Shown here: piece by piece, positions 1-64,000 of the stretch
How the letters are laid out: every line of letters begins with the position of its first letter
Position numbering within the stretch: position 1 is the first letter of the stretch
NCBI GenBank assembly: GCA_048886685.1
Contig: JBHLKM010000015.1
Location: forward strand, 49,073-113,072
DNA length: 64,000 nucleotides
Origin: Candidatus Hodarchaeota archaeon
GTDB lineage: Archaea > Asgardarchaeota > Lokiarchaeia > Sigyniarchaeales > SOKP01
Reading direction: 5' to 3'
Position numbers and translations under genes: made by a program
The notes under the pieces: generated by a model
The model's input: only the letters and a program-made list of their open reading frames with translations
Databases searched by the model: none
Told to the model about the DNA's origin: nothing

Positions 1-588
1 GTTAAAGTTTATACAATTTCTGAAAGTCTGAGAAGGCATCTTTACATTTTTAAAACAATTACGGGAGTATTTTCTTTCCGTAAAATAGATTTAGGTACGA
101 AAATTTTGATTGAACATATGGTTATTCCTAAGGAGCCTAGTGTTCTGCTTGATTTAGGGTGTGGATATGGACCCATTGGCATTGTTTTAGGTTTTGAATC
201 ACCACATAGTCTAGTGTATTTAATAGATATTAATAAACATGCTATTTGGTGTGCTAAAGAAAACATTAAAATTAATATAAATAGAGATAAAAAAAGGGTA
301 TTTACATTATCTGGAAATTATTTTGAACCTATCAAGAATAAGAAACTAACCTTTAATGAAATTTACATGAATCCTCCTCTACGACAAGGTAGAAAAGAGT
401 TTTTGGATTTGTTTGAAATTATTCCGAAATATTTAAAATCGGAGGGTTCTTTTCAATTTGTAATCAAAAAGAAAATGGGAGCACCTCATATTCTTAATTT
501 TATTAGCAAAAGTTATCCAGATAATGATATTGAGATAATTTGTAAAAGAAGTGGTTATTGGGTTTTTAGATTTTTTCAAGTTAATTAA
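1..588 (+). CDS. Class I SAM-dependent methyltransferase (RsmC/MTS-like), 5'-partial
   Basis: Motif I LLDLGCGYGPIG and motif IV MNPP; frame is open from position 1 (…GVFSFRKIDLGTKIL), so the gene starts before the window. Confidence 0.85.
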   Translation, partial: VKVYTISESLRRHLYIFKTITGVFSFRKIDLGTKILIEHMVIPKEPSVLLDLGCGYGPIGIVLGFESPHSLVYLIDINKHAIWCAKENIKININRDKKRVFTLSGNYFEPIKNKKLTFNEIYMNPPLRQGRKEFLDLFEIIPKYLKSEGSFQFVIKKKMGAPHILNFISKSYPDNDIEIICKRSGYWVFRFFQVN

Positions 589-696
589 AATAAATTCAAC
601 CTTCATAAGTCATTTAAAAAAAGAAGAAAATTGGTAAAATTTTTTAGAAATGTATAATTTCTATAATTATAAATCGTCATATAAGAGGATTTTTCC

Positions 697-954
697 TTGA
701 CTAAGAAAAAAAGAATAGACGTCTTATTACATAAGTTTGTTCCTAAACATCTTCTTTTAACTAAAGAAGAATCTCAAGAACTCTTAGAAAAATATAAAAT
801 AGAATTAACGGATTTACCTCAAATATTTGAAAAAGATCCAGTTGCGATTGCTATTGGAGCAAAGGAGGGAGATATTGTAAAAATAATCCGAGATTCGCAC
901 ACAACGGTAAGAAGCATAGACTACTTTCGCTATGTTAAAAAAGAAAAAGGATAA
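697..954 (+). CDS. rpoH: DNA-directed RNA polymerase subunit H (Rpo5)
   Basis: HKFVPKH…LPQI…DPVA…GAKEGDIVKIIR; directly upstream of rpoB. Confidence 0.97.
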   Translation: MTKKKRIDVLLHKFVPKHLLLTKEESQELLEKYKIELTDLPQIFEKDPVAIAIGAKEGDIVKIIRDSHTTVRSIDYFRYVKKEKG

Positions 955-998
955 TATGATTTTTTTATTGGTTTTTATTTAAAATTTGTAAGGGATGA

Positions 999-3900
999 TT
1001 GATATTGAGTACTGAAAAATTATCAAATGAAGATAAATGGATTGTTTTAAAAAGTCTATTTGATGAGAAAGGTTTGGTTCGTCAGCATTTAGATTCATAC
1101 AATGGGTTCATTGAATATGAAATGCAATCCATAGTTGATGAATCTGGAGAAGTAATACCCGATATTCCAGGTTTCAAAATAAAATTTGGAAAAATTAAAG
1201 TTGGAATGCCAAAAGTTAGAGAAGCCGATGGGGCAACTATGGAAATTACTCCTATTGAAGCGAGAATAAGAGAATTAAGTTATGCAGCAGATATTGCTTT
1301 AGAAATGACCCCAATAACTATTGATGAACGAACTCAGAGGGAAGAAGCCGAAGAAACGTTAGATATCTATATTGGTAAGATACCTATTATGCTTAAAAGC
1401 TGCCGATGCCCATTAGAAAGTCTATCTGAGCAAGAATTGATTAATAGAGGTGAGGATCCGTTAGATCCAGGGGGATACTTTATAATAAATGGGACTGAAC
1501 GAGTTCTTGTTACGCAGGAAGATCTTGCGCCTAATAGAATTCTCGCAGAAGAAGCCAGTAGAAGTTCTAGTGCCACTCATCAAGCAAAAGTATTTTCAAC
1601 TAGGAGTGGGTTCCGCGCACCTGTAACGATTGAAAGGAAAAAAGATGGTAATTTAAGAGTTTCATTCCCTTCAGTTCCTGGTAAAATCCCTTTAGCAATT
1701 TTAATGAGATCTTTAGGTTTACATTCTGATAGAGAAATTTTCGAGGCTATATCTGAAAATGATGAAATTCAAAAAGAATTAATCCCTGTAATAGATGTAG
1801 CATCTGAAATCCAAGTGTTAAAGGATCCAGAGAAATCTCAACAAAATGCTCTTGATTATATTGGAAAAAGAGTAGCTATCGGACAAACTAAAGATTATCG
1901 TATTAGAAGAGCTCTTCAAGTGTTGGATAGGTATCTATTGCCTCACATTGGAAATGCTGAGGAGGACAGAATTAAAAAAGCGTATTATTTAGGCCAAATG
2001 GCACAAAAAGTAATGGAACTTGCCTTAGGATTAAGAGAACCAGATGATAAAGACCATTATGCTAATAAAAGGTTAAAACTAGCTGGAGAATTATTTACTG
2101 GTCTATTTAGAGTTGCCTTCTTAAATCTTGTAAAAGATATTAAGTATCAGCTGGAAAGAACCGCCGTTAGAGGAAGAGCACCAAATATAAAAACCGCAGT
2201 CAGAGCAGATGTAATTACAGAAAGAATTAGACATGCATTAGCTACGGGAAATTGGGTTGGAGGTAAAGCTGGTGTGAGTCAATTGTTAAATAGAAATAAT
2301 CATGTTGGTACATTGAGTCATTTAAGAAGAGTTATTTCTCCTTTAAGTAGAAGTCAACCTCATTTTGAAGCTAGAGATTTACATCCAACTCAGTGGGGAA
2401 AAATCTGTCCAGCAGAAACTCCTGAGGGGCCAAATTGTGGTTTGGTTAAAAATCTTGGATTAGCATCCATAATTTCCGTAGGAACTGATGAAAGAATTAT
2501 TGAAAATATATTATTCGATTTGGGAGTCATTCCTATAAATGAAGTGAAGACTGTAAAAGGAGATAAGGTAAAAGTTTTTCTTAATGGGAAATTAGTTGGC
2601 ATTCATCAACAATACAACCCTTTTATTAGGCAACTTAGAGAAAAAAGAAGGAAAGGAGAAATAGGACAGCATGTAAACATAGGATATTACCATGACTCTA
2701 AAGAAATTCAAATTAATTGTGATGCTGGAAGAGCAACAAGACCACTTTTTGTATTAAAAAATAAGAAACCATTGATTATTAAGGAAGATATTGAGAAATT
2801 AAGACAACATAAATATATATGGTCAGATTTAGTTCAAAAAGGTGTGATTGAGTATTTAGATGCGGAAGAAGAAGAAAATGCGTACATAGCTATGTTTGAA
2901 GAAGATATAACTGAGGAACATACTCATTTAGAAATTTCTCCAGCTGCAATTCTCGGAATTTGTGCTTCAATAATTCCATTTCCAGAACATAATCAATCAC
3001 CAAGAAATACCTACGAAGCAGGAATGGTAAAACAAGCATTAGGTTTATTTGCTGCGAATATGCATCTTAGACTTGACACAAGGGGGCACACATTACATTA
3101 CCCCCAACAACCTCTTGTAAAAACCAGTCCAATGGAGATAATTGGAATTAATAAACGACCTGCGGGGCAAAATTTTATTATTGCGATGATGAGCTTTGAG
3201 GGATTCAATATACAGGATGCTATTATAGTTAATAAAGCATCAATTGAGAGAGGTTTAGCTCGGAGTCATTTCTTTAGAACATATGATGCTGAAGAAAGAA
3301 AGTATCCAGGAGGAGAAGTTGACAAGTTCGAGATCCCAGAGAGGGGAGTGAGGGGATTCAAATCTGCCGAATCTTATCGACTTTTATCTGAAGAGGATGG
3401 CATAATAGAACCAGAAACTCAAGTTAATGGAGGAGATGTGCTTATTGGGAGAACTTCTCCACCGAGATTTATAAAATCCTATGAAGAATTTGAATTAATG
3501 CAACCTAATAGGCGTGAAACTTCAAAAAATATGAGGCATAATGAACAAGGGATAGTTGATACTGTAATTATTTCCGAAACCGTGGATGGAAATAAATTAG
3601 TAAAAATAAAAGTAAGAGATCTAAGGATACCTGAATTAGGAGATAAATTTTCTTCTCGTCATGGGCAAAAGGGCGTTCTTGGAGCGGTATTTGATCAATC
3701 TGATATGCCATTCACATCATCGGGTGTAATTCCTGATATTATTGTTAATCCACATGCTATGCCTTCACGAATGACTTTAGGACAATTATTTGAGGGAATA
3801 AGTGGTAAAATTGCGTGTGCTAATGGAAAGTTAGGTGATGCTACTGCCTTTGAATGGACAGATATAACTAAACTTCAGGAACTTTTAGTGGATTCTGGGT

Positions 3901-4376
3901 TTGAATTTAATGGTAGAGAAGTTATGTACAACGGGATAACAGGAGAAAAATATGAAGCTGGTATTTATTGCGCTCCAATCTATTATCAAAAGTTATATCA
4001 CTTAGTTGCTGATAAACTTCATGCTAGAGCACGAGGTCCTGTTCAAATATTAACAAGACAACCAACTGAAGGTAGAGCTAGAGAAGGAGGGTTAAGATTT
4101 GGTGAAATGGAGCGTGATTGTCTTGTGGGCCATGGATCTGCGCTATTGTTGAAGGAAAGACTTCTAGATGAGTCAGATAGAACAGTTATATTAGTTTGTG
4201 AAAAATGTGGACTCCTGGCTGTGTATGATCGAAATCGAGATAAGCGATATTGCCCAGTATGTGGAGAAAGCACAATAATATCAAAAGTTGTTTGTTCTTA
4301 CGCTTTCAAGTTGTTATTACAAGAGATGATGAGTTTAGGACTTGCTCCTCGACTCAAGCTCAAAGAAAAAATATAA
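999..4376 (+). CDS. rpoB: DNA-directed RNA polymerase subunit B (Rpo2), unsplit
   Basis: GGYFIINGTERV, ETPEG, GDKFSSRHGQKG, GGLRFGEMERD and C-terminal Zn motif. Confidence 0.99.
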   Translation: MILSTEKLSNEDKWIVLKSLFDEKGLVRQHLDSYNGFIEYEMQSIVDESGEVIPDIPGFKIKFGKIKVGMPKVREADGATMEITPIEARIRELSYAADIALEMTPITIDERTQREEAEETLDIYIGKIPIMLKSCRCPLESLSEQELINRGEDPLDPGGYFIINGTERVLVTQEDLAPNRILAEEASRSSSATHQAKVFSTRSGFRAPVTIERKKDGNLRVSFPSVPGKIPLAILMRSLGLHSDREIFEAISENDEIQKELIPVIDVASEIQVLKDPEKSQQNALDYIGKRVAIGQTKDYRIRRALQVLDRYLLPHIGNAEEDRIKKAYYLGQMAQKVMELALGLREPDDKDHYANKRLKLAGELFTGLFRVAFLNLVKDIKYQLERTAVRGRAPNIKTAVRADVITERIRHALATGNWVGGKAGVSQLLNRNNHVGTLSHLRRVISPLSRSQPHFEARDLHPTQWGKICPAETPEGPNCGLVKNLGLASIISVGTDERIIENILFDLGVIPINEVKTVKGDKVKVFLNGKLVGIHQQYNPFIRQLREKRRKGEIGQHVNIGYYHDSKEIQINCDAGRATRPLFVLKNKKPLIIKEDIEKLRQHKYIWSDLVQKGVIEYLDAEEEENAYIAMFEEDITEEHTHLEISPAAILGICASIIPFPEHNQSPRNTYEAGMVKQALGLFAANMHLRLDTRGHTLHYPQQPLVKTSPMEIIGINKRPAGQNFIIAMMSFEGFNIQDAIIVNKASIERGLARSHFFRTYDAEERKYPGGEVDKFEIPERGVRGFKSAESYRLLSEEDGIIEPETQVNGGDVLIGRTSPPRFIKSYEEFELMQPNRRETSKNMRHNEQGIVDTVIISETVDGNKLVKIKVRDLRIPELGDKFSSRHGQKGVLGAVFDQSDMPFTSSGVIPDIIVNPHAMPSRMTLGQLFEGISGKIACANGKLGDATAFEWTDITKLQELLVDSGFEFNGREVMYNGITGEKYEAGIYCAPIYYQKLYHLVADKLHARARGPVQILTRQPTEGRAREGGLRFGEMERDCLVGHGSALLLKERLLDESDRTVILVCEKCGLLAVYDRNRDKRYCPVCGESTIISKVVCSYAFKLLLQEMMSLGLAPRLKLKEKI

Positions 4377-4517
4377 TTCTTAAACGTTTTTTGAATTAAA
4401 TCCATTATTTCTCTCTTTATTCAACATTGTTAGTATGAGCTTGTTAGTTGTAGACTTCTAAAATTATCAATTTTTAAGAAATAAAAAAAAAAAGGATAAT
4501 TTTATTTTTTTAACTAT

Positions 4518-4961
4518 TTAAAACCCAATTCCTAAGAAAGTATACAATTCAGGAATTAAACAGTATAGAACGTAGAGTATGAGTAGGGTTAACAATGAAA
4601 TCCACACTGCATTATCCCATGGTATATCGATTAAGAACTTTACAAGGACTAATAGAATCAGAAATCCAATAATGGGTGTTAAATTGGTTAAGAAGTTTGC
4701 CCCCCCATCATCAAGAGCGTTCCTAATATCAGCTAAAGCATCCCCAATAGCACTTAGTACCTCGTTTATTGCGTTTAAAACTATTGGAAGAAGCAATACT
4801 ATTATAAAAGCTAATAAAAGTATCCAGAATTTCTTATCTGAAGCCTTAGTTTTAGACTCTAAAAGAACAACTACTATATATATTATTAATGCTATAATTA
4901 TCGTCGCAATTATTAACCATAATACAAAAAAAACAGGTTCCGCATCATTTTGAAACAACAT
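4518..4961 (-). CDS. Hypothetical multi-pass membrane protein
   Basis: 147 aa with about four hydrophobic segments. Confidence 0.7.
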   Translation of the reverse strand: MLFQNDAEPVFFVLWLIIATIIIALIIYIVVVLLESKTKASDKKFWILLLAFIIVLLLPIVLNAINEVLSAIGDALADIRNALDDGGANFLTNLTPIIGFLILLVLVKFLIDIPWDNAVWISLLTLLILYVLYCLIPELYTFLGIGF

Positions 4962-5091
4962 TTTAATGACCTGAGAAGTTTTTTTAAGATTTAATTATAA
5001 AAAATATTACATTTCTTCTTTTTTAAAGGTTGAGTTCTAAGATTATAAATGATAAAAGAAAGAGACTTCTATTAAATTATTTACATCTATC

Positions 5092-5292
5092 TCATATTCC
5101 CCAGTTTAACAAAAAGAAGTGAATAGAAAAGCCTAGAAATATCGATGCTATAATTATACTAATTACTGATAATTGGACTGATTTTTCTCTACCATATCTA
5201 GTGTAGATTACCAAAACTGTGAGAGCAACTAATCCGATTATAAGAAAAAGCCATGCTAAGACCCATAAAGTTAATGAAGGAACATCAGCCAT
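5092..5292 (-). CDS. Small two-TM membrane protein
   Basis: 66 aa, two hydrophobic helices, ATG start, fills an intergenic gap. Confidence 0.6.
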   Translation of the reverse strand: MADVPSLTLWVLAWLFLIIGLVALTVLVIYTRYGREKSVQLSVISIIIASIFLGFSIHFFLLNWGI

Positions 5293-5446
5293 TCGTATGA
5301 AACCTATTTTTTTATAACTGGTAGTTTTAAGTTATGAATGATTTTTTTTTAATTTTATTGATGAATAAAATTTAAAATAATTATTTTTTGATAGTTAATA
5401 AACAAAACTTATATTAATATTCACGAAAGTTTTTTCTAAGATAAAG

Positions 5447-6223
5447 ATGCATTTTCTAAAAAAGATTGTCGGATCTCCAATTTTAGAAGACCCTGCAAAG
5501 AAACATATTGATGTTCATCGTCACTTCTACAGATATTCTAAAGGAGAATTTATAGGCCCAGCATTAAAGATCTCAAAAACTAATACTCGTATAACGCTTA
5601 AAGGTACTCATGAATATGAAGATTTAATTCTCGAGGTAGTAGCTAATACTCTTTCTGAGGAGGAAGTTGAAATAAAGGGCAATTTAATATCTGGTAATGA
5701 TATAAGTGAAATAATTACAAATCTTGGATTTGACTGGACTTTAAAAAAATCAACAGGTCAAACCAAGAATTATAAAGCTGATATTCTAAGCACAACTACC
5801 AAAGAAACCCTTTTAAAAAGTATTGCAATTTTTAGAAAAACTAGTTATTACTTGATTTCGTTCAATATTAGCCCTATTTGTAAAGTCACAACTAAAAAAA
5901 GCATCCCACAACCTTCTAAAAAGAAAGTAGAGGAAGATGATGTAAATAAAAGGATACAATTTTGTACAGGTGTTATAAATAATAATGAACAAAATGTGAG
6001 ATTTCTATTGGATTCGGTATTACCTGATTTTAAATCAGAACTTCCCGATAAATGGAAAAACATTATTATAAAGAATAACTATAGAATAACAGAGATTATC
6101 CTGCCTGAGGATGTTGATAATTGGGGATTAAAGAGAATACTAGCGATAAGGAAAGGTAAATTGTTTCGATCCATAGATGTAGATAATGAAATTATAGAAA
6201 AACAATATAATTTTGTCGTTTAA
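5447..6223 (+). CDS. Hypothetical protein (HRHFYRYSKGEF motif), upstream of tfe
   Basis: 258 aa ORF; function not recognisable. Confidence 0.7.
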   Translation: MHFLKKIVGSPILEDPAKKHIDVHRHFYRYSKGEFIGPALKISKTNTRITLKGTHEYEDLILEVVANTLSEEEVEIKGNLISGNDISEIITNLGFDWTLKKSTGQTKNYKADILSTTTKETLLKSIAIFRKTSYYLISFNISPICKVTTKKSIPQPSKKKVEEDDVNKRIQFCTGVINNNEQNVRFLLDSVLPDFKSELPDKWKNIIIKNNYRITEIILPEDVDNWGLKRILAIRKGKLFRSIDVDNEIIEKQYNFVV

Positions 6224-6358
6224 GTCTTAAATTGTAAGTCTTTACTTTATTATTTTCAAAAAAATTTAATTTTTATGAAAAATAAATAATTATAAACTCA
6301 GTACTAAATGCGAACAAGGTAGATCTGTATTAAAGAATTAAATCCTTTTTTAAAATCT

Positions 6359-6904
6359 TTGTTATATATTATTGCTGGAGAAATAGGTGTTTATGTTGGA
6401 ATGGAACTTCTAAATTCTGAATCTATGGATATAACTGATGAGGACATTACAGAAAATATAAAAAACGAGATAAAAGGTAAAGATATTGATTTTGAACCTG
6501 ACGATACCGAAATTTTAAAGTTGAACACAGTGCGGAAAACACTTTATAAATTATATTCAGAAAAGCTTGCACAATTCAGGCGCATACGAGATAAATCTAC
6601 TGGATGGTTTATCTACTATTGGTGGCATGAATTTGATCTCCTTGAGGAGATCCTAATTGAGAAAAAAAAATTAGTAGAGACTAAATTACGAGAGCGATTA
6701 GACTTTGAGGAAAAAAATTATTTTTTCTTCTGTAAAACATGTCAAAATATCAATATTAAATATAACTTTGATGAAGCTTTTGAGCTTAACTTCAGATGTC
6801 CTGATTGTGGAAGTCCTTTAGAAGCCCAAGATAACCAGAAAATCATTGAATTTTTGAAAAACAAGATTGTTTTAAACCAGAACTTTAAAATATCAATTGA
6901 TTGA
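6359..6904 (+). CDS. tfe: Transcription factor E alpha
   Basis: wHTH LNTVRKTLYKL, RIRDKSTGWFIYYW, Zn ribbon FRCPDCGSPL; true start may be about 10 codons upstream. Confidence 0.93.
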   Translation: MLYIIAGEIGVYVGMELLNSESMDITDEDITENIKNEIKGKDIDFEPDDTEILKLNTVRKTLYKLYSEKLAQFRRIRDKSTGWFIYYWWHEFDLLEEILIEKKKLVETKLRERLDFEEKNYFFFCKTCQNINIKYNFDEAFELNFRCPDCGSPLEAQDNQKIIEFLKNKIVLNQNFKISID

Positions 6905-6978
6905 ATTACCTATTTGTAAGATTAATAATATTTTCCTTTATCTATTACCTTCAATTAAATATAAATTAGTATCTATTT

Positions 6979-9003
6979 ATGGACGAAATAGTAAGATTTG
7001 GAACATGTACAAAAGATTGCTATGGTTCTTGTGTATTTAATGGGTTTTGGAATGATAATGCTATAGAACATAAGTTGCAATATGTAACTCCTTTAAAAAG
7101 TCATCCATTTACTAACGGTTTTTTCTGTCCTAAATATAATAATCGACAGGAATTATTATATCACCCCAAGCGTTTAAAGAGTCCATTAGTTAGGGGAGAT
7201 CCAAAACCTGAAAACAGTTTCAAAAGTATTTCTTCTCAACAAGCATTTGAAATTATAGCCAAAAAAGTAATGGAAATTAAGGAAAAAAAGCAGGAAAAGT
7301 CTATAGTTGGGGCTTTTTATTCGGGAAATTCTGGATTGATATCTATGTATTCCCCTCTTAGGTTTTTTGCTAAGCTGGGGGCTACAGTTACCAGTGCTGG
7401 TCTATGTAATGAAGGTGGATGTCAAGCTCTGAAAAAAGTATTTGGAACTTATTCATTATCAAATCCCTTTCAAATTATTAATCCAGCAACTCATCTAATT
7501 GTTATTTGGGGCAGTAATCTATCAGAAAGTAATATCCATGCTTATTTTTTTGTTAAACAAGCACTTAAAAATAAAACTAAGCTAATTGTGGTTGATTCTC
7601 GCAATACCCGAATTGCCAGAAAATCAAACTGTTTTCTTCATATAAATCCTGGCACCGAACATTTAATTGTTAAGTTAGTAGTTAAAGCATTAGTTAAACA
7701 GAATGTTTGTGATGTTGAATTTTTAAGAGACAATGTTGATTCCTATAGGTCCGTTTTTTCCGGAAGCAATAATATTGATGATGATAAGCTATTGTTCCAA
7801 ATAGGAATCAATTTTGAAACATTTCAGAAATTAGTTGATTTACTAGTAGAACATAAACATCATACATTATTTATTATTGGTTATGGTGTTCAGAAGGTTT
7901 TTTATGGGGGAAGAATCGTCCAATCCATTGCTTTAATTCAAATCTTACTTGGGAATATCGGCAAACGAGGAACAGGTTTGTTATATTCTCAAAGTGATTT
8001 TATAAAGCCTATAACCCAACCAATTTTGAATTATATTACCCATTCTGCAAATAATACTAGTTTAAAGGAAATTCCCTTAATTAATCTGGGTAAAGCTTTA
8101 TCTACCGGAGAGCATAAAATTGTATTTATATATAATCTTAACCCAGTGAGTTCCTTACCAAATCAAAAATTATTAAGAGAAGCACTTTTAAATGAAGATT
8201 TATTTGTAATTGTTTTAGATTTATTCTTGAATGAAACCACAAATTATGCGGATATCGTGATGCCTGCGAAGTTTGATTTGGAGTCATACGATATAATTAC
8301 TCCATTTTATTTTCCCAGCTTATCTATAAATTTAGGGGGTCCTTGTCCATATATGGATTGTATGTCAAATTATGAGTTTTTTCAGAAATTAGCATGGAGA
8401 GTTGGCTATTGTAAATCATCAATTTTTAAAGAGTCTGAAAAAGATATATTTAATAAATGTTTAAATATGCTTCCAAAAAAGATTTATAAAGATGTTATTA
8501 CAAACGGGTATCATCTATTATTTAATAAGTCACATATTCCATTTAAAAATCTTAAATTTCCTACTTTTAATAATAAAATCCAGGCTCAATATATCAATCT
8601 GAGATTTGGTGAAAATGAGTTGAATCAGAAATTTAACCGTAAAAAAAATGAGTTTATACTAATATCACCGTCTCACTCACATTTCTTGCATTCTCAATTG
8701 GGTCAATTAAATTCTAAGTATTATGAAGATTTTAGTAAAATATTTTTAAATCCGGTAGATATAAAGTCTTTGGATTTAAACATAGATGAGGAGGTTTTAG
8801 TATCAAATAAATATGGTTCTGCTAATTACATACTGGCTGAACTCACATCTTTAAAGTCAGGCACAGCACTAATCTATTCTGGGGGATCATCACCTTATAA
8901 TGAAAGTACGAATGTTAACCTTTTTACCCCTGATATTCCTGAAGAATCGGGGCTTTCAGGAGCTTATAACTCTTCGATTATACAAATTAAGAAAGTAAAG
9001 TAG
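6979..9003 (+). CDS. Molybdopterin-dependent oxidoreductase (DMSO reductase superfamily)
   Basis: N-terminal CTKDCYGSC…FCPK Fe-S motif, RLKSPLVR, IWGSN, ADIVMPA. Confidence 0.88.
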   Translation: MDEIVRFGTCTKDCYGSCVFNGFWNDNAIEHKLQYVTPLKSHPFTNGFFCPKYNNRQELLYHPKRLKSPLVRGDPKPENSFKSISSQQAFEIIAKKVMEIKEKKQEKSIVGAFYSGNSGLISMYSPLRFFAKLGATVTSAGLCNEGGCQALKKVFGTYSLSNPFQIINPATHLIVIWGSNLSESNIHAYFFVKQALKNKTKLIVVDSRNTRIARKSNCFLHINPGTEHLIVKLVVKALVKQNVCDVEFLRDNVDSYRSVFSGSNNIDDDKLLFQIGINFETFQKLVDLLVEHKHHTLFIIGYGVQKVFYGGRIVQSIALIQILLGNIGKRGTGLLYSQSDFIKPITQPILNYITHSANNTSLKEIPLINLGKALSTGEHKIVFIYNLNPVSSLPNQKLLREALLNEDLFVIVLDLFLNETTNYADIVMPAKFDLESYDIITPFYFPSLSINLGGPCPYMDCMSNYEFFQKLAWRVGYCKSSIFKESEKDIFNKCLNMLPKKIYKDVITNGYHLLFNKSHIPFKNLKFPTFNNKIQAQYINLRFGENELNQKFNRKKNEFILISPSHSHFLHSQLGQLNSKYYEDFSKIFLNPVDIKSLDLNIDEEVLVSNKYGSANYILAELTSLKSGTALIYSGGSSPYNESTNVNLFTPDIPEESGLSGAYNSSIIQIKKVK

Positions 9004-9098
9004 TAAAGAGTTTAAGAAGCACCAGTATTTTTTAAAAATCCCTTATTAGAGAATTTTATGTATGATTTTCGATGTATTTTTCAATAGAGAGAATTAAC

Positions 9099-9647
9099 TT
9101 AGGAATCTGAATCTTTACTTTTTTTTTTAATAAACGCAATATCTCCTAAAGAACTGCCAGTTGATTTTTTCATGAATTTGGTTTCTTGAACTCTAAACTC
9201 TGTTTCATCAATTTTCTTTAATAGTTTAATTTTGTATACTTCTTGGATTTTTTTGGCTAATTTGATAGTTGGTTCTACTTTTCCTGCTTCAATTCTTCTA
9301 ATTAATGATGGTTTTTCATTTAATTTCTGAGCAAATTGATCTTGATTAATTCTAAGATTGCTCCTAACATTTCTAATTCTTTTAGCATAATCAACAACGA
9401 CTTCTAAATCTTCAATCCCCTTAGCCTTAAATGTTTGCCTTTTTGGAGCCATATGATGTTTAGTTTGAGCCGGTTTCTTTATTTGAACGTTGGTAGCTGA
9501 TTTGTAGATTTTGGTGCCATGTTGAGCACAATTATCACATACTGTGATTTTTGCCCCCTCTAATAAAACTCTCTGTCCTTTTCCCCATATTATACCTCCA
9601 CATACTGGACATTCCTTATCTACTTCATTGTATCTAGGTTTTGGCAT
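9099..9647 (-). CDS. mbf1: Multiprotein bridging factor aMBF1
   Basis: N-terminal CPVCG…VCDNC Zn ribbon plus C-terminal HTH; adjacent to pan as in many archaea. Confidence 0.9.
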   Translation of the reverse strand: MPKPRYNEVDKECPVCGGIIWGKGQRVLLEGAKITVCDNCAQHGTKIYKSATNVQIKKPAQTKHHMAPKRQTFKAKGIEDLEVVVDYAKRIRNVRSNLRINQDQFAQKLNEKPSLIRRIEAGKVEPTIKLAKKIQEVYKIKLLKKIDETEFRVQETKFMKKSTGSSLGDIAFIKKKSKDSDS

Positions 9648-9891
9648 AAACTCATCTCAAGTTTTACTAATTGATAAAATTCTCATTCATATATAGAAGT
9701 TATTTGAGAATTCTTATAATTTGTGGTTATAATTCCATTATATTTTATAATCTATAAATTTTTTAAAAATTGAGATTTTAAAGTAATAGTAAAGAAATAA
9801 CCTTAAATTTAAATGAAGAAAAGTTTATTATTAAATTAAAGCACTTTCTTAAGAAAAATAGAAAATTGAGAAAAGAAGGAGTATAATTTTT

Positions 9892-11100
9892 TTGACGACA
9901 ACCAAGGATAAGAGAAAAAGAGAAGAAACTAAAGATGGCGAGTATTTGATAACTTATACTAGACATCTAGAGAAAAGGTTAAGAAATTTAGAGACAGAAA
10001 AGCAACTATTAGATGCAGAGCGATTAAGATTAGAACAAGAGTTACACAGTTTAAGAAATGAAATTGATAGGCTAAGAGAACCACCATTGGTTTCTGCAAC
10101 TATCATAGATTTCTTAGATGATAAAGGAAGGGCAATTGTAAAAAGCTCAACAGGACCAAGTTTTGTCGTCAATGCCAGTAGAAAAGTGAAAAATGAAAAA
10201 TTAACACCAGGAATGAGAGTTGCCTTAAATCAGAGAACATTCGCTATTATGGAAGTTTTACCTACTAAACTTGATCCATTTGTTAAAGGTATGGAAGTAA
10301 TTGATTCAATTCCAGACATTTCTTATGCCGATGTTGGTGGTTTAGGAGATCAACTACAAGAAGTTAGAGAAACAGTCGAATTACCCTTGAAGAAGCCAGA
10401 ATTATTTGAAAAAATAGGTATTGATCCACCGAAAGGCGTATTATTATTTGGGCCTCCAGGGACAGGAAAAACATTATTAGCAAAAGCAGTTGCTCATGAA
10501 ACAGAAGCTACATTTATTAGAATCATTGGATCTGAATTAGTTCAAAAATTTATTGGTGAAGGTGCTCGTTTAGTGAGAGAAATTTTTAATTTGGCAAAAG
10601 AAAAAGCTCCTACAATATTATTTATTGATGAGTTAGATGCAATCGGTTCTCAGAGATTAAAAATTGCTACATCTGGAGATAGAGAGGTTCAGAGAACTTT
10701 AATGCAATTATTAAGTGAATTAGACGGTTTTGAACAGCGCGGAGATGTAAAAATTATCGGTGCTACAAATCGAATTGATATCTTAGATCCTGCCTTATTG
10801 AGACCAGGAAGATTTGATCGAATGATAGAGTTTCCTATCCCAGATGATGTGGCTAGAAAAGCAATTTTTAAGATTCATACTCGAAGATTGAATATAGAAG
10901 AAAATGTAGATTTTAATAGGCTAGTTAATTTAACAGAAGGTGCAACTGGAGCGGATATCAAAGCTATTTCTACTGAAGCAGGTATGTTTGCTATTAGAAA
11001 AGATGCTGAGATAATTGTTAGTAAAGATTTTTATGATGCTGTTGATAAAGTAATGAATAAAGTAAGAGATAAATGTGTTGAATCTAGGCTATACTCATAA
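9892..11100 (+). CDS. pan: Proteasome-activating nucleotidase
   Basis: Coiled coil and OB domain, [33 protein letters not shown]-terminal HbYX-like LYS. Confidence 0.97.
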
Positions 11101-11176
11101 TGAGTGTAGAATAGAATCTATTTATGTTTTACATTGCTTATTTTAATATATCTTATTTTATTATTTATTATTACAA

Positions 11177-11668
11177 ATGGAAAGTACACTTTTATTAGGT
11201 TTAAGACAAGTTAAAGCAATTTCGGATTATCAATTTGGCAAAGAAATAACTGACATTCTATTTAGTAAACTAGAGAATATTCATATTGAAAGATCTCTGG
11301 CTACTAATAAAATACGGTACATTTTTCATAATAACAATTTAATGCTCACTTTACGACCTAATAATGGTTTCTTTACATTGAGTTTATATTCTGCTAATAT
11401 GATAATCAAGAATATTTCAACTCCAAAATTAAGGATTATTGTTTTAAATGAGATTTCTGAGTTTATAAAGAAGGGTAGGAATGTTTTTTGTAAACATGTT
11501 GTTAATATTGATGAAAATTTAAGACCTTTAGATGAGGTAATCATAGTTAATCAAAATGATGAATTATTAGCTATTGGAAGATTAAAATTACCTATTTCAT
11601 ATGTGAAGTCTTTCTCAAGTGGAGTTGCTGTAAATGTTCGAAAAGGAGTTTATAAATCAAAAATTTAA
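11177..11668 (+). CDS. PUA-domain RNA-binding protein (ArcTGT C-terminal-like)
   Basis: DYQFG, GRNVFCKHV, RPLDEV, LAIGR, GVAVNVRKG. Confidence 0.85.
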   Translation: MESTLLLGLRQVKAISDYQFGKEITDILFSKLENIHIERSLATNKIRYIFHNNNLMLTLRPNNGFFTLSLYSANMIIKNISTPKLRIIVLNEISEFIKKGRNVFCKHVVNIDENLRPLDEVIIVNQNDELLAIGRLKLPISYVKSFSSGVAVNVRKGVYKSKI

Positions 11669-11710
11669 AATGCAAATTACTATATAATTATATAGAAATT
11701 ATAGCTAAAA

Positions 11711-12199
11711 GTGAAGATTTTGGTAAAGCTCCCAAAAGAAATGCAAGATAAAGTTAAGAATAAACCTAAAAGGCCTCAAGCAGCCCCAAAGAGAGAAGGT
11801 GCCCAATTTGGATCAAGACAGATGCGAAGAAGAATGCAACAACAAGGAATTGAAATGGATCAAATCGAAGCAACAAGAGTTATAATTGAGGGAACAGAAA
11901 AAACATTAATACTTGAACAACCTGAAGTTGTATTAATGAAACAAGCGGATCAAGAGATTTATCAGATAATAGGGCAAGCAGAAGAGCGTTCATCAGAGGA
12001 TCTTACAATTGTTACTGATGCACAAATTGAAGATGAGGAATCAATAGAAGAGACAGAAGTTAAACCAACTATAACAGAAAATGATATAATGTTAGTAGCC
12101 AGTCAAGCAAATGTCGATAAAAAAGAAGCTGAAACTGTATTAAAAGAATGTGATGGTGATATTGCTAAGGCAATTCTGTTTTTTAAAAATCGACCTTAA
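11711..12199 (+). CDS. nac: Nascent polypeptide-associated complex protein
   Basis: RQMRRRMQQQGI NAC domain and UBA-like DIMLVASQA…GDIAKAI. Confidence 0.9.
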   Translation: MKILVKLPKEMQDKVKNKPKRPQAAPKREGAQFGSRQMRRRMQQQGIEMDQIEATRVIIEGTEKTLILEQPEVVLMKQADQEIYQIIGQAEERSSEDLTIVTDAQIEDEESIEETEVKPTITENDIMLVASQANVDKKEAETVLKECDGDIAKAILFFKNRP

Positions 12200-12285
12200 G
12201 AGAATTAATTTTTTAAATTTAGAAATCATAAAAATTAAGAATTATAAAATTTTTAATATTCAAAAAGAAGATTACATGATAAGGA

Positions 12286-12639
12286 ATGTCAAAAGTTAGG
12301 AAAAAACAAATTGAGCGTCAAAAAGTTCTTTCAGAATTAGATATCAAATTTGAAAAAATTATTCAATTTTCTGGTTGGATATTCTTACTTGTTTTTGGGG
12401 GTTTTATTGGAGGTTGGATATTGCTAGATACGATGTTAGAAATAATAGATTTAAGTGTAGGTGCTATAACTTTTAGCTTCATAATATTTACTGGAACGAA
12501 CTCAGCGGTTAGTTTTGGTGTAGCATCAAAAGTAAAAAAGGACCGAAGTAAAAAAAGAGAAATTTTTCTTGATTGGTTATTAGGAGAATTTCTTTTGTGC
12601 ATGTTTGCAATATTTTCTGTTGCTGCATATCAATGGTGA
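12286..12639 (+). CDS. Hypothetical three-TM membrane protein
   Basis: 117 aa hydrophobic ORF. Confidence 0.65.
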   Translation: MSKVRKKQIERQKVLSELDIKFEKIIQFSGWIFLLVFGGFIGGWILLDTMLEIIDLSVGAITFSFIIFTGTNSAVSFGVASKVKKDRSKKREIFLDWLLGEFLLCMFAIFSVAAYQW

Positions 12640-12696
12640 ATGTCTCTTTTTTTATTCACTCTTTCTAGTCTGAAGATTATAAAAATAAAAAAAGAA

Positions 12697-13026
12697 TCAT
12701 TTATAGTCTTCTCTGGCAGGATGGAAAATATCAATCACTTCAGAATCTTCCAAAATTATAGCCCCATGTTTTTCATTTGAGTTAAAAATATATCCATCAC
12801 CCGTTTTCGCTATAAATTCACCCTTTTCTGTAAGGATTTTTAATTTTCCCTCTATTACATATCCAATTTGGTCTTCCTTGTGAGAGTGGATGGGGACCTC
12901 TGCATTTTGTTCAAGTTTAAAATGGCATAACATAAGATTATTATTAAATAATAACGTTTTTCTATAAACTCCTTCAAAAACTCTAATTTGTTTAATATTT
13001 TCCTTACTCATGATATTTTTCATCAT
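12697..13026 (-). CDS. Cupin-domain protein
   Basis: PIHSH…QIGYVIEG, EKHGA, DIFHPAREDY. Confidence 0.9.
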   Translation of the reverse strand: MMKNIMSKENIKQIRVFEGVYRKTLLFNNNLMLCHFKLEQNAEVPIHSHKEDQIGYVIEGKLKILTEKGEFIAKTGDGYIFNSNEKHGAIILEDSEVIDIFHPAREDYK

Positions 13027-13454
13027 TATAACTTCCCCCTATTAAACCAATTTGATAAATTTTTTTGTTTAAATACTCACATATTCATTTGTTAAGTAAT
13101 TATTTAATTTCAAATTTAATAAAGACTGTAATTTCCTCGACAAAATTTTAGGAGAATGGCAAGTCCAAAAATGATAAATTACAAATCAATTACACTCCAA
13201 ATAATTATGTATTTTTTTCTGATTTAAACAACCAACAAAAGATATTGCAAATAAAGTGTTAATAAAATAACTTTAAATTGGAGAAATAAATAAATTTTTA
13301 TATCAAAAGAGGTAAAATATTAACGATAATAAAGAATTAATAATTCTCTTAGTTCAGATCACGGCACCGACAAAATTTTGTCTATTTAAGGATATTAGGT
13401 TATAGTTCTTTATTGTTAAAGATAATTTGAATTTGAAAAAACAGAGGTTATAGA

Positions 13455-16400
13455 TTGGTATTGTTATCAGATCCTAAAACTATAAAAGAAAAAGATGGCA
13501 AAAAAATAAAGAGGAATTATTTAACAAAATTATTACCTCGAGTTTTTAGAACTGAAGGTGATGTTGTACCTTTTGAACCAATTAAAATTGAACAGAGTCT
13601 TATTAGAGAAACTGGTTTAGATCAAAGATCTGCTGATAGAATTACTGAACTTGTTGTTAGAAGAATAATTTCTTCAGGGATTAAATTTCTATCAGGTCCG
13701 CATATTCGAGAAATCGTTTGTTCAATTTTATCGGAACAACATTTTGAAGAAGAACGTAAAATATATACTAGAATTGGAATGCCAATAATGGATTATGAAG
13801 CTATTTTAGAATATGGTGTTGATGAAAATGCAAATCAAGATATGAATCCAGAAAGTATTCATCATTGGGCAGCGAATAGAATTTCCGATGAATACGCATT
13901 ATTGAGAATTTTGGATTCAGAAGAGGCGCACGCTCATTTATTTGGTGATCTCCATGTTCATATGCTTCGGTATTTCGATTTAAGACCTTTTTGCGTAGAT
14001 GGTAGTACAAAAATTCCCGTAATCAATAGAGAAGGGATACTAAACTATATAGAAGCAAAATATTTTGACATTTTTTTTGATGATGAGTCTTATATGAATA
14101 TTTATAATGAAGGTTATTATTTTTATACTCCGAGTGGACCTAGACGAGTGAAAATCGTATCACGAAGAGAATCTGATCCTACTATGTATAAAGTTGTAAC
14201 TGAGAAAGGAAAAGAAATTATATTAAGTGAAGATCATAAAATCATGGTCTTTAATAACCATATTCCTGAAGAAATGTCTGTGTCTAATTTAAAAACTGGC
14301 GATAAAATTAAGATTTTAGATACCTTAGTTCACCATAGAAATCTTAATGAGATTAATCTAATAGAATATTTAGAAAAAAAATGCTCATTAGAAGATTTAG
14401 AGACTATATACGTAAGAAATCTTAGAGAAGAACTTCTACATATTAAACATCAACATTCTATTTCATGGGGTGATGTTTTTCAAAAAGCAGAAATATTAGA
14501 TTATCCTAGAAGTTGGGAATCAGGAAATATACCTATAATTAAAGCAATAAATCTAATTAGAGAATATAATATTGAAATATCTAATTTAGAAATAGGTACT
14601 GTAGGTTCTCCATATTTCTTACCTGCTATATTACCTATCACCCCATCTCTCCTACAATTAGTAGGTTATTTCGTCTCTGAAGGAAATTATGATATTTCTG
14701 AAGGTAATTATTATAATTTAACATTGACTAACAGTGATCCTAGGATTTTAGCCGATATGAGATTGTGTATTGAAAATTCATTTGACACGTTTATAACTCC
14801 CTGTGAGATTGAAGGTAAAGCACCCCAATTATTTTTTGGGGGTAAACTAATTTATCTTCTTTTTAAATATGTTTTCGGAATAAAGTCTAAAGCTGAGAAC
14901 AAAAGTTTAGGTGAAATTTTTAATAATTTATCAATTCGATCATTATACTATCTTTTGAAAACTATGTTCAGTGGCGATGGTCATATTGTATATCGTCCTG
15001 AAAAAGCAGATTGTGAAATAACTTACACATCAAAATCAAAATCTCTAATTGACTTTTTAAGTTTTACATTATCTTCCTTCGATATTCGCCATAGTATAAA
15101 AAATGAAGAATATGAATATAATTTTCCTCCATACCAAGGTGAGGGAATAGAATATAGAATTCATATTTATGGACATAGAAATATAGTGCGTTTGAATTCA
15201 ATTATGGGTTTTGTGCAGCAAGAAAAACAAAATAAATTAGAAAGATTTCTTAGAGATCATCAACCAATTTTTACTGAAACTAATCTACCTTACGAATATA
15301 TAAAAGAAATAATTCCTGTACCTCCAACACATCCTTATGTTTATGATTTTTCTTTAGAAGGTGATGATTCTTGGGAGGAGCATACTTTTTATGCTGGAAA
15401 TATATTGATCCATAACTGTCAAGAATGGGATCCACGAATGGTTCTAGAACATGGATTACCTCCAGTGGAGAGTTGGGTACATTGCAGTAAATCAGGACCC
15501 GCAGGTAGCTTACGTGTAGCGGTTACTCATCTTGCTAAATGGTTGGGGATTATTCAGGGGGAATTTAGTGGAGGACAGGGGTATGATTATATAACTACGT
15601 TTTTGGCACCGTATGCTCGGGGTGTTTCTAATAGAGAAATTGAGCAATCAATGCAATGTTTAATATTTGAAACTAATCAAATATTTGCAGCAAGAGGAGG
15701 ACAAGTTCCATTTACTTCAATCTCCTGTACTCCAACAGTACCAGATGGTTTATTAAATATAACTGCAGTTGGACCTCATGGAAAAATAGAAGGAACTTAC
15801 GGTGATTATAAAGATGAATGTCTTAGACTCTTTGATGCTTTGACTGATGTTTATATCCAAGGGGATCATAATGGAAAACTATTTGCTTTCCCGAAACATG
15901 AGATTAAAATTAAAAAAGAATGGCTAAGTGAATTTGAGCCATCTTATTTAAAACTGATGGAAGAAGTTGCAACAATGGGAACTCCTTACTTTCTTAACAT
16001 GTGTCCAGATTGGATGCCTGATGAAATTCATAGCCAATGTTGCAGAAAATTCTTAAGTGGTAATCAAATAATAGAACAATGTATTCTCGATCCCGAAAAG
16101 CGAAAAAACACTAATGTATGGGAGAATTATGTGACAATTGGTTCATTACAAAGTGTTAGTTTAAATTTACCTCGCTATGCTTACCTTTCCAGTGATATAG
16201 ATGATTATTTTACAATATTGGACGAGAAAATGGAACTTTCAGCAAGAATTCTTAGAAAAAAATGGAATTTAATGGAAAGAAGATTAAAAACAGGTCATTT
16301 ACCTTTATGTAGTGGTAAAATTAATGGCAAACCTATTTTCAATATTAATGAACAGAATCTTTCAATCGGTTTTACTGGACTAAATGAAGCGGTGAAAAGC

Positions 16401-17009
16401 CTAACTGAATATGAATTACATGAGAATGATACTGCTTACGAATTAGGGAAAAAAATATTAAGTTATATGGTCGCTAAATGCAATAGTATGACAGAGAGAG
16501 ATAAAAAATATTACTCTTTATGGCAACAACCCGCAGAATCAACTTCTGGTAGATTAGCAAAACTGGATCTCAAACATTTTCCAAATAAAGCGATTCCTCA
16601 ATCATCTGGCAATTCTGTGTATTATACTAATTCTGATCATATTCGTTATGATGCAGATATATCATTATCAAGAAGAATACAATTACAAGCAGATTATCAC
16701 CCTATTGTGAATGGAGGAGTGATTACTCATATTTGGCTTGGAGAACAAAAACCTGATATCGATGGGTTATGGGAACTGACTAAAAATATTTGTCTCAATA
16801 CAAACACCGCGTATTTTGCTTATACGATTGATTTTATTTATTGCCCCTCATGTAGGAGAATGTTTAGAGGAACTCAATTTAATTGTCCCAGATGTAATTC
16901 TGACAATGTAAAAGTATATTCAAGAGTTACAGGATATTACAGTGAAGTAAATAGATATAATCCTGGAAAAAGAGCAGAATGGGATACAAGAAAGAGATAT
17001 AACTTGTAA
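13455..17009 (+). CDS. nrdD: Anaerobic (class III) ribonucleoside-triphosphate reductase with ATP-cone and one intein
   Basis: ATP-cone, GDLHVH, FSGGQG, PAES, YYTNS, CxxC…CxxC, glycyl-radical loop SRVTGYY. Confidence 0.95.
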   Translation: MVLLSDPKTIKEKDGKKIKRNYLTKLLPRVFRTEGDVVPFEPIKIEQSLIRETGLDQRSADRITELVVRRIISSGIKFLSGPHIREIVCSILSEQHFEEERKIYTRIGMPIMDYEAILEYGVDENANQDMNPESIHHWAANRISDEYALLRILDSEEAHAHLFGDLHVHMLRYFDLRPFCVDGSTKIPVINREGILNYIEAKYFDIFFDDESYMNIYNEGYYFYTPSGPRRVKIVSRRESDPTMYKVVTEKGKEIILSEDHKIMVFNNHIPEEMSVSNLKTGDKIKILDTLVHHRNLNEINLIEYLEKKCSLEDLETIYVRNLREELLHIKHQHSISWGDVFQKAEILDYPRSWESGNIPIIKAINLIREYNIEISNLEIGTVGSPYFLPAILPITPSLLQLVGYFVSEGNYDISEGNYYNLTLTNSDPRILADMRLCIENSFDTFITPCEIEGKAPQLFFGGKLIYLLFKYVFGIKSKAENKSLGEIFNNLSIRSLYYLLKTMFSGDGHIVYRPEKADCEITYTSKSKSLIDFLSFTLSSFDIRHSIKNEEYEYNFPPYQGEGIEYRIHIYGHRNIVRLNSIMGFVQQEKQNKLERFLRDHQPIFTETNLPYEYIKEIIPVPPTHPYVYDFSLEGDDSWEEHTFYAGNILIHNCQEWDPRMVLEHGLPPVESWVHCSKSGPAGSLRVAVTHLAKWLGIIQGEFSGGQGYDYITTFLAPYARGVSNREIEQSMQCLIFETNQIFAARGGQVPFTSISCTPTVPDGLLNITAVGPHGKIEGTYGDYKDECLRLFDALTDVYIQGDHNGKLFAFPKHEIKIKKEWLSEFEPSYLKLMEEVATMGTPYFLNMCPDWMPDEIHSQCCRKFLSGNQIIEQCILDPEKRKNTNVWENYVTIGSLQSVSLNLPRYAYLSSDIDDYFTILDEKMELSARILRKKWNLMERRLKTGHLPLCSGKINGKPIFNINEQNLSIGFTGLNEAVKSLTEYELHENDTAYELGKKILSYMVAKCNSMTERDKKYYSLWQQPAESTSGRLAKLDLKHFPNKAIPQSSGNSVYYTNSDHIRYDADISLSRRIQLQADYHPIVNGGVITHIWLGEQKPDIDGLWELTKNICLNTNTAYFAYTIDFIYCPSCRRMFRGTQFNCPRCNSDNVKVYSRVTGYYSEVNRYNPGKRAEWDTRKRYNL
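13992..15416 (+). mobile_element. Intein with LAGLIDADG homing endonuclease (475 aa) in nrdD
   Basis: Starts CVDGSTKI; block B SEDHKI; LVGYFVSEG and TMFSGDG endonuclease motifs; ends GNILIHN followed by Cys. Confidence 0.93.
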
Positions 17010-17166
17010 CTTACAAAATTAAATGAGAAAATTTACATTAAGCTAATAATAGATCCAAGATTCTCACTTTTTCGTAATTTTATACTTATAAATAATAAAA
17101 ACTCTTCTGATATAATTTATCAATAAATTTTTTAAATGCTTCATCAATTTCCATTTTTATCTCTGT

Positions 17167-17808
17167 TCACGTAATCAGTTTTGGAAAGAAACGTCCGGTT
17201 TTGGCTACATAATCATCATAAATTTCACCAAACATTTCTTGTAACATCTTTTCTTCCCCTCTAGCTTGGTAGGGGAGTGCTAGAAAACCAATCAAACCGA
17301 AAAATATCATCCAAGTTCCAATTGCTAGAAAAATGAAAAAATTTTCAAACACACCCGCAATATATGCTGGATGGCGAATATATTTATATGGTCCCCCAGT
17401 AGCAAGCACATATTCCTTTTCTTTCATTTGGCTGGTACAAAAAGTGTAATTGATATTATATATAAAAATTAATGATACCCAAATGCCAAGTAACCACATT
17501 CCAATAATACCTATCCAATTCACCCATATTGGTTGATTGATAATGGATATAAAATCCCAATGACCAAATATACTATGAAAAATAAAGTCAATTAATATGA
17601 TATAAGAAAATAATATCCCAAATCCAACAGCTATTTGTGACCATCGCCTTCCGGGTAATCGCTTATTATTGATTGGAGCATTTTTTCTAACAATAATAGA
17701 TCCTTTAGGTAATTTATTTCCTCGAATTTTTTTAACGATCGGAGGGAGTATAAATTTGATTGTCCATATACCAAAAATGGTGAATAATAATATAGAAATA
17801 TTTAACAT
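17167..17808 (-). CDS. Isoprenylcysteine carboxyl methyltransferase / PEMT-family membrane protein
   Basis: LATGGPYKYIRHPAY, EEKML…FGEIYDDY…TGRFFP. Confidence 0.88.
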   Translation of the reverse strand: MLNISILLFTIFGIWTIKFILPPIVKKIRGNKLPKGSIIVRKNAPINNKRLPGRRWSQIAVGFGILFSYIILIDFIFHSIFGHWDFISIINQPIWVNWIGIIGMWLLGIWVSLIFIYNINYTFCTSQMKEKEYVLATGGPYKYIRHPAYIAGVFENFFIFLAIGTWMIFFGLIGFLALPYQARGEEKMLQEMFGEIYDDYVAKTGRFFPKLIT

Positions 17809-17976
17809 GATAAAATCACCTAAAAAGAATAAAATGATACATAGATATATAACGTTTAATTAAATAATGATTTTATTTCTCAAAAAGGTTAACATAAAAA
17901 AAGTAGAATATTATTTTTTCCAAAACAAAAGATTTGGAAATGGCAATAAGATTTTGGGATAGTCACACTTCAGTTT

Positions 17977-18178
17977 ACTAAAAATTTACGTTTTACTACA
18001 AATATAGTCTATTTTGCTTATACTATTGATTTTGTTTATATTCCATCATGTAGGAAAATGTTTAGAGGGACTCAATTTAATTGTCTTATATGTAATTCTG
18101 ATGATGGAAAAGTTTAATCAAGAGTTACAGGATATTATAGAGAAGTTAATAGATATAATCCCGAAAAAAGCGGAATAG
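17977..18178 (+). pseudogene. Decayed duplicate of the nrdD 3' end
   Basis: Aligns by eye to about 16779-16983 (tattttgcttatac…tgtagg…atgtttagagg…tcaagagttacaggatatta); in-frame TAA and loss of Zn cysteines. Confidence 0.9.
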
Positions 18179-18257
18179 TAAGCTCGTAGACGTGAACAAC
18201 TTTTTCAATAATTCTTATTTTTCTATTTTTTAAATATAATCCCATACTATAAGATAT

Positions 18258-18584
18258 ATGATTAAAGAGAACTTTTTTAAAGAAGTTCAAGAATTAGTGG
18301 ACAATTGGATCCAAAACCATGGAGGATACTGGTCTCCCTTATCAATGATTTGTGCAATTGTGGAAGAGTTAGGAGAAGTTGCGAGGGAAATTAACTCTCT
18401 TGAAGGATACAAGCCCAAAAAATCTAATGATTTTAATTCAAATTTAGGAGAGGAATTAGCTGATCTTCTTTTTTCTATAATATGTATCGCTAATTATTAT
18501 AAAGTTGATTTGGGAGAAGAATTGATTAATATATTTGATAAATACTCCAAAAGAGACTCCAAACGATTTCAAGATTTAAAATAA
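18258..18584 (+). CDS. MazG-like nucleotide pyrophosphohydrolase
   Basis: GGYWSPLS, EELGEVAREIN, EELADLLF. Confidence 0.9.
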   Translation: MIKENFFKEVQELVDNWIQNHGGYWSPLSMICAIVEELGEVAREINSLEGYKPKKSNDFNSNLGEELADLLFSIICIANYYKVDLGEELINIFDKYSKRDSKRFQDLK

Positions 18585-18856
18585 TGTCTTGCTGTTCAGT
18601 GGAATACTAATTTGAAATAATCTTTAATGCAAGATTGTTTCCCTTTCTGTTTGGTATATTCAATTTTAAATACCTATTTCTAATATTGAACTCGCTAATT
18701 ATTTTTTTTATTATTATATTAAAATCAGTCTTATATCAAATCTACAGCTCCTAAATCATATTATCAACAAAAAAATATATACTCGTATTTATTACTATTT
18801 AATATTTAGTAAAAATTTATTTGGGAGTTTAATTTCATAAAATTTGATTTAGTGAT

Positions 18857-19636
18857 ATGGGGAAAGAAAAAAAGTCATTAGGGATAAAAACAACTAGATA
18901 CTTTACTAAAAATTGTTCTAAATGTGGCTTTGAATATCCTAACTGGTTTACAAATTGTCCGAAATGTGGTGCTGCGTGGGATGAAATGGAAGCAAAAGCA
19001 TTTTCTGGTGTTGAGGCAGATCAAAGGAAAACAATCAAAATTGTTGTAAAGATAACTGAAGAAGATTTTAACAAAGCCATATTATATGTAAACTTAATTT
19101 TTAGCGCGGATCAAGGAAAATCATGGTATCAAATGCCAATGGACACAAAAATGGATTATTTCATTGCTGAAATTGACGAAATTCCTACAGGTTCAATTAT
19201 CATTTATTACATCGAAGTTTATTTAGAGAATGGAGAGAGAATTATTGAGAATAATAATAATCAATATTATTACTATAAAGTAGGGGTATCTATTGGTGAA
19301 CCTGAAGAGAAAACTACTGAAAGTGAAAAGAAAGCGTTTAAAGACCAAATTCAGGAATCTCCAATCAAACCACAACAATATTTAAAGAGTACTAGCGAGC
19401 CTCAAAAATCAGGGACTTATGTAACTAGAAATATAGTTGATCAATCAACAAGGATTCCTCAAGAATCAATTAAATCCAATGCAAATACTATTACTCAGAA
19501 GCAAACCGCAAAAGATTTGACGATTTTTGGCAAACCTCAAACTAAAATTGATCCTGAATTAAAAGTTTGTACTTATTGTAAATCTAAGATAAAGAAAATG
19601 TGGAGTATCTGCCCTATTTGTGGAAAAGATTTATAA
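18857..19636 (+). CDS. Double zinc-ribbon protein
   Basis: N-terminal CSKC…CPKC and C-terminal CTYC…CPIC. Confidence 0.75.
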   Translation: MGKEKKSLGIKTTRYFTKNCSKCGFEYPNWFTNCPKCGAAWDEMEAKAFSGVEADQRKTIKIVVKITEEDFNKAILYVNLIFSADQGKSWYQMPMDTKMDYFIAEIDEIPTGSIIIYYIEVYLENGERIIENNNNQYYYYKVGVSIGEPEEKTTESEKKAFKDQIQESPIKPQQYLKSTSEPQKSGTYVTRNIVDQSTRIPQESIKSNANTITQKQTAKDLTIFGKPQTKIDPELKVCTYCKSKIKKMWSICPICGKDL

Positions 19637-19732
19637 CTAATTCTAATAATTAACTTGGATAACAAAAAATACTTTAAATTTTGAATTTAAAAGTTTAATT
19701 TTTGGTTTAGAAGTTAAATCTAAAAAAAATAA

Positions 19733-21403
19733 CTATAAGCGGTTACCACACTTGTTGCAAAAAGCATAATCAGATGATAGGATAGCCCCACAATTTTTAC
19801 AAACTATAAGCTCTTTACTACCTGATTGAGCAACTCCTCCTGCTGGTGATGGTGTTGGTTGAAGTGGTGTAAAACCACTAGATTTATTTCCGATATCAGC
19901 TGCATTTGGAATTATCCTCAGTTTACTCTCCTCCTGAATATGTGATTCTTTTTTTTCGCTAAATGGGACAAATTGGGATGATTGAGCTGTTGTTGTTTCT
20001 TCACCTTTCTGTGTTAAGGTCTGAAAAAGAGAAGGTGCATTTGTTGGTTCGCTTGCAGAAGTAGTAGGTGATATTGGGAAAGTATCGGTTAATTCTTCTT
20101 TCTCTTTCTTTTCTTTTTTAGGTTTTTCCTTCTTTTCTTTTTTAGGCTTTTTCATATCTTCTATTAGTTGTTTCTGCTTCTCCATATCTTCTTGAATTTT
20201 CTTTTCTTTCTCTTCCTTCTTCTTCTGTTTTTTCAATTTTTTCTTAGAATAAACAGGTTCAGGCATGTAATCCATTAAAGAATCAGATTTTGCTTGAGAT
20301 TCTCCTTGCGATGTAATAAAAGGGGTGGGAGGTAGATCAGATTTTTGAGTAGTTGGTATTTCTTGAGAAGATTGAAATCCTTCCGGTGCTGGTGCTGGAA
20401 TGGGGACTTTTGATGCAAAAGGAACCGTTTTTGGCTTGTAAGTTTCTTCAGTAGTGAATATAGCAGTCTTTTCAAAAGTTATAGAACTTTCAACACCCTC
20501 TTGCTTATCTTCAGCTAAAATTTCCTCAGGTGTTTTAAATTCAAATTCTATTGAATTACTTTGAATTTCTGGTTTTAGTTCAGGAATCGGTATTTCTGGC
20601 TCAAATTCTGACTCGAAAGAGGAACTGGAAGTGGGAGCCTTTATAATGGTAGGTTCTGGAACAGGAGGTGCTTCATATTCAAATTCTGGTTCTGGTTCGA
20701 ATGTTATTACTGGTTCTTGGCTTGTTATTGAAATAGGTTCAGGAACTGGAGGTGCAGAAAAGTCAATATTGGGCATTGCTTGAGGTGAGGAGGGTATATG
20801 GGTTTCAGTGCCCTCAATAGGTATAAATCCAGGGCTAAATACAACATTATCGGAAATGAGCTGATCTGGGACTCCAGATCCGATCATTAGGCAGGCAAGA
20901 ATATAGAAGCAATCTCCAACACCTTCTCCTGTTTTTGCAGAAGTCTCCATGTAATACAAATTGAAATCTCGAGTAAAATTATTGATTTCACTTAAAGAGA
21001 CCGCTCTCTGATCTACTAAATCGCTCTTATTACCAACTAATAATAAAGGAATTTCGGTTTTTACATTCGTTCTAACTTCTTCAATCCATTGAGGTAAATG
21101 TTCAAAACTAGCAGAATTCGTTAAATCAAAAATTAATAGAGCGCCTAATGATCCTCGATAATACATCGGTCTAATTGAACTAAATCGTTCTTGTCCGCCA
21201 GTATCCCATATTTGGAGTTTTGCCCTAATTGGTCCTTGATTAGAATCAATATTAATTGTTTTTACGTGAAAATCTACACCGATTGTCATTTTATAATCCT
21301 CTGTAAAGAAGCCTTTGGAAAACCTGAGAGTTAAAGCGGTCTTTCCCACGCCTCCATCTCCTACAACAATCGATTTAAAAAGATAGTCATATTCTTCTTC
21401 CAT
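19733..21403 (-). CDS. Rab-like small GTPase with long P/E/K-rich tail and C-terminal zinc ribbon
   Basis: YDYLFK, GDGGVGKT, TIGVDF, WDTGGQERF, YYRG, GNKSD, ETSAK; tail ends CKNCG…FCNKCG. Confidence 0.93.
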   Translation of the reverse strand: MEEEYDYLFKSIVVGDGGVGKTALTLRFSKGFFTEDYKMTIGVDFHVKTINIDSNQGPIRAKLQIWDTGGQERFSSIRPMYYRGSLGALLIFDLTNSASFEHLPQWIEEVRTNVKTEIPLLLVGNKSDLVDQRAVSLSEINNFTRDFNLYYMETSAKTGEGVGDCFYILACLMIGSGVPDQLISDNVVFSPGFIPIEGTETHIPSSPQAMPNIDFSAPPVPEPISITSQEPVITFEPEPEFEYEAPPVPEPTIIKAPTSSSSFESEFEPEIPIPELKPEIQSNSIEFEFKTPEEILAEDKQEGVESSITFEKTAIFTTEETYKPKTVPFASKVPIPAPAPEGFQSSQEIPTTQKSDLPPTPFITSQGESQAKSDSLMDYMPEPVYSKKKLKKQKKKEEKEKKIQEDMEKQKQLIEDMKKPKKEKKEKPKKEKKEKEELTDTFPISPTTSASEPTNAPSLFQTLTQKGEETTTAQSSQFVPFSEKKESHIQEESKLRIIPNAADIGNKSSGFTPLQPTPSPAGGVAQSGSKELIVCKNCGAILSSDYAFCNKCGNRL

Positions 21404-21736
21404 TACAGTTCCTCTGTTTACGATTCACTTTAATCTATTTAAAAAATTTTCAAAAATGTTCAAACTTCTATATATTATAACTATAAATACAAATTTATAA
21501 TTTTATTTATATCTATAAAACCGTATTCCGTCATGATACTAATAATAAAATAAGTTATTGGGGTAATATGCTTTAAGTATTTTTTAAAAATTGATCACTA
21601 GTAGAAAGATTATAGATTTAATGTTGTATTAAGGCATTAAATAATTCAATTTAAGATTTCTTCATTTATTTGTTAAAAAAATTTTTTATAGAAGATTCAT
21701 ATACTTTTTACAAGTTTTAATTGGAAGTGGATCATC

Positions 21737-22765
21737 ATGGTAAACCCTAAAGATATTGATTTTTACTCATTAGGATTTAATTTTATTGAGACTAACAGTA
21801 TGTTTGTTTCTGATTTTAAAGATGATAAATGGGATGAAGGTAAGCTTGTACCCTTTGGCAATATCGAAATTTCACCTGCAGCATGTGTATTAAATTATGG
21901 ACAAGGGATTTTTGAAGGAATGAAAGCATTAAGAGCAAAATCCGGAGAGATTACTTTATTTAAACCTTATGAAAATGGAAAAAGATTTAATAAAAGTGCT
22001 AAAAGGATGTTAATGCCGGAGTATGATATTGATAAATTCATAGAAGCTATCAAAAATGTGGTAAAAGCAAATGAAGATTACATCCCTCCTTACGATAGTG
22101 GAGGTGCTTTATATATTCGGCCTATGCTATTTGGAAATGGACCAATGCTAGGTGTATCACCTGCAAAAGAATTCAAGTTAATTATTTTTACAGCTCCGGT
22201 TGGACCATATTTCCCTGAGGGTTTTAAAGGTATTGATTTAGAGATTTCAAAAAAGTATACAAGAGCCGCACCGGGAGGAACTGGTTCGACAAAAACAATC
22301 TGTAATTACGCAGGAACAATGTTACCGGCAAAAGAAGCAAAATCTAGAGGTTTTGCTCAAATTTTATACTTAGACGCAGTTAATTTAGAGTTCATAGAGG
22401 AGGTCGGAGCAGCTAATTTTTTTGGATTAATAAAAGGTAAATTAGCTACTCCTAGAAAAACAGGAACAATACTCGAAGGAATCACAAGAGAAGCTATCTT
22501 GGAACTAGCATCAAAAAAACTAGGAATAGAAGTCGAAGAACGAGATATTTCTTATAAAGAATTATTCGAAGAGAGCTGTACTGAAGTTTTCTGTTCAGGA
22601 ACTGCCGCAGTTATTACACCGATAAGTTCGGTTTCTTTAGAAGGCAAAGAAAGGGTTTTCAATAATAAAGAACCTGGCGAAATAACAACAAAATTATATG
22701 AAATATTAACAGGAATACAGCGTTTAGAAATTGAAGATGAATTTGGATGGATAGTAAAAGTTTAA
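21737..22765 (+). CDS. ilvE: Branched-chain amino acid aminotransferase
   Basis: LNYGQGIFEGMKA, LYIRP, ILEGITR, GTAAVITP. Confidence 0.95.
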   Translation: MVNPKDIDFYSLGFNFIETNSMFVSDFKDDKWDEGKLVPFGNIEISPAACVLNYGQGIFEGMKALRAKSGEITLFKPYENGKRFNKSAKRMLMPEYDIDKFIEAIKNVVKANEDYIPPYDSGGALYIRPMLFGNGPMLGVSPAKEFKLIIFTAPVGPYFPEGFKGIDLEISKKYTRAAPGGTGSTKTICNYAGTMLPAKEAKSRGFAQILYLDAVNLEFIEEVGAANFFGLIKGKLATPRKTGTILEGITREAILELASKKLGIEVEERDISYKELFEESCTEVFCSGTAAVITPISSVSLEGKERVFNNKEPGEITTKLYEILTGIQRLEIEDEFGWIVKV

Positions 22766-22780
22766 TTATTACTTTTTCTT

Positions 22781-23290
22781 TTAATTTGATAATTTTTCAA
22801 TTAGACTATAAAAAGCTTCCTTTACATTAAATCCTGTTTTTGATGAGACTTTTAAGTATCCTATTACGTTCTTATTATTCCTTATAATCTCTGAGATATA
22901 ATCATCAAAAATATGTGCTTCACTAGTATCAACCATGTCTTTTTTTGTACCTATTATATAAGCAGGGATGCTTCCGTAATGATTTAATTTGTGAATCCAT
23001 TCCTCGACACCTTCAAGTGTATTAAATCGTGATAAGTCAAATAATATGAAAGCAGCGAGAGAGCCGTTTACAAAATCAGATAATAACTTCTTAAATTGAT
23101 TCTGTCCTGCAAGATCCCACATTACAAAGTTATATTCATATCCATTAATATGGACATCTTTAGAAAAGAAATCCACACCCTTAGTTAATTCCATATTTAT
23201 ATCGAAACTATCATGAATTAACCGGTTAAGAAATGATGTTTTTCCTACTCCTCCATCTCCAGATACAATGATTTTAATCGTTTTCTTCAT
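22781..23290 (-). CDS. Rab/Ras-like small GTPase
   Basis: GDGGVGKT, TKGVDF, WDLAGQ, variant G4 TKKD, VSSK. Confidence 0.9.
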   Translation of the reverse strand: MKKTIKIIVSGDGGVGKTSFLNRLIHDSFDINMELTKGVDFFSKDVHINGYEYNFVMWDLAGQNQFKKLLSDFVNGSLAAFILFDLSRFNTLEGVEEWIHKLNHYGSIPAYIIGTKKDMVDTSEAHIFDDYISEIIRNNKNVIGYLKVSSKTGFNVKEAFYSLIEKLSN

Positions 23291-23461
23291 TTCAATATAA
23301 CCTATTTTGTTTCAAATTTAAAAAAGTACAATAAAATTAGTTTTCCGTAATAATAGAACATAAAAAAAGTTTGTTTGTTAAATAATAGCTTTTATACAAT
23401 AACGTAAAATAGGTTTTTTGTAAATATCGGATAAAATTATTATTGTGATAATAGATCAAAT

Positions 23462-23854
23462 TTATGAGATACGGAGAAGTTGTGAACTCCCTGTACTAAT
23501 TAGTTCTTTCTCTTCATTCCAGACTTTTGCTTTACAGAAATAAATATTTTTTCCGCCTTTTATACATTTTGCATCGGTAATAAGGCGTCCTTTGGAAAAA
23601 GGTTTAAGAAATTCAACTTGTAAATCAATTGTGGTAATATATCCATTAGGATATATTAATGATAATGCAGCACACGCACATGCGGAATCTATCATAGCTG
23701 CTATAACACCCCCATGAACCATGCCATTCTGAGTTAAATCTTCTCTGACAATAAGTTCAAAAGTAGCTCTTCCATTACCAATCTCTTTCAGTTCAAGACC
23801 TAAGGTAGTGTAATATGGGATTCTCTCATAAAGAGCTTTTTTTATTTCTTCCAT
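23462..23854 (-). CDS. PaaI-family thioesterase
   Basis: QNGMVHGGVIAAMID hot-dog fold motif. Confidence 0.9.
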   Translation of the reverse strand: MEEIKKALYERIPYYTTLGLELKEIGNGRATFELIVREDLTQNGMVHGGVIAAMIDSACACAALSLIYPNGYITTIDLQVEFLKPFSKGRLITDAKCIKGGKNIYFCKAKVWNEEKELISTGSSQLLRIS

Positions 23855-23946
23855 ATTAATTATCTCATTCTCCCGGAATTTAACCTTTATTACTTAATTT
23901 TTTTTCATAAATACAAAGAAATAAAATTTAAGTAAACCACAAATTC

Positions 23947-24834
23947 TTGATGCTCAAATTTTCAGTAAATGACCACCTCGATCTTCGGCTAGAAAACAAT
24001 AAAACGAATATATATGTAAATAATGAGTTGTTTATCCAGTGCAAATATCTCCTTTTAAATGTACCTATGGAGGAAATAGATAGTTTCGATGATATAAATT
24101 CGATTGATAAAGCTGTTGTAAAATTGAATAGATCTCTTGAATTTTTAACCCAGAAAGAGATTCCTATTTCCCCAGAGATTCAATTTTGGGGACATTGTTC
24201 TAATTTGCAAGCGTGGTACGAAAATGATTATAACTCGCGTCTAATCCATAGTAATATAGCTTTTCCGTTACTTAGAAAACTCACAGAAGCAGGAGATCTT
24301 CTAGCAAAAAAGGTATTTAAAGAAGAAATCGCAAAGAGGTTTGAAACGGGACATATAGGTACAATCCAATTTTTTGCTTATAACAATTACCTAAATTTTC
24401 TAAATAAAACAGAATTAGAATGTCTATTTGAACAAACGAGTCCTAATTTAATTGAAACTGTATTAATTCAGTTAAAACAATTAATGATTTCTAGCTTGAC
24501 TAATTATAGAAAAATTAAAGATTTGATAGATATACTTTTGTTTATAGACTTAAAGTATAATAGAACCTTTCTAATTGAAATTTTTGAAAATATTCCTCAA
24601 AAATATGAAGAACAATTTGGAAAATTAGTTTTATTACATCTTAACTATAAGGAGTTTAATCACTACAAAATCCCCTATGGTAAATTTTACCACTATTTCG
24701 AGCATTTCATTACCTTTCTGTATGAAAACTATCCTTACTTTAACGAATTGCTTAGATTTTTAGATGCTGGTTTTTATAATTCTTCCTTTTCACTAGACGA
24801 GAGATTAGCTTATGGTACAGTCTCTTACAAATGA
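23947..24834 (+). CDS. Lokiarchaeal paralogous-family protein
   Basis: FWGHCSNLQAW…IAFPLLRKLTEAGD motif, which I recognise from expanded Lokiarchaeia hypothetical/LRR proteins; divergent paralog at 30555. Confidence 0.7.
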   Translation: MMLKFSVNDHLDLRLENNKTNIYVNNELFIQCKYLLLNVPMEEIDSFDDINSIDKAVVKLNRSLEFLTQKEIPISPEIQFWGHCSNLQAWYENDYNSRLIHSNIAFPLLRKLTEAGDLLAKKVFKEEIAKRFETGHIGTIQFFAYNNYLNFLNKTELECLFEQTSPNLIETVLIQLKQLMISSLTNYRKIKDLIDILLFIDLKYNRTFLIEIFENIPQKYEEQFGKLVLLHLNYKEFNHYKIPYGKFYHYFEHFITFLYENYPYFNELLRFLDAGFYNSSFSLDERLAYGTVSYK

Positions 24835-25562
24835 AAAATGAAAATACTTTAATACAAACTTTAGAAGAATTTGATTTAGGTTTTCATTCAGCAGGTCCTT
24901 TTAAATATACAAGTGCTCCTATGGTGAAAGCATGCTTAAAAACTAGTACAAACTATGTTGATATTACCGGCGAAATCCCTGTTTTTGAGCAGAATTTCAA
25001 GTATAATGCCCAAGCAAAAGCTAAAGGAATAGCAATTATATCAGGAGTAGGTTTTGATGTTTAAACCTCTTGATAAGGAAGAGGTTCGAAAAATACGGTT
25101 TTCTGATAAAGAAAGGACAGTAAGACCTGTTAGTTGGGGCGATCTATCTACTGCTCATCGAACGACTGGTATACCAAATATAACTACCTACTTTCTCTTA
25201 CCAAAAAAATTTCCAAATTTACTGGGTCTCTTGGTATTTCACCTAAAGAAATGAGTGAAAATGAGGAATCTAAGAAAAAGGTTGAAAGGTGGATTGAAGA
25301 AAATATTCATGGTCCCGATGAATTCAAGCAAAAAATCTATCGATGCTATATATCGGCTTCGGTATATAACAATAAAGGTATGATAGCGCATGCTTGGCTT
25401 GAAACAATGGAGTCTTATCGTTTCACTGCTGTTGCAGGAGTGAGATCTGTAGAGAAATTGTTCGATATTGGCCCTACAGGGGCGTTAACACCAGCTTTAG
25501 CTTTTGGGGAGGATTTTATATTAGAGATACCTGAGACAAAACGTTTTGATTCTATTAATTAA
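24831..25562 (+). pseudogene. Saccharopine dehydrogenase-like oxidoreductase, fragmented
   Basis: AGPF…YVDITGE…GVGFD, WGDLSTA…TGIPNI and GALTPALAFG lie in three ORFs; N-terminal Rossmann motif missing. Confidence 0.85.
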
Positions 25563-25656
25563 GATTTTAACAATAAATTTATTTTCTATCTAAAATATTC
25601 CATTAATAAAATCAATTTCCTATACTTCAATTCTCTGAACATTATAATTTGGATTT

Positions 25657-25872
25657 ATGACAAATTCGTCAATTATAGTAAAGTTAAATATTAAGAATTG
25701 TACTGGATGTGGTACTTGTGTCGAATATTGCCCTAATTGTGCAATCCCATATTCTTTAATTGGGTTCATATCCTCATTAGCAAAAATTGATACCAATTTA
25801 TGTAATGGATGTGGAAAATGTGTTGAAATCTGCTCACATAAAGCTATTTTAATTCTGAATCAAAATTGTTAA
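25657..25872 (+). CDS. 2[4Fe-4S] ferredoxin-like protein
   Basis: CTGCGTCVEYCP and CNGCGKCVEIC. Confidence 0.88.
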   Translation: MTNSSIIVKLNIKNCTGCGTCVEYCPNCAIPYSLIGFISSLAKIDTNLCNGCGKCVEICSHKAILILNQNC

Positions 25873-26069
25873 AAATATTCATTACATTTAAATTATTTTT
25901 ATAAATCTCAGTGAAGAGGATCATCTAAAATTTGAATCACATCTAGATCACTGATATATCAGATTTAGGAGTAATAATATTTAAGTAGTAAAAAATTATC
26001 ATTAGAAAGATTTATAAAGGTTCTAAATTAACTGAAAAAGTAAAAAGCTTCTAAAAGTGAGATTGTTCT

Positions 26070-27338
26070 ATGGAAGAAGAACATATTTTTTTAAAATTAT
26101 TTGGTCAAAAACTCATTAGTTATAAGAAGCTTAAAAATGGTCAAGTCGCAGGAACAGGTATTCTCAACCCTCTCCTTGATAGGTTACGAATATATCGTTT
26201 AATTTTTATGATACTCTTACAAGCTAATTTCTATAAAAATTATGATACAATTGGAAAATGGGAAGGAAAAATGGTTGCGAATACTTTTGCTCCTCCAATT
26301 GGAAGCCGTCCTATGATCCGTGCTTTAAAGGGATTAATAAAATCCCAATTGATGCCGTATCCCTTCCCTGTTGCGATGACTTTCGCGATTACATATAAAT
26401 GTCAGTGTAAATGTGTACATTGCAGCGCTGGCAGGCATTTTAAAAAGGATAAGAAAGAATTGTCCACAGAAGAGGCTAAAAAATTAATTGATGACGCACA
26501 GAAATTGGGTGTGACTATAATTGCCTTCACAGGAGGAGAGCCTTTAATGCGAGAAGATGTTTTTGAGCTTATATCTCATGTAGATAAAAAGAAAGCAATG
26601 CCTATAATGTTTACAAATGGTCAATTTCTTACAGATGAAAATGTGGAAAAATTAGCCGAAGCTGGACTGTATTCATTATTTTTGAGTATTGATTCCCCTA
26701 ATCCTGAAGAACATAACAATTTAAGAGGAATGCCAGGATTATTTGAGACCGCTATTGAAGGAATTAAGAAGGTGAAATCAAAAGGGATTTTTGCTGGTTT
26801 CTCCTCTTATGCTACCCGCTCTGGAACAGAAGCAGGAATATACAAAACGCTACATGAATTAGCTATGGAGCTTGGTCTTCACAACATAATCCTTTTTGAT
26901 TGCGTACCTACGGGAAATATGTTGAAGGATACAAGCGAAATGTTAACATTTGAATTGCGAGAAAAACTTCATAAATATTCTGCTGACGTGTTTAAAAATA
27001 AAATTGTTCCACCACTTTCATCTCAAGCATGGCAAAATTCTGTGGAAGCATACCTTTCCGGAATAGGTTGCTTGGCTGCTAATATTCAATACTACGCTTC
27101 TGCTTATGGAGATATTGCCCCTTGTGATTTTACTCCTCTTTCTTTTGGAAATATTAGGGATGAACCGTTAAAAAAGATCTGGATGCGAATGGTGAAACAT
27201 CCTGCCTTTAGTCACAGAAGTCCTTTCTGTAGAATGCAAAATAAAGAATTCCGAGACATTTATATTAATCCTATACCTGATGACGCTTATCTTCCATATG
27301 AAATAAAGAATCTTCCTAGTGTTGACTATCGAAAATAG
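26070..27338 (+). CDS. Radical SAM protein with SPASM/twitch-like C-terminus
   Basis: CQCKCVHC, FTGGEP, GCLAA…GDIAPCDF. Confidence 0.9.
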   Translation: MEEEHIFLKLFGQKLISYKKLKNGQVAGTGILNPLLDRLRIYRLIFMILLQANFYKNYDTIGKWEGKMVANTFAPPIGSRPMIRALKGLIKSQLMPYPFPVAMTFAITYKCQCKCVHCSAGRHFKKDKKELSTEEAKKLIDDAQKLGVTIIAFTGGEPLMREDVFELISHVDKKKAMPIMFTNGQFLTDENVEKLAEAGLYSLFLSIDSPNPEEHNNLRGMPGLFETAIEGIKKVKSKGIFAGFSSYATRSGTEAGIYKTLHELAMELGLHNIILFDCVPTGNMLKDTSEMLTFELREKLHKYSADVFKNKIVPPLSSQAWQNSVEAYLSGIGCLAANIQYYASAYGDIAPCDFTPLSFGNIRDEPLKKIWMRMVKHPAFSHRSPFCRMQNKEFRDIYINPIPDDAYLPYEIKNLPSVDYRK

Positions 27339-27365
27339 TAAATTCTTAAGCTTATAAGATAGAGA

Positions 27366-28898
27366 TTAAAAATCCGTATTTTTATTTAGGATATAATTAT
27401 TAATCTTGATAATATTACTTTTAGTCTTATAATCATGATAAACATTAAATTTCTTCCCTACTAATTCCTCCTGAATTAATTCTTCTAGTTTTTTTCCATC
27501 TCCTTTTATATGTGCTAAGGTACGAGCACCATTTGCAAGATTTCCGATTACAATACCCCCGTTTGGTATTCCATTTCTTCCATAAATGACAGTATAGGCT
27601 TCTATTGTAAGAGTTCCATTAGCTATTTCAACAGGTTTAGCAAGTTCTCCTTTTAAAATTTCTTTTTGAATTTCAGAAACTTCACTAAGACCCCATGGCT
27701 TTGTTGGGGGTTCTTTCCCATAAATTCCTACTGATTGTTTAGTATTATATCCCCCATTTGCAACTACCATGATTTTCAAGGATGGGTTCTCACGTACAAG
27801 ATCTACAGCAGTTATTACTGGATGTAGAGAGTAATTATTCCATGGACCCCCAAAAAATGGCAAGCCTCCAGTTATAGTAAGTGGTCGTGGATCTTGCTCT
27901 TTAATTTCCAGTTCGTTTAAAATAATCTGTACCATTGATGGAAAGCAACTATATAAATCAAAAAGATTAATATCCTCAATTTTAAGGCCAGCTTGTGAGA
28001 GTGCTAAATGAGAAGCATGCTTTACAGCAGGAGAGTTAATTAAGTTAGGGCGTTGAGTTATATTAAATATATTTTGAAGATCAGCACCTCCCATTGGATA
28101 AACCCATTTACGAGGATTAATATTTAATTCTTTCGCATATTCTTGAGCGGTTAACAATATGGCACCAGCTTGATCTGTAAATGGATTAGAACACATAAAT
28201 TTTGTATAAGGATGGTTTACATTGCGATTTTTAGCTGTTGGTGTAATAATTTCTTGTGCGCTATAAGGTTCTTTAAGCCAGGCATAAGGGTTTTTAGAGG
28301 CGATTTTACTAAAGTGTTCAAATAATTTTCCAATATGATGTTGGTGTTCTTCTAAGCTTCTCCCTGAGGCTGCCCTCAATGCTGTTTCAAAGAGAGCATA
28401 AGAAATTGAAGGTATAAACAACCTATAATTATTTTCAAATTCATTTAAATCCTTCCAGAATCCCCCCTCTTTAATTTTTGATTCCTTTCTTTTAGGCCAG
28501 TTTAGGACAAGTTTATTTTTTCTTGCACGACTAGTTGAATACCAAGCTTCCGCCCCTGTAATAAGTACCAATTTACTTTTTCCTTCAGTAATATTTATAG
28601 CTACCTGGTTAATAAGACTTTGAGAAGTATTACCTCCGGCTGATGAAAAAAGTTTGTTTGAGGGTTTAATTCCTACCATTTCACTTAATTCACTAGGAGC
28701 ATCTTCATATGACCAAGTTCTAAAATAAACTACATATACAGCATCAATGTATTCATTCAAATTTTTTATTCCTGTGTCTCTAATAGCTAATTTACTTACT
28801 TTAGCTATCAAGCTAAGTGGATCTAGTGGTTTTTCTGTTTCCTTAGGTTGAGTGAATTGAGCAGCACCGATAATAATTGGACAATTTTTTAAACTCAT
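27366..28898 (-). CDS. Thiolase-like acetyl-CoA acetyltransferase family protein
   Basis: GGNTSQ, FDLYSCFPS, TITGGLPFFGGPWNNYSLH. Confidence 0.85.
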   Translation of the reverse strand: MSLKNCPIIIGAAQFTQPKETEKPLDPLSLIAKVSKLAIRDTGIKNLNEYIDAVYVVYFRTWSYEDAPSELSEMVGIKPSNKLFSSAGGNTSQSLINQVAINITEGKSKLVLITGAEAWYSTSRARKNKLVLNWPKRKESKIKEGGFWKDLNEFENNYRLFIPSISYALFETALRAASGRSLEEHQHHIGKLFEHFSKIASKNPYAWLKEPYSAQEIITPTAKNRNVNHPYTKFMCSNPFTDQAGAILLTAQEYAKELNINPRKWVYPMGGADLQNIFNITQRPNLINSPAVKHASHLALSQAGLKIEDINLFDLYSCFPSMVQIILNELEIKEQDPRPLTITGGLPFFGGPWNNYSLHPVITAVDLVRENPSLKIMVVANGGYNTKQSVGIYGKEPPTKPWGLSEVSEIQKEILKGELAKPVEIANGTLTIEAYTVIYGRNGIPNGGIVIGNLANGARTLAHIKGDGKKLEELIQEELVGKKFNVYHDYKTKSNIIKINNYILNKNTDF

Positions 28899-28971
28899 CT
28901 TGATGAAAACGAATATGTTTAATTTATTTTAATTGAATTCTGTATTAAATTCATTAGTATTATTATTTCTC

Positions 28972-29517
28972 TTAGTATTTCATCAAAAATTCTTCGGGGA
29001 TTTCTTGTCCTAATCCCGCTTCTTTAAATTTCTGACCATTATCTGCATAAAGATTAGAACCCCATTCTTCCATCCTTCTACTTGGATATTCTTTTTTTTT
29101 GATAGCAGGGATACCAGCATAAAGACAGTTATCTTCTGCTTCTCCTCTAATAACCGATCCCCCTGCGATAACTACCCCAGTTCCAATTTTCGAGTTTTGT
29201 AAGACGGAGGCGCTAATTCCTATTAAAGTTTTATCACCAATAGTGGTGGGGCCATGTACCATTGATAAATGTCCGAGAGTTACATTTTTACCTATTTTAC
29301 ATAGCCCTCCAACCGTTGTATGGATGACGCAGTTCTCTTGAATACTTGTGTTTTCACCCACAATAATTTTACCCCAATCCCCTCTTAATTTCGCACCAAA
29401 CCATATGTTTACATAAGCACCAATCTCTACATCACCAATAATAATCGCGTCTTTAGCTATAAATGCTGTGGGATGAATTCTTGGAGTTGTTCCATTATAA
29501 GGTGATACAACAATCAT
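28972..29517 (-). CDS. Gamma-carbonic anhydrase family (PaaY/CaiE-like)
   Basis: Hexapeptide repeats, IIGDVEIG…LRGD…IQENCVIH. Confidence 0.9.
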   Translation of the reverse strand: MIVVSPYNGTTPRIHPTAFIAKDAIIIGDVEIGAYVNIWFGAKLRGDWGKIIVGENTSIQENCVIHTTVGGLCKIGKNVTLGHLSMVHGPTTIGDKTLIGISASVLQNSKIGTGVVIAGGSVIRGEAEDNCLYAGIPAIKKKEYPSRRMEEWGSNLYADNGQKFKEAGLGQEIPEEFLMKY

Positions 29518-29825
29518 GTTAATAACTTCAAAATCTTTTAAAAAATATTTAGGTTGAATTCTAAAGACTCAAAAATTATTTAAGATTTTTGGATAAAACT
29601 CTATTATTATATGTTTAGGTAATAAGCAGAATTATTGAACTTAAGGTAAAGAAAAACATTAAAATCATCAATATGAAACTTATGATATAACACACCTCGT
29701 GGTGAGTAATATGGCATATTGATGAAACGATAATATATAAAACCGTAAAAAGAATAAACGATAAATATGATATTGTCAGTCTATATTTCATTAAAATAGA
29801 ATATCCTTTTCTTCTATTTAGGTTT

Positions 29826-30320
29826 TCACATTTTGAAATTCTTTTTTTTTTTTAGCATATGAATCATTTCAAAAGACATGATAAATTCTTTTGTTAAATC
29901 TAGATTAACCTTATTGACTGTAAATAAAGAGTATAATACCCCTCTGTCAGAATATGTCTTTGAATCTTTCTTGTTGATAATTTTAACTTCTACTTCCATT
30001 GTATCATTTACTCTTAGAGAATTTTTAAATTTTAAATCCTTTATTCCTAATAAAGCTATAACTGTTCTTTCTAAAATACCAAGTTTCAAAAAAAGACCAA
30101 TTGCTAATGGAATAATAAACGGTCCAGGAAAAACATGAGATTTATAGGGCATTTCTTTTGTAGCATATATCTCATCGAAAAACATAGATAAATTAAACCA
30201 ACATAAATTACAGAAGTCAAGTAAATCAGCTTCCCTTAAGGTTCTCCTTGATGTAATATATATTTCTCCCTCATGAAATTCCTCAAAAAATTTTCCTCGC
30301 ATTTCAGAGATATAAAACAC
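29826..30320 (-). CDS. MaoC-like dehydratase
   Basis: GKFFEEF, RRTLREAD hot-dog fold signature. Confidence 0.8.
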   Translation of the reverse strand: MFYISEMRGKFFEEFHEGEIYITSRRTLREADLLDFCNLCWFNLSMFFDEIYATKEMPYKSHVFPGPFIIPLAIGLFLKLGILERTVIALLGIKDLKFKNSLRVNDTMEVEVKIINKKDSKTYSDRGVLYSLFTVNKVNLDLTKEFIMSFEMIHMLKKKKNFKM

Positions 30321-30554
30321 CTTAATTTCTCATGTTCCTCTCTTGAAATAATAATATTAATTTTAAATGAATTTTGAGTAGAAAATAACTTTTATTGAAA
30401 TTGGTATTCAATTTATTTTCTAGGTTCAATTTATATATTCTTTGCTTATTACTAAAGTTTATAATTTTTTTACCTTTTCTTTCTGTAAGGAAATACATAC
30501 TTTAAGACTAAAGAGAGATTTTTATAAGAAGAAATTTATAGAGTCGCATAATAA

Positions 30555-31076
30555 ATGAAGGAAAATATTAAACGGGATAATTATACTATTGTAAAATCAA
30601 ATAAAGTCAATGATTATATTTCTATAAAAATTATCACCTCATCAATTAATCAAAAGATCGAAGAAAGTGAATCTTTTAAGCTTTCTGAAAGAGGAACTAA
30701 AATAATTATTTTTGTAAAGAATAAACCTATAATTGTAATACCTAGCAGGTTGTTCCCTTCATTAAAGACGTTAAATCAGGGAATAAATGAACTAATAGAT
30801 AGATATGAATATAATCAGAAAATTTATTCAATGAAAACCATTTTCCGAAGACTTATTTCAAATTTAATCATATGGTCTGAAAATAATTACAATACACAAC
30901 TTATAGACCATAAAATTGCCTTTCCTTTGTTGAAAGAGCTTAGGAAGGTTGGAGAAACCAAATTTCAGATTATTTTACAACAAGAAATATTAAAAACCTA
31001 CGCTACAAGCCCATTTCAAGTTAAAGAATTTTTAAAATGTGAAGGATATTTAGACTTCATAGGGGATTTTTTCTAA
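30555..31076 (+). CDS. Hypothetical protein, divergent paralog of 23947
   Basis: SNLIIWSENNYNTQLIDHKIAFPLLKEL matches the 23947 motif. Confidence 0.65.
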   Translation: MKENIKRDNYTIVKSNKVNDYISIKIITSSINQKIEESESFKLSERGTKIIIFVKNKPIIVIPSRLFPSLKTLNQGINELIDRYEYNQKIYSMKTIFRRLISNLIIWSENNYNTQLIDHKIAFPLLKELRKVGETKFQIILQQEILKTYATSPFQVKEFLKCEGYLDFIGDFF

Positions 31077-31123
31077 CTTCTATATTTAAAATAGAATTAA
31101 AAAAAAAAAATTGAAAAAAAGAT

Positions 31124-32602
31124 TTAAGCTTTATTTAATTCATCCTTAATTCCGGCAATCTTTTTTACCATGTCTTTTCTGGATTCAATATCATACTGAG
31201 TTGTAATTGCTATACTTTCCATTACAGGGGAACCTCCACCATGATAACTTCCGAATAGATGAACCCCACCCGTTGCAGAACAGTAAATATCACCAACATA
31301 CCGCCAGAATTGTGCCGCATTTTCAGGTGAAATATTTGGATTTCGAGTAATATATTTGTAAAGATGTTCTTTTAACTCTGGATTCACAAAATCTCTTTCA
31401 TGGGGAAAAGTTGCAGGAATACCTCCTGAAAGATCAACAATAATTTCAGCTTCACGAAAAACATTCTCTCCTGACAAACATCTTCCAACATTACAATAAA
31501 TTGAATTTGGAATATAACTTCCGGGACCATAAGGAATGAAACCTACTCCAGGCATATATACTTCTGGTTTACCCAAATCAGAAGCAGTGTATCCTGCGGC
31601 ATAGCCAAGTTCAGTAACCATGATTAATTCAGCTAATTTACTCCTCACATGTGATGCTCTATGAATGTTATTATATTCGGCTGCTAAAGCAGCAGTTCCT
31701 ACAACTAGATCTCCTATTGCTGGTTTACATCCTGAATAACTATGACGATGAAATAGAGCAAATAACAATGCAAGAGTACCAGCATGTTGATATTCACCGC
31801 ATAGAAAAACCCTTTCCCATGGAACAAATACGTCATCAAAAATAATATATGAATCTGTTGCCCCTGGCATAAATCCACGCTTAAAATGTTCTCTTTCGCG
31901 AAGGTTATGAATAGTAACCACTTGTTTAACTCCTTCATAATCTCCAGGCACTGCAAAAGCAACAGCGTAATCCTTATCTTCTGGTCTCAATGCTCTAGTT
32001 GGAACGACTATTATCTCATCAGATACAGAAGCTTCTGAAATATGAAGTTTGCATCCACGAACAATAATTCCATCATTTCTTTTTTCTACAACTCGAACAT
32101 ACATGTCTGGATCTTCTTGATCTGCGGGTCGTTTTATTCGGTTGCCTTTAACATCGGTCTGAGCACATGCTGCTATTAAATCTTCCTTTTGAAAACGCTC
32201 CAACCATTTTTTAAAGTTCTCATGATAGTTCGTTTCTCCATTGTTGGATTTATCTGCTTCATAACTAACATTATATACAGCATTGGTTCCATCACAGCCC
32301 ATACAACGTTGAATACATCCACCGATTTTTTGACAGATTTTTCGAGTCAGATCTTGCTTTTTATGAAGATCATCAGTATTTTGATGTATATGTGTAAAGC
32401 GATTAATTATTTCACCAGAAAGGTGGGATTTTGCGAAGATTAAATCCTTATATTCTGGGTCATCTACTACATCATAAGTAGTTCCAATAGTATTGATACA
32501 AGCCATCTGTCGTTCGTCTAATCGATCAATCTTTTCCCCATTAAAGTAAATATTGTTCCTCATTTTGCTTAAAGCTTTCATATATTCTTCTTTTGTTCTC
32601 AT
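31124..32602 (-). CDS. abfD: 4-hydroxybutyryl-CoA dehydratase-like (HpaB/AbfD family)
   Basis: CIQRCMGCD and HRHSYSGCK Fe-S ligand motifs, AQTDVKG, HGGGSP. Confidence 0.8.
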   Translation of the reverse strand: MRTKEEYMKALSKMRNNIYFNGEKIDRLDERQMACINTIGTTYDVVDDPEYKDLIFAKSHLSGEIINRFTHIHQNTDDLHKKQDLTRKICQKIGGCIQRCMGCDGTNAVYNVSYEADKSNNGETNYHENFKKWLERFQKEDLIAACAQTDVKGNRIKRPADQEDPDMYVRVVEKRNDGIIVRGCKLHISEASVSDEIIVVPTRALRPEDKDYAVAFAVPGDYEGVKQVVTIHNLREREHFKRGFMPGATDSYIIFDDVFVPWERVFLCGEYQHAGTLALLFALFHRHSYSGCKPAIGDLVVGTAALAAEYNNIHRASHVRSKLAELIMVTELGYAAGYTASDLGKPEVYMPGVGFIPYGPGSYIPNSIYCNVGRCLSGENVFREAEIIVDLSGGIPATFPHERDFVNPELKEHLYKYITRNPNISPENAAQFWRYVGDIYCSATGGVHLFGSYHGGGSPVMESIAITTQYDIESRKDMVKKIAGIKDELNKA

Positions 32603-32911
32603 CTTGTAGACCTTGTTTATAATATAATATAGAATTTCACCATTTTATGCTATTACTTCTTTACAAATCATGAAAAGAGGTAATATACTAAAAAATGGTG
32701 ATCATCTACATATTATTTCAAATGATTTAAAATATTAATTATTTAATGATTTAGTTCTAGATGACCATACTTATCTTTAGTTTTTCTACCAGATTATAAA
32801 ATAACTAGTCTCCAAATTAGTCTAAATTGATTATATAATCATTTAATTCTTTAATAATCAATCTTTTTACATAATAACTTACAATAGAAGTTTTTTAATA
32901 GGAGATTTTTT

Positions 32912-34423
32912 ATGGATGTCGAAGAAAAGCTAAAACTAATGAAAATCCTGTTTAATCCGAAAAATGTTGCTCTTATAGGAGCAACTAATAAGCCAAAAAT
33001 CGGGTTTATGGTAGGAATGAGTATGCTAGGTTGTGGATTTACAAAAAAGATTTTTCCTATCAATCCAAGTCCAAGTTATAATAACAAGAAAATATTAGGA
33101 TTCAAGGTTTTTCCTTCTCTCGATAAATGTCCAGAACAAATTGATTTAGTTGGAATTGTTGTTCCCCCAAATGCAGTGGTAGATGCGGTAAAACAGGCAA
33201 TAGAAAATGATGTTAAAACAGCAGCAATAATTACGGCTGGATTTGGGGAAGTAAAAACGGAGGAAAGACAACAAGAAAACCAGGAATTGGTTAAAATTGC
33301 TGACAAAGGTGGATTAATCTTTATTGGTCCAAATTCGATGGGATTTTATTCATCTGAAGATAAAAATTCTCCTTTACATTTAGGTTTTGGATTTATGCTC
33401 CCAAAACCAGGTAAAATCTCTATCGTTTCTCAGTCAGGAACAATGGGTACAATTCTATGTGAGGCATTACAAAGAATTAGATATTTCGTTTCAAGTGGGA
33501 ATGAAGCTTCTTTAACCCTTGAAGATTATCTACAATATTATGCTCACGACGAGGAAACGAATACAATTGCACTTTTTGCTGAAGGGTTACGTGCGGGTAA
33601 ACGATTTAAGGAAATATGTACAGAAACAACTAAAACAAAACCTATTGTTATTCTCAAAGCAGGTATTACTAAAACAGGGGCAAGAGCAGCTAATAGTCAC
33701 ACAGGCTCAATTGCCGGTGCATTAGATATAAATAAATCCGTTTTTAAGCAAACGGGGGTAATATATACCGAACTAGTATCGGAATTCATCTATCTAGTCA
33801 AGGGAGCACATTACCTTCTCCCACTTCCTACCAGTGATCCTCTACGAGCTGGCATAATTAGTGGTGGAGGTGGTATGGGAGTACATTTAACTGATCTATG
33901 TGAAAAACATGGAATCAAGGTTGTTGACTTGAATTTAGAACCAAATGGACCTAAACTTATTAAGGATATTTCAGCGCACCTCCCTTTCTATTGGAGTCAA
34001 AATAATCCCATTGACATGGTAGCTACAAGAAATCCTACGGCTTTTCGAAATGTAATGGATCTAATGTTAAATTCTGACTGTTTTGATGTAATCTTTACGA
34101 TGACTTCTGCCACATTTCTCGAAAGGATAAATATGTTGAAACCTGATAATGAATATGGAAAAAAGATGAAAGAAAGCATGTTAATGATGCGAAATAACCA
34201 ATTTAGTCAAATAGCAGATTATGAAATTAAAATATGCCGTGAACATCCTGATAAAAAGATATTATATGTTTCACTAACGCCTACCCTTGATAATCCCATT
34301 TTTGATAAATATGATGAAAATCAAATCATGGTGTTTGGTGGGAATCTTGATACTGCAGCCATCGTATTGAGAAAGCTTCATGACTATCAAAAGTATATTA
34401 ATCATTTCAATAGTAAAAAATAA
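32912..34423 (+). CDS. NDP-forming acyl-CoA synthetase, alpha-type subunit
   Basis: LFNPKNVALIGA, GPNSMG, SQSG, AANSHTGSIAG phospho-His loop. Confidence 0.9.
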   Translation: MDVEEKLKLMKILFNPKNVALIGATNKPKIGFMVGMSMLGCGFTKKIFPINPSPSYNNKKILGFKVFPSLDKCPEQIDLVGIVVPPNAVVDAVKQAIENDVKTAAIITAGFGEVKTEERQQENQELVKIADKGGLIFIGPNSMGFYSSEDKNSPLHLGFGFMLPKPGKISIVSQSGTMGTILCEALQRIRYFVSSGNEASLTLEDYLQYYAHDEETNTIALFAEGLRAGKRFKEICTETTKTKPIVILKAGITKTGARAANSHTGSIAGALDINKSVFKQTGVIYTELVSEFIYLVKGAHYLLPLPTSDPLRAGIISGGGGMGVHLTDLCEKHGIKVVDLNLEPNGPKLIKDISAHLPFYWSQNNPIDMVATRNPTAFRNVMDLMLNSDCFDVIFTMTSATFLERINMLKPDNEYGKKMKESMLMMRNNQFSQIADYEIKICREHPDKKILYVSLTPTLDNPIFDKYDENQIMVFGGNLDTAAIVLRKLHDYQKYINHFNSKK

Positions 34424-34524
34424 ACTCCACACATCTAACTTTAACCGATTTTACAAACGAGAAAGGAGTAAACTTGAAACTTCCTGATATTATTCAAAAT
34501 TCATTACTTATTTTGAGAATAACT

Positions 34525-34818
34525 TTACTTCAATTCCTGAACTAATTCAAGAAAATTTGCATATGGAATAGCCGTCCAACTTTCTGCAAAAGTGGCTCCT
34601 GCCGAGCGAGAAAGTAAGGATACTTTTGCCGCGTCTTGTTCATTTTTTACTTCAAAAATGTCAAGAAAATCGTAGGGACCAAGAATCGCATAATGTGCGA
34701 TCCATTTTATATCTGGTACCTTTTCTCTGACTAATTTTAACCATTTTTCACCTTGATCTTTCCTTTTTTCTACTAAGTCAGGATTTTGGAGTTTTGTTAC
34801 GAGTATATATATAGGCAT
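34525..34818 (-). CDS. GYD-domain protein
   Basis: YAILGPYDFLDIFE. Confidence 0.85.
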   Translation of the reverse strand: MPIYILVTKLQNPDLVEKRKDQGEKWLKLVREKVPDIKWIAHYAILGPYDFLDIFEVKNEQDAAKVSLLSRSAGATFAESWTAIPYANFLELVQELK

Positions 34819-35086
34819 AAAGAAGAAAATAATAATTGAAAATTTAAATCTTATTAATGCAAAAAGTTACGAATTTCGGTAGATTCAGCTATAAATAATC
34901 TGAGTTTTACATCTACATTATTATGAATTAAGAACACATTGGTGAAGATAACTGGAATCTAATTTTACCCTAAAAAAACGAGATTTACGATTTCAAGATA
35001 TATTATTGACTAAAAGTAATAAAAATTGTGACCTCAACTGTTATTTTTAAAATTATAAAAAAAAATATTGAATAAAAAAATCTTAC

Positions 35087-35479
35087 TTATATAATTACTT
35101 GTAAACCCAAAGCCTCGCGAGCTTTTTCTATGTTATCAACTCCAATAACAATTCTGTTATTCTCAGCCAAGTAAATTAAATCAATATTTATACCGGCTTT
35201 ACCAATTTTTCGGGCCATCTTCCCCCCTGTGCCGGGTTTTCCTGCGATATGACCGATATCCAAAACTAACACTTCACGTACAGCACGTACTTCAAAACCT
35301 TCATTTTCGAGTACCCATTTGGTTGTAGTTTCATCTTCAACCAAAATATGGATGATCCCTTCATCATTTAGAGGAAATCCACATAATCCTTCCATATTAA
35401 TGCCATTTTTGCCTAGAACTTCCCCCATATCAGCTAACATCCCCGGCTGATTTTTCAAAATTACTGTTAAATCTCTCAT
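35087..35479 (-). CDS. Tandem ACT-domain protein
   Basis: NQPGMLA…GINM and KPGTGG…GINIDLIY. Confidence 0.85.
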   Translation of the reverse strand: MRDLTVILKNQPGMLADMGEVLGKNGINMEGLCGFPLNDEGIIHILVEDETTTKWVLENEGFEVRAVREVLVLDIGHIAGKPGTGGKMARKIGKAGINIDLIYLAENNRIVIGVDNIEKAREALGLQVII

Positions 35480-35666
35480 TATATTATTCCTCCTTTTTTT
35501 ATATTTGCTGTTTTTTAAATTGAACCTTATTTTGTAGTAATTTTAAAATTATTAGATTTTATACCAATGTTAAATTAAGACTTTTCTCTATTTAAGCTTT
35601 CTTTTGATATTTTTTTATAGATCAAAGCTAGAAAAGAGAAAAAATTCTCTTACTAATGAAGAAAAC

Positions 35667-36167
35667 TCAGATATTTGAAGAATATATCTTTTTTACGTAC
35701 GATCTCAACGTTTCAATATCTTCAAAATAGAATAAGGTTTCCTCCTCTTTAAAAAAAGGTGTTAATAATCCTCCTCTCTTTAGGACCTCAGTAATTTCCA
35801 CATCTTTTTGTACGAATACCTTTGTTTTGTTAAGAAATTCTTTAAAGGAGAGTATTATTCCCATTTCAATCATGTGACCTCCTTTATCATGTTCTATAAC
35901 CATAATTATCTCATTCGAAAATTTTGCTATAAGATCAAATTTTAAAATCAAATTCTCAAGGTGGGTACGTCTAAATTCTTTTTCAAAAAATCCAAGGTTA
36001 TTTTCAATATTATTCACAATCTTTTGTACTTCCTGAAGAGTAACGAAAGTGTCTTCACTGTACGAACCACATATAAAGATCTTATTTTTCCTCAAATCGT
36101 AAACTGAAAAAATGTTAGTAAATTCATCTAAAAAGTCATCCCACGCACTATCATGCGAAACTTGCAT
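35667..36167 (-). CDS. Hypothetical protein, possible nucleoside deoxyribosyltransferase/TIR-like fold
   Basis: KIFICGSY…IIMVIEHDKGGHMIEMG pattern. Confidence 0.55.
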   Translation of the reverse strand: MQVSHDSAWDDFLDEFTNIFSVYDLRKNKIFICGSYSEDTFVTLQEVQKIVNNIENNLGFFEKEFRRTHLENLILKFDLIAKFSNEIIMVIEHDKGGHMIEMGIILSFKEFLNKTKVFVQKDVEITEVLKRGGLLTPFFKEEETLFYFEDIETLRSYVKKIYSSNI

Positions 36168-36292
36168 TCTCTATCCCCAATAGATATAAAATAATTTAGG
36201 AATTCAGTTATACTATAAAATATTATATATCAATAGTAATTGACTCATTTAATTTTGAGTTAGATTTAAATATATGATTATCCATATTTAGT

Positions 36293-36682
36293 ATGGAATT
36301 AGAGGAAAAAGTAAATATAAATATGTGGGGGGTAAATGATTTGAAAACTCCAAAAAAATATGAAAATATGAGGAAGGAATTAGAAATTATATCCGAGAAG
36401 ACAAGGTATAAGATACTGCTTACGTTATTAGCCAGTGAGGAATCTCTCTCGTTCAGTCGGTTAAGGGAGTTATTACCTTCTATTCCAGAGAATACCTTAA
36501 ATTATCACCTCAAGATTCTAAAAGAGAATGACTTTATTAAGAATGAGAAAAAATTAGAATATAAACGCTCCGAACCTCGTTCTTTTTATTCTCTTAGTAA
36601 AAAATCGATTAACTTACTTGAAACTCTAGGATTGACAGCTGTAAGGGAAGAGTTTAGAGCTCTATTCAAGCAAATGACATAA
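36293..36682 (+). CDS. ArsR-family winged-helix regulator
   Basis: TRYKILLTL, LSFSRL…TLNYHLKILKE. Confidence 0.85.
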   Translation: MELEEKVNINMWGVNDLKTPKKYENMRKELEIISEKTRYKILLTLLASEESLSFSRLRELLPSIPENTLNYHLKILKENDFIKNEKKLEYKRSEPRSFYSLSKKSINLLETLGLTAVREEFRALFKQMT

Positions 36683-36838
36683 AGAACATATCTCTTATCC
36701 AGTTTTCTACATACATAGCTTATTGAGACATTATAGCGAAGGGCTGTGCTAATCACCTTCTTTTTTCTCTTCTTAGCTCTAAGAATATGATTTGCTTAAA
36801 TATTATAAATATTTAAAAGAGTTTAAATTATCAACGTT

Positions 36839-37375
36839 GTGTTTGCCAATATCAAACCTTCAATTAGACAACCACTTATTATTTATGGCACTGGGATGAT
36901 ACTAATTATCCTTTCTATAATTTTTTTTTCCCTCAGAGGGTATCCTTTAGTTACTACTGCTACTGAGACATTAAATATTGATACTCCTCCGTTGTACATG
37001 ATTCCCATATTTCTTCCTTATGGGATTTTATTAGGAGAGGTTATTTGGATGTGGAATGAAAAACAGAAAAGAATTACCTACATCTTATTATTCATTGAAA
37101 GTGTGGCATTAGGAATATTCTCTTTGATTAGATACATTATTGGGATTCCATTTAGCGGTCACGCAATTCTATTATTCTTTTATCTCCCTCATCAAGCGAT
37201 AAACAATAGATTTCAGTATCCATTAAGGTTTCTAATTGGTATAACAGTTCTTATTATTACAGGATATTACAAAATTTTTCTGTGGAATGACCCTACTACT
37301 TTCCTATTAGGAGCTGTATTAGGAGTCATTTTATGGGTTCCTGGTTTTTTTTATCGTTTAAGAAAAGCTGAATAA
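36839..37375 (+). CDS. Hypothetical membrane protein
   Basis: About six hydrophobic segments; PFSGH motif. Confidence 0.7.
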   Translation: MFANIKPSIRQPLIIYGTGMILIILSIIFFSLRGYPLVTTATETLNIDTPPLYMIPIFLPYGILLGEVIWMWNEKQKRITYILLFIESVALGIFSLIRYIIGIPFSGHAILLFFYLPHQAINNRFQYPLRFLIGITVLIITGYYKIFLWNDPTTFLLGAVLGVILWVPGFFYRLRKAE

Positions 37376-37403
37376 AAATTTTACGTAGATAGAGAAGTTG
37401 TTT

Positions 37404-37445
37404 AAAATCTTAGCTCAAGGACGTATTTCTTCCCTCTTCATCCCA
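37404..37445. repeat. Repeat B remnant (degenerate copy of the 23S trailer)
   Basis: aaaatcttagctcaaggacgtatttcttccctcttcatccca resembles 63807-63847 aaaatcaaagctcaagaacatactccttcctactcatccca. Confidence 0.6.
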
Positions 37446-37473
37446 GTTCATATTAAAAATCCTCCAAATTAAG

Positions 37474-38697
37474 TCATGGACCTATATGACCCCTTTCTGT
37501 TTGAACAATAACCTTCTTTAAACCTGCCCCTTCTAAAACATTTTTTACTTTCAGCATTTCATCAATACTAGGTCTTTTTATCTCTTGATTACGAAAAATA
37601 GGACGATAATCGAGTACGGAAACCTGAATATTACGGTCAATTTGGCTTAATTTCACGCCCCATTGATGGATTTGATCAAAGCCTGGATAAAAAGACTTAT
37701 TGTAGGGTAGTCCTATGCCCACAAAAATTTTATCTGGATAATATTGATCTACGATATACTTCACAGCTGACCATGCATTACTCATGTAAGTTTTCACAAG
37801 TTCCATGTCAGAGATCCCAGTTATTTTTGAAAAAATTTCCTCATCATGAGACTTCAAATCTGGACCTATATCCGTAATTCCTGCGTTTATTAGGTCATCA
37901 ATATAATCTTTTGTTAGAAGGCTTGCATTTGTATCCAAGTGCAACCTTGCTTTTGGATCTTCATTTAGAGTTTTTAAATCCTCAAAAAATTGAATCAACC
38001 ATTTCCTATTGAGAGTAGGTTCCCCTCCAGAAATCGCCATTCGATCCACTTTATAATTTTTTCGAACCATTGTTAATTGTGCTGCTGCTTGGATAGGAGT
38101 CATTAATGTAATTTTAGAGTTATATGTGGTTGTAAAATTCTGACATGTAGCACAGCGAAAATTGCATCCCGCAGTAAAACACGCAACCTCAATATAAATA
38201 CCTTTTTTCTTTAATTGCCATGGTGTCCCCACACCGCCTACTGAATGTGGTTGGAAACCTTGAACACGTCTTAAAGGCTCAACATTTCTAGGAATAGAAG
38301 TTTGTATGTTTATACCCTTTTTAAGACCAGAATGGCATGCAGCTGTCATTTTTCCGTTTACTAAAACAGCACATGCATAACATCCTCCTGTTTCACAAGG
38401 AGCAAAAATCCCCTTTTTTGTTGGATCCTTTGTAAATGTATAACCTGCTTTAATTAGAGCTTCTTTAATAGTAATCTCCTGCGGAACTTTGAGTTTCTTG
38501 TGGTTTACAATGATTTTAACATTATCCTTCGAAATTTCAGAAATTTCATTGAATGCCATGGAAGGACATGCCGTATAACATGCTCCACAACCAATGCACG
38601 TTCCCTTACTGGGACATTGAATTATTCTAGAACAAATACCACAATTTTGGCAGATATCATCATTTTTTCTAAATTTTACTATTTCTTGATCAACCAT
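37474..38697 (-). CDS. Radical SAM protein (PflA-like) with N-terminal 4Fe-4S and 2Fe-2S-type domains
   Basis: CQNCGIC, CIGCGACYTACP, CETGGCYAC, GCNFRCATCQN, SGGEP. Confidence 0.88.
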   Translation of the reverse strand: MVDQEIVKFRKNDDICQNCGICSRIIQCPSKGTCIGCGACYTACPSMAFNEISEISKDNVKIIVNHKKLKVPQEITIKEALIKAGYTFTKDPTKKGIFAPCETGGCYACAVLVNGKMTAACHSGLKKGINIQTSIPRNVEPLRRVQGFQPHSVGGVGTPWQLKKKGIYIEVACFTAGCNFRCATCQNFTTTYNSKITLMTPIQAAAQLTMVRKNYKVDRMAISGGEPTLNRKWLIQFFEDLKTLNEDPKARLHLDTNASLLTKDYIDDLINAGITDIGPDLKSHDEEIFSKITGISDMELVKTYMSNAWSAVKYIVDQYYPDKIFVGIGLPYNKSFYPGFDQIHQWGVKLSQIDRNIQVSVLDYRPIFRNQEIKRPSIDEMLKVKNVLEGAGLKKVIVQTERGHIGP

Positions 38698-38906
38698 TTA
38701 TTATTCCACTTTAATAGTCACCAATCCAAGAAAAACCTAATATTTTCTTGTCTTTTAACTATTCAAGAATTGCTCTTATAAATATGATTACAGCTATTCA
38801 GGTTTCAATTTAAATAATTAAACATAACTTCATTAGGTCTGATTCATGTTTATTTAATTAATCAAGTTATTTGTATACATTGAATTTCTTAAAAAAGATT
38901 CAATAG

Positions 38907-39935
38907 ATGTTCATAAAAAAAATTACTTATCCAGAATTTGACCACTGTGAGTTATGTGAGTGGCGGTGTGGGGTAAATAGAAATAAAGGAGATTTAGGTG
39001 TGTGTAGAATCCGTACTCCTATTGTTGCAAGTTGCCAATTACATCCTGCCCCACCTCAATCATATACGATATTTTTAGCCGGTTGTAATTTTAGATGCTT
39101 AAACTGCCAAAACTTTTCAATTGCGCATTATCCAGACCAACCCGACGTGTTAAGAGGTTGGATAGAGCCTAAGAAACTAGCTGAAGAAGCTTTAAAGCAG
39201 ATGAACTCTCCTTTCGGAAGATTGATAAATGCTGATTATATTTTTTTTAGCGGAGGTGCTCCAACACCATCACTTCCTTATGTTATTGAGATTATAAAAG
39301 AAGCCCGAAAACTTCAACCAAAGGTAAAAGTTAATTATGACACTAACGGCTATATGACAATTGAGTCTCTTGAAAAAATCGCTAATTTAACAACTACATT
39401 TACTTATGATATTAAAGCTTTCTATCCTGAAACTTTTTCAGCTTTAACAGGGGCAAAGATAGAGCCAGTTTTAAGAAACGCTGAAATTTTAATCTCAAGG
39501 TGGAAAGAAAAAATCTGGGAATTCCGTATTTTAGCAATTCCTGAAATTGTTGAAAAAGACGAAATAAAAGCATTATCAAAATTCATTGCGAAGCTTGATT
39601 TTACTGTTCCAGTAAGTTTTCTTACATTTCGACCTAATTTTATTTTGGATGATCATATGGGAGCAATGACTGAATTCATGAAAGATATGGTTGAAACTGC
39701 CAGGAATGCTGGGTTATCAAATGTTACCTGGGCAGGACATGCTGGAATATCTGGTAAAATAATTAAAATTAACAATGAAGATGAAAATTTAAAAAATTTG
39801 AGAATTGAAAACGCAAAAATCGCATCAGCCTATGCAATCACACACGGATGTAAAACAATACCCCGGAATTGTAAAAAATGTTTCTATACTCATAACTGTC
39901 AAATAAAAAAATACCACCCTAAGAGAATTACATAG
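38907..39935 (+). CDS. Radical SAM protein (PflX/PflA-like)
   Basis: CELCEWRCGVNR, GCNFRCLNCQN, YDTNGY, C-terminal Cys cluster. Confidence 0.88.
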   Translation: MFIKKITYPEFDHCELCEWRCGVNRNKGDLGVCRIRTPIVASCQLHPAPPQSYTIFLAGCNFRCLNCQNFSIAHYPDQPDVLRGWIEPKKLAEEALKQMNSPFGRLINADYIFFSGGAPTPSLPYVIEIIKEARKLQPKVKVNYDTNGYMTIESLEKIANLTTTFTYDIKAFYPETFSALTGAKIEPVLRNAEILISRWKEKIWEFRILAIPEIVEKDEIKALSKFIAKLDFTVPVSFLTFRPNFILDDHMGAMTEFMKDMVETARNAGLSNVTWAGHAGISGKIIKINNEDENLKNLRIENAKIASAYAITHGCKTIPRNCKKCFYTHNCQIKKYHPKRIT

Positions 39936-40107
39936 CCTATGAGTACAACTCCATAACATCATTCACCCGAATAGCATCTACTTAATTAAAATATTGTTCA
40001 ATATTTAGCTTAGAAAAGAAACAAAAATTTGAAAATTAGAACATTTGGCTTGAATTAAAAGAAGATTAAGTAGAGAAAATCCCAATCTTTTTACTTTCTA
40101 CATCGTC

Positions 40108-40135
40108 TTTTCAAAGGAATTTTCATTGAAATCAG
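40108..40135 (+). repeat. Repeat A copy 1 (left part only)
   Basis: ttttcaaaggaattttcattgaaatcag. Confidence 0.85.
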
Positions 40136-40630
40136 GCTAAAAAATAAGCAGGGTGAGTTCGTCATCGCGAAAGATAGCTTAGAGGTAAACAAACCATTGA
40201 AAATAGAAACCTAAAGGGTGTGAAAGCTAAATCTTAATAAGGATATTCAACTATCTTAGTGTGAATATCTAAAGGTGAATCCAATATTCCCTGTTTTTTT
40301 AGAAAAGTAAGAATTAGAGAATTACTGCAAACCCTTGTGGATATCTCCCAAGAACAAATCTATCAAGAGCTTCTTAAGGAAAAAAGCGATAAGGAGCTTC
40401 ATGAAATGGACGAAAATGAGCTAATATTCTTAATTCTTGAGGTGTTAAAACGATTAGAAAAGAAAAAGATGAAAAAGGAAGTTAAATTAATTTATATTTA
40501 GCCATAATCACAATTGTTCTACTTCTGCTCGTTTCATGTTCTCTCACTTCCCAGTAAAAATTCTACGAGATATTTAAATGTCTCCTTCACATTCTCTCTA
40601 AACTATTGAATACTGTTTAGTTTTTCCATT

Positions 40631-40667
40631 GAATTTTCATTGAAATCAGAAGCTGAATTTACTTTCA
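40631..40667 (+). repeat. Repeat A copy 2
   Basis: gaattttcattgaaatcagaagctgaatttactttca. Confidence 0.9.
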
Positions 40668-40766
40668 TGAATATTTTTTTTGATAGATCCCTAGATTAAA
40701 TAAAACAGAATAAGATAAGATTTAAAAAAAAAATAGTTTGATGGTTAAGAATATCAATTAAATTAT

Positions 40767-40785
40767 TACTTGATATTGTCAAGTA
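40767..40785. promoter_or_regulatory. Inverted repeat TACTTGA-N5-TCAAGTA, candidate MarR operator
   Basis: Perfect 7-bp arms just upstream of the MarR-GNAT gene. Confidence 0.55.
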
Positions 40786-40790
40786 TTTAA

Positions 40791-41774
40791 TTGCCAAAGT
40801 CAAACTTTATATTAGCAAATACATTTATTAAAAATCGATTGATGAAGATTAATCTAGAAAGAATAGGAAAAATTAGAAGTTTCAATCGTTTTTATACAAA
40901 TTTACTTGGACTTTTAGATAAGACTCTACTTAAAAGTGTATATTCTCTAACTGAAGTGAGAATAATGTTTGAACTTAACCGCTTATCAATCTCCACTGCA
41001 AGTGAACTTGTAAAAATACTTAATTTAGATGCAGCTTATCTTAGCCGAATATTACGCAAATTTGAAAAAAAATATATCGTTCAAAAAGAGCGATCGAGTA
41101 AAGATATGCGTAAACAACTAATTTCCCTTACCAATAAAGGAAAAAAGATAATTTCAGAACTAAAGGAAAAAGCAAATGAGCAGATTAAAACTTTGCTTGA
41201 GGATCTAGCAGAAGAAGATCAATATCGATTAGTTAATGCGATGAAAAATATTGAAAGAATTTTACAGAGTGAAAAGAAAAAGTCAATGTTTTATACTATA
41301 AGGTCTTACAAACCAGGTGATATTGGATATATTATTTATCGACATGGAGTAGTTTATGCAAATGAATATCAGCTTGATGCAACGTTTGAAGCTTATGTAG
41401 CTAAATATATGGCAGAATTTATTGAAAAATATGATCCAGCTAAAGAAAATATGTGGATTGTTGAAAACGAAAGTGAGATCATTGGTTCAATTGCCATTGC
41501 GAAAGTGAATGAAAAAATCGCTCAATTGCGTTGGCTTCTTGTTGAACCCCATGAACGAAATAAAGGAATTGGTAAAAAACTAATATACGAAGCTCTTAAT
41601 TTTTGTAAGAATCATGATTATGAAAAAGTGATATTAGGGACTTTTAGCGACCTTATCATAGCCCGGCACTTATATAGAAAGAATGACTTTAAATTGATCG
41701 AATCTAAAACTCATTATATATGGGGACAAAATATAACTGAAGAAGATTGGGAGTTAAAACTCCGTACAAAATAA
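40791..41774 (+). CDS. MarR-GNAT bifunctional regulator/acetyltransferase
   Basis: IRSFNRFYT…LDAAYLSRIL wHTH and AQLRWLLVEP…GIGKKL; probable real start is ATG 40842. Confidence 0.92.
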   Translation: MPKSNFILANTFIKNRLMKINLERIGKIRSFNRFYTNLLGLLDKTLLKSVYSLTEVRIMFELNRLSISTASELVKILNLDAAYLSRILRKFEKKYIVQKERSSKDMRKQLISLTNKGKKIISELKEKANEQIKTLLEDLAEEDQYRLVNAMKNIERILQSEKKKSMFYTIRSYKPGDIGYIIYRHGVVYANEYQLDATFEAYVAKYMAEFIEKYDPAKENMWIVENESEIIGSIAIAKVNEKIAQLRWLLVEPHERNKGIGKKLIYEALNFCKNHDYEKVILGTFSDLIIARHLYRKNDFKLIESKTHYIWGQNITEEDWELKLRTK

Positions 41775-41946
41775 AAAATTATTATTAAAACGGTTAGTCA
41801 ATCTGATTTTTATTTTCTACTAATTCATAACTACGCCTTTCACAGAATCTCTGACTTTCGTATAAAAATCCAGAGTTTTTGATAAACACTTAATGTATAT
41901 AAAAAAATATGATTCTTAACTACATTAAATCCATTTATAATGATCT

Positions 41947-42105
41947 ATGAAAATTGTATTATACAAGGACTATTTTGAGAAATATTGGAAGAAAAAAGAA
42001 ATTGAAATCAACTTTAAAGGATCAGGAACAGAAAAAGACCCGATTCTAATCGAAACATCAAAAAATGAAGGAAACCTTCTTTGCTATAGTTTCTTTCATC
42101 TTTGA
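41947..42105 (+). pseudogene. 3'-truncated gene remnant (GSGTEKDPILIE motif)
   Basis: Manual translation MKIVLYKDYFEKYWKKKEIEINFKGSGTEKDPILIETS…stop; ends 28 nt before repeat A3. Confidence 0.55.
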
Positions 42106-42132
42106 TTGATTATTTATCCAAAAATTTATATA

Positions 42133-42168
42133 AATTTTCATTGAACTCAGACGCTGAATTTACCATTC
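42133..42168 (+). repeat. Repeat A copy 3
   Basis: aattttcattgaactcagacgctgaatttaccattc. Confidence 0.9.
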
Positions 42169-42599
42169 GAGAAGTAGACTTTTTAAGCAAAAATTTTTAT
42201 TTAAAAATTCTTAAAAAAAATATTCGTCAATACTGAAAATGAACTCATCCTTCTATCATAAGGATAAGGAATCTATAATTCGTAAACTTTTTTAATTTTA
42301 TGATACTGTTTAGATATTCGATGGAATTATAATCGATTCAAAGCAATTTGGGACATAATTTAGTAAGGTTATCTGCTATTCCTATTAGCGAACAATCTTA
42401 TATCCCAATATTAAAAATTTCTCTCTCTTTTTGTTCTAAATCCTACAATTTCCCTCTTAATATAAATAAATTTATTAAAGTTGTTAATCTTTATTTTTAA
42501 GAATAAGAGTATATTACAACCATTTATATAAGAATTTTATATAGGTTCCATCAAAAATTCAAAATTTTCTAAATGAAAATTATGTAGAAGGAAACAATT

Positions 42600-45500
42600 T
42601 TGACAGAAAATTTATATTTTAAGAGAAAAAAAAAAAGGATTCTCTTGATTTCCTTTATTTTCATTTTTAACTTAATTTCAATAATCTTCCTACCAAGCAG
42701 TGTTATAATTATAAAAGATATAAAGAAGAGTTTTGATAATGTAATCGATGATAATACTTTTTTTATTCAAACTTCTTCAGGTGGTCCTCCTAATAGAGCC
42801 TATTTTAAATATTATAAAGTAATAACAATTGATAATGCAAAGGTCTCTGGTTCAGGAAACCATAAAAATTATCCTGTGTTAATTTCCCTATTTGATTCAG
42901 ATTTACATGATAATGTCCAACTAAATGGCGAAGATATTGCTTTTTCTAACGATACAGCATGGTTGGATCACGAACTAGAACTATTTAAAAAGGATTATAA
43001 TGGAACACACGCTCATTTGGTAACATGGGTAAGAATTCCTTCGTTATCCACTTCAACAGATACCAAATTCTATATGTATTATAGCAACTCCACTATGGGG
43101 GCTCGGGAGAATCCATCTGGCGTATGGGAAGGCAACTTCAAGGGAGTGTGGCATCTATCAGAAGACCCAACAGGAACAATCTATGATTCAACCTCCAACA
43201 ACAATGATGGTACATCCCAAGGTGTTATGACTTCAGGTGACCAAGTAGATGGTCAAATCGATGGAAGTTTGGATTTTGATGGAAATGATGATAATATTAG
43301 GATAACTGATGCTGCTAGTTTGGATATTACCTCTGCCATTACGGTTGAAGCATGGGTTAATGGAACGGGAAATTGGTGGAATTCCAAATATCAATATAGG
43401 AAAAAGATAAATATAACAAATAATTACGGCTCTACAGTTGTGGCGAATACTATAGTCAAGTTTACCGCAGACACAGCGACTCTAATTTCAACTGGCAAGC
43501 TTAGAACCGATGAGAAAGACTGGAGGATTGGATATTGGGATGGTTATTCTTGGATTGAGCTAGCAAGAGATGTTTATATTGGATGGGACACATCGAACAC
43601 AGAAACATGGTTTAGATTACAAGCAGATATAACTGATGGAAATTCGGATAACAATTATTATGTATATTATGGATATTCTGATGAGATTGGAACTCCTACA
43701 ACTTTAGGTCTTTCAGAAGGCATTATAAAACAACAACCTGCTGGAGGAATGGGATGGGACAAAGCTATAGATTACATGGATAACATAGAATGGGGACTTG
43801 CCCAAGCATATAGCTATTCACCTTCATACACAAGTTGGTATGTTGTTACAAAAATAAGCTGGTATTGCTCTCACGAAGATAGCACTACTTCCCAATTACT
43901 TGCTGGTTACATTTTTGACGGTATTAACAAGCTAGAGGGTGAGGAAATTACTAATGGAAAAAGTGCTACATTCACAGGGAGTTCAGTTGTCAAAAATGCT
44001 TATAATGATGCGGTATTCTCAAAACCATATCCTCAGCCAGAAAGAGGTAGCACTTACTATATGGCTCTCTTCCCCGATTCTAGTCGTACTGCTTCAATGG
44101 AACCTATTTTTTGGGCTATTGAACTTTCTGCTGGTAATGGAGCTTATTGGGTAATAAGATCGGGAACTTGGACTTTATGGGGAAGTAATGGAGATTTTAA
44201 ATATCAACTCTATGGATATGAAGCCCCAAATAATGACTGTGTAGCCTCTCTTGGCTTAGAAGAACAAAATGGAATCAATAAAGGGAATGCCCCTTCTCTT
44301 GCCTTTGATAATTCAAATGTTGCAGGGCTTATAAATAATAAAGTTATATTCGCCAATATTGGAGCTGGTTGGAATTATGTAGTCTTAACTTACGATGGCA
44401 CTAATCAAACATTATATGTCGATGGGGAATTAAGGGAGACCTCAGCACTCACTGGAGCTATAAACACAAATATCAATGACTTAATCATCGGAGATTTCTT
44501 CAATGGTATAATTGATGAAGTCCGCATTTCCAGTATTGCACGTTCTGCTGATTGGATTAAGACAGAATTCAACAACCATCATGAACCAAATCGTTTTTAT
44601 TCTGTTGGCAATTCCACCATGGTTGACAATATTCCCCCAAAATTTTCAAATTTAAGCGAAAGTTCAGATCCTCTAGAATTAGGTGATACTGAAATTATTA
44701 CGATAAACGTTACCGATCTATTTGGGATTAACCAAGTTTTGATAGAAAATGAAGGGGGTAACCACTCAATGACAAACATTGTGGGAGATCTGTGGCAATA
44801 TGACTCTTGGACTCCTGCAAATTTAGGTAATTATACATACACGATTTATATGGAAGATATTAACCACAATTGGAATTCTACTAGTGGCTCGATCAGAGTA
44901 GTTGATACTACGCCGCCAACCTATTCAAATTTAATAGAAAGTGCTGATCCTTTAAAATTAGGACAAAATGAAACGATAACCATTAAAGTTTATGATTCTC
45001 CAGGTTCAGGAGTGAACCAAACGATATTAGAATATGAATCATTGAATTATACGATGATATTTATGGGTGAAGAAACGTGGAATTGGAATAACTGGAAACC
45101 AACTTCCGAAGGACTCTTTCCTTATAAAATATACATGCAAGATATGCAAAATAATTGGAATGTAACAAATGGTAGCATTACTGTAATAACTACAACTGCG
45201 CCTGTTATAGAAAATCTGACCGAAAGTGCAGATCCTTTAGAATTGGGAAATAATATTACCATTGCTGTAGATGTATCTGATAATGAAACTAGCGTATCAT
45301 CAGTGCTAATCGAATTAGAGGGCGTAAATTATACAATGAGTAATATTGGAGGAAATACTTACGAATATAACTGGACGAGAAGCTTGGTTGGAATTGTTGT
45401 GTATACAATTTATGCAAATGATACAGGAAATAATTGGAATAAAATAACTAGTAGTTTTGATATTGTAGACACAACACCACCTTCTTTTACAGATCAAATT

Positions 45501-47450
45501 GAGAGTCAAAATCCATTAGAACTTGGAAATACTGAAGTAATATCTATTAATGCTACAGATCTAACTGGTATTAAACAAATAAAAATCGAATTTGAAGGAA
45601 GTAATCACTCGATGTCAAATATCGGTGGAGACACTTGGCAATATAATCTTTGGATGCCCTCTACTACAGGAAATTACTTCTACACGATTTGGATCGAAGA
45701 TAATAATAACAACTGGAATTTTTCTTTAGGTTCAATTATAGTTCAAGATACAATAGCACCTTTTTATTCAAATTTAACGAAAAGTGCTGATCCCGTGGAA
45801 TTAGGGACTATTTTAATCATAAATATTAATATTACTGATTTATCTAACATCAAACGAGCTTTAATAGAATTTGAAGGTTCTAACCACTCAATGATAAATA
45901 TTGGTGGAGATTTATGGCAATACGACTCTTGGATGCCTAACAAAATAGGTAACTATTCATACACGATTCATATGGAAGATAATAACAATAATTGGAACTC
46001 CACTAGTGGTTCAATAATTTTCCAAGATACAATTTCACCGGTTTATTCAAATTTATTTGAAAGCGCAGATCCTTTAGAATTAGGTGAAAGCATACTTATC
46101 AGAATTGATACTAATGATTTTGCAGGTATCAACCAATCTTTAATAGAATTTGAAGGATCAAATCATACTATGATTAATATCTATGGAAATACATGGCAAT
46201 ATGATTCCTGGACTCCAAATAATTGGATTATTTACCAATATAAAATTTATATCGAAGATAATAGCGGTAATTGGAATTTTACGAATGGCAATATTACAGT
46301 TTATGACACCACGCCCCCACTTCCACCTGTTATAACTATGGCTCCAAGCGGAGATGTCAGCGGGATTTTAACATTTGATTGGATAGATGGTTTTGATCCA
46401 TCAGGTATATCTTATTATATCTTAATTATTGATAATGAACCCGACCCGTTTATTACACCTGGATATGTATTTATATTTAATATTACAAATATAAGCCCTG
46501 AAAGCAGCTATTGTGAATTACCCGAAACTCTTCCGCAAGGAAAATATTATTATTTCCTAGCTCAAGTAGATGGGTTAGGACATCAAAGTAGCTATACTAC
46601 AGGAACATTTACTGTTGTCTCAACTAATAATAATCTTATGATTTATATCATTATTGGAATAACATTAATGAGTATAATTGGTTTAGTCTCTACCGCAATT
46701 ATAGTGAAAAAAAGAACGAAAAAAGATGTACTCCCTCAGAAAGAAAAGATTCCTTTTAAAATAGTAATTTCCCATATAAATAACATTTCAAGTTCGCAAT
46801 TTATTTCTGAAAAAGAAGGATCTAAGAAAAAATTAATAAAAAAAGAAACCGATAAAACATTTTGGGATGAAGAATTTCTAGATGAAAAAGAATTAGGCAA
46901 CCGATTAAATGAAATTAGATTATTAGGAGAAGAATTATTTGCTGATGGAGCTTATCTAGAAGCTCAAAAACAATTTGAGGAAGCTGAAAAACTGCTTTTG
47001 AAATTTAATAAAAAAGAAGAAGCATCTTTATATTCAGATTTAATTGCTGGAATTCAAGGATTAATTGAAGAAAGGGAAAGCAGATTGGCAAAGTTAGAAC
47101 AGGAAAAATTAGAGGGTAATTCCATGAATATCTTTAATTTGTATTATGATATAATTGAAATCTCAAGAAAGTTAAAAGATGCTGATGGTGTAAGTATGTA
47201 TCAGTCCGAATTGATTCAATTATTAAGAGATGGTAAAGTTGAATTTACAGATTTAGAATATCAAAGATTGAATTTAGAGGACCAAGCAAATGCATTACTT
47301 AATGATAATCTTTTTGAAAGAGCAGCTAAAATTTTTGAAAAATGTGAAAAAATTTCTCACTTTTTAGTTCGATCTGGAAACGATCCAGAGAAAACTAATT
47401 TAGAAAAATTTAGAAACAAAAAAAATGAATGTCTAAAGAAAACCAAATAA
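42600..47450 (+). CDS. Large membrane-anchored surface protein: DUF2341/LamG-like, six Ig-like repeats, TM helix, helical cytoplasmic tail
   Basis: N-terminal hydrophobic helix, WVRIP…YMYY, GIIDEVRIS, six ~93-aa ESADPLELG repeats, TM IYIIIGITL…KKR. Confidence 0.85.
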   Translation: MTENLYFKRKKKRILLISFIFIFNLISIIFLPSSVIIIKDIKKSFDNVIDDNTFFIQTSSGGPPNRAYFKYYKVITIDNAKVSGSGNHKNYPVLISLFDSDLHDNVQLNGEDIAFSNDTAWLDHELELFKKDYNGTHAHLVTWVRIPSLSTSTDTKFYMYYSNSTMGARENPSGVWEGNFKGVWHLSEDPTGTIYDSTSNNNDGTSQGVMTSGDQVDGQIDGSLDFDGNDDNIRITDAASLDITSAITVEAWVNGTGNWWNSKYQYRKKINITNNYGSTVVANTIVKFTADTATLISTGKLRTDEKDWRIGYWDGYSWIELARDVYIGWDTSNTETWFRLQADITDGNSDNNYYVYYGYSDEIGTPTTLGLSEGIIKQQPAGGMGWDKAIDYMDNIEWGLAQAYSYSPSYTSWYVVTKISWYCSHEDSTTSQLLAGYIFDGINKLEGEEITNGKSATFTGSSVVKNAYNDAVFSKPYPQPERGSTYYMALFPDSSRTASMEPIFWAIELSAGNGAYWVIRSGTWTLWGSNGDFKYQLYGYEAPNNDCVASLGLEEQNGINKGNAPSLAFDNSNVAGLINNKVIFANIGAGWNYVVLTYDGTNQTLYVDGELRETSALTGAINTNINDLIIGDFFNGIIDEVRISSIARSADWIKTEFNNHHEPNRFYSVGNSTMVDNIPPKFSNLSESSDPLELGDTEIITINVTDLFGINQVLIENEGGNHSMTNIVGDLWQYDSWTPANLGNYTYTIYMEDINHNWNSTSGSIRVVDTTPPTYSNLIESADPLKLGQNETITIKVYDSPGSGVNQTILEYESLNYTMIFMGEETWNWNNWKPTSEGLFPYKIYMQDMQNNWNVTNGSITVITTTAPVIENLTESADPLELGNNITIAVDVSDNETSVSSVLIELEGVNYTMSNIGGNTYEYNWTRSLVGIVVYTIYANDTGNNWNKITSSFDIVDTTPPSFTDQIESQNPLELGNTEVISINATDLTGIKQIKIEFEGSNHSMSNIGGDTWQYNLWMPSTTGNYFYTIWIEDNNNNWNFSLGSIIVQDTIAPFYSNLTKSADPVELGTILIININITDLSNIKRALIEFEGSNHSMINIGGDLWQYDSWMPNKIGNYSYTIHMEDNNNNWNSTSGSIIFQDTISPVYSNLFESADPLELGESILIRIDTNDFAGINQSLIEFEGSNHTMINIYGNTWQYDSWTPNNWIIYQYKIYIEDNSGNWNFTNGNITVYDTTPPLPPVITMAPSGDVSGILTFDWIDGFDPSGISYYILIIDNEPDPFITPGYVFIFNITNISPESSYCELPETLPQGKYYYFLAQVDGLGHQSSYTTGTFTVVSTNNNLMIYIIIGITLMSIIGLVSTAIIVKKRTKKDVLPQKEKIPFKIVISHINNISSSQFISEKEGSKKKLIKKETDKTFWDEEFLDEKELGNRLNEIRLLGEELFADGAYLEAQKQFEEAEKLLLKFNKKEEASLYSDLIAGIQGLIEERESRLAKLEQEKLEGNSMNIFNLYYDIIEISRKLKDADGVSMYQSELIQLLRDGKVEFTDLEYQRLNLEDQANALLNDNLFERAAKIFEKCEKISHFLVRSGNDPEKTNLEKFRNKKNECLKKTK

Positions 47451-47527
47451 TCGATAAAGCAAACATTACTCACATGTTTTATTTGTTATTAACAACAGGA
47501 CCTCCTGGGCCTCCTCCAGAACCATTT

Positions 47528-47640
47528 CGATTTTAAGAAGTTGCATAATCAATGGGGATATCTCATCTAATACTTCTGGATTATTATAGATAGATAGTAC
47601 CTCTAAGAGAAGATCACACAATGAGACAATCGATAAATGA
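47528..47640 (-). pseudogene. Internal fragment of a TPR gene paralogous to 60531..62573
   Basis: Closely similar to about 61235-61347 (cgattttaagaagttg…taagagaagatcacacaatg). Confidence 0.85.
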
Positions 47641-47775
47641 GAAAGAATAAAAAAACACTAGAACATTTCTTAGCACAAACTCTTACTATTGAAAGTGAAG
47701 ACCAAGAATGTTGGCAAATATAAAGAATTTGAAATTATCTTAAAATTTAAGTCAAAGAAATAATAAAAAAATTGG

Positions 47776-47911
47776 AAAATCTTTGCTCACGAACATACTC
47801 CTTTTTTACCATTCCAAATACTTCCGCAATCCCTCAAGCCCTAAGCCTGAACCTTGTGCTCCCCTTTCGACTTCCACACACTCGTGCTATTGAGAGTAGC
47901 AGGCTAAATAG
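47776..47911. repeat. Repeat B1: copy of the 23S rRNA 3' tip plus trailer
   Basis: 47831-47911 matches 63881-63961 at 80/81 nt; also gctcacgaacatactcctt. Confidence 0.95.
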
Positions 47912-48785
47912 ATTTTTTCAGCTTTTTACTAAGAAAAATTACTACAATAAATGAAATACTAAGTAGTGAAAATAGACTATATCCTGGAATTCTTTCGGTA
48001 GTCTTAAGTTGAATTGTTATCGAAAATTCTTCTGTAATATAATTTTCTTTGCTAATGGTGATAATTCCCGTAAGAGTATTTGAAGTCATCATATGTGTAG
48101 GGTAATTAAGTATGTATGTACCATTAGAAGTTTCAGTAAAATCATAAGAAGAGTCCCCTATTGTCAGTATAATAGTAGCATTTAATACAGGAATACCTCC
48201 TCGAGTAGGATCAGTCAAGTTAATTCCAATAGGGACCACACGACCTTTAGCAACGCTTATTTGATTATTCTTAAAATTACTACTCAAAGAATATTCAAGA
48301 ACCCTTTTCATAATTATTAAAAGAACAGTCGCATTTTTTGAATCGTAGTTCTCTTTATCAAAAGTTGCAATTATCTCATACGTTCCAACATCTCTCGTTT
48401 CAGTCTCGAAATCTAACACATAATGATGATTCCCAGTTTCAATAAGAAATCCGCTGCCGCTGTCAATGGTTTCATTCAGATTGTTAAATTGCTTCCAAGA
48501 ATAAGAGGCATTACTTAATCCTGTTAATGGGACACCTGATTCATTTGTATAGGTAAATGTAAAATTAACAGCATCCCAAATAAAGATGTTCGTATCTAAG
48601 TGGAATTCTGAACTCTCATTTATAAGAGTTGGTAAGTCTGCTGAATATTCTGGTATCTCTATCTTAAAATTCATAAAACTGCCATTTATATTCGGTTGTC
48701 TTAAGTCTTTTAAATACACTAAACTTATGACATTGATAAAAAGAGATATCAGAATTATTGTTCTTAATTTCTTATTTAATTTCAC
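47904..48785 (-). CDS. Secreted Ig-like surface protein with IPGY-TM-basic C-terminal anchor
   Basis: Signal-like N-terminus; C-terminus RIPGYSLFSLLSISFIVVIFLSKKLKKSI. Confidence 0.8.
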   Translation of the reverse strand: MKLNKKLRTIILISLFINVISLVYLKDLRQPNINGSFMNFKIEIPEYSADLPTLINESSEFHLDTNIFIWDAVNFTFTYTNESGVPLTGLSNASYSWKQFNNLNETIDSGSGFLIETGNHHYVLDFETETRDVGTYEIIATFDKENYDSKNATVLLIIMKRVLEYSLSSNFKNNQISVAKGRVVPIGINLTDPTRGGIPVLNATIILTIGDSSYDFTETSNGTYILNYPTHMMTSNTLTGIITISKENYITEEFSITIQLKTTERIPGYSLFSLLSISFIVVIFLSKKLKKSI

Positions 48786-48845
48786 CTTATTTTCGCCTAA
48801 TCCTATTTCTAAATAATCTAAATTATATTAGATCCGCTTATTATT

Positions 48846-49046
48846 TTAAGTTATGAAAATTCTATAGTTCTTCAAATCAATATTTATTACACTTATGTAA
48901 AAAGGACAAATAGTATTTAATGTCTTTGACATTAAAATCATATCAATAATTATGAAAAATCCACCAAAAACGACAAACAAATACCTTATAGTCCTGTATT
49001 TTCTTGGAATAAGATATAGTAGAAGTTCCGCCATTTTTGATTTCAC
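48846..49046 (-). CDS. Small hypothetical membrane protein or fragment
   Basis: 66 aa with one TM segment; weak support. Confidence 0.35.
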   Translation of the reverse strand: MKSKMAELLLYLIPRKYRTIRYLFVVFGGFFIIIDMILMSKTLNTICPFYISVINIDLKNYRIFIT

Positions 49047-49150
49047 TCAAATTATATTAGATGTACTAATAAAATGTAATTTGGAAGTAAGTAATAATTA
49101 AGCTAAATTCCTTTTTAAATATATATTTCAATTAACACTCTTAGTCTGAA

Positions 49151-49204
49151 CAATTTACCACCATTTATGTTCAATTTACCATTATTTATGATAAATTTAC
49201 TACT
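49151..49204. promoter_or_regulatory. Three AATTTAC direct repeats with 21-bp period
   Basis: caatttaccaccatttatgtt / caatttaccattatttatgat / aaatttactact upstream of 49269. Confidence 0.6.
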
Positions 49205-49268
49205 AAACTAAGGAGAAACATTTTTATTATGGAACGATGTTGATTTTTATTATTTCAGTGAGAATAAG

Positions 49269-50345
49269 ATGAGAAAATCTGGAGAAATTCGAGTAATAAT
49301 ATTACTATTATTAGGAATACTGTTTGCTTTTTTACCAAAATTTACCACCAATCTTAATTTTAAAAACTCAGAGTGTAATGATAATATAAGTTTAGATAAT
49401 GAAAATTTGAAAATTTCAAAAATATCAGGAAAAATTCATATTGATGATACCAATCCAAGTATGAACTGGTCTGTTGCGAGAGATGCGGGAATTTGCATAG
49501 GGAATGGCACTTATTCTGAGCCGTATGTCATAGAGGATTTAGTAATAAACGGCGTTGGTTCAGGAGATTGCATTTTAATCGAAAATTCGGATGTATACTT
49601 TAGGATTGAAAATTGTACGGTCTACAATTCTGGGATTTACCCTCTTAGTGGAATCTTGGAACCTTGGTATCATTTTGCAGGAATCCGATTAGAAAATGTA
49701 AACAATTCTTTATTACTTGATAATGATTGTTCCTCTAACAATGATGGAATACACGTAGCTGGTTTTAATAACACCATTTCGGGAAATACCGCAAATAACA
49801 ATATTAATGGGTCTGGAATATTTGTAGATGGTTTTAAAAACACCGTTGAGGGAAATACCGCAAATAACAATGATTTTCCTGGGATATGGTTAGGTGGATA
49901 TAATTCCACGGTTTCAGGAAATACTGCAATGAATAATAGTTTCGCAGGTATTGGGATAATGTTAATGAATTGTTATTACAACAATGTTTCTGGAAATACC
50001 GCAGCTATACAATTATTTGATAGCGATTATAACAATGTTTCTGGAAATACTGGAGCTGGAATAGCCTTGTTTGCTAGCGATTATAACACTATTTCAGGAA
50101 ATACTGCAAGTTATAGGATAATTTTAGATGAAAGCGATTATAATACCATTTCTGGCAACGAAGCATGTTGGGAGGAACGTGGTGACTGTGAAGGAAACGT
50201 ATTTAGCGATAACAATGGACCTTGTCCCCCGCCTAAAGAAGGAATTCCAATTGAATTAATAATTTTAATTTCGGTTCTTAGCGGGGGGGCAGTGATAGGG
50301 CTAACAACGATTCTGTTAATTAGACACAAAAGGAAAAGAATTTAA
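49269..50345 (+). CDS. NosD/CASH right-handed beta-helix surface protein with C-terminal TM anchor
   Basis: GNGTYSEPYVIEDLVI, repeated NTISGNTA units, C-terminal TM plus basic tail. Confidence 0.88.
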   Translation: MRKSGEIRVIILLLLGILFAFLPKFTTNLNFKNSECNDNISLDNENLKISKISGKIHIDDTNPSMNWSVARDAGICIGNGTYSEPYVIEDLVINGVGSGDCILIENSDVYFRIENCTVYNSGIYPLSGILEPWYHFAGIRLENVNNSLLLDNDCSSNNDGIHVAGFNNTISGNTANNNINGSGIFVDGFKNTVEGNTANNNDFPGIWLGGYNSTVSGNTAMNNSFAGIGIMLMNCYYNNVSGNTAAIQLFDSDYNNVSGNTGAGIALFASDYNTISGNTASYRIILDESDYNTISGNEACWEERGDCEGNVFSDNNGPCPPPKEGIPIELIILISVLSGGAVIGLTTILLIRHKRKRI

Positions 50346-50390
50346 TAGTATATTTTTTTTTAAATATCTCCCTACTTTAATTAATACAAC

Positions 50391-50448
50391 TTTTTCAAAG
50401 GAATTTTCATTGAAATCAGACGCTGAATTTACCTTTCCATTCCAATTT
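50391..50448 (+). repeat. Repeat A copy 4 (full)
   Basis: tttttcaaaggaattttcattgaaatcagacgctgaatttacctttccattccaattt. Confidence 0.97.
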
Positions 50449-50467
50449 CAAAGGAAATCTTCTTTAA

Positions 50468-51259
50468 CTATTTTTTCCCATAAATAATTGACGAACCACC
50501 AATTTTCGTCACTTTCTCCTGACTTTTTTGAATTATTTTTTCTACAACACCAGATATAATATCTTTCTGTAATTTTTTACATCCCAATATAACATCTTCT
50601 TCTGTTAAGAAGGAAAAAGTTGAAATACTATCCCTATACTTTCTTTTCAAATAGGATTCTGGTGTCTCATTTATCACTACCTCATCTTGAAAACATATAT
50701 CAAAATCTACATTTGAAAACCCAACATTTTCAAGAAGTTTAGTAATCTCTCCTACATCAGGAATTCTTGTTAAGTCCACATTAAGACCTTTTGGAAAGTA
50801 GTGATAAAACCAGAATGCTCGCATTTGTGTATGAGAACAAGAATGTATTGCTATATATGCTTCTTTCCGAAGTATACGATAGGCTTCTCTTAAGAAAGAA
50901 TTTTTGTTTTTAACATGATGGAGTACTTGGATTGCAAATATCCCATCAAAAGTTTCAGAATTGAAAGGAAGATTTTTAATATTACCATATATAAAATTTA
51001 ACATAGGATATTTCATATGAGCTTGTTTAATCATATCTATGGATATATCAATTCCGATGATGAATTGTGTTATTTGTTGCAGTGCTGCTGTATAATTTCC
51101 AGTGCCACTACCCATATCAAGAATTATTGAGTTTTGATCTATATGTAATAATTTAATCAACTTTTCTACTGTTTCACTATTTGAAGCCCTGCTTATATCG
51201 TAGATTTGACTTATTTTTTCATAACTAATAGATTTATTATATTTCCCCATATAACTCAT
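50468..51259 (-). CDS. Class I SAM-dependent methyltransferase (type 11)
   Basis: ILDMGSGTGNY, LPFNSETFD, VLHH. Confidence 0.9.
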   Translation of the reverse strand: MSYMGKYNKSISYEKISQIYDISRASNSETVEKLIKLLHIDQNSIILDMGSGTGNYTAALQQITQFIIGIDISIDMIKQAHMKYPMLNFIYGNIKNLPFNSETFDGIFAIQVLHHVKNKNSFLREAYRILRKEAYIAIHSCSHTQMRAFWFYHYFPKGLNVDLTRIPDVGEITKLLENVGFSNVDFDICFQDEVVINETPESYLKRKYRDSISTFSFLTEEDVILGCKKLQKDIISGVVEKIIQKSQEKVTKIGGSSIIYGKK

Positions 51260-51302
51260 TATTTTAAGTTTTATCTATGACACATATAAAGCAGTTTTTC
51301 AA

Positions 51303-52022
51303 TTAATAAACTATTTTAATCAAATCTTTTAGACTAGTTATTTTTTTAGCATATTTAATAGCGATACTGTCGTGATATGATAATTCATGTTTAGCAGTAT
51401 TTTGACGTTCAATTAAAATGGGAGATATATTAGCATTATATGCCGCTTCTACATCTTCAATCGTATCTCCAATATAGCAAACTTCAGAGGGTTGTAATTT
51501 TGTTTGCTTTAAAGCAAAAGAAAGGATTTGAGGATTTGGTTTCTTAACTCCTACCTCACCTGAAATTACAATTGAATCAAAAAAGTCCCTAAGCTCCAAT
51601 TTTGTTAATAAGGAATTCACGTGAGGTGGGTGATCAAAATTAGTTATTAAAGCAAGAATTTTGTCTTTTTTCAATATTTTTAAAATTGGAATTGCATTTG
51701 GATCTAAGGTTATATATTTTTGCCAAGTATTGAGACCCTTATCAGCTGCTAATCGTATCTCGTCATCTTCCAATTTTAAACCTATTTCAATACTTAAATC
51801 ATAAATTTTGTTTTCAAATATCGTTAAATGTTCTTTTTTAATTGGATTCTTAGCCTTAACAACAAATAGGTCCCACTTTAAATTAAATGATTTTTTTGAT
51901 ATTTTTAAGCCTAAATTTCTTAAGTATCTGTATATTTCTAAAAGCCCGTCCTCCTGTGACCTTTCCAAATCATTATAAATCAATAGTGTTCCATAAAGAT
52001 CAAAAAATACTCCTTTTATCAT
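51303..52022 (-). CDS. HAD-superfamily hydrolase
   Basis: FDLYGTL, LITN, KPNP, YIGDTIEDV. Confidence 0.92.
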   Translation of the reverse strand: MIKGVFFDLYGTLLIYNDLERSQEDGLLEIYRYLRNLGLKISKKSFNLKWDLFVVKAKNPIKKEHLTIFENKIYDLSIEIGLKLEDDEIRLAADKGLNTWQKYITLDPNAIPILKILKKDKILALITNFDHPPHVNSLLTKLELRDFFDSIVISGEVGVKKPNPQILSFALKQTKLQPSEVCYIGDTIEDVEAAYNANISPILIERQNTAKHELSYHDSIAIKYAKKITSLKDLIKIVY

Positions 52023-52196
52023 TGTCTTTCTATATAGATGATTCTTTCCTTATTAAATTATAAATTAGCTATATAAATATTATTAAAAATAACGATATTA
52101 AAGTGTGAGGAATAAATAATTAAGACTTTAAATCATAAAGTTAATATTTTTTAGAAAACTTTTTCGATTCCGAATCTTTCTTGATTTTACTTTGTG

Positions 52197-52280
52197 TTTT
52201 CAAAGGAATTTTCATTGAAATCAGACGCTGAATTTACCTTTCCATCCAATTTTCACAGAAAATTGGGACAAAATTAAAAA
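52197..52280 (+). repeat. Repeat A copy 5 with extended right flank
   Basis: ttttcaaaggaattttcattgaaatcagacgctgaatttacctttccatccaattttcacagaaaattgggacaaaattaaaaa. Confidence 0.97.
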
Positions 52281-53455
52281 TCTAATAAGGTTGCAATAGT
52301 AGCTTTTGAAAGTTTTTCCAGACTTCTGAAATCCATGAATTGAGACGTATCAGCAGGTGTATGGTAGAGCTCTGTTCGAAAATTTGCCCCGTCGACGATA
52401 CTTATTGCTGGAATATTATGTCTCCAAAAGGGTGCATGATCCGTCCGTAAAAGATCTGGAAATTGTTGATTAATTTGTTCATACCCCATAGGTGCCTTAA
52501 TTCCTATGTATGGCACATCAATTTCTTTCAATTCACATTTTTCCAAGAATTTATCCAATAGACTATTTGAATTTTGATCACAAAGAATGTACATAAAATT
52601 CCCAATTTCTTTTTCCCAATCAACTCGATATGATGTCCAGAAATCTGGGGGAATAGACGGTAACCGATGAGTTTTGTGTTCCTCTCTTATCCAACCAACA
52701 GCATCATAGTTAATAACACCTTTGATTGATTGAGATTCTGAGCTTAAAGAATCTACAAAATGGTTGCTTCCCACCAAAAATCTTTCTTCAGCACCTTTTA
52801 ACGGGTTCAAATCCGAATAAAAATTTTGCAAAGCTTTCAAAAATTCTAAGTTTGACTTTGAAAGTTGTTCTTTATTCTGCTCGATCACTGTTTGAACCGC
52901 TTCACCAACATTTTTTCTTGCTCTAAAATATTTGATTATTAATTTGTCACATTCCCTCATTATCTGATGCATTTGTGCAGTGGAATACCTCCATTGGGAA
53001 TCGAAAATCCCATATTTCAATCCTAGATCTCGTCGTTTTTTCATCAATCCAGGATCACCTTCTTCCAAAGTAAACGAGGCTATAATAATTGAAGGAGGAT
53101 TTTCCAATTGTGCCATAATCCGAGCAACTTCCAAGGATATTGCTACTGCAGAAAAATTATCATTAGCCCCAGGACAGTTTGGAACTGTATCATAATGTGA
53201 ACCAATTAATATCGCAGGAGAATTTTGATCCCCGATATAACCAAGTATATTTTTAAAAGTATCATCTAAGTCCGATACCTTAAATTCTTGAAATTCAACT
53301 TTCAGCCCATAACTTTCAAGTTCGTCATAAATATATTCTGCTGCTTCATTTAACTCCAACATATTGTCTAATGGATAACAAGGCCCTTCTAAATTGAGCA
53401 CATGTCGGTAAATTTGCTCTATATCTACTTGCTGAATTATTCTTTCATCATTCAT
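52274..53455 (-). CDS. M28-family metallopeptidase
   Basis: IGSHYDTV…PGANDN, FTLEE, RTDHAPFW, YHTPADT. Confidence 0.92.
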   Translation of the reverse strand: MNDERIIQQVDIEQIYRHVLNLEGPCYPLDNMLELNEAAEYIYDELESYGLKVEFQEFKVSDLDDTFKNILGYIGDQNSPAILIGSHYDTVPNCPGANDNFSAVAISLEVARIMAQLENPPSIIIASFTLEEGDPGLMKKRRDLGLKYGIFDSQWRYSTAQMHQIMRECDKLIIKYFRARKNVGEAVQTVIEQNKEQLSKSNLEFLKALQNFYSDLNPLKGAEERFLVGSNHFVDSLSSESQSIKGVINYDAVGWIREEHKTHRLPSIPPDFWTSYRVDWEKEIGNFMYILCDQNSNSLLDKFLEKCELKEIDVPYIGIKAPMGYEQINQQFPDLLRTDHAPFWRHNIPAISIVDGANFRTELYHTPADTSQFMDFRSLEKLSKATIATLLDF

Positions 53456-53580
53456 AATTTATCCCATATTTGATTCATTTGGGTTTAAGTGTTAAATAAC
53501 ACTATGGATTAAAGGTAAGGAAGAAAAGGTTTCTTAAAAGCCTTTTGAACTATAATTATAATTTAAGATTTTTTTATCTT

Positions 53581-53626
53581 TTTTCACCAAATTTTCATTG
53601 AACTCAGACGCTGAATTTACCTTTCC
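53581..53626 (+). repeat. Repeat A copy 6
   Basis: ttttcaccaaattttcattgaactcagacgctgaatttacctttcc. Confidence 0.95.
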
Positions 53627-54087
53627 TAACTTTTCTATATGCACTCGAAGAGTTAGCCTATGATATTTATAAAAATTTTGGAGGATTAATAGATACTTAT
53701 AATGGTAATATCAAACCGTTTAAAGGAATAGAAGACATAATTAACCAACATCTAAATATCTCGCCAAAAGTGAAACTTAATCAAACGGAAAAAGATATAA
53801 TAGAAAAAACAAAGTCACAACTAACTCAAACAGAGCGCGAGGTGATGAATCGACTAAAAGAAAAGTTAAAAGATTTACTTAAAAAGTTTAATGATGATGA
53901 TTTTTTTCCTTATCCATATATCTTTAAGCCTCCAAGTCCCCCTGGAGATGACGTGTTACAGGGGCAACTAAAACCAGAATTTATACCACCCAAAAAAAAG
54001 CAAGAATTTGAGCCTTATTGCAAGCATTGTGGTGCTGAACTACCTGCTGTACAATTAATTTGTCCTGCTTGCGGAAAGAAGATTTAA
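53626..54087 (+). pseudogene. 5'-truncated gene with C-terminal zinc ribbon (ORF track 53770..54087)
   Basis: Frame stays open with protein-like sequence (ALEELAYDIYKNFGGLIDTYNGNIKPFKGIEDII) back into repeat A6, with no ATG; ends YCKHCG…CPACGKKI. Confidence 0.65.
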
Positions 54088-54526
54088 GGAAACAATAAAA
54101 TCTTAGTGAATTTAGTTGTCTTCTAATTTAGAAGAAGAAGAAGAAGATTCTCGATCTCACTAGACACTTTATCCAGAAACAGCAGGTAAGCAGTGCCATC
54201 GCGATTTCATTACTTAGGAAAAAAATGGGCAATGAGTAAAGATTTTGTATTTCTAAGACACCTTAATACTTGATTGTTACAACAGATGTAGTGTCAAGTA
54301 GAAAGAATAGATTATATCCCCTCTTTCTTTCCATATTTCAGTTTACTTATTTCGGAATCCTCTTTTTTTTTACTTTTTTTCCACATATGGCACAAACCCG
54401 TCTTATAAGGTAAAGTCTTAAAAGAAAAGTGTGATCTTTTCTCATATCGACCATTTTATTACAATTTTTACACCAATAACGTCTCATTTAACCTCTCTCA
54501 CTACCTCATTAATATTTCATTCATAA

Positions 54527-54742
54527 TTAAATCCTAAGGTCATTAATTGTATATGTTTGTTGCTCTTCCCCTTTATCAATTGCAACGGCTAGGCATACTT
54601 TCGCCAAAATATTATCTGCTAAATAATGGGCTAACTCATATACGGTCGGTATTGGACTCTCAGACAATGCCAGCGCATAACTCAACATTGTTTTAATCGT
54701 TTCATGGATTTCATCTAAACTTGATCTAGGCATTTTTATCAA
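54527..54742 (-). CDS. Short hypothetical protein, possibly a 3'-truncated remnant
   Basis: 71 aa ORF between A6 and A7. Confidence 0.4.
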   Translation of the reverse strand: MIKMPRSSLDEIHETIKTMLSYALALSESPIPTVYELAHYLADNILAKVCLAVAIDKGEEQQTYTINDLRI

Positions 54743-54785
54743 TTCTTCTGTTATAATTATCTATTAAACATTTTTGTAATATAAT

Positions 54786-54840
54786 TTTTCACTAAATTTT
54801 CATTGAAATCAGACGCTGAATTTACCTTTCCATTCCAATT
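54786..54840 (+). repeat. Repeat A copy 7
   Basis: ttttcactaaattttcattgaaatcagacgctgaatttacctttccattccaatt. Confidence 0.95.
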
Positions 54841-54890
54841 GGCTTCTTGAAGTTTCTAATTTCCTCTTGCTGAATTTTAGAAGTTTTTTT

Positions 54891-55016
54891 AATGGTGATT
54901 GTACCTATGGTCAAGGAAATGGAGAACAAGCCATTTCAGGATATAATATATCACTTGTACTTAATTTTCTATTCATTATAGCAATTATAATCAGTAGAAA
55001 AATAAAGAAATCCTAA
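54891..55016 (+). pseudogene. Orphan C-terminal sorting/anchor fragment
   Basis: Manual translation NGDCTYGQGNGEQAISGYNISLVLNFLFIIAIIISRKIKKS-stop. Confidence 0.7.
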
Positions 55017-55060
55017 AATTAAATTAACGTGCTCTTTTATTTTTATTGAATTTGTTTATT

Positions 55061-55110
55061 TTTTTCAAAGGAATTTTCTTTGAAATCAGACTCTGAATTT
55101 ACCTTTCCAT
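55061..55110 (+). repeat. Repeat A copy 8
   Basis: tttttcaaaggaattttctttgaaatcagactctgaatttacctttccat. Confidence 0.95.
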
Positions 55111-55290
55111 AACATTTGAATAGATTGATAGTATTGTTCAAATTTTTAGTGGTAAATTAACCATTTTATTTGTAAATTTAGAATTTCACTAGCAAAAATG
55201 TTAAATTAGTTTTAAAAACAACTTTAACCTAATTATCATTTAACAAAAATTTTCCATGTATAATATGAATAAAAAATGAGATGACTATTT

Positions 55291-58014
55291 ATGAAAAAAT
55301 CAAGGTTTAGTTTAGTTCTTATAGTGATTATTCTAATTAGCTTTTCATTTTCTAGTTATGTTAAGCGAATAGAACCTAAAAGTCAAACTGTTGGAAACAT
55401 AGATAATGTAAAAATGTCAGGAACAGCTCCTTTCATATTTGGATTAGATTCAGAGATGGACGACTTAGATCCTCATAATTCATTGGATATAGCGGTAATT
55501 GAGCAAGTATGCGAAAAACTATTTGCATATAATCTAACTGATCCTAACTTACCAATTATCCCTCAATTAGCTTCTGATTTTGGAACATGGGATGGACCTA
55601 ATCCAGATGGAACATGGAATTATAATGTTCCTCTTAGAAGTGGTGTCTATTTTCATGATGGAACTGTTTTTAATGCAACTGCTGTAAAATGGAGTTTTGA
55701 TAGACTCTATTATTTTGTTGATAACGATCTCACTAAAATTGGAGGATTATATGAATTTTACGATGAGACGGTGGGTGGTTTGGTTTCTATCATTAATAGA
55801 GTTGAAATTGTTAATGAATTTGAAGTAAAATTTGTTTTAAATAAGTATTATGCTCCTTTTGAAGATTTACTTACATTCCCTGGTTCAAGCATATTATCTC
55901 CTGCATCCACGCCAGCTACTAGTTTTATTAATACTTATTTCGGTGATTTAGTAGGCACTGGGCCATTTGATTATGATGCCTATCATAAAAGTATAGAAGA
56001 AATCTATTTTCATGCTTTTGAGAATTATTGGGGTGATAAAGCCGATATTGATAGTATGATCTTCAAAGTTATCAGTGATGATACTTCAAGGAATAATGCT
56101 TTATTAAGTGGTACTGTTCATTTCATAGCTACTCCATTAGTTTCCTTTTATTCGTCTATTCAAACAGATCCAGATACAGTTCTCTTAGATTCCGGGTTGG
56201 TAGGGCCTACTGTAACTTACTTGGGGATGAATAATAATCTAATTAATTCAACATTCAGAAAAGCAATATCATATACGATTGATTATTCCTCTATAATTGA
56301 GTTTTATGTAGATGTTAGAGATAATGGGGCAGTAAGGGCAAAATCTCCAATTGCTGAAGGAATGAAATACTCAAATTCAACTTTTGATGCTGCTTATTTT
56401 AATATTACTAAAGCGAGAATAATTATGCAAAGTATGGGGTATGGTACTGGGTTGGATCCAACATGGCCGGGTTTAAATGAAACTGAATGGACCTCGTCTA
56501 TTTTTGATTCATTTAATTTTACCTACCATACCGGAAGTACAATTAGAGAAAGATTATCAGATTTACTCATTGCTAATCTTTCTAAAATAGGTATAGAGAT
56601 TACTCCCGCTGAAATATCATATCCTGAATTTATGTATAGCTTATTTGAGCTTGGAGGCTTCAATAGAGACATGCTACAACTCTACTGGTTAGGATGGGGA
56701 GCAGATTTTAATGATCCCAGCAATATTATAGATCATTCATTTACGAATAGAACTATTGATGGAAATGGTGTTCAATATAATGGTTATGAAGCTGCAATAG
56801 AGGCAGGAAGAAATCCATATGATTTAAATGATAATGTTCAGTTATTGATGGAAGCGGCATTACAAGAGATTAATTCAACAGTAAGAGAGGGTTTGTATGA
56901 CAGGATTCAGGAATTGCTTGTAGAAGAAGATATGCCATGGGCATTTTTAATTAGCCCTAATGTTACTTATGCTCATAATGTCAATTTAACAAATTTTCCA
57001 GAAAATAGGATGGGTAGAATATACTTTTATCCTTGTCAATGGAATGCTCCAGCCAGTACTCTCTCTGCACCTTCAAGCTTAACAGCAGATACAATTTCAT
57101 GGAATCAGATTAACCTTCAATGGATAGATACCGAATCAAATGAAGATGGCTTCCGAATTCAACGTAAATTAGGAGTAACTGGAGATTATATGGAGATTGC
57201 TACAGTAGGACCTAATATTAATACATATATTGATACTGATTTATTACCTGGTGGTATCTATTATTACAGAGTTCAAGCATATAACTTTACTCTCGGAAGT
57301 TCAGCTTGGTCAAACGAAGGAATAAATACAACTCTATCTGCCTTAGCTCCAATTTTAAATGTAATAACTCCCAATCCTGATATAGACGGAGATATTTTCT
57401 TAAATTGGAGTGATGTCGATGGTGCCTCTTATTATTATGTATATCGAGATACAGGACTAATTACGGACCTCTCAGGATTAGTTCCTATATCTAGTCCTGC
57501 AATTTCACAATATAATGATAACGGCTTACTCGAAGGAACCTATTATTATGTGATTACTGGGTATAATGCCGGTGAAGAAACACCAATCTCGAATTGTGAA
57601 TCTGCAACAGTTGACCTTCCTGAACCAGATGCCCCGGTTTTAAGTTCTATCACACCAAACCCTGATACAGATGGAATTGTAAATTTAGAATGGAATGATA
57701 TAGTTGGTGCTACTAGTTATAATGTATATCGAGACACATCGCTAATTACGGACATCTCAGGATTATCTCCTATATCTAGTCCCACAATTTCACAATATAA
57801 TGATACTGAATTAGCCGTAGGAACCTATTATTATGTGATTACCGCAGTGGGTATAGGGGGAGAATCCTTGATTTCAAACTGTGAATCAGTAGAGATAACT
57901 CAACCACCGGTTACTCCCAGGATACCTGGATTTGATTTATATTTATTTTTACCTATTGTATCAATAATCTTAATAGGAAAGATTATTCGATCCAAGAAAA
58001 AAACAATCAAATAA
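55291..58014 (+). CDS. Family 5 ABC substrate-binding protein fused to FN3-like domains, with IPGF-TM anchor
   Basis: LRSGVYFHDGTVFNA, VGTGPF, YLGMN, GWGADFNDP; FN3 YYYRVQAYN; RIPGFDLY…KKKTIK. Confidence 0.9.
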   Translation: MKKSRFSLVLIVIILISFSFSSYVKRIEPKSQTVGNIDNVKMSGTAPFIFGLDSEMDDLDPHNSLDIAVIEQVCEKLFAYNLTDPNLPIIPQLASDFGTWDGPNPDGTWNYNVPLRSGVYFHDGTVFNATAVKWSFDRLYYFVDNDLTKIGGLYEFYDETVGGLVSIINRVEIVNEFEVKFVLNKYYAPFEDLLTFPGSSILSPASTPATSFINTYFGDLVGTGPFDYDAYHKSIEEIYFHAFENYWGDKADIDSMIFKVISDDTSRNNALLSGTVHFIATPLVSFYSSIQTDPDTVLLDSGLVGPTVTYLGMNNNLINSTFRKAISYTIDYSSIIEFYVDVRDNGAVRAKSPIAEGMKYSNSTFDAAYFNITKARIIMQSMGYGTGLDPTWPGLNETEWTSSIFDSFNFTYHTGSTIRERLSDLLIANLSKIGIEITPAEISYPEFMYSLFELGGFNRDMLQLYWLGWGADFNDPSNIIDHSFTNRTIDGNGVQYNGYEAAIEAGRNPYDLNDNVQLLMEAALQEINSTVREGLYDRIQELLVEEDMPWAFLISPNVTYAHNVNLTNFPENRMGRIYFYPCQWNAPASTLSAPSSLTADTISWNQINLQWIDTESNEDGFRIQRKLGVTGDYMEIATVGPNINTYIDTDLLPGGIYYYRVQAYNFTLGSSAWSNEGINTTLSALAPILNVITPNPDIDGDIFLNWSDVDGASYYYVYRDTGLITDLSGLVPISSPAISQYNDNGLLEGTYYYVITGYNAGEETPISNCESATVDLPEPDAPVLSSITPNPDTDGIVNLEWNDIVGATSYNVYRDTSLITDISGLSPISSPTISQYNDTELAVGTYYYVITAVGIGGESLISNCESVEITQPPVTPRIPGFDLYLFLPIVSIILIGKIIRSKKKTIK

Positions 58015-58182
58015 TTCTTTTTTTTTTCATTTTTGTGAAGTAAGTTGCCTTGTTTATAAAAACTTCTACTCTGATTTTGTTTAGATAGCATAGAGAAAGT
58101 AAGGTTTTATTAAGAAATAAGAAATTAGAAAATACATTAATAAAATGAAAAATAAAGCAAAAATACATCTCAAGAAAACTAG

Positions 58183-58219
58183 TTGAAATCAGACGCTGAA
58201 TTTACCTTTCCATTTCAAT
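58183..58219 (+). repeat. Repeat A copy 9 (left part missing)
   Basis: ttgaaatcagacgctgaatttacctttccatttcaat. Confidence 0.9.
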
Positions 58220-58494
58220 GCTAATTTGAAGACCTTGAATCAAAACTTAATTTTATAAAACTGAAATTAGAAATTTCTAATTTTGTTAAATAGATCTAAA
58301 TTTGTTTTAGAAATCTTAATGAGTTAAAACAGAATAAATTCAGTAAAGGTTTAAAGTTCATTCTAAGTTCAGCAATTAAATCTATTTTATTAATAGTTAG
58401 TACAATATTCATAAGTATTGAAATAATGAAAAGGAATTTTATGGTTGAGAAAAATTGTTTGAATCAAGTCCAATTACTTTAAATCAACTAAATT

Positions 58495-60441
58495 ATGGCT
58501 CAAATAGAATCTCTAGAATTAAATAAGATAGAACGTCTCGTAAATGAGGGTAGATTTGATGATGCCCTTCAATTGATTAATAAATTTGAAGAGGGAGGAG
58601 ATATTTCTCTTTATGATAAAGTATCATGTAATCTTTTTAAGGGAGAGCTATTATATCAGCAAGGATTATTTGAAGATTCATTTCAACTTGCCAAACACGC
58701 TTATAAAGAGAGTTTGGGATTAGGAAAAAGCCTTTTAACCATTGATTGCTTATATGGTATGGCAATAAACTTAATCAGCCAAAGTAAAACTAAAGAAGCG
58801 GATCTATTAATAAAACAGGGAGAAGAACTTCTTGAAGTTATACCTCAAATAAGCCCAAAGGATTACAAGAAAAGAGAAGCAGCATTAATCTATCTTAAAG
58901 GATTGGTTTTTCATCCATGGACATCTCAAGAAAGTAATATAAATCTCGCAGTAAAATATTTCCAAGAAAGTTTAGCGATATATGAAAGTTATGATAATAA
59001 AGATGGAATAGTTGGATACCTTGTATTAATTAGTTCTATATTTAATCTGATAGGTGAATTAGAAAAAAGTTTTGAGAATATAGAGCGAGCTTTACATCTA
59101 GCTACGGAATTAAACAGAAAACACTCTATAGGATGGATTTTGTTTATTAAAGGCACATTTTATCATCTAAAGGGGAAGATCGATGAAGGTGTTAAACTTT
59201 ATCAGCAGAGTTTATACATTTTTAAAGAACTCAATAATTACAATATGGTTGCCAGTCTGCTTAACAATCTAGGTGGAATTTTTAAATTGAAAGGAGATCT
59301 AGATCACGCTTTGGAATGTTTAGAAGAGGCTGTAGAATTAGGTACCAAATTTAGTAGTTTGAAAACCATAGCAAATTTTTATGATTATTTAATTCAAATT
59401 TTAATTGAGAAAGGAGAGATCAGCAGGGCAGAAGAATGTTTAGAGAAATTAGATCAAATAAGTAAACAATTGAATCTAAAAGAAACATATTGCATATTCT
59501 TTTTTAACAAGGCTTTGATTTTAAAAACTAGTACTCGTGTTATTAATCGAGGGAAAGCAGAAGAGCTATTAAAACGAGTCCTCGAATTGGATCCAATTTA
59601 CGAATTTAAAATAGGAGCTCTAATTAATTTAAGTGATTTACTTCTAATAGAATTAAAGACGACACATAATTTAGAAGTTTTGCAAGAAATAGAAAGATAT
59701 ATTAACCAACTAATAACAATTGCAGAAAATTCGGGTTCATATGAGGTGTTGGGAGAATCTTACCTTCTACAAGCCAAATTAGCCTTAATATCATTAGAAT
59801 TGGAGGATGCTAGAAGATTATTGACTCAAGGACAACAAATTGCTGAAAAATTCGGACTACAACAATTAGCAATGAAGATTTCAAACGAACATGATGATCT
59901 ACTGAAAGAATTAAGTAACTGGGAAAAATTAAGAGAATCAAAAGCATCTTTGCCTGAACGAATGGAATTAGCTCGTTTGAATGAACAAATAGAAGGAATA
60001 ATTAAAAAACGTGTCATTGAAGTTCCAAAACTGCCTGAAGAGACACCAATGTTACTTTTAATTTTATCAGAAGGAGGAGAATCCCTTTTCTCTCAATATT
60101 TTATAGACGACCAATCGATAGACGATCATCTTTTTGCAGGTTTCTTAAGTGCTATTAATTCATTTATTAATGAAATCTTTTCTGAGGGTCTTGATAGGGT
60201 GATTTCTGGGGAGCACACTATTCTCTTAAACGCAATGGCACCATATTTTATTTGTTATATCTTCAAGGGTCAATCATATTCTGCTCATTTAAAGATTAAG
60301 GCGTTTATCGATGGTATACAAAGTGATAAAGAAATTTGGGATAGGTTTGAAAGGTTTTTCAAGATAAACCAGGAAATTCAATTAAAAGATGTTCCCTCTC
60401 TCAAAACTTTAATACAAGAGATATTCATTGAAACGACATGA
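58495..60441 (+). CDS. TPR-repeat protein with C-terminal longin/roadblock-like domain
   Basis: TPR helices (LNNLGGIFKLKGDLDHALE); C-terminal LLILSEGGESLFS…FAGFLSAINSF. Confidence 0.85.
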   Translation: MAQIESLELNKIERLVNEGRFDDALQLINKFEEGGDISLYDKVSCNLFKGELLYQQGLFEDSFQLAKHAYKESLGLGKSLLTIDCLYGMAINLISQSKTKEADLLIKQGEELLEVIPQISPKDYKKREAALIYLKGLVFHPWTSQESNINLAVKYFQESLAIYESYDNKDGIVGYLVLISSIFNLIGELEKSFENIERALHLATELNRKHSIGWILFIKGTFYHLKGKIDEGVKLYQQSLYIFKELNNYNMVASLLNNLGGIFKLKGDLDHALECLEEAVELGTKFSSLKTIANFYDYLIQILIEKGEISRAEECLEKLDQISKQLNLKETYCIFFFNKALILKTSTRVINRGKAEELLKRVLELDPIYEFKIGALINLSDLLLIELKTTHNLEVLQEIERYINQLITIAENSGSYEVLGESYLLQAKLALISLELEDARRLLTQGQQIAEKFGLQQLAMKISNEHDDLLKELSNWEKLRESKASLPERMELARLNEQIEGIIKKRVIEVPKLPEETPMLLLILSEGGESLFSQYFIDDQSIDDHLFAGFLSAINSFINEIFSEGLDRVISGEHTILLNAMAPYFICYIFKGQSYSAHLKIKAFIDGIQSDKEIWDRFERFFKINQEIQLKDVPSLKTLIQEIFIETT

Positions 60442-60450
60442 TTTTCTCTC

Positions 60451-60538
60451 TTTTTTCAAAGGTATTTTCATTGAAATCAGACCCTGAATTTACCTTTCCA
60501 TTCCATTTTCACAGAAAATTAAGACAAAATTTAAAAAA
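60451..60538 (+). repeat. Repeat A copy 10 with extended right flank
   Basis: ttttttcaaaggtattttcattgaaatcagaccctgaatttacctttccattccattttcacagaaaattaagacaaaatttaaaaaa. Confidence 0.97.
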
Positions 60539-62573
60539 TCTCATTGATCACCGTTTTGAGCGCGGGGGGCTTATCGAGCTCTAACATCTCACTAGTTTTG
60601 ACCGATTTTTCTAAAGCTTGCCAAATTTCCGAATTTTCCCTTATGGCTTCGGTAAAGCGTGATAACTTTTGCAACGCAGGATATGATTGCCCTTTAATAA
60701 CATAACATGTTAAAAACGGTTCTATCGGGTTTATTAAGATAGTATTTTCACCGATTCTAATTCGATCGATAGATTTAGAAAAGATTTCGTTACTGAATGT
60801 ATTAAAAGCAGACATAAATGAGCTAAAAAGGTTTCTATAATCCCAATTTTCTACGAAAGGATGACTAAAGTACGTAGACCCACCCTCACCCATAACAAGG
60901 AGTAATATTGGCTCCTCTTCCACTAACTCAGGAGGATCTACTGCCTGTTTTCCTTTTAATCGGTTAATGACCCCGTCAAAGGAAGCTAATTCGATTCTAT
61001 CTGCCATCGGAGCGTTTTCATACTTAAGTTTATCCCACTCCTCAGTTTTCTCAAGTAGAATATCGTATTCATTGGAAATCTTTTGTGCTAACAAGTTAAG
61101 ACCGTGGTCCTCTGCGATCTGTTGAGCTTGCATATATAAAGATTTTCCTCCTTCAAGATCCAATTGAATTAATGCCAACTTAGCTTGAAGTAATTTTGCC
61201 TCACCCAACCATGAAAACGAATGTTGGTTATCTGCGATTTTAAGAAGTTGAATAATCAATGGGGATATCTCATCTATTACTTCTGAATTATTGTAGATAG
61301 ATAGTTCTTCTAAGAGAAGATCACACAATGTAACTATCGCTAAAATATGAAATTGAGCGAAAACAATATCATGCTCAACTATTTGTTTTAATAGTCTTTC
61401 AGCATCAGTATGATCACGCATTCGGCTACTCATTTTTAATATTGATGCTTTTCCTAATAGATATCCCTGCTCAAATAATATGCTTTCATGCTGAACTGAG
61501 AGATTTTCTAATTGTTTTAAATTCTCTTGTGCTTGTTCACGGGAGTTGTTATCAAGGTTGATTAATAATAAGGCTAACAACGGAAATACCATGGATAAAC
61601 GACTTCCAATCTTTTCACCAAGTACCAAAGCCTGCTCAAAATACTCTATAGCTTGATCATTTTCACCTCCCTCCCTGCAAATTTCCCCAATAATCCGTTT
61701 ATTAAAGCTTAAATCAAAGTAATTTAAACTTTCTTCTGCTAATTTGGTTGACTGTTTAATATATTTTAAAGCTTTATTCAACTCACCTTTACTATGGTAA
61801 ATCTGCCCAATAATCCTCGTTGAGGCTGCCTTAATAAAATCGCTTATTTTCTCTATAGATAGGGACTTCTTACAAAATTCTAATGCTCTATTAAGATCTC
61901 CCTTAGCAAAATATGTTAATCCTATTGTGGAAAGAATATGTGCGATGCCGGTTTGAAAATCTAATTTTTCAAAGAGTTTTAAACTCTTCATGGCGTATTC
62001 TAAGGCTGTATCCAGTTCTCCTTTTTGAAACCATATGATGGCAATTAAGTCTAAGGTATATCCAACTTGAACGTCATATTTTATTTTTTCTCCTAGAGTT
62101 AAAGCTTCCAATGCTAAATCTAATGCAATATTATAATTAATCTTGAAAAGATAAATCCTAGATTTCAAATACGTTAGAAGGAATTTTAACTTAGCATTAT
62201 TAGCGGGAGATCCATTTGAAAGAGTATTAAATAATTCTTCGGCTTTTGAAATTAAATCAAGTGCTTCATCATGTTTTCCTAAGTATGCAATAACAGCCTT
62301 AAGGAAGAGTGCTTCAATAGATTCCGGAACCAATCCTAATTCTTGACTCATCGAATAAGCAAGTTCGCCGACTTCTACTGCTTCTTTCAATTGAGCTGTT
62401 AAACGATATATATTTCCTTTTAAAAGTAGTGCCGATAATTGATCTTTAGAAGTAAGTTCAATCTTTTTCTCAAAATTTATAACCATTTCGAGCGCTTCTC
62501 TTACTTTCCCGTTATACATGAGTTCTTTTGCGCAGATTAAATCCTCGGGTCTTGGATCGGACATCACTTTCAC
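60531..62573 (-). CDS. TPR-repeat protein with C-terminal longin/roadblock-like domain (paralog of 58495)
   Basis: Same architecture; shared LLQAKLALI, KISNE, CYVIKGQSY motifs. Confidence 0.85.
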   Translation of the reverse strand: MKVMSDPRPEDLICAKELMYNGKVREALEMVINFEKKIELTSKDQLSALLLKGNIYRLTAQLKEAVEVGELAYSMSQELGLVPESIEALFLKAVIAYLGKHDEALDLISKAEELFNTLSNGSPANNAKLKFLLTYLKSRIYLFKINYNIALDLALEALTLGEKIKYDVQVGYTLDLIAIIWFQKGELDTALEYAMKSLKLFEKLDFQTGIAHILSTIGLTYFAKGDLNRALEFCKKSLSIEKISDFIKAASTRIIGQIYHSKGELNKALKYIKQSTKLAEESLNYFDLSFNKRIIGEICREGGENDQAIEYFEQALVLGEKIGSRLSMVFPLLALLLINLDNNSREQAQENLKQLENLSVQHESILFEQGYLLGKASILKMSSRMRDHTDAERLLKQIVEHDIVFAQFHILAIVTLCDLLLEELSIYNNSEVIDEISPLIIQLLKIADNQHSFSWLGEAKLLQAKLALIQLDLEGGKSLYMQAQQIAEDHGLNLLAQKISNEYDILLEKTEEWDKLKYENAPMADRIELASFDGVINRLKGKQAVDPPELVEEEPILLLVMGEGGSTYFSHPFVENWDYRNLFSSFMSAFNTFSNEIFSKSIDRIRIGENTILINPIEPFLTCYVIKGQSYPALQKLSRFTEAIRENSEIWQALEKSVKTSEMLELDKPPALKTVINEIF

Positions 62574-62660
62574 TAAGTAAAAATTGGATCTAAAATAAGG
62601 GAAGAAGGATTTCCTTAAAAGCCTTATGTACGAGAATTTCGATTTCTGATTTTCTTTAGT

Positions 62661-62708
62661 TTTTTCAATGGAATTTTCATTGAAATCAGACGCTGAATTT
62701 ACCTTTCA
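62661..62708 (+). repeat. Repeat A copy 11
   Basis: tttttcaatggaattttcattgaaatcagacgctgaatttacctttca. Confidence 0.95.
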
Positions 62709-62729
62709 TGAATATAAAATTAAAAAATA

Positions 62730-62850
62730 AAATCTAAGCTCAAGAACATACTCCTTCTAATCCATCTCAATCTCATCCGTTTCCTACCAGCCAAAATACG
62801 ACCACAAACCCTCAAACCCTAAGCCTGAACCCTGTAATCCTCTCTCGATT
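62730..62850. repeat. Repeat B2: diverged copy of the 23S trailer
   Basis: aagctcaagaacatactccttc…ccctcaaaccctaagcctgaaccctgt is colinear with about 63808-63923. Confidence 0.88.
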
Positions 62851-62871
62851 AATTGATTTTAAATTAAATAA

Positions 62872-63696
62872 TTAAGAAGAAAGGATTTGTTTTATAAATT
62901 GTATACTATTAAGAAGATTTTTTGCGCTAGCTAACTCGATTACCAGTGCTCCTTTATATCCATAATCTCGTATTATGTCAATAATTTTGGGAAAATTAAC
63001 TTTACCAGTCCCTAAATCTGGATGAGTATCTGAATTCTTATCAAAATTTTCAACGATGTGCACATTTTTTATCCTCTCATGAAATCTCTCCCAGAAGACT
63101 CCAACATTCCCATCATTCGTCCATAAATGGGATGTATCATAAGTAATATACAAATCTGAACGATTTAGTTTAGAGAGAAAAAATTCAATCTCATCCTCAT
63201 CCAAAAATATATTCATCCGAAAATTTGGCATATTTTCTAAACATATTTTAACACCGTAATCAATAGTAGCGTTCAATAATTTATCAACGGAACCTACTAA
63301 TCTTTTTTTAGCTCTCATTCCAAGACCTGAGAAACCAGGATGAACCACCATAATTTCTGCTCCGATTTCCTGGCATATTTGAGCCGTTTGGACATAACAA
63401 TCTATTGATGATCTCGCGATCCAAGGATTACTTGAACACAATGATAAATCAAGAAATGGAGCGTGTATTTGTTTTTTAATAGAATAGGAATTACATAGTT
63501 CAATAAATCTCTTTTGACTCTCTTGATTTAACACATCTGGTGGTTCTAACACCACTTCACATATCTTAAAATTATTCTCTTCTGAAAATTCCAAACACTC
63601 TTTTGATGATTCAATTAATACGTCAATTAAATTAGTATATTTTCCCGAACGAAGACAATCTCCCCAATTTCCCGAAGAACTAATAGCTAATTCCAT
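62872..63696 (-). CDS. Sugar phosphate isomerase/epimerase (AP endonuclease 2 TIM barrel)
   Basis: IHAPFLD, VVHPG, CLENM, YDTSH, HPDLGTGKVNF, LVIE. Confidence 0.9.
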   Translation of the reverse strand: MELAISSSGNWGDCLRSGKYTNLIDVLIESSKECLEFSEENNFKICEVVLEPPDVLNQESQKRFIELCNSYSIKKQIHAPFLDLSLCSSNPWIARSSIDCYVQTAQICQEIGAEIMVVHPGFSGLGMRAKKRLVGSVDKLLNATIDYGVKICLENMPNFRMNIFLDEDEIEFFLSKLNRSDLYITYDTSHLWTNDGNVGVFWERFHERIKNVHIVENFDKNSDTHPDLGTGKVNFPKIIDIIRDYGYKGALVIELASAKNLLNSIQFIKQILSS

Positions 63697-63806
63697 TAAA
63701 TAAACCTCGTAATTAAATATAGATGTGTTTATTTTTTTGATTAATAATTATTAAAAATTTCCTATTAATCACGGATTAATGAGATTTATCGGTTAAAAAT
63801 AAAAGT

Positions 63807-63919
63807 AAAATCAAAGCTCAAGAACATACTCCTTCCTACTCATCCCAAACTTATTCTTACCAGTCAAAACACGCTTCATACCCTCAAGCTCTAAGCCTGA
63901 ACCTTGTGCTCCCCTTTCG
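63807..63919 (-). other. 23S rRNA 3' trailer, probably including the 3' strand of the pre-23S processing stem
   Basis: Purine/GC-rich segment right after the 23S end on the minus strand (GGGGAGCACAAGGTTCAGGCTTAG); pairing partner would lie outside the window. Confidence 0.55.
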
Positions 63920-64000
63920 ACTTCCACACACTCGTGCTATTGAGAGTAGCAGGCTAAATAGGTCGCCCGAAAGCTCCCTACGTACACCCCTACCTCACCA
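63920..64000 (-). rRNA. rrl: 23S rRNA, 3'-terminal ~80 nt (gene continues beyond the window; mature end approximate)
   Basis: Reverse complement TGGTGAGGTAGGGGTGTACGTAGGGAGCTTTCGGGCGACCTATTTAGCCTGCTACTCTCAATAGCACGAG fits the archaeal 23S terminal helices (GGGGTGTA…TT[CT]AGCCTGC…CAAT..C.CGAG), with pairings GUAG/CUAC and UAGG/CCUA and a UUCG loop. Confidence 0.85.

Follow-up and report, generated by a model that had tools for sequence, protein, structure and literature searches.

Additive or tandem genomic islands are known from the 3' ends of tRNA and tmRNA genes, for example in Alteromonas (PMC4898812). Integrons are likewise known, including archaeal ones (Ghaly et al. 2022, PMC9668308), as are CALINs, which are attC clusters lacking an integrase. 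In Xer-dependent dif modules (pdif modules, IMEX arrays), gene modules lie between short repeated sites and are moved by a housekeeping recombinase encoded elsewhere. The R1 and R2 elements of eukaryotic rDNA insert inside the 28S gene and carry genes for a reverse transcriptase and an endonuclease of their own.

The DNA described here, referred to as the window, is a 64,000-nucleotide stretch of a Loki-type (Promethearchaeia) Asgard archaeon. It lies on contig C15 of a 4.4-Mb MAG (G000) and ends within a 23S rRNA gene. The stretch between this gene and a conserved HTH gene is probably an additive gene-capture hotspot, in which new DNA is joined within the distal segment of the 23S trailer, with the newest block beside the 23S gene (probability roughly 0.7). 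A literature search on attachment sites at the 23S gene of Asgard archaea returned nothing relevant, and no paper describing this arrangement was found.

As in the tRNA and tmRNA islands, the hotspot lies by a stable-RNA gene, close strains differ in their cassettes, and the flanks are syntenic (PMC4898812). The anchor here, however, is the 23S end with its trailer rather than a tRNA. The repeats are mostly trailer-only and centred on a 17-nt box and terminator, the units are often single genes, and no integrase-bearing element was found in the window or the MAG. As in integrons and CALINs, a co-oriented site is present at the 3' end of each cassette, the genes run mostly in one direction, and additions occur beside a fixed platform site; arrays without an adjacent integrase occur in both. 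Unlike in integrons, the platform is an rRNA trailer, and no IntI is present (window 36-64 kb is without PF00589). Among the accession prefixes checked, the contigs found here are absent from the lists of Ghaly et al. (PMC9668308). The arrangement of gene modules between short repeated sites is shared with dif modules, and the only tyrosine recombinase of the MAG is Xer-like. With R1 and R2 the locus shares a ribosomal RNA gene as a safe and conserved landing site, but insertion here is behind the rRNA gene, and no enzyme of their kind was found in G000.

23S Gene End and Insertion Zone

The insertion zone is bordered by two features.

63920-64000, minus strand: last 81 nt of the 23S rRNA gene, its 3' end (Rfam LSU_rRNA_archaea positions 2908-2987, 38 bits, E 4e-9)
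36293-36682, plus strand: conserved HTH regulator gene (PF12840), left border of the zone

Contig C15 stops where the window does, 81 nt inside the 23S gene. Relatives have true 23S sequence of 360-1187 nt at comparable contig ends. An Rfam scan of the whole window gave zero matches at the gathering score, and a tRNA search of the window found none. An rRNA search (RF02540/RF01959) of G000 and five relatives also gave zero matches; it missed partial 23S genes that cmscan later found, and is therefore not counted as evidence of absence. All genomes compared are MAGs, in which the assembled 23S is partial and is without its leader and upstream genes. The G000 MAG has 8% contamination.

Orthologues of the HTH gene (77-90%) adjoin trailer copies in G017, G002, G004, G007, and G022, and the window genes at 31-36.7 kb (the HTH/ACT flank) are syntenic beside trailers in five relatives. 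The HTH gene is the ancestral neighbour of the 23S trailer. It is separated from the trailer by about 580 nt in the closest relative, G017, which represents an empty site, compared with 27 kb here. This makes window 36.7-63.8 kb an insertion zone specific to the lineage. A stable-RNA gene thus adjoins a region of strain-variable content with conserved flanks.

The approximately 27 kb between the 23S end and the HTH gene is composed of accessory genes. The cargo (36-64 kb) includes radical SAM enzymes, GNAT-MarR, LamG and beta-helix surface proteins, a methyltransferase, a HAD hydrolase, an M28 peptidase, a solute-binding protein, TPR proteins, and a TIM barrel.

Trailer Copies in the Window

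A trailer profile was built from 18 trailers of the genus and run on the window. It gave four matches (T0, B1, B2, and a relic), all on the minus strand. These are listed with the associated features.

63781-63919, minus strand: T0, primary 23S trailer (profile match 63999-63781, E 1e-61)
62872-63696, minus strand, as the 23S gene: cassette gene, xylose-isomerase-like TIM barrel, between T0 and B2 (PF01261, E 4e-36)
62710-62848, minus strand: B2, trailer copy without a 23S stub (profile positions 81-215, E 4.5e-19)
58148-58177, minus strand: possible trailer-end trace (T-run and half box), fused to A9, a right half of repeat A (24 of 30 bases equal to the T0 end)
47754-47912, minus strand: B1, 41-nt 23S stub and trailer (profile E 1e-37)
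47528-47637: fragment just beyond B1, 91% identical to part of a TPR gene (61235-61344)
37390-37449, minus strand: relic of the distal trailer block, box decayed (profile positions 151-210, E 2.3e-4)

T0 contains the box GGAGTATGTTCTTGAGC as a perfect match at 63816-63832 (minus strand), followed by a T-run. B2 is 78% identical to T0 over 134 nt, begins exactly at the 23S/trailer border, and has a perfect box at 62738-62754. An earlier note on this DNA had placed a diverged trailer copy near 62730-62850, beside the repeat A copy A11; B2 is this copy, and A11 abuts it. The note had also described the TIM-barrel gene as lying between two trailer copies. These are T0 and B2, and in each of two samples a Logan contig spans A11-B2-TIM-T0 (62679-63920). 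Compared with the single-copy orthologue of the genus, the TIM-barrel protein reaches at most 51% identity, and a second G000 copy on contig C16 is 49% identical to it. Since nothing in the genus exceeds 51%, the cassette does not originate from a close relative.

The B1 box (47785-47801) has one mismatch. An 81-nt segment of B1 (47831-47911) is 99% identical to the T0 region (63881-63961), and the stop codon of the ORF at 47904-48785 falls within the B1 23S stub. The fragment at 47528-47637 is a leftover of a duplicated trailer-TPR context.

The relic, first noticed at 37404-37445, is separated from the conserved HTH gene by about 700 nt. Its local alignment score of 24 exceeds every score among about 11,400 control windows taken from these 64 kb (maximum 19, empirical p<1e-4). 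It is a marker of the former trailer position. The trace at 58.15 kb, proposed beside the truncated A9, is weak: its 24/30 match has an empirical p of about 0.001, and the profile gave nothing there even at E<=10.

Two further copies occur on contig C2, flanked by ordinary chromosomal genes and unlinked to repeat A. The earlier note had counted copies unlinked to the array against its reading; these two are formally of that kind, and the evidence for serial insertion stands regardless. The box is perfect in four of the five G000 copies, while their trailers are only 72-91% alike.

Recurrence in Related Genomes

Trailer matches are present in 21 of 23 congeners, and 37 of 74 non-redundant related loci have a series of more than one copy. 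Within each of these loci, every copy has the same orientation (139 of 139). The 3' ends of the copies are constant (profile positions 206-225), while the 5' ends are graded. The 17-nt box is invariant over 142 copies while its flanks decay, and the T-run lies in the same constant 3' end. The most frequent kind of copy lacks any part of the 23S; overall, the stubs range from 0 to 361 nt. Co-oriented ORFs stop 8-200 nt ahead of 40 of 53 partial copies, and most units comprise just one gene, 0.4-1.3 kb in length. A direct repeat of the 3' flank of the RNA gene thus stands behind inserted cassettes, both in the window (T0, B2, B1, and the relic) and in the 37 related loci. In G001, G007, and G022, secondary copies are similar to the primary trailer of the same genome. 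A pattern match in the bacterium Jiulongibacter was discarded, as its sequence failed the trailer profile.

Several rounds of insertion downstream of the 23S gene, as the earlier note had proposed, are borne out by the G017 spacing (580 nt versus 27 kb), by cassette differences between strains, and by the genus-wide series.

Junctions and Polarity

L092 and G017 are 97.8% identical and differ by a 2.35-kb insertion in L092, which consists of three cassettes and is accompanied by duplication of a 59-nt box segment. One of the three matches the first cassette of L103 at 99% identity, yet is the second in L092. Among near-identical strains of the relatives, whole-cassette differences occur at the box, and the newest cassette adjoins the 23S gene. 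Co-oriented sites bound the cassettes, and additions are at the platform-proximal site, as seen from the order in L092, L103, and G017. Polarity and clean insertion are both taken from relatives, not from the window's own population.

Sixteen pairs of copies with only one flank in common were compared. Similarity stops at -8 to +3 or +11 to +45, counted from the box start. Given how the junction pairs were selected, a breakpoint could fall only between about -20 and +47, which places the crossover in a segment of about 60 nt and not at one base. The joins map to the distal trailer stretch (box and T-run). Recombination through the conserved rRNA end itself, as originally suggested, does not fit this position.

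No dyad symmetry beyond chance was found in or around the box; a tyrosine-recombinase core of this kind would be unusual. A dif-type layout, which has 11-6-11 inverted arms (PMC2958812), was tried and rejected: the best arms matched at 8/11 for repeat A (p 0.29 versus shuffles) and 7/11 for the box region (p 0.40). The attC R''/R' cores (RYYYAAC / GTTRRRY) were not found in repeat A or the box when read from the sequence, and neither has a supported hairpin. An analogy to attI had been drawn for B2 with A11. It fits the box of the primary trailer, but not repeat A.

Repeat A

A second repeat, termed A, is present in the zone. Eight full copies in addition to A11, all on the plus strand, were found by a repeat search and nhmmer.

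62661-62712, plus strand: A11, abuts the T-rich end of B2 (nhmmer E 1.4e-16)
58183-58219, plus strand: A9, right half only (nhmmer)
40108-40135, plus strand: left half only, 10-nt overlap TTGAAATCAG common with A9
40621-40667, 42125-42176, 50391-50448, 52196-52253, plus strand: full copies, intergenic (nhmmer E 1e-13 to 1e-18)
53580-53632, 54785-54842, 55061-55118, 60452-60509, plus strand: full copies, intergenic (nhmmer E 1e-13 to 1e-18)

The 273 nt downstream of A9 are found again on contig C20, where they follow a complete A. Junctions at repeat A behave like those at the trailer box. The 21-nt A core is restricted to one family.

It had been suggested that B2 with A11 may be the ancestral unit, to be checked by whether A is consistently found near the 23S trailer. 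This was not upheld. Repeat A is behind only 2 of 58 full trailer copies (those with at least 76 nt of 23S) and 16 of 76 partial copies. It is absent behind eight of eight primary trailers with verified 23S and behind all empty sites, and A arrays occur also at loci without rRNA. A unit of trailer and A does recur in at least nine loci. Rather than being the trailer's ancestral partner, repeat A is an independent junction element, the second in this zone.

A twin-hairpin fold of A was rejected, as it is without covariation (85.2% of cells paired versus 84.9% in shuffles). Apparent A-to-A joints in Logan contigs were not accepted as evidence of excision; their sides are short and possibly from other organisms.

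Search for an Enzyme or Element

With the exception of one Xer-like gene, no integrase, serine recombinase, HUH or IS110 transposase, or reverse transcriptase was found in G000. The Xer-like gene (315 aa, C2:183383) is the sole PF00589 match in the MAG, and there are zero matches to PF00239, PF01797, PF01548, and PF00078. The ORFs of window 36-64 kb include no PF00589 match and no virus or plasmid backbone gene.

G022 is the only congener with an integrase near a trailer copy. This genome has a module with terminase, portal, HK97-type capsid, and gp10-like genes, and a 391-aa integrase 1.5 kb from a copy composed of 147 nt of 23S and the trailer. The provirus was rejected as the agent; it is without a second box or trailer copy within 80 kb, a tRNA, or a flanking repeat. 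Homologues of its integrase are present in 3 of 40 congeners, none near a copy. In viral contigs the gapped trailer pattern was not found, and the 23 matches to the 16-mer box were due to chance.

Discussion

Under the favoured reading, incoming DNA would recombine inside the conserved distal trailer end of about 60 nt, which contains the 17-nt box and the T-rich terminator. Each new block would bring or leave its own copy of that segment, and blocks would therefore be separated by co-oriented, 5'-shortened trailer copies. The latest block would adjoin the 23S gene, with T0, B2, B1, and the relic as the four surviving marks in the window. Larger and messier events probably occurred as well, such as the illegitimate joining of the 41-nt B1 stub to a gene end and the duplication of the TPR fragment. 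The 23S stubs of 0-361 nt and the B1 junction within a coding end require such a second, illegitimate process. Repeat A, as the second co-oriented junction repeat, would shuffle cassettes between the zone and arrays elsewhere in the genome.

As to the enzyme, host machinery acting on a short conserved segment and a candidate site-specific recombinase appear about equally likely. A dedicated new capture system of Promethearchaeia is a tentative proposal with the odds against it. In such a system the box of the 23S trailer would be the platform site, the cassette 3' ends with their boxes would be the mobile sites, A would be a second class of site, and the recombinase would lie beyond the tyrosine, serine, HUH, and DEDD groups that were searched.

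Other origins of the copies were considered. Tandem decayed proviruses or plasmids could have used the 23S 3' end or trailer as attB through their own tyrosine integrases, since lost, in the manner of elements that target tRNA genes, with the copies as attL/attR scars. T0 and B1 bracket 16 kb by the 81-nt direct repeat that includes the 23S stub, and the tailed-virus module of G022 with its nearby integrase is consistent with this origin. It is nonetheless unlikely: window 36-64 kb has neither integrase nor backbone gene, the lone PF00589 gene is Xer-like and on C2, the G022 provirus has no second copy or tRNA, and its integrase homologues are rare and never near a copy. The mostly single-gene units, the variable stub lengths, and the lack of the trailer on viral contigs also argue against it. 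Retro-copying, in which reverse transcription is primed at the U-rich 3' end of the precursor rRNA, the enzyme switches template to an mRNA, and the cDNA is inserted, is far less probable still. Variable lengths of trailer and 23S would be copied, giving 5'-truncated, 3'-constant copies directly after genes. The graded 5' ends, the constant 3' end, the gene ends a few to 200 nt ahead of copies, and the B1 stub fused to a coding end agree with this. Against it, G000 has no RVT_1 reverse transcriptase, cassettes hold promoter-like intergenic DNA and opposite-strand genes, and the box segment is duplicated on insertion, as in recombination.

The earlier note had favoured DNA of related Lokiarchaeia entering by homologous recombination at the 23S end, with B2 and A11 as an ancestral attI-like unit. 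This is doubtful to about the same degree as the provirus origin. The commonest copies lack 23S and the junctions are at the distal box, although many secondary copies do bear 23S stubs of 40-360 nt that are possible anchors. When the trailers were split into proximal and distal parts, a mosaic was found: T0 is nearest to B1 in its proximal part and to B2 in its distal part, and the distal part of B1 is nearest to a C2 copy. The proximal part of B2 is 86% and 84% identical to the primary trailers of G016 and G017, compared with 80% to T0, a difference of only 2-3 bases over 45 columns, and the window copies are mostly closest to one another. The likeness of secondary copies to their own primary trailer in G001, G007, and G022 and the divergence of the TIM cassette within the genus also oppose this origin. 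So does the scarcity of A behind full copies and its absence from empty sites, despite the recurrence of the trailer and A unit. An assembly or binning artefact around a collapsed rRNA operon is the least credible of all. The contig does stop inside the 23S gene, the MAG is contaminated and has no assembled rRNA, and Logan contigs break at repeats; yet the same architecture is present in dozens of independent assemblies from various assemblers and studies. The copies are diverged rather than identical, all 139 are consistently oriented, and one contig spans A11-B2-TIM-T0 in two samples.

The hotspot reading has the end of the 23S operon, a universal, highly conserved, and heavily transcribed locus, repeatedly taking up accessory genes, seemingly without an integrase. 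Because spare rRNA tails in the same direction mark the joins, the rRNA gene end would be a reusable docking site. If a dedicated system were involved, it would be an integron-like machine on the rRNA operon in the closest relatives of eukaryotes. The 17-nt box and the 21-nt A core can serve as handles for finding arrays, measuring strain turnover, and searching for a site-binding protein. The repeats are also the reason why rRNA-adjacent MAG contigs break and vary, and Logan contigs break at every one of them.

Trailer Copies in the Window

The window (C15:49073-113072) stops where its contig stops. The source MAG, 4.4 Mb in size and 30% G+C, contains neither an assembled 16S nor an assembled 23S. 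At the end of the window, 81 nucleotides on the minus strand (63920-64000) align with the 3' end of the archaeal LSU model. The same type of contig end is found in eight relatives, where 360 to 1187 nucleotides of true 23S are followed by the same trailer. Because of these ends, the window's primary trailer (T0) is taken as the real trailer of a 23S gene which the assembler could not cross. In the 23S ends of relatives at loci L005 and L007, about 625 nucleotides span only 426 positions of the LSU model, which points to an insertion of approximately 200 nucleotides in the 23S 3' domain of these archaea.

Eighteen trailers of the genus were used to build a profile, which was searched against the window.

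Matches of the genus trailer profile in the window
63999-63781, minus strand, T0 (primary trailer), E = 1e-61
47912-47754, minus strand, B1 (secondary copy), E = 1e-37
62848-62710, minus strand, B2 (secondary copy), E = 4.5e-19
37449-37390, minus strand, relic (secondary copy), E = 2.3e-4

The earlier note had described a series of trailer copies here. B1, B2, and the relic are all recovered by the profile, on the minus strand like T0. The last member of that series, a trace beside A9 (a copy of the second repeat, repeat A), has an empirical p of about 0.001 and is missed by the genus profile; it is a weak candidate for a trailer remnant. The recurrence of the trailer at 62.7 kb (B2) and 47.8 kb (B1) was found by repeat search and blastn. 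In the alignment, T0 and B1 are 99% identical over 81 nucleotides, composed of 41 nucleotides of 23S and the first 40 nucleotides of the trailer, and are divergent beyond. B2 starts at the exact 23S/trailer border. The relic outscores all of approximately 11,400 control windows drawn from the same sequence.

Two further trailer copies are present on contig C2 of the same genome, with attached pieces of 23S (stubs) of 110 and 13 nucleotides. They lie on either side of a DUF4760 gene (locus L001, G000:C2:280000-299999, positions 9124-10458). The copy with the 110-nucleotide stub adjoins a Ras-family GTPase gene from which the first 77 residues or so are missing; in the congener G007, an intact Ras-family gene follows the primary trailer. 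About 60 nucleotides past the end of B1, a 24-nucleotide stretch (47674-47697) shares 20 of 24 bases with the 23S tip (E = 3, not significant alone) and could be a further decayed 23S stub.

Distribution and Shape of the Trailer Arrays

The 23S-anchored series of copies is a general pattern. T0 has matches in 21 of 23 congeners, many of them in series, and a gapped trailer pattern search found 35 genome stretches and 34 metagenome stretches. More than one copy is present in 37 of the 74 non-redundant loci, and all 139 copies of those 37 loci are co-oriented within their own locus. One metagenome contig of 8.8 kb contains ten trailer copies.

The copies share a 3' end (profile positions 206-225), while the 5' ends are graded, from 361 nucleotides of 23S down to the final 50 nucleotides of the trailer. 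Within the constant part, a 17-nucleotide box, GGAGTATGTTCTTGAGC, precedes a T-run. Across 142 distinct copies the box hardly varies, while its flanks have decayed. It is perfect in four copies of the source genome and has one mismatch in a fifth, in trailers that are only 72-91% alike. A co-oriented open frame ends 8 to 200 nucleotides ahead of the box in 40 of 53 partial copies.

Across all loci, 12 hits, B2 among them, begin right at the 23S/trailer border (profile positions 79-85), versus about 4 expected from neighboring bins; the 12 include two pairs that come from one contig retrieved twice. This small excess may be a local-alignment bias toward the conserved proximal block.

Insertion Zone

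The window genes at 31-36.7 kb, which include an ACT-domain gene, a 166-aa gene, and an HTH regulator (36293-36682), are syntenic in five relatives and stand beside trailer copies there. In G017, the closest relative, the distance from the end of the HTH gene to the end of the trailer is approximately 580 nucleotides with nothing between, versus 27 kb between the HTH gene and the trailer here. The relic is about 700 nucleotides from the HTH gene, where an old trailer would be expected. The stretch between the HTH gene and the 23S trailer is an insertion zone. Repeated insertion downstream of the 23S, as the earlier note had proposed, is borne out by this difference in length and by an insertion at the box segment in locus L092 (described below).

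The inserted genes are ordinary accessory genes. They encode two radical SAM enzymes, a GNAT-MarR protein, a 1616-aa LamG surface protein, a beta-helix protein, a methyltransferase, a HAD hydrolase, an M28 peptidase, a solute-binding protein, two TPR proteins, and a TIM barrel. No integrase or virus gene was found among the inserted genes of the zone.

Junctions and Polarity

L092 and G017 are 97.8% identical over the 23S end and trailer. Relative to G017, L092 contains a 2.35-kb insert of three cassettes located exactly at the box segment, and a box/T-run stretch of 59 nucleotides flanks the insert on either side. The first cassette behind the primary trailer of L103 has a 99% identical counterpart among these three cassettes. 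In L092 another cassette separates that counterpart from the 23S, so the newest addition is nearest the 23S.

Among all copies, 16 pairs have one flank in common and the other flank different. Counted from the first base of the box, the common downstream sequence begins between -8 and +3, and the common upstream sequence stops between +11 and +45. The way in which pairs were selected allows breakpoints only from about -20 to +47; the exchange is therefore placed in the box/T-run segment of approximately 60 nucleotides, and no finer.

Not all junctions are of this form. The 23S stub of B1 begins within the last codons of an ORF (47904-48785), a 110-nucleotide piece of a TPR gene is repeated just past B1, and stub lengths vary from 0 to 361 nucleotides. 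Such features suggest that the box-centered exchange is accompanied by occasional illegitimate joins and segmental duplication.

Repeat A

Repeat A has a core of approximately 58 nucleotides and is present in 46 copies in the source genome. On at least eight contigs the copies form co-oriented clusters, which often lie at contig ends. The 21-nucleotide center (up to 2 mismatches) occurs only in family f1, where genus g1 has it in 48 of 51 genomes and genus g22 in 36 of 42; it has no matches in other families, and the reversed control gave none. Some pairs of copies have only one flank in common, with boundaries inside the core. The window half-sites at 40108-40135 and 58183-58219 (A9) overlap in TTGAAATCAG. 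Repeat A is a second junction element.

The earlier note had suggested that B2 with the adjacent repeat copy A11 may be an ancestral unit and had asked whether repeat A is consistently near the 23S trailer. It is not: a copy lies within 90 nucleotides after 16 of 76 partial trailer copies, versus 2 of 58 copies with at least 76 nucleotides of 23S. No copy comes after any of the eight verified primary trailers or any empty site. The combination of trailer and repeat A is therefore a recurrent junction and not an ancestral unit.

Some copies share a hairpin extension on the 3' side, CCAATTTTC-ACA-GAAAATTGG. A fold proposed for repeat A was set aside for want of covariation support. Read on the plus strand, the repeat core and the box both hold GCT[G/C]AA, 9 nucleotides, and TCCAT, an apparent likeness noted by eye.

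Blocks of 80 to 120 nucleotides lie left of some copies, between the repeat and a minus-strand gene start (window 62583-62660 and 53501-53580). At the corresponding place next to copies on C19, C34, C2, C5, C12, and C7, the sequence is 77-87% identical to theirs; genes that are unrelated thus have a promoter-like block in common. Two window segments have counterparts in other arrays of the source genome: 58183-58455, beginning exactly at the A9 core, matches C20:2723-2995 at 89%, and 54271-54519 matches C19:84074-83826 at 95%.

Origin of the Copies

Secondary copies in the congeners G001, G007, and G022 resemble their own primary trailers. The window copies form a mosaic, in which proximal T0 resembles B1, distal T0 resembles B2, and distal B1 resembles a C2 copy. 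B2 is closer to the trailers of G016 and G017 by only 2-3 bases. The earlier note had suggested related Lokiarchaeia as possible donors of the inserted DNA; these comparisons point to no clear foreign donor. The TIM protein, encoded between T0 and B2 (62872-63696), reaches no more than 51% identity with the genus's single-copy orthologue, the genome's own copy on C16 included, and is therefore an old or distant acquisition.

Candidate Enzymes

The MAG has one PF00589 match, a 315-aa Xer-like gene common to every congener. No resolvase, Y1 HUH transposase, IS110 transposase, or RVT_1 match was found in the MAG, and neither the box nor repeat A contains dif-like arms. In G022, a tailed-virus module with a 391-aa tyrosine integrase (locus L028, G022:C28:138000-157999, positions 879-12917) lies 1.5 kb from a lone copy of 147 nucleotides of 23S plus trailer. 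The module has weak Pfam matches to an HK97-gp10-like protein, an HK97-type capsid, a portal, and a large terminase. Neither a second copy or box nor a tRNA turned up within 80 kb of this provirus region. The integrase is rare in the genus and is a lead only.

Comparison with Known Systems

In additive flexible genomic islands at tRNA and tmRNA genes, a repeated portion of the RNA gene marks the additions (PMC4898812), and the layout of the trailer array matches that of these islands. There is also a resemblance to integron arrays that lack an integrase (PMC9668308); unlike an integron, the trailer array has no IntI and no attC features. The array contigs are absent from the lists of PMC9668308 for the accession prefixes searched, and no description of a 23S-anchored array came up in the literature searches.

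Other Repeats

The 1616-aa LamG/DUF2341 surface protein gene (42600-47450) holds 279-nucleotide tandem repeat units at 44.6-46.3 kb. Its many paralogues, with nucleotide identities of 65-75%, lie on C19, C22, C32, C39, C6, C16, C20, and C4. Other genes of the zone, namely the 293-aa gene, the beta-helix gene, and the TPR genes, are likewise members of expanded families. A 194-nucleotide direct repeat with 84% identity is located at 16779-16972 and 17977-18170, with the two copies 1.2 kb apart.

Follow-up and report, generated by a model that had tools for sequence, protein, structure and literature searches.

An integron-like gene-cassette array adjoining the 23S rRNA gene of a Loki-type Asgard archaeon: an unrecognised site at the joints and no recombinase gene in cis

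In a Loki-type (Promethearchaeia) Asgard archaeon, a row of unrelated accessory genes adjoins the 23S rRNA gene on its downstream side. What joins these genes, and do they move as cassettes? The window, i.e., the whole stretch of DNA analysed here, comprises 64,000 nt of contig C15 and ends where the contig ends. It contains copies of a repeat, termed site A, with a conserved core of 35 nt (AATTTTCATTGAAATCAGACNCTGAATTTACCTTT). A search with a 37-nt pattern allowing up to three mismatches gave eight matches, all of them on the + strand, against 0 expected from shuffled sequences. A profile built from the genome's own copies gave 11 matches in contig C15, again all on the + strand, with starts at window positions 40104, 40619, 42126, 50390, 52193, 53579, 54785, 55060, 58170, 60451, and 62658. 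The sequence-only reading that preceded this work had listed 11 same-strand intergenic repeats, and these are the same 11 positions; they span 22.6 kb (window 40.1–62.7 kb) and all are intergenic. That reading saw no copy in the first 40 kb, and none was detected by the profile in the other 89 kb of the contig (C15:1-89175).

The copies (all +) are not identical. Copy 1 (40118..40135), which adjoins the radical-SAM genes at the distal end of the array, is truncated to its left half and ends in ...TGAAATCAG. Copy 2 (40632..40668) is slightly degenerate (centre AAG, right arm ACTTTCA), copy 4 (50402..50438) corresponds exactly to the consensus, and the centre reads ACT in copy 8 (55072..55108) and ACC in copy 10 (60463..60499). 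Copy 9 (58183..58211) lacks the left third, and its right flank is 89% identical to that of a copy on contig C20. Copies 3 (42133..42169), 5 (52207..52243), and 6 (53590..53626) complete the interior of the array together with copy 7 (54795..54831), which is separated from copy 8 by 277 nt with no gene between them, that is, by an empty cassette. Copy 11 (62672..62708) is the nearest to the 23S gene.

Between these copies lie genes that have little in common. After copy 2 comes a MarR-GNAT fusion (40791..41774, +), followed beyond copy 3 by a three-gene cassette (42600..50345) encoding a 1616-aa LamG/DUF2341 surface protein (+), a 293-aa product (-), and a NosD/beta-helix protein (+). The next cassettes carry a class I methyltransferase with a HAD hydrolase (50468..52022, -), an M28 peptidase (52274..53455, -), a small zinc-ribbon protein (53770..54087, +), an SBP_bac_5 solute-binding protein with an fn3 domain (55291..58014, +), and two TPR proteins (58495..60441, +, a member of a paralogue family; and 60531..62573, -). 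The earlier list of cargo stands for the MarR-GNAT protein, the methyltransferase with its HAD hydrolase, the M28 peptidase, the solute-binding protein, and the two TPR proteins; the 'longin' assignment given to the latter was not confirmed by Pfam. The second TPR gene has the family's own flanks, a promoter-like TATA-like block and a terminator hairpin (CCAATTT...AAATTGG). Such flanks account for the extra 'modules' seen to the left or right of some copies of site A, which were considered as parts of the site and rejected. Across the genus, cargo includes surface and TPR proteins as well as hydrolases, acyltransferases, and radical-SAM and redox enzymes, and clustering of about 1570 ORFs neighbouring site A yielded cargo-like families only. 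GC content does not distinguish the cassettes.

Site A is not restricted to this contig. The genome contains 46 copies, 42 of them in co-oriented arrays, and the site is present in 22 of the 23 genomes of the genus; a search of 16 genomes representing other genera of the order found none. For comparison, a set of 461 copies from 255 contigs was used. Chimeric assembly at a short repeat could in principle generate such an arrangement, and arrays do often lie at contig ends: seven arrays or copies abut contig ends in the source genome, a MAG of 47 contigs with an estimated contamination of 8.4%. Nevertheless, the same architecture recurs in the 255 contigs, from many independent assemblies and samples and including a single-contig chromosome record, and the repeat is shorter than a read, which makes an artefact highly improbable. 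Regions of this kind also account for the points at which these MAGs break.

Within 10 kb, neighbouring copies are co-oriented in 129 instances and opposed in one, with a median spacing of 1386 nt. Genes flanking the site face either way (309:296), and within 13 cargo families polarity relative to site A is constant in 115 of 134 members (86%; random expectation 62%, maximum 72% in 2000 simulations). These data bear on the possibility that site A is a miniature non-autonomous mobile element (REP, PATE, or MITE-like) which inserts itself, the genes between copies being bystanders. A short, intergenic, palindrome-containing, multi-copy, and genus-specific sequence could be expected of such an element; the 129 to 1 co-orientation, the clustering of 42 of the 46 copies, and the fixed polarity with which cargo families are carried along with the site into new contexts could not. 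Copies scattered in both orientations had been named beforehand as the outcome that would speak against a cassette array, and this is not the pattern found. Neither terminal inverted repeats nor target duplications were found at the copies, no Y1/RAYT transposase was found in five genomes, and the hairpin is unstable. We therefore consider self-insertion decidedly improbable.

What kind of sequence is site A? Over 277 copies from many species, positions 17–51 are 83–100% conserved with sharp edges, compared with a divergence of about 20–35% within the genus for coding DNA near the site. The site is asymmetric and includes an imperfect dyad, TTGAAATCAG-ACN-CTGAATTTAC, inside AATTTTCA...CTTT. 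Strong conservation, together with the two small stems that can be drawn, might suggest a small RNA gene or a cis-regulatory RNA element repeated between genes. We hold this improbable: no Rfam match to site A or the array region was obtained, either at the gathering threshold or at E up to 0.1; the DNA folds at -3.0 to -3.4 kcal/mol, corresponding to z values of -0.3 to -0.6 versus shuffles; compensatory change is essentially absent from 273 distinct copies; about 40% of copies cannot form an intact outer AAAGG/CCTTT stem; and the site bears no relation to gene orientation. A twin-hairpin or T-shaped fold is not supported, its energy being that of shuffled sequences and its outer stem broken in that same fraction of copies. 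The site had been read as something other than an integron attC, and this reading holds, as there are no GTT or AAC boxes (the attC R boxes) in either strand of the core, no stable fold, and no covariation.

Linkage analysis divided the site. Positions 1–16 co-vary with the left flank and positions 46–60 with the right flank, and the central N is linked to neither; this map is coarse, since the majority of core positions are invariant. Only a few half-sites are cut at the dyad centre, which counts against exchange at a dedicated site; of these, in what is a weak analysis, about three left and three to four right ones look genuine; the other apparent half-sites are degenerate or internally deleted full copies.

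The two flanks of site A assort independently. Among the 461 copies, 262 pairs share one flank only (114 the left, 148 the right). Pairs sharing both number 18, and 14 of these represent the same record fetched twice, so that about four are independent. Homology of the flanks usually stops 0–15 nt from the site. Copy 5 provides an example: window 51815–52280 is 96–97% identical to metagenome contig L159 up to site A and unrelated beyond it, so that the left flank matches and the right one does not. Whole units are involved as well. A GNAT cassette of 951 nt, measured from one site A to the next, recurs in two species at 91.5% identity, the DNA on either side of it being unrelated, and two pairs of loci (L273 vs L224; L201 vs L213) differ by the precise insertion or deletion of one cassette, with two sites in one member and one in the other. 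Variation of cassette content and order between strains, with breakpoints at the site, had been set in advance as support for a cassette array, and the one-flank pairs, the indel pairs, and the L159 case show such variation between close relatives.

The locus is also a syntenic hotspot. On the left, the variable interval is anchored by a conserved HTH gene (ArsR/HxlR-like; 36293..36682, +) that is syntenic in at least 12 genomes of the genus; a conserved 166-aa anchor protein could be assigned to no family, and its structural or sequence look-alikes were uninformative. Inside the interval, two radical-SAM genes and a 178-aa ORF (36839..39935) follow without any site A, and are missing from the corresponding interval in genome G017. 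From the HTH gene to the 23S gene, the interval measures 0.58, 3.3, 8.2, 8.7, 9.2, 26.7, and 27.1 kb in seven species; not one of the 15 ORFs of the source interval has a counterpart in the corresponding interval of 10 other species. The polarity of site A relative to the anchor is identical in eight out of eight species. Clustering of copies next to the 23S gene, which the sequence-only reading had asked for in relatives, was thus seen in several species and always with one polarity.

The right anchor is the 23S rRNA gene itself, of which the last 81 nt lie at 63920..64000 (-). No Rfam rRNA match was obtained in the window. The assignment comes from alignment of 63920–64000 (-) with the 3′-terminal ~85 nt of 23S genes that Rfam confirms in three relatives, whose conserved 3′ trailer also follows the 23S end in the window (63801..63919, -; conserved blocks ACAAGGTTCAGGCTTAGGG and GGAGTATGTTCTTGAGC, then a T-run). 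The statement that the array lies directly downstream of the 23S gene is therefore correct, since the contig terminates within that gene. A whole-genome LSU search did not find the 23S genes of five genomes; presumably they are unassembled or were missed by the prefilter. Parts of the gene end are duplicated within the interval. A trailer-only duplicate (element B′; 62723..62848, -) brackets, with the trailer, an AP_endonuc_2 gene (xylose-isomerase-like TIM barrel; 62872..63696, -) as one cassette. The far end of this duplicate is about 30 nt from copy 11 of site A, and the same junction between a 23S-trailer copy and site A occurs in at least four other genomes. A further duplicate, which includes the trailer and the last 42 nt of the 23S gene (47770..47911, -), falls within the three-gene cassette, so that the target RNA gene is partly repeated there in direct orientation; an 81-nt stretch of it is 99% identical to 63881–63961. 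These duplicates show that the 23S 3′ end, too, has received DNA more than once, in the same manner as integrative elements at tRNA genes add DNA at the end of an RNA gene. They end at different points within the 23S gene (~42, 75, 95 nt or more), and constitute a second, rarer type of joint.

Which enzyme could act on site A? Neither a tRNA (ARAGORN) nor a cas gene, recombinase, or transposase was found in the array region, in agreement with the earlier statement that none of the last three is visible there. The source genome encodes a single tyrosine recombinase (PF00589), which is XerA-like and located on contig C2. Most genomes of the genus likewise have only one XerA-like PF00589 gene, and such a gene was found in all but one of those searched; being near-universal, it fits an enzyme acting in trans, a role for Xer that we regard as putative. 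In the ~1.7 Mb around the 461 copies, tyrosine recombinases are limited to one integrase, 2.7 kb away from a copy in genome G007 (locus L063), which adjoins housekeeping genes and a defence ATPase. With 30 tyrosine recombinases as queries, phmmer searches of every ORF in the site-bearing loci linked no enzyme to the site. In five genomes searched whole, serine recombinases (PF00239) are essentially lacking and the Y1 HUH enzyme (PF01797) is absent. No integron integrase IntI was identified by PF00589 at the array head or elsewhere in the source genome. Viral contigs do not contain site A, no autonomous element combining the site with its own integrase was found in viral contigs or site-bearing loci, and none of 120 metagenome contigs had circular ends.

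The main rival explanation requires no dedicated enzyme: the locus would be an additive genomic island whose cassettes are gained, lost, and shuffled by RadA-dependent homologous recombination between the 35–50-nt copies, site A being a conserved intergenic sequence that serves the cell in a different way, for instance by blocking transcription in a polar manner or by binding protein as an insulator, and that was first employed downstream of the rRNA operon. The lack of a linked recombinase at 461 copies fits directly, and homologous recombination between short direct repeats would also yield co-orientation, one-flank homology, and precise cassette indels. The variable end points of the 23S-tail duplicates resemble recombination tracts and not a fixed att site. 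Array neighbours agree in the central base at 0.66 versus 0.46 expected, a homogenisation of the kind that gene conversion produces, and in at least five genomes the copy nearest the 23S gene comes after the T-run terminator. On the other hand, a homology of 35–50 bp is short for efficient homologous recombination, and a sharp, near-invariant 35-bp block with a dyad and a free central base has the look of a protein recognition site of recombinase size. Site A is unrelated to the direction of neighbouring genes and so has no apparent transcriptional role, and its core folds no better than shuffles. Taken together, we judge recombination by homology alone to be a serious but rather unlikely account of the locus.

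The evidence supports the description of the locus as an integron-like cassette array whose joints are formed by an unrecognised site and which has no recombinase in cis; the comparative checks carried out among those that the sequence-only reading had proposed were all in its favour. Whether site A, in this 27-kb interval from the HTH gene to the 23S 3′ end, serves in addition for the recombination of circular cassettes appears to us evenly balanced, though it is the most likely reading. Each cassette comprises one to three accessory genes, apparently with their own expression signals, and is joined to its neighbours through the 35-bp asymmetric double-stranded site. Cassettes may move as circles carrying one site A each, entering and leaving when a pair of A sites undergoes conservative (Campbell-type) recombination, with exchange probably near the dyad centre. 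Such an exchange leads to co-oriented direct repeats, splits each site between two cassettes, and fixes the polarity of cargo relative to the site. As the enzyme is not encoded in or beside the arrays, it would act in trans, and could belong to the host or to a transient element. More tentatively, site A may be the recombination site of an undescribed conservative site-specific system of the Promethearchaeia (Lokiarchaeia), consisting of a 35-bp double-stranded site and a trans-acting enzyme, with no recognisable tyrosine, serine, or HUH enzyme nearby, which would maintain integron-like stores of self-expressing cassettes at several loci and have a conserved home behind the 23S gene. Of the cassette platform with its own site and a trans-encoded enzyme originally put forward, the array, the junction site, and the absence of a recombinase in cis have stood; the mechanism is what we infer, and no enzyme was found.

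A simple sequence tag thus picks out hundreds of mobile gene packets in one genus and shows that these pass between species, and the defined 35-bp site offers a handle for seeking the enzyme. If a dedicated enzyme exists, the system would represent a second, independent invention of the integron principle, in archaea, and possibly a gene-insertion tool for organisms in which genetic manipulation is at present not available. Were homologous recombination the sole process at work, the locus would still be a well-delimited hotspot at which gene flow in Asgard populations can be measured.

How does this system compare with those already known? Tandem integrative elements and CIMEs, Xer-dependent IMEX arrays, and pdif modules all have short direct repeats of a site and an enzyme provided in trans. 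Here too, direct repeats of site A bracket, in the manner of att repeats, modules without a recombinase of their own. Unlike in CIMEs, no integrase-bearing parent element with site A was found. A dif-like site consists of two ~11-bp arms and a 6–8-bp spacer, and is bound and cut by the host Xer recombinase; site A does not appear dif-like. From REP/RAYT or IS200/IS605-derived palindromes, site A differs by the absence of PF01797 from five genomes, its unstable fold, and its uniform orientation within arrays. The likeness is closer to sedentary chromosomal integrons and to the integrase-less attC clusters (CALINs) described in archaea, which are enriched in Asgard archaea and mostly lack a nearby integrase (Ghaly et al., 2022; PMC9668308). 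Both show rows of co-oriented, near-identical sites, ~0.5–4.6 kb apart, between which lie unrelated accessory cassettes of one to a few genes; what these hold and how they are ordered differs from one relative to another, and the breakpoints fall at the sites. Site A nevertheless lacks the RYYYAAC/GTTRRRY boxes, the stable single-strand fold, and the covariation of attC, and IntI is missing. The array is anchored at an rRNA gene instead of attI/intI, and its cargo, facing either way, seems to carry its own signals, unlike the mostly promoterless cassettes of integrons, which are co-oriented with a platform promoter. In their location, the cassettes recall the additive flexible islands of Alteromonas, situated at tRNA and tmRNA genes and with partial direct repeats of the RNA gene downstream of cassettes (Lopez-Perez and Rodriguez-Valera, 2016; PMC4898812). 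In both cases, a fixed syntenic hotspot beside a stable RNA gene holds cassettes that vary among close relatives and pass from one species to another. Among them are found partial repeats of the 3′ end of that gene, here the 23S-tail duplicates. Two features set the present arrays apart from those islands: the target is the 3′ end of the 23S rRNA gene, and most joints are formed not by repeats of the RNA gene but by a dedicated 35-bp motif, on which arrays at further loci are built as well.

Site A, the repeated motif that joins the accessory-gene cassettes of the array, was located in the window by three approaches. The 37-nt pattern of the sequence-only reading, with up to three mismatches allowed, gave eight matches, all on the plus strand, and none in shuffled sequences. 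A repeat finder returned 10 in-register copies and one left-half copy. With a profile derived from the copies in this genome, 11 matches were obtained on contig C15, to which the window belongs, all on the plus strand between window positions 40104 and 62658, and none in the preceding 89 kb of the contig. These matches fall at the same places as the 11 same-strand copies of the sequence-only reading, the positions of which are hence borne out. Two copies are partial: that at 40118-40135 (+) is reduced to its left half, as far as TGAAATCAG, and that at 58183-58211 (+) is devoid of the left third.

The accessory cargo that had been claimed between the sites was recovered by ORF calling and Pfam. 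It includes a MarR-GNAT fusion, a 1616-aa LamG/DUF2341 protein, a NosD/beta-helix protein, a methyltransferase plus a HAD hydrolase, an M28 peptidase, a zinc-ribbon protein, an SBP_bac_5 protein, two TPR proteins and a xylose-isomerase-like TIM barrel. When about 1570 ORFs neighbouring sites were clustered, only cargo-like families were obtained (NosD, alpha/beta hydrolases, carboxylesterases, GNATs, acyltransferases, beta-lactamase-like, radical SAM, heterodisulfide-reductase-like, LRR and TPR). The gene for the 1616-aa surface-type protein (window 42600-47450) contains 279-nt tandem repeats at 44645-46345, 64-73% identical, and paralogues are found on contigs C19, C4, C22 and C39. About 12 TPR proteins of 600-680 aa form one family adjoining site A (window 58495-62573 and contigs C2, C5, C7, C19, C20 and C25). 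Its members have in common a promoter-like block (…TATAATTTCGATTTAAGA…) and a terminator hairpin (CCAATTTCACAGAAAATTGG) that folds well (z about -2.3). The longer flanks common to some site A copies correspond to these promoter-like and terminator regions and are not part of the site.

No rRNA was matched by Rfam in the window. A GC-richer repeat of about 200 nt at the window end (63792-64000) recurs across the genus at about 80% identity and, in three relatives, overlaps on the opposite strand the 3′ end of Rfam-confirmed 23S genes. Upon alignment with the relatives, 63920-64000 (-) corresponds to the last 81 nt of the 23S gene and 63801-63919 (-) to the conserved trailer that comes after the 23S end. 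The contig ends within the 23S gene, and the array therefore lies directly downstream of it, read on the minus strand, as the sequence-only reading had stated. Partial duplicates of the 23S tail lie at 62723-62848 (trailer only) and 47770-47911 (trailer and the final 42 nt of 23S, an 81-nt stretch being 99% identical to the genuine tail). Pieces of the 23S 3′ end and trailer occur as dispersed direct repeats, with five copies in this genome, two of them on contig C2 (289123-290076; locus L082, 3124-4102), far from any 23S body; relatives have two to five fragments each, with differing end points inside 23S. Locus L069 (contig C28 of genome G022, about 148-151 kb) encodes a 391-aa tyrosine integrase (7978-9153, -) 1.5 kb from a degenerate copy of 23S tail and trailer (10706-10933, -). 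This integrase is a candidate for integrating DNA at the 23S 3′ end and so making the tail duplicates.

The other border of the variable region is a 1-kb segment at window 35.7-36.7 kb, comprising a 166-aa gene and an HTH gene, which is 80-88% identical in at least 14 genomes of the genus. This anchor (35667-36682) is a divergent pair coding for a protein without Pfam family and an ArsR/HxlR-like HTH protein, and is more conserved (80-88% at the nucleotide level) than the genes around it. The distance from the anchor to the 23S tail is 0.58, 3.3, 8.2, 8.7, 9.2, 26.7 and 27.1 kb in seven species, the last value being that of the genome under study. In all eight species with sites in the interval, site polarity relative to the anchor is identical. 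The 15 ORFs that this genome has in the interval are all without homologues at the equivalent place in 10 other species. In the nearest relative (G017, about 88% identical), the interval holds one small gene, bracketed by a motif from the far end of the 23S trailer; the whole of window 36.7-63.8 kb is therefore variable, and the array fills its 23S-proximal 23 kb.

Site A occurs 46 times in the assembly (47 contigs, 4.4 Mb), and 42 of these copies lie in co-oriented arrays (11 on C15, eight on C25, six on C12, four on C34, three plus three on C19, three on C5, and two each on C20 and C2); seven arrays or copies abut contig ends. Within the genus, 22 of 23 other genomes carry a 23-nt core of the site; the 16 genomes taken from other genera of the order all lack it. 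With the many further copies in marine-sediment metagenomes, 461 copies on 255 contigs (1.7 Mb) were analyzed. A few site-bearing contigs in MAGs labelled Odinarchaeota or Nanopelagicaceae (L232, L253 and L290) are probably mis-binned contigs of Promethearchaeia, formerly called Lokiarchaeia.

When 277 ungapped copies are set in a 60-nt frame, conservation reaches 83-100% at positions 17-51 and falls off abruptly on either side. This 35-nt block, AATTTTCATTGAAATCAGACNCTGAATTTACCTTT, in which the central N alone is free, contains an imperfect dyad, TTGAAATCAG / CTGAATTTAC, around ACN. The predicted fold of the site is no more stable than that of shuffled sequence (z -0.3 to -0.6), its stems show no compensatory change, and a proposed outer stem, AAAGG/CCTTT, is unpaired in about 40% of copies. 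For these reasons, site A looks like a sequence-defined duplex site rather than a folded single strand or an RNA, and that the repeats represent a small RNA is unlikely.

Neighbouring copies less than 10 kb apart are co-oriented in 129 cases and opposed in one (median spacing 1386 nt), and a miniature element inserting itself is an unlikely source of such copies. The sole facing neighbours, two minus and one plus copy at C19:22988-29799, could reflect an inversion or the meeting of two arrays. Genes adjoining the site point either way (309:296), and polarity relative to the site is kept in 115 of 134 members of 13 cargo families, where random orientation gives 62% of one polarity and at most 72% in 2000 simulations. 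Site and cargo therefore constitute polar units. Among copy pairs from different contigs, only the left flank is common in 114 and only the right flank in 148; both are common in 18, 14 of which are the same record fetched twice. In a smaller data set, the homology of one-flank pairs mostly ends 0-15 nt from site A. Between 51815 and 52280, the window matches a sediment contig at 96-97% identity as far as the site and across it; beyond it, the sequences are unrelated. A 951-nt GNAT cassette delimited precisely by two sites has 91.5% identity between two species, the DNA outside both sites being unrelated, and in two contig pairs two sites around a 0.8- or 1.1-kb cassette are matched by a single site at the same place. 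The one-flank pairs and these cassette insertions or deletions bear out a cassette content that varies with breakpoints at the site. An assembly artefact is unlikely. The 1.1-kb cassette at L273 (5690-7090), present in one contig and missing from another, carries short copies of the trailer far end (GCTC[ATG]…GAACATACTCC…) just within both site A borders. Along the 60-nt frame, positions 1-16 are linked to the left flank and positions 46-60 to the right one; the central base is linked to neither and agrees between array neighbours at 0.66 versus 0.46 expected. This linkage pattern is compatible with exchange inside the site.

In a Campbell-type cassette system, circles carrying one site would recombine with a resident site. 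Direct repeats in one orientation, cargo of constant polarity and independently assorting flanks broken at the site, all observed here, are expected of such a system, and the precise cassette insertions or deletions and the syntenic hypervariable locus fit it as well. To judge from the sequences, that a dedicated site-specific enzyme acts on site A has about an even chance of being right; it is favoured by the sharp, near-invariant 35-bp block kept across species, the dyad with a free centre and the length of the site, which is in the usual range of simple recombinase sites. No recombinase, transposase or cas gene was found in the array region by ORF calling and Pfam, as the sequence-only reading had stated. 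A tRNA search of the region gave no match. The genome encodes one tyrosine recombinase, XerA-like, on another contig; in nearly all genomes of the genus, it is likewise the only one. When 30 tyrosine recombinases were compared by phmmer with the ORFs of site-bearing loci, no match was obtained, the single exception being a 424-aa integrase of genome G007, encoded 2.7 kb away from a site, beside housekeeping genes and a defence ATPase. There (locus L063, 7617-11689, contig C43), a site A copy precedes a gene for an AAA_15/Schlafen-type defence ATPase and the integrase, which abuts pyrD and ELP3-like housekeeping genes; the locus resembles an integrated island whose far border is site A. Five genomes encode practically no serine recombinase or Y1 HUH transposase. 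The main rival is that copies of an element retained on other grounds undergo general homologous recombination. It is in keeping with the lack of a linked enzyme and with the differing end points among the duplicates of the 23S tail; we regard it as possible, if rather doubtful.

Our literature search returned no description, in Asgard archaea, of the site A motif or of cassette arrays anchored at an rRNA gene. Sedentary chromosomal integrons and CALINs with canonical attC sites have been reported in these organisms (PMC9668308). The site A array works alike, but has neither attC structure, nor IntI, nor a common cassette orientation. Additive genomic islands at tRNA genes carry partial repeats of the RNA gene (PMC4898812), as does the site A region; here, however, the 3′ end of 23S is targeted, and a dedicated motif serves at most of the joints.

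Follow-up and report, generated by a model that had tools for sequence, protein, structure and literature searches.

The DNA directly downstream of the 23S rRNA gene is probably a recombination and insertion hotspot throughout the genus of this Hodarchaeota archaeon, i.e. a place where homology-anchored, integrase-free insertions displace former 23S tails. The site is fixed and its content varies between species. It is described here from a 64,000-nt stretch of genome G000 (the window), which ends together with contig C15 (Table 1).

The window contains an 81-bp direct repeat (family D14), whose copies A and B lie 16,050 bp apart and agree at 80 of 81 positions, the sole mismatch being at 47840/63890; the repeat comparison confirms what a sequence-only reading had reported. 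Each 81-mer consists of 42 nt of the 23S tip and 39 nt of trailer, and the earlier estimate of about the last 40 nt of 23S plus trailer was therefore right. The 23S assignment comes from Rfam. At the gathering score nothing was found in the window, because window and contig stop after just 81 nt of the gene; when the search was run by E-value, positions 2908-2987 of LSU_rRNA_archaea corresponded to 64000->63920, minus strand (38.4 bits, E = 3e-8, 5'-truncated). On the trailer side of the repeat a weaker similarity goes on (109 nt at 90%, then a conserved terminal block), and on the 23S-internal side the similarity ends abruptly at 47911|47912.

The repeat and its junction are confirmed as genuine. 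A false join or a collapsed rRNA repeat might be suspected of producing the second copy, as copy B lies at a contig end within the rRNA gene and no full rRNA gene has been assembled, but such an artefact has next to no probability, and for the junction the matter is settled against it. Copy A sits inside a 113-kb contig between unique flanks, and its gene-side junction recurs with the abutting gene at 100% identity in Logan contigs from three run assemblies (SRR30758825, -27 and -28; L068-L070), each of which ends exactly 30 nt (k-1) into the repeat. Two other MAGs (GCA_048886345.1 and GCA_048938465.1, contigs L066/L067) are colinear through copy A at 99.99%, the single-base difference between A and B is phased with trailer B by Logan contigs, and the same architecture is seen in many independent assemblies. 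Across the 23S gene, C15 and C30 are not physically joined in the assembly; all same-genus assemblies break within 23S, and the complete locus is present in no closed genome.

The genome has a single 23S gene, the first ~990 nt of which lie with the leader at the start of contig C30 (C30:1-1160); G000 has no second copy of this leader. In the pre-23S processing stem, the trailer forms the 3' strand. An alignment of ten genuine 23S ends gave its block structure (Table 1), the leader contains the complements of both conserved blocks, and the computed duplex of trailer B with the G000 leader reaches -86 kcal/mol versus -46 for shuffled sequence.

Table 1. Features of the window discussed in the text
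Feature	Coordinates	Strand	Description
Whole variable region	36683..63919		27.2 kb, last conserved core gene to 23S 3' end
Conserved HTH-domain gene	36293..36682	+	Inner boundary of variable region (synteny)
Distal-block remnant	36684..36705	-	Degenerate, weak, read by eye; directly after core gene
Spacer repeat, ~60 nt, ten copies	40617..62718	+	Core TGAAATCAGACGCTGAATTTACCTTTCC; repeat families D2/D3
TPR-gene remnant	47528..47637	-	In-frame, internal, ~36 codons; 91% nt identical to 61235-61344 (D10)
Orphan trailer A, distal part	47765..47830	-	Shortened middle, conserved distal block GGAGTATGTTCGTGAGC, T-tract
81-bp repeat copy A	47831..47911	-	Orphan tip 47870-47911 and proximal trailer block 47831-47869
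293-aa gene	47904..48785	-	Last 8 nt including stop codon 23S-derived
Intact TPR (MalT-like) gene	60531..62573	-	After trailer C and spacer repeat; counterpart of remnant by copy A
Orphan trailer copy C	62735..62848	-	Full-length trailer, 0 nt of 23S
AP_endonuc_2 / xylose-isomerase-like TIM-barrel gene	62872..63696	-	Sole gene between trailers B and C
Functional trailer B	63815..63919	-	Proximal conserved block, variable middle, distal conserved block GGAGTATGTTCTTGAGC, then T-tracts
81-bp repeat copy B	63881..63961	-	42 nt 23S tip and 39 nt proximal trailer block
23S rRNA gene 3' end	63920..64000	-	LSU_rRNA_archaea 2908-2987, cut by contig C15 end

The discrete 16-kb island of the sequence-only reading does not hold, since the variable region is longer and a third trailer copy (C) lies within the block; two more copies are on contig C2. 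According to Pfam the region carries accessory genes only. The same interval measures 0.7 kb in G017, the closest relative, and 8-9 kb, with different genes, in G004, G022 and G007. G017 has its orthologs of the window genes at 30.5-36.7 kb (68-96% amino acid identity) directly beside the 23S trailer, which makes it a relative without the inserted DNA, and the orthologs of the HTH-domain gene adjoin the 23S trailer or the array in G017, G004, G022, G007 and G002. The earlier remark that the block holds no integrase agrees with the Pfam search, in which there was no mobility gene in 36683-63919 and no integrase or transposase in any of ~10 arrays, nor an integrase beside them. Each genome has one strong Phage_integrase match, located elsewhere; in G000 this is the only strong tyrosine recombinase, at C2:183 kb.

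Turnover is also seen between strains. From trailer B across the TIM-barrel gene to trailer C, Logan contig L064 matches the window at 100%; it diverges exactly at the T-tract of C, i.e. the variant breaks at a trailer boundary, and its DNA beyond that point is absent from G000 and 52 genus genomes. The TIM-barrel gene is found exactly, with both flanks, in L064 and L065.

The five tail copies of G000 retain 0, ~14, 42 or about 150 nt, or the whole, of 23S. Trailer C pairs with the leader at -88 kcal/mol, and its proximal block is closest to the functional trailer of G017 (90%). The distal part of trailer A is ~72% identical to that of B, and the duplex of A (-68 kcal/mol) is the weakest of the five copies. 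The tips of A and B are identical at 42/42, and the 80/81 identity ends exactly where the conserved proximal trailer block ends. We find it doubtful that the insertion was recent, as had been supposed: the TPR remnant by copy A differs from the intact gene by 9%, and an identity that stops at the limit of the proximal block fits gene conversion as well as recency. Trailer A is followed after 143 nt, in the same sense, by this remnant, which mirrors the layout 'trailer C - spacer - TPR gene', and copy A would therefore once have headed the array. On the other side of copy A, the 293-aa gene aligns with giant surface-protein genes (1,200-2,700 aa), and solely with their C-terminal ~230 aa. The distal-block remnant after the core gene has clearer counterparts in G017 (L034:6227-6250) and G004 (L024:6271-6310), and a second, marginal one is at 37401-37451 (nhmmer E = 0.43).

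Trailer or tip matches occur in 19 of 23 same-genus genomes. Orphans number more than 30, and at least 14 genomes of the genus have ones with non-23S upstream flanks. Where the contig also has a genuine 23S end, every orphan hit (20/20) is co-oriented with 23S. Grouping by genome is seen in the tips and proximal blocks but not in the middle and distal parts. In most orphans the tip is similar to the resident 23S (G009_3735 is identical to the 23S of its genome at 42/42), so either gene conversion must be added to the account or the orphans arose in situ and were not imported. There are also orphans of another type: G009_9423 is 97% identical to the G006 type versus 90% to its own, and a G037 orphan equals the G031 tip at 47/47, yet differs from the 23S of G037. 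Array genes move as well: the DUF4760 gene lying between D and E has a homolog (84%) in the G015 array, with a different 23S-derived flank, and a Ras-like fragment has a 90% homolog in the G009 array. The same geometry also occurs at a protein gene, nrdD.

These data bear on a tandem segmental duplication in situ, running from 42 nt inside 23S through the trailer and the downstream genes, in which the distal copy decayed by deletion and the 81 nt were kept alike by conversion. Such an event could just as well have left the TPR remnant, which parallels the intact gene downstream of C, and the grouping of tips by genome and the uniformly direct orientation of the orphans are also in its favor. 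We nevertheless regard it as unlikely. Beyond the 110-nt remnant the DNA after A is unrelated to the DNA after B or C, the divergence is uneven (1% for the tip, 9% for the TPR remnant and about 28% for the distal trailer), some orphans carry the signatures of other lineages, and array contents are wholly different between species.

A second repeat accompanies the trailers. The spacer-repeat copies of the window (starts at 40617, 42118, 50387, 52192, 53575, 54780, 55057, 58160, 60448 and 62657) all lie opposite to the 23S strand, at gene-block boundaries and on both sides of copy A. Genome-wide there are 40 copies, clustering at contig ends, and the core is also present in the arrays of relatives, invariably antisense to 23S. 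The repeat is not related to the trailer. The window, L026, L028 and L033 all contain the composite 'trailer - T-tract - spacer repeat'. There is a hint here of a separate, possibly enzyme-driven cassette system.

The orientation of the spacer repeat relative to the 23S copies, fixed across species, and the recurring composite would suit site-specific integration, with the 23S tip as att, A as attR, B as attL and a recombinase encoded elsewhere (such as the single XerA-like enzyme or one that acts on the spacer repeat). The layout of gene, insert and 3' duplicate points the same way, and this part of the sequence-only reading stands; its attL/attR bracket around a discrete island does not, given the third copy inside and the scattered breakpoints. 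Site-specific integration is in our view very unlikely. The 5' breakpoints of more than 30 orphan copies range from -146 to +15 and occupy nearly all of these about 160 positions, the 3' extents vary too, the ~10 arrays have no integrase in or beside them, and the block lacks an element-like gene set. In other words, the 23S 3' end proposed earlier as target or anchor is better kept as a homology anchor, which is also favored here, than as an att site.

Orphans might instead be kept because they serve neighbouring genes as terminators, as 3'-end processing or stability modules, or as decoys for the 23S leader. It is in accordance with this that in 22 of 29 cases the orphan directly follows a same-sense ORF, that many keep the distal block and T-tract, and that in the computed duplexes the pairing of C and D with the leader is as strong as that of B. 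However, about a third of the orphans are without distal block and T-tract, orthologous orphans decay differently between genomes (G004_5221 is full length and G007_10386 truncated; G015_6285 and G021_9090 likewise differ), and no array contains a leader duplicate or leader-like partner, so that we hold such reuse to be improbable.

Under the preferred reading, homology-anchored insertion, new DNA would repeatedly enter at the 23S 3' tip or trailer, the 23S gene would keep or regain an intact 3' end and processing-stem trailer, and the old tip and trailer would be pushed downstream as an orphan. Copies A (47780-47911) and C would be displaced former array heads; copy B is the working one. Entry might proceed by a single crossover that integrates circular DNA bearing part of the tip and trailer, or might combine one homologous junction, within the conserved 23S, with one illegitimate junction. 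Once in place, the direct repeats would permit deletion, exchange and gene conversion over short tracts. Such conversion would hold the tips and proximal blocks close to the resident 23S and may be the source of the 80/81 identity. We infer the recombination mechanism, the order of events and the conversion, since no donor, circular form or same-strain empty-site allele was observed. Some findings count against this reading. Orphans retain no more than ~150 nt of 23S, a limit that one-sided, unconstrained recombination would not obviously give, and their position at same-sense ORF ends could reflect selection for function or another mechanism. The likeness of most orphan tips to the resident 23S, the possible duplication origin of the TPR remnant and the spacer-repeat arrays also weigh on this side.

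Several known systems are similar in part. In islands at tRNA and tmRNA 3' ends, attL and attR are the duplicated gene 3' end, serial events yield arrays of fragments, and a tyrosine or serine integrase lies beside att and uses a fixed crossover core. The intact gene, the insert and the displaced 3' fragment in direct orientation are alike here, but the integrase is absent and the breakpoints are scattered. Integron arrays consist of unrelated accessory genes separated by a short recurring repeat at one chromosomal site, which resembles the present array. Unlike integrons, however, it has no IntI, its spacer repeat is conserved in sequence and not just in structure (no attC R''/R' motifs were seen in it by eye), its genes lie in both orientations, and its 23S-derived repeats are without integron counterpart. 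Homology-facilitated illegitimate recombination is described in naturally transformable bacteria, where it usually deletes recipient DNA, with no duplication. Reportedly the work of de Vries and Wackernagel in 2002 and of Prudhomme and colleagues in 2002, it shares with our case one homologous anchor (here 23S), one non-homologous joint and no dedicated recombinase; it fits scattered junctions by a highly conserved gene.

In Campylobacter coli, circles mediated by pcp or tetO were shown experimentally to re-integrate by homologous recombination (PMC10770853). There, too, ordinary direct repeats bracket the cargo and a one-repeat circle re-inserts at a homologous copy without an integrase, but the repeats are protein genes; here they are rRNA tip and trailer, and the circle is hypothetical. 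The Chlamydia rrn-nqrF plasticity zone, as far as the available part of PMC10715202 describes it, is likewise a highly variable intergenic zone directly beside the rRNA operon, where a whole vector integrates via homology and leaves the flanking genes undisrupted. It is bacterial, its anchor is the inv gene and not an rRNA tip, and that part of the source has no mention of rRNA 3' duplicates.

By analogy, the closest precedent seems to be HVR2 of SAR11/Pelagibacter, credited to Wilhelm et al. (2007) and to Grote et al. (2012) in the available part of a summary (bioRxiv 10.64898/2026.04.03.716430). On that account HVR2 is also a genus-wide hypervariable region at a fixed site directly downstream of 23S, with genome-specific, largely accessory or surface-related content and conserved flanks. 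It differs in being bacterial and in splitting 23S from 5S; tRNA genes are held to be the true anchors and phage insertion the driver, and partial 23S 3' duplicates are not mentioned in the same part of the source. Here the footprints are 23S tips and processing-stem trailers, without tRNA or integrase, and there is a second, spacer repeat. The best reading is that the hotspot layout is common to the genus and is not the product of a classical integrase.

The two 81-mers of the window are identical at 80 of 81 positions, in direct orientation and at an offset of 16,050 bp, the sole mismatch being at 47840/63890; in this respect the sequence-only reading was reproduced by sequence comparison. 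It had also taken the terminal sequence for 23S rRNA, about 40 nt of it plus trailer in each copy. An Infernal-type search run in E-value mode aligns positions 2908-2987 of the archaeal LSU model of Rfam with the end of the window, minus strand (a 5'-truncated match, E = 3e-8), which means that each 81-mer consists of 42 nt of 23S tip and 39 nt of trailer. At the gathering score no Rfam family matched in the whole window, because only 81 nt of the 23S gene are present in it: the contig (C15) ends exactly where the window ends. The genome (G000) is a 47-contig, 4.4-Mb archaeal MAG with 30% GC. On the 23S-internal side the likeness of the two copies, A (displaced) and B (the genuine 23S end), ends sharply at 47911/47912. 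On the trailer side the 80/81 identity stops exactly at the end of a conserved proximal trailer block, and from there a weaker likeness reaches as far as the terminal block, which is conserved, and T-tracts.

The junction at 47911/47912, with which the sequence-only reading stood or fell, was checked in independent assemblies recovered via exact-protein look-ups. The gene abutting copy A is present at 100% identity in Logan contigs from three runs, all of which end exactly 30 nt into the repeat (k-1, k = 31). The contigs of two other NCBI MAGs are colinear from 37.9 kb to 54.4 kb and 54.8 kb, i.e. across copy A, at 99.99%, and contigs beginning 30 nt ahead of the A/B difference link that base to trailer B. 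The junction thus held in the Logan contigs and in both MAGs; misassembly is excluded for the copy A and B junctions, and we give next to no weight to an assembly artefact as the explanation. The 5' ~990 nt of the 23S gene, together with the only leader of the genome, were located by nhmmer and blast at the start of contig C30, therefore a single 23S gene, its middle unassembled, probably links C15 to C30. We note that a whole-genome Rfam family search of G000 (RF02540, RF01959) gave no match even though this 5' part is there, so that its negatives for fragments are unreliable; cmscan on the C2 fragment was also without a match, as internal fragments of a 3-kb model score poorly. No 23S was found in G005 and G021, which are listed as single-contig genomes and are uninformative on linkage.

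The anatomy of the trailer was derived from an alignment of ten genuine 23S ends. Next to the conserved proximal block comes a middle that varies, then a distal block that is again conserved (GGAGTATGTTCTTGAGC), and finally T-tracts. Since the 23S leaders of G007, G023, G013 and G000 hold the complements of both conserved blocks, the trailer is, judged by complementarity, the 3' strand of the pre-23S processing stem. The duplexes predicted for the five G000 copies with the single leader range from -68 to -88 kcal/mol, as compared to -38 to -51 for shuffled sequence, and the weakest pairing is that of copy A. Leader copies were sought outside the genuine locus and none was found, in other words the leader is never duplicated. 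This rules out leader-like sequences at the flanks of cassettes as pairing partners of the orphans.

Coordinates of the features discussed (positions on C15 are those of the window)
Feature	Sequence	Positions	Remark
Copy A	G000 C15	47765-47911	42 nt of 23S
Copy B	G000 C15	63815-64000, minus	genuine 23S gene end
Copy C	G000 C15	62735-62848	0 nt of 23S; inside the 16-kb block
Copy D	G000 C2		~14 nt of 23S
Copy E	G000 C2		~150 nt of 23S
81-bp repeat	G000 C15	47831-47911 and 63881-63961	
LSU model match	G000 C15	64000 to 63920, minus	
HTH core gene	G000 C15	36293-36682	inner boundary of variable region
Variable region	G000 C15	36683-63919	
Spacer repeat	G000 C15	40617-62718	ten copies, both sides of copy A
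Laminin_G gene	G000 C15	42600-47450	convergent; 1,616 aa
Tandem domain repeats	G000 C15	44.6-46.3 kb	279 bp; in Laminin_G gene
Surface-domain gene	G000 C15	47904-48785	293 aa
TPR gene	G000 C15	60531-62573	intact
TIM-barrel gene	G000 C15	62872-63696	
nrdD-like gene, 3' end	G000 C15	16779-16972	last 194 nt
nrdD 3' duplicate	G000 C15	17977-18170	
Gene between nrdD duplicates	G000 C15	17167-17808	convergent; 213 aa
23S 5' part and leader	G000 C30	1-1160	
DUF4760 gene	L001 = G000:C2	9110-10100 (stretch with D and E)	between D and E
Departure of strain variant	L064	1194-1337	at window 62728
G004 orphan	L024 = G004:C28	4926-5221	full trailer
G037 orphan	L062 = G037:C1	4111015-4111061	47 nt

G000 contains five tail copies, all in RNA sense. 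Only copy B lies directly 3' of 23S; A, C, D and E adjoin protein genes upstream and are therefore orphans, not working trailers. Matches were found in 19 of 23 same-genus genomes, and mapping against a genuine 23S end revealed partial copies that form arrays downstream of 23S 3' ends, for example seven within 17 kb on G009:C160. On contigs also holding the true end, all 20 orphan matches are co-oriented with 23S. Counted from the 23S 3' end, the 5' breakpoints (>30 copies, at least 14 genomes) occupy nearly all positions between -146 and +15; the 3' extents are variable as well. The orphans stand 3' of a same-sense ORF in 22 of 29 cases, which would suit a functional reuse of the displaced tails; however, they are often cut down in length and orthologous orphans decay differently, so we regard reuse as improbable. 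A closed genome of another genus (G037) has an orphan tip directly after the stop codon of a gene, and this 47-nt tip is identical to that of a different genus (G031) and unlike G037's own 23S.

In G000, G017, G004, G022 and G007 alike, the region into which these arrays fall extends from the 23S 3' end to one and the same HTH core gene. In G017, orthologs of the window genes at 30.5-36.7 kb follow each other in the same order, with 68-96% amino acid identity, directly beside the 23S trailer. The distance from the HTH gene to the 23S end is 0.7 kb in G017, 8-9 kb in G004, G022 and G007, and 27.2 kb in G000. A relative without the inserted DNA, as envisaged by the sequence-only reading, is thus available, but the stretch absent from it measures 27.2 kb and not 16 kb. 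Directly after the core gene there are remnants of trailer ends, in G017, in G004 and, degraded, in the window. Another observation is that the full-trailer orphan of G004 adjoins a tRNA gene and an ortholog of window gene 35667-36167, with a shortened counterpart in G007; orphans therefore occur also beyond the HTH gene, and this "core" gene may itself be an old insertion.

The genes of the arrays are almost wholly different between species and have unrelated accessory functions. Some are surface genes (a Laminin_G giant, a beta-helix, an SBP+fn3 and an anchor-domain gene), and many others encode cytoplasmic enzymes. The Laminin_G protein contains tandem domain repeats. The 293-aa gene product amounts to the C-terminal domain (~230 aa) of giant surface proteins on its own, and G000 has ~10 paralogous matches to it. 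The suggestion that the gene abutting copy A travels with its own 23S fragment was unsupported, as the search gave only paralogs of at most 50% identity, namely C-terminal domains of giant genes. Pfam searches detected no integrase or transposase in any ORF of 36.7-63.9 kb, as had been claimed for the block, nor in the relatives' arrays. A search of G000 for PF00589 gave one match, at C2:183 kb, and each genome has one strong tyrosine recombinase, sited away from the arrays.

A second repeat of ~60 nt, with the core TGAAATCAGACGCTGAATTTACCTTTCC, marks gene-block boundaries regardless of gene orientation. Genome-wide there are 40 copies of this spacer repeat in G000, mostly clustered at contig ends; besides C15 it occurs on C25, C12, C34, C19, C5, C20, C6, C7 and C2. 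Its 28-nt core is identical across species, and it recurs in the relatives' 23S-downstream arrays, always antisense to 23S. The repeat has short inverted repeats and may be the site at which the enzyme of some cassette system recombines DNA. That it is a condensed derivative of the tip and trailer was rejected, since local alignment was no better than dinucleotide shuffles (z -1.3 to +0.9).

The sequence-only reading had likened the block to the attL/attR layout of tRNA/tmRNA-type islands. The geometry is indeed in common, i.e. direct repeats of the target 3' end flank the insert. The rest of the comparison fails: such islands carry a recombinase gene inside next to att, have a defined att core and form one coherent unit between the repeats, whereas here no such gene was found, the 5' ends are scattered, a third copy lies inside, the DNA absent from G017 exceeds the block, and the spacer-repeat array crosses copy A. 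Site-specific integration by a recombinase encoded elsewhere has the same scatter of breakpoints and the lack of integrases in the arrays against it, and there is little probability in its favor. We think it fairly likely that in this region the 23S 3' end anchors an integrase-free hotspot of recombination. Insertions anchored by homology would push former tips and trailers downstream, and the direct repeats would then permit deletion, exchange and conversion.

The history of copy A can be followed in part. Downstream of trailer A, at a distance of 143 nt, there is a ~110-nt in-frame remnant of a TPR gene. It runs in the sense of the intact TPR gene that comes after trailer C and a spacer repeat, and matches that gene at 91%. 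As this remnant mirrors the gene after C, copy A is, as far as sequence can tell, the former head of a "trailer then TPR gene" array, since displaced and eroded. A has not diverged evenly, the figures being ~1% for tip and proximal block, 9% for the remnant, and ~28% for the distal trailer. Across the genomes, most tips and proximal blocks fall together with the resident 23S, which the middle and distal parts do not; exceptions are a G006-type orphan at 9423 in G009 and the G037 orphan with its G031 tip. A mosaic origin with gene conversion would explain both divergence and grouping better than simple duplication and drift, and an in-situ tandem duplication seems rather unlikely to us. An exact-match scan of public metagenome contigs with the unique distal trailer of A gave 0 matches, and neither a donor sequence nor a same-strain pre-insertion allele was found there.

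Turnover is visible between strains and between species. A strain variant (L064 = Logan SRR30758828_137560, from run SRR30758828) matches the window at 100% from trailer B across the TIM-barrel gene and through trailer C, and departs exactly at the T-tract of C, opening a new ORF (MSEIFPQVPYIVLV...). Its tail is absent from G000 and 52 genus genomes, with only weak AT-rich matches in the 52. For the DUF4760 gene between D and E there is an 84% homolog in the array of G015, where the 23S-derived flank is different, and for the Ras-family GTPase fragment beside E (98 aa, C-terminal half only) a 90% homolog in the array of G009. G004 and G022 have the distal serine-dehydratase genes in common and differ in the proximal parts. 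A general polarity of the arrays, with older genes distal, was not retained, as this pair alone shows it. The geometry seen at 23S, i.e. an intact 3' end, an insert and a decayed 3' duplicate, is also found at an nrdD-like gene: its 3' end recurs 1.2 kb downstream with 83.5% identity, the second copy now with a stop codon, and the duplicates bracket one convergent gene.

Among known systems, integrons have IntI with an adjacent attI, and here no integrase is near any array; attC sites are imperfect palindromes with conserved structure and variable sequence, and the spacer repeat combines short inverted repeats with a core invariant across species. A more speculative and less probable reading is that the tip and processing-stem trailer are a portable homology handle: blocks with a tip or trailer copy would loop out between direct repeats, cross cells or species and re-insert at a sequence nearly identical in relatives, possibly together with the spacer-repeat cassette system. 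These Asgard archaea would thereby possess a platform for gene capture anchored on rRNA. By analogy, and just as tentatively, the tip plus trailer would functionally replace attI/attC and be used by the host homologous recombination with no integrase. Homology-facilitated illegitimate recombination, the product of which has one homologous joint and one illegitimate joint at microhomology, is reportedly among the closest systems. So are the tRNA-type islands as regards geometry, the repeat-mediated circular intermediates of Campylobacter coli (PMC10770853) and Chlamydia's rrn-nqrF plasticity zone, a variable zone beside the rRNA operon (PMC10715202). HVR2 of SAR11, also among the closest systems, is a variable region directly downstream of 23S whose content varies between genomes (bioRxiv 10.64898/2026.04.03.716430); likewise, the position described here is fixed beside 23S across the genus, and its content differs between species and between strains. 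The literature was searched for accounts of 23S-tip orphans from Asgard or Lokiarchaeal genomes and for the accession and run numbers concerned, and nothing specific came up.

There are practical consequences. What looks like a GC-rich "structured RNA-like" island against the AT-rich background of these genomes is often an orphan 23S tail and not a new RNA gene, and contigs of these genomes break off at 23S, its orphans and the spacer repeats. The orphans are half processing stems which, according to the predicted duplexes, are still able to pair with the single leader; transcripts of them, if made, could disturb rRNA maturation. Gene influx into Asgard archaea is central to ideas on the origin of eukaryotic gene repertoires, and to our knowledge few entry points for genes have been described in this group. 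Through a fixed, integrase-free hotspot on the most conserved gene of the genome, accessory genes would have a simple way in from other species, and the hotspot would be an archaeal parallel to the rRNA-flanked hypervariable region of SAR11.

Follow-up and report, generated by a model that had tools for sequence, protein, structure and literature searches.

Sedentary chromosomal integrons and CALINs (attC clusters that lack an integrase), which also occur in archaea and are enriched in Asgard lineages (Ghaly et al. 2022, PMC9668308), form long arrays of co-oriented sites, with one site per gap between unrelated, mostly single accessory genes. The order of their cassettes varies between genomes and most arrays lie without an adjacent integrase. 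Short dyad duplex sites bound gene modules in the dif/pdif systems of Acinetobacter plasmids, in IMEX (Xer-exploiting elements) and in archaeal XerA/dif, where a host protein with its gene at another locus acts as the enzyme; dif itself consists of two 11-bp inverted arms and a 6-bp spacer with a TAA(N6-8)TTA hallmark (PMC2958812, PMC11840125). In tandem accretion of integrative elements and derivatives without integrase (CIME/tycheposon type) at tRNA/tmRNA 3' ends, direct repeats stand at every module junction. Here we describe repeat A, an archaeal repeat that shares all of the above array features with integrons and CALINs and the direct repeats at module junctions with accretion arrays, and that, like the dif-type sites, is a short dyad bounding gene modules, in a genome whose sole classical recombinase is XerA-like. 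No published description of repeat A was found in the literature searched. Based on comparisons of metagenome-assembled sequences, we consider it reasonably probable that repeat A is a polar, sequence-specific duplex site of about 36 bp at the joints of accessory-gene cassettes in one family of Lokiarchaeia (Promethearchaeota).

The window, by which we mean the whole 64-kb stretch of DNA analyzed, contains nine matches to the central pattern of repeat A (two 4-bp palindromes with 3-nt centers), where 0.03 were expected from shuffles. A tenth copy has its left arm replaced and there is one left half copy; every copy lies on the plus strand (Table 1). Between 40 and 63 kb, each intergenic gap holds one copy, whatever the direction of the neighboring genes. 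For example, the copy that includes positions 50397-50436 is flanked by convergent genes, a NosD-like gene at 49269-50345 (+) and a methyltransferase gene at 50468-51259 (-). The first-pass annotation of this DNA had described the motif at these positions, and it was right about the letters, about the reality of the repeat and about the variants of individual copies (AAG, ACT together with a TTT loop, ACC, and GAAC twice). The host genome (4.4 Mb, 31% GC, 47 contigs) carries about 47 copies, clustered in co-oriented arrays. Four contig ends fall inside a copy (the ends of C6, C12 and C19 and the start of C20); the arrays fragment the assembly and may belong to fewer, longer arrays.

Table 1. 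Repeat A copies in the window and the rRNA gene at its right border.
Feature	Positions	Strand	Match
Repeat A left half; similarity ends directly after TCAG	40099..40135	+	nhmmer, C15:89171-89207
Repeat A copy, center AAG (AAG at 40635), family D2	40617..40678	+	
Repeat A copy, GAAC variant (42136)	42118..42179	+	
Repeat A copy containing 50397-50436; conserved core about 50402-50437	50387..50448	+	
Repeat A copy, followed by optional module B (about 52239-52280)	52192..52253	+	
Repeat A copy, GAAC variant (53593), between divergent genes	53575..53636	+	
Repeat A copy; next copy just 277 bp on (gene-less module)	54780..54841	+	
Repeat A copy, first loop TTT and center ACT (55075)	55057..55118	+	
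Repeat A copy, left arm replaced; similarity from TTGAAATCAG (about 58183)	58160..58221	+	
Repeat A copy, center ACC (60466), followed by module B (about 60495-60536)	60448..60509	+	
Repeat A copy; partial 23S rRNA trailer copy (62723-62848) directly after	62657..62718	+	
23S rRNA gene 3' end, cut by contig end	63920..64000	-	Rfam RF02540, model 2908-2987/2987, E 2.8e-9

Several other features of the window were recorded. A gene-less module of about 215 bp (54842-55056) separates two copies and resembles the empty cassettes of integrons. Directly after the left half copy lies a GC-richer, structured-looking stretch (40136-40290), for which Rfam returned nothing but a sub-threshold PreQ1 match at 40285-40331. 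An open reading frame of 1,616 aa with internal 279-nt tandem repeats (44622-46345) occupies 42600-47450 and probably encodes a repetitive surface protein; the neighboring open reading frame at 47904-48785 (-) has a Loki-CTERM sorting domain. The 3' end of the 23S rRNA gene forms the border of the array region and is not part of repeat A. The tip of this 3' end, together with its trailer, is present in three co-oriented copies (47770-47911, 62723-62848 and 63801-63961), of which 63801-63961 is the true gene end; 47831-47911 and 63881-63961 match at 99%. A trailer-like motif, GCTCAAGAACATACTCC, is also found beside copies of repeat A in other genomes (loci L035, L041 and L080). The distribution of these tails suggests that a second, rRNA-tail-based insertion system may be interleaved with the repeat A array.

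Repeat A occurs across one family of Asgard archaea. An initial search of the genus recovered the core from all 23 species covered. Within the family, two large genera have it in 33 of 34 and 35 of 36 species, and it also occurs in several smaller genera; 16 genomes from other families of the order yielded none. Named records with the core come from MAGs of Promethearchaeota (Loki-type Asgard). Many further copies lie on contigs of marine-sediment metagenomes, and no exact matches were obtained among viral contigs. Two GC-rich exact matches, one of them (L009) in a MAG labeled as alphaproteobacterial and the other at locus L151, were taken as chance.

The genes next to repeat A are unrelated accessory genes. 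They encode alpha/beta hydrolases, NosD-like and Loki-CTERM surface proteins, TPR, LRR and GNAT proteins, and further cargo includes a methyltransferase, HAD proteins, M28 peptidase, substrate-binding proteins and small GTPases. Cassettes reach 8 kb, their genes point either way and they seem to carry their own promoters. Clusters of open reading frames that recur around copies all proved to be cargo, and nothing unusual is encoded at the borders of arrays (beta-lactamase-fold, enoyl-CoA hydratase, NMO, DUF7000 and Arf-like genes). Downstream of roughly one copy in three (approximately 40 loci) there is an optional module B, a CCAATTTC..GAAATTGG palindrome and then a AAAATTTAAAAA box; the module is part of the downstream cassette. 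Where the following gene shares its strand, module B looks like a BRE/TATA promoter; it also occurs where the following gene ends at this place. A hairpin in module B, with a stem of 7-9 bp formed by CCAATTTC and GAAATTGG, was considered and rejected: RNAalifold returned no consensus pair, the counted pairs equaled those of shuffles and there was no covariation.

We then asked how copies are arranged relative to each other and to their neighbors. Copies are co-oriented in all 47 multi-copy loci of other genomes and in all 38 metagenome contigs, 85 of 85 in total. Neighboring genes, on the other hand, lie in the same or the opposite orientation about equally often (139 vs 132 downstream, 159 vs 142 upstream). 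Co-orientation combined with independence of gene direction excludes a promoter, a terminator or an mRNA element and shows that the polarity resides in the DNA. Among 228 copies, 57 pairs have a common upstream flank, 67 have a common downstream flank and none has both, so that the neighbors have been reshuffled exactly at repeat A. One locus (L080) consists of a copy, a 1,083-bp cassette and another copy, and its counterpart (L025) has a single copy with the same flanks and no cassette; the 35-45 nt after the site differ as well.

Pairs of copies with one common flank also indicate where the exchange takes place. Homology of upstream flanks extends through the core and ends after ACCTTTC, and homology of downstream flanks includes the core and reaches about 9 nt beyond its left edge. 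Within the core, the left arm is discordant at 9.4% in pairs sharing the upstream flank and at 14.9% in pairs sharing the downstream flank, while the respective values for the right arm are 12.1% and 5.7% (odds ratio 0.30, nominal p = 5e-5, with copy pairs that are not independent). Discordance of the central ACN is alike in both classes (27-28%). Since the left arm goes with the upstream flank and the right arm with the downstream flank, the exchange point maps to the center, the 'loop 2' of the proposed hairpin. Incomplete copies are consistent with exchange at the center: similarity breaks off at GAAA, TCAG, TCAGA or TTAGAC in four left halves, and about 8 right halves begin between ATCAG and TTTACC. 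About ten copies retain only the part from TTGAAATCAG onward and thus do without the 5' strand of hairpin 1. Some observations count against a cassette joint. Breakpoints of the half copies are spread over about 15 nt and do not fall on one bond, and arrays contain sites with center ACG beside others with ACT, a mixture that would impede strand exchange should this base be part of the overlap. No G000 contig with terminal overlaps, as expected of circular cassettes, and no excision product was observed, and the single metagenome contig bounded by copies on either side showed no overlap. Overall, co-orientation, independence of gene direction, reshuffling of neighbors and a location of the apparent exchange point at the center are demonstrated by the comparison of copies across genomes.

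Conservation within the core is uneven. Repeat A consists of a left arm up to TCAG, a center ACN and a right arm from CTGA through ATTTACCTTTC, and the right arm is the best conserved part. Just one base of the core varies freely, the third of 'loop 2' (T 86, G 77, A 10, C 4), and the last base of 'loop 1' comes second in variability. Conservation of the stems proposed earlier favors the 3' strand by a factor of 2-8: non-consensus bases amount to 10.7% in the AAT 5' strand vs 1.3% in its ATT partner, 9.3% in TCAG vs 4.0% in CTGA and 37% in AAAGG vs 14% in CCTTT. Base pairing cannot yield this asymmetry, whereas base-specific reading of the right half can. Boxes of the TTTCAnnGAAA type (TTTCAAAGGAA and TTTCATTGAAA, with TTTCACAGAAA in module B) recur at a spacing of about 12 nt through and beside the core (50380-50470 and the consensus), as do 12-mers ending in GAAT; both may represent iterated protein-binding boxes.

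We propose that conservative recombination between pairs of copies would account for the gain, loss and reshuffling of cassettes. It would be catalyzed by a protein that recognizes the duplex arms and has its gene at another place in the genome or on an element that escaped binning. The small palindromes that had given rise to the twin-hairpin idea would then reflect the symmetry of protein half-sites, and the variable base of 'loop 2' an uncontacted center where strands are exchanged. Position-specific conservation across genera, the central mapping of the exchange and the complete lack of inverted copies speak for a dedicated protein that reads the site as duplex. The first-pass annotation had in fact offered paired palindromic protein-binding half-sites in duplex DNA as its alternative, and this would fit the data, given position-specific conservation across a whole archaeal family and free bases at the dyad centers. 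Tentatively, and with less confidence, one can think of an undescribed, family-wide cassette-exchange system whose enzyme would act in trans and fall outside the searched classes (tyrosine recombinases other than XerA, serine, DEDD/IS110 and Y1 HUH), possibly an analogue of the integron working on duplex DNA that would cut at the center of the TCAG-ACN-CTGA dyad and move promoter-bearing cassettes in either gene orientation.

The search for a recombinase covered both the genome and the surroundings of the copies. Genome G000 gave a single PF00589 match, a XerA-like tyrosine recombinase distant from any array; this type (about 307-322 aa) is present as a single copy in nearly every genome of the genus. 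No serine recombinase and no IS110-type enzyme was found in G000. In the same genome, reported as 100% complete, there were 0 matches to Y1 HUH (PF01797) and no integron integrase, and the single weak match of Cas12f/TnpB type was below the family cut-off. Across 1.23 Mb centered on copies (223 loci), a profile built from eight local tyrosine recombinases detected no tyrosine-recombinase-like open reading frame, and repeat A was nearby in none of 20 recombinase loci from relatives. Two candidates were examined and rejected. A 424-aa tyrosine integrase located 2.7 kb from a copy in genome G007 is sporadic (7 of 34 species), is in many cases a pseudogene and has relatives without any copy of repeat A in their vicinity. 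This integrase gene is inserted beside pyrD along with an AAA_15/Schlafen-AlbA_2 ATPase gene (L104, G007:C43, 7892-11689), and the insertion is probably a defense island unrelated to repeat A. For the other candidate, an integrase at L122 with an apparent half copy at a distance of 4 kb, the half copy falls within a 980-aa open reading frame and is a chance match.

That no dedicated recombinase was found counts in favor of a rival scenario, in which the copies serve as portable homology and the general homologous-recombination machinery exchanges or converts cassettes at them, the sequence being kept for another reason such as binding of a chromatin or boundary protein, or through constant homogenization. 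General homologous recombination would yield much of the same pattern, and integration of circles by this route also gives co-oriented repeats. The half-copy breakpoints, which are not sharp, point the same way, and so does the central base, which is mildly structured by genome (within-genome sharing 0.55 vs 0.46 in shuffles, 6/2000), as gene conversion would give. However, conservation is position-specific across genera, and one free base within an otherwise fixed 36 bp argues for base-specific recognition rather than homogenization. The exchange, moreover, maps to the dyad center and not anywhere in the shared segment, and homologous recombination would invert or delete at oppositely oriented copies, of which there are none in 85 loci. 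We regard this scenario as less likely, but as a serious rival.

The first-pass annotation had put forward a different substrate. It read the repeat as a T-shaped twin hairpin, two abutting 4-bp stems closed by outer stems, and suggested selection on a folded ssDNA or RNA substrate, as for attC, IS200/REP ends or parvoviral-type hairpins. On this reading the single strand, like attC bottom strands, IS200/IS605 ends or REP elements, would be cut or recombined by a structure-specific enzyme. Part of this description holds. The twin hairpin is the minimum free energy structure of the 40-mer with DNA parameters on both strands (ViennaRNA), the two most variable core bases sit in its two loops, and co-oriented site arrays between cassettes are reminiscent of integrons. 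The fold is nevertheless weak: it reaches -2.8 kcal/mol and 5.5% of the ensemble with z = -0.54, 55 of 200 dinucleotide shuffles of the 40-mer fold as well or better, and longer contexts around the 40-mer gave no significant folding z-score. With RNA parameters the optimal structure is a different, weak fold. The statement that variation is concentrated in the loops applies only to their final bases (32% and 41% non-consensus); elsewhere in the loops and in the bulge, 4-11% of bases depart from the consensus, as in the stems.

Covariation provided a further line of evidence. In 173 distinct copies there were almost no double changes among the 16 proposed pairs, and the outer AAAGG/CCTTT stem was paired in only about 60% of copies. 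Many of these copies had been fetched by an exact pattern, and the count was therefore repeated on 75 copies not selected in this way. In these, 81.1% of cells were paired vs 81.0% in shuffles, and the covariation score was 0.072 vs 0.070 in shuffles, a value reached by 161 of 500; there is thus no covariation. For the 11 inner pairs, 111 departures from the consensus pair comprised 1 compensated change, 27 G-T wobbles and 83 pair-breaking changes. The reported invariance of TCAG/CTGA did not survive the larger samples, in which changes at these positions are uncompensated. The annotation had named the finding of no compensatory changes in a larger alignment as the result that would speak against its fold, and this is how the covariation check came out. 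Along with the absence of covariation and of any thermodynamic excess over shuffles, the better conservation of the 3' strands, the copies that do without the 5' half of hairpin 1 and a genome devoid of a Y1 HUH enzyme and an integron integrase make a folded single-stranded substrate very improbable. Nothing indicates selection on the T-shaped twin hairpin, and the hairpin idea can be set aside.

Two further readings fare no better. Arrays of binding sites for a protein that organizes or insulates the chromosome, not directly involved in recombination, would suit sites that are polar, phased and clustered and the TTTCAnnGAAA boxes spaced at about 12 nt, but they leave unexplained the reshuffling at the site, the arm variants that segregate with their own flank and the half copies, and we consider them quite improbable. 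A function at the RNA level, as a small RNA, as a processing signal of the C/D-box-like or bulge-helix-bulge kind, or as a terminator or UTR element serving the neighbors, might be suggested by the T-run upstream of many copies and by weak minus-strand C/D-box snoRNA matches over 62657-62718 (24.6 bits vs a gathering threshold of 60), yet it is highly improbable with an orientation independent of the direction of both neighboring genes, no Rfam match at gathering thresholds, a weak RNA structure unlike the proposed fold and no covariation. On direct reading, canonical C/D boxes and 3-nt bulges are absent, and the C/D-box sRNA and bulge-helix-bulge candidates were rejected.

As a cassette joint, repeat A would mark where these large, open genomes take up and reshuffle accessory genes such as those for surface proteins, hydrolases, small GTPases and proteins of the TPR and LRR types. 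The exchange point at the dyad center and the conserved right arm offer a concrete probe for finding the enzyme. The repeat can also be used to find variable gene arrays in Asgard MAGs, whose assemblies such arrays interrupt.

Compared with known systems, repeat A comes closest to integrons in the organization of its arrays and differs from them in the site. In the consensus of 36 to 177 copies, the R'' (RYYYAAC) and R' (GTTRRRY) boxes of attC are absent and there is no AAC/GTT at the arm ends. In attC the structure is conserved and the sequence varies, whereas the sequence of repeat A is nearly invariant and its pairs do not covary. Cassettes of attC arrays are mostly co-oriented with the site, in contrast to the cassette genes of repeat A, which point either way. 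An integron integrase was found neither in G000, whose sole PF00589 match is the XerA-like one, nor in the 1.23 Mb around copies. Unlike attC, repeat A is a site of about 36 bp common to a whole archaeal family, with cassettes of up to 8 kb. In short, repeat A fails every defining test of attC and has in common with integrons the co-oriented sites between unrelated cassettes.

The other described systems depart from repeat A in different ways. Read directly from the consensus, its TCAG-ACN-CTGA dyad has a 3-bp center and, unlike dif, no TAA(N6-8)TTA hallmark; neither a dif-like geometry nor an archaeal origin box, which was also considered, fits. Furthermore, pdif modules alternate in site orientation, whereas repeat A arrays are strictly co-oriented. 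The hairpins of REP/RAYT and IS200/IS605 come with a Y1 HUH gene and a stable, compensated stem, neither of which accompanies repeat A with its 4-bp stems. T-shaped terminal hairpins of parvoviruses form the ends of a linear single-stranded replicon and fold into a stable three-way junction, while copies of repeat A are chromosomal and intergenic and their fold is marginal. With accretion arrays, the array of the window has in common that it abuts the 3' end of an RNA gene, the 23S rRNA gene, the tail of which is triplicated. The repeat of accretion arrays duplicates the 3' end of a conserved target gene. A gene-derived master copy of repeat A was not found, and no copy has both flanks conserved between genomes. 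Some modules of accretion arrays carry an integrase, whereas none was found in the 1.23 Mb around repeat A, and repeat A arrays occur at several loci per genome, unlike accretion arrays. With no integrase in cis, the repeat A array can be classed as a cassette array built on a probable duplex, non-attC site.
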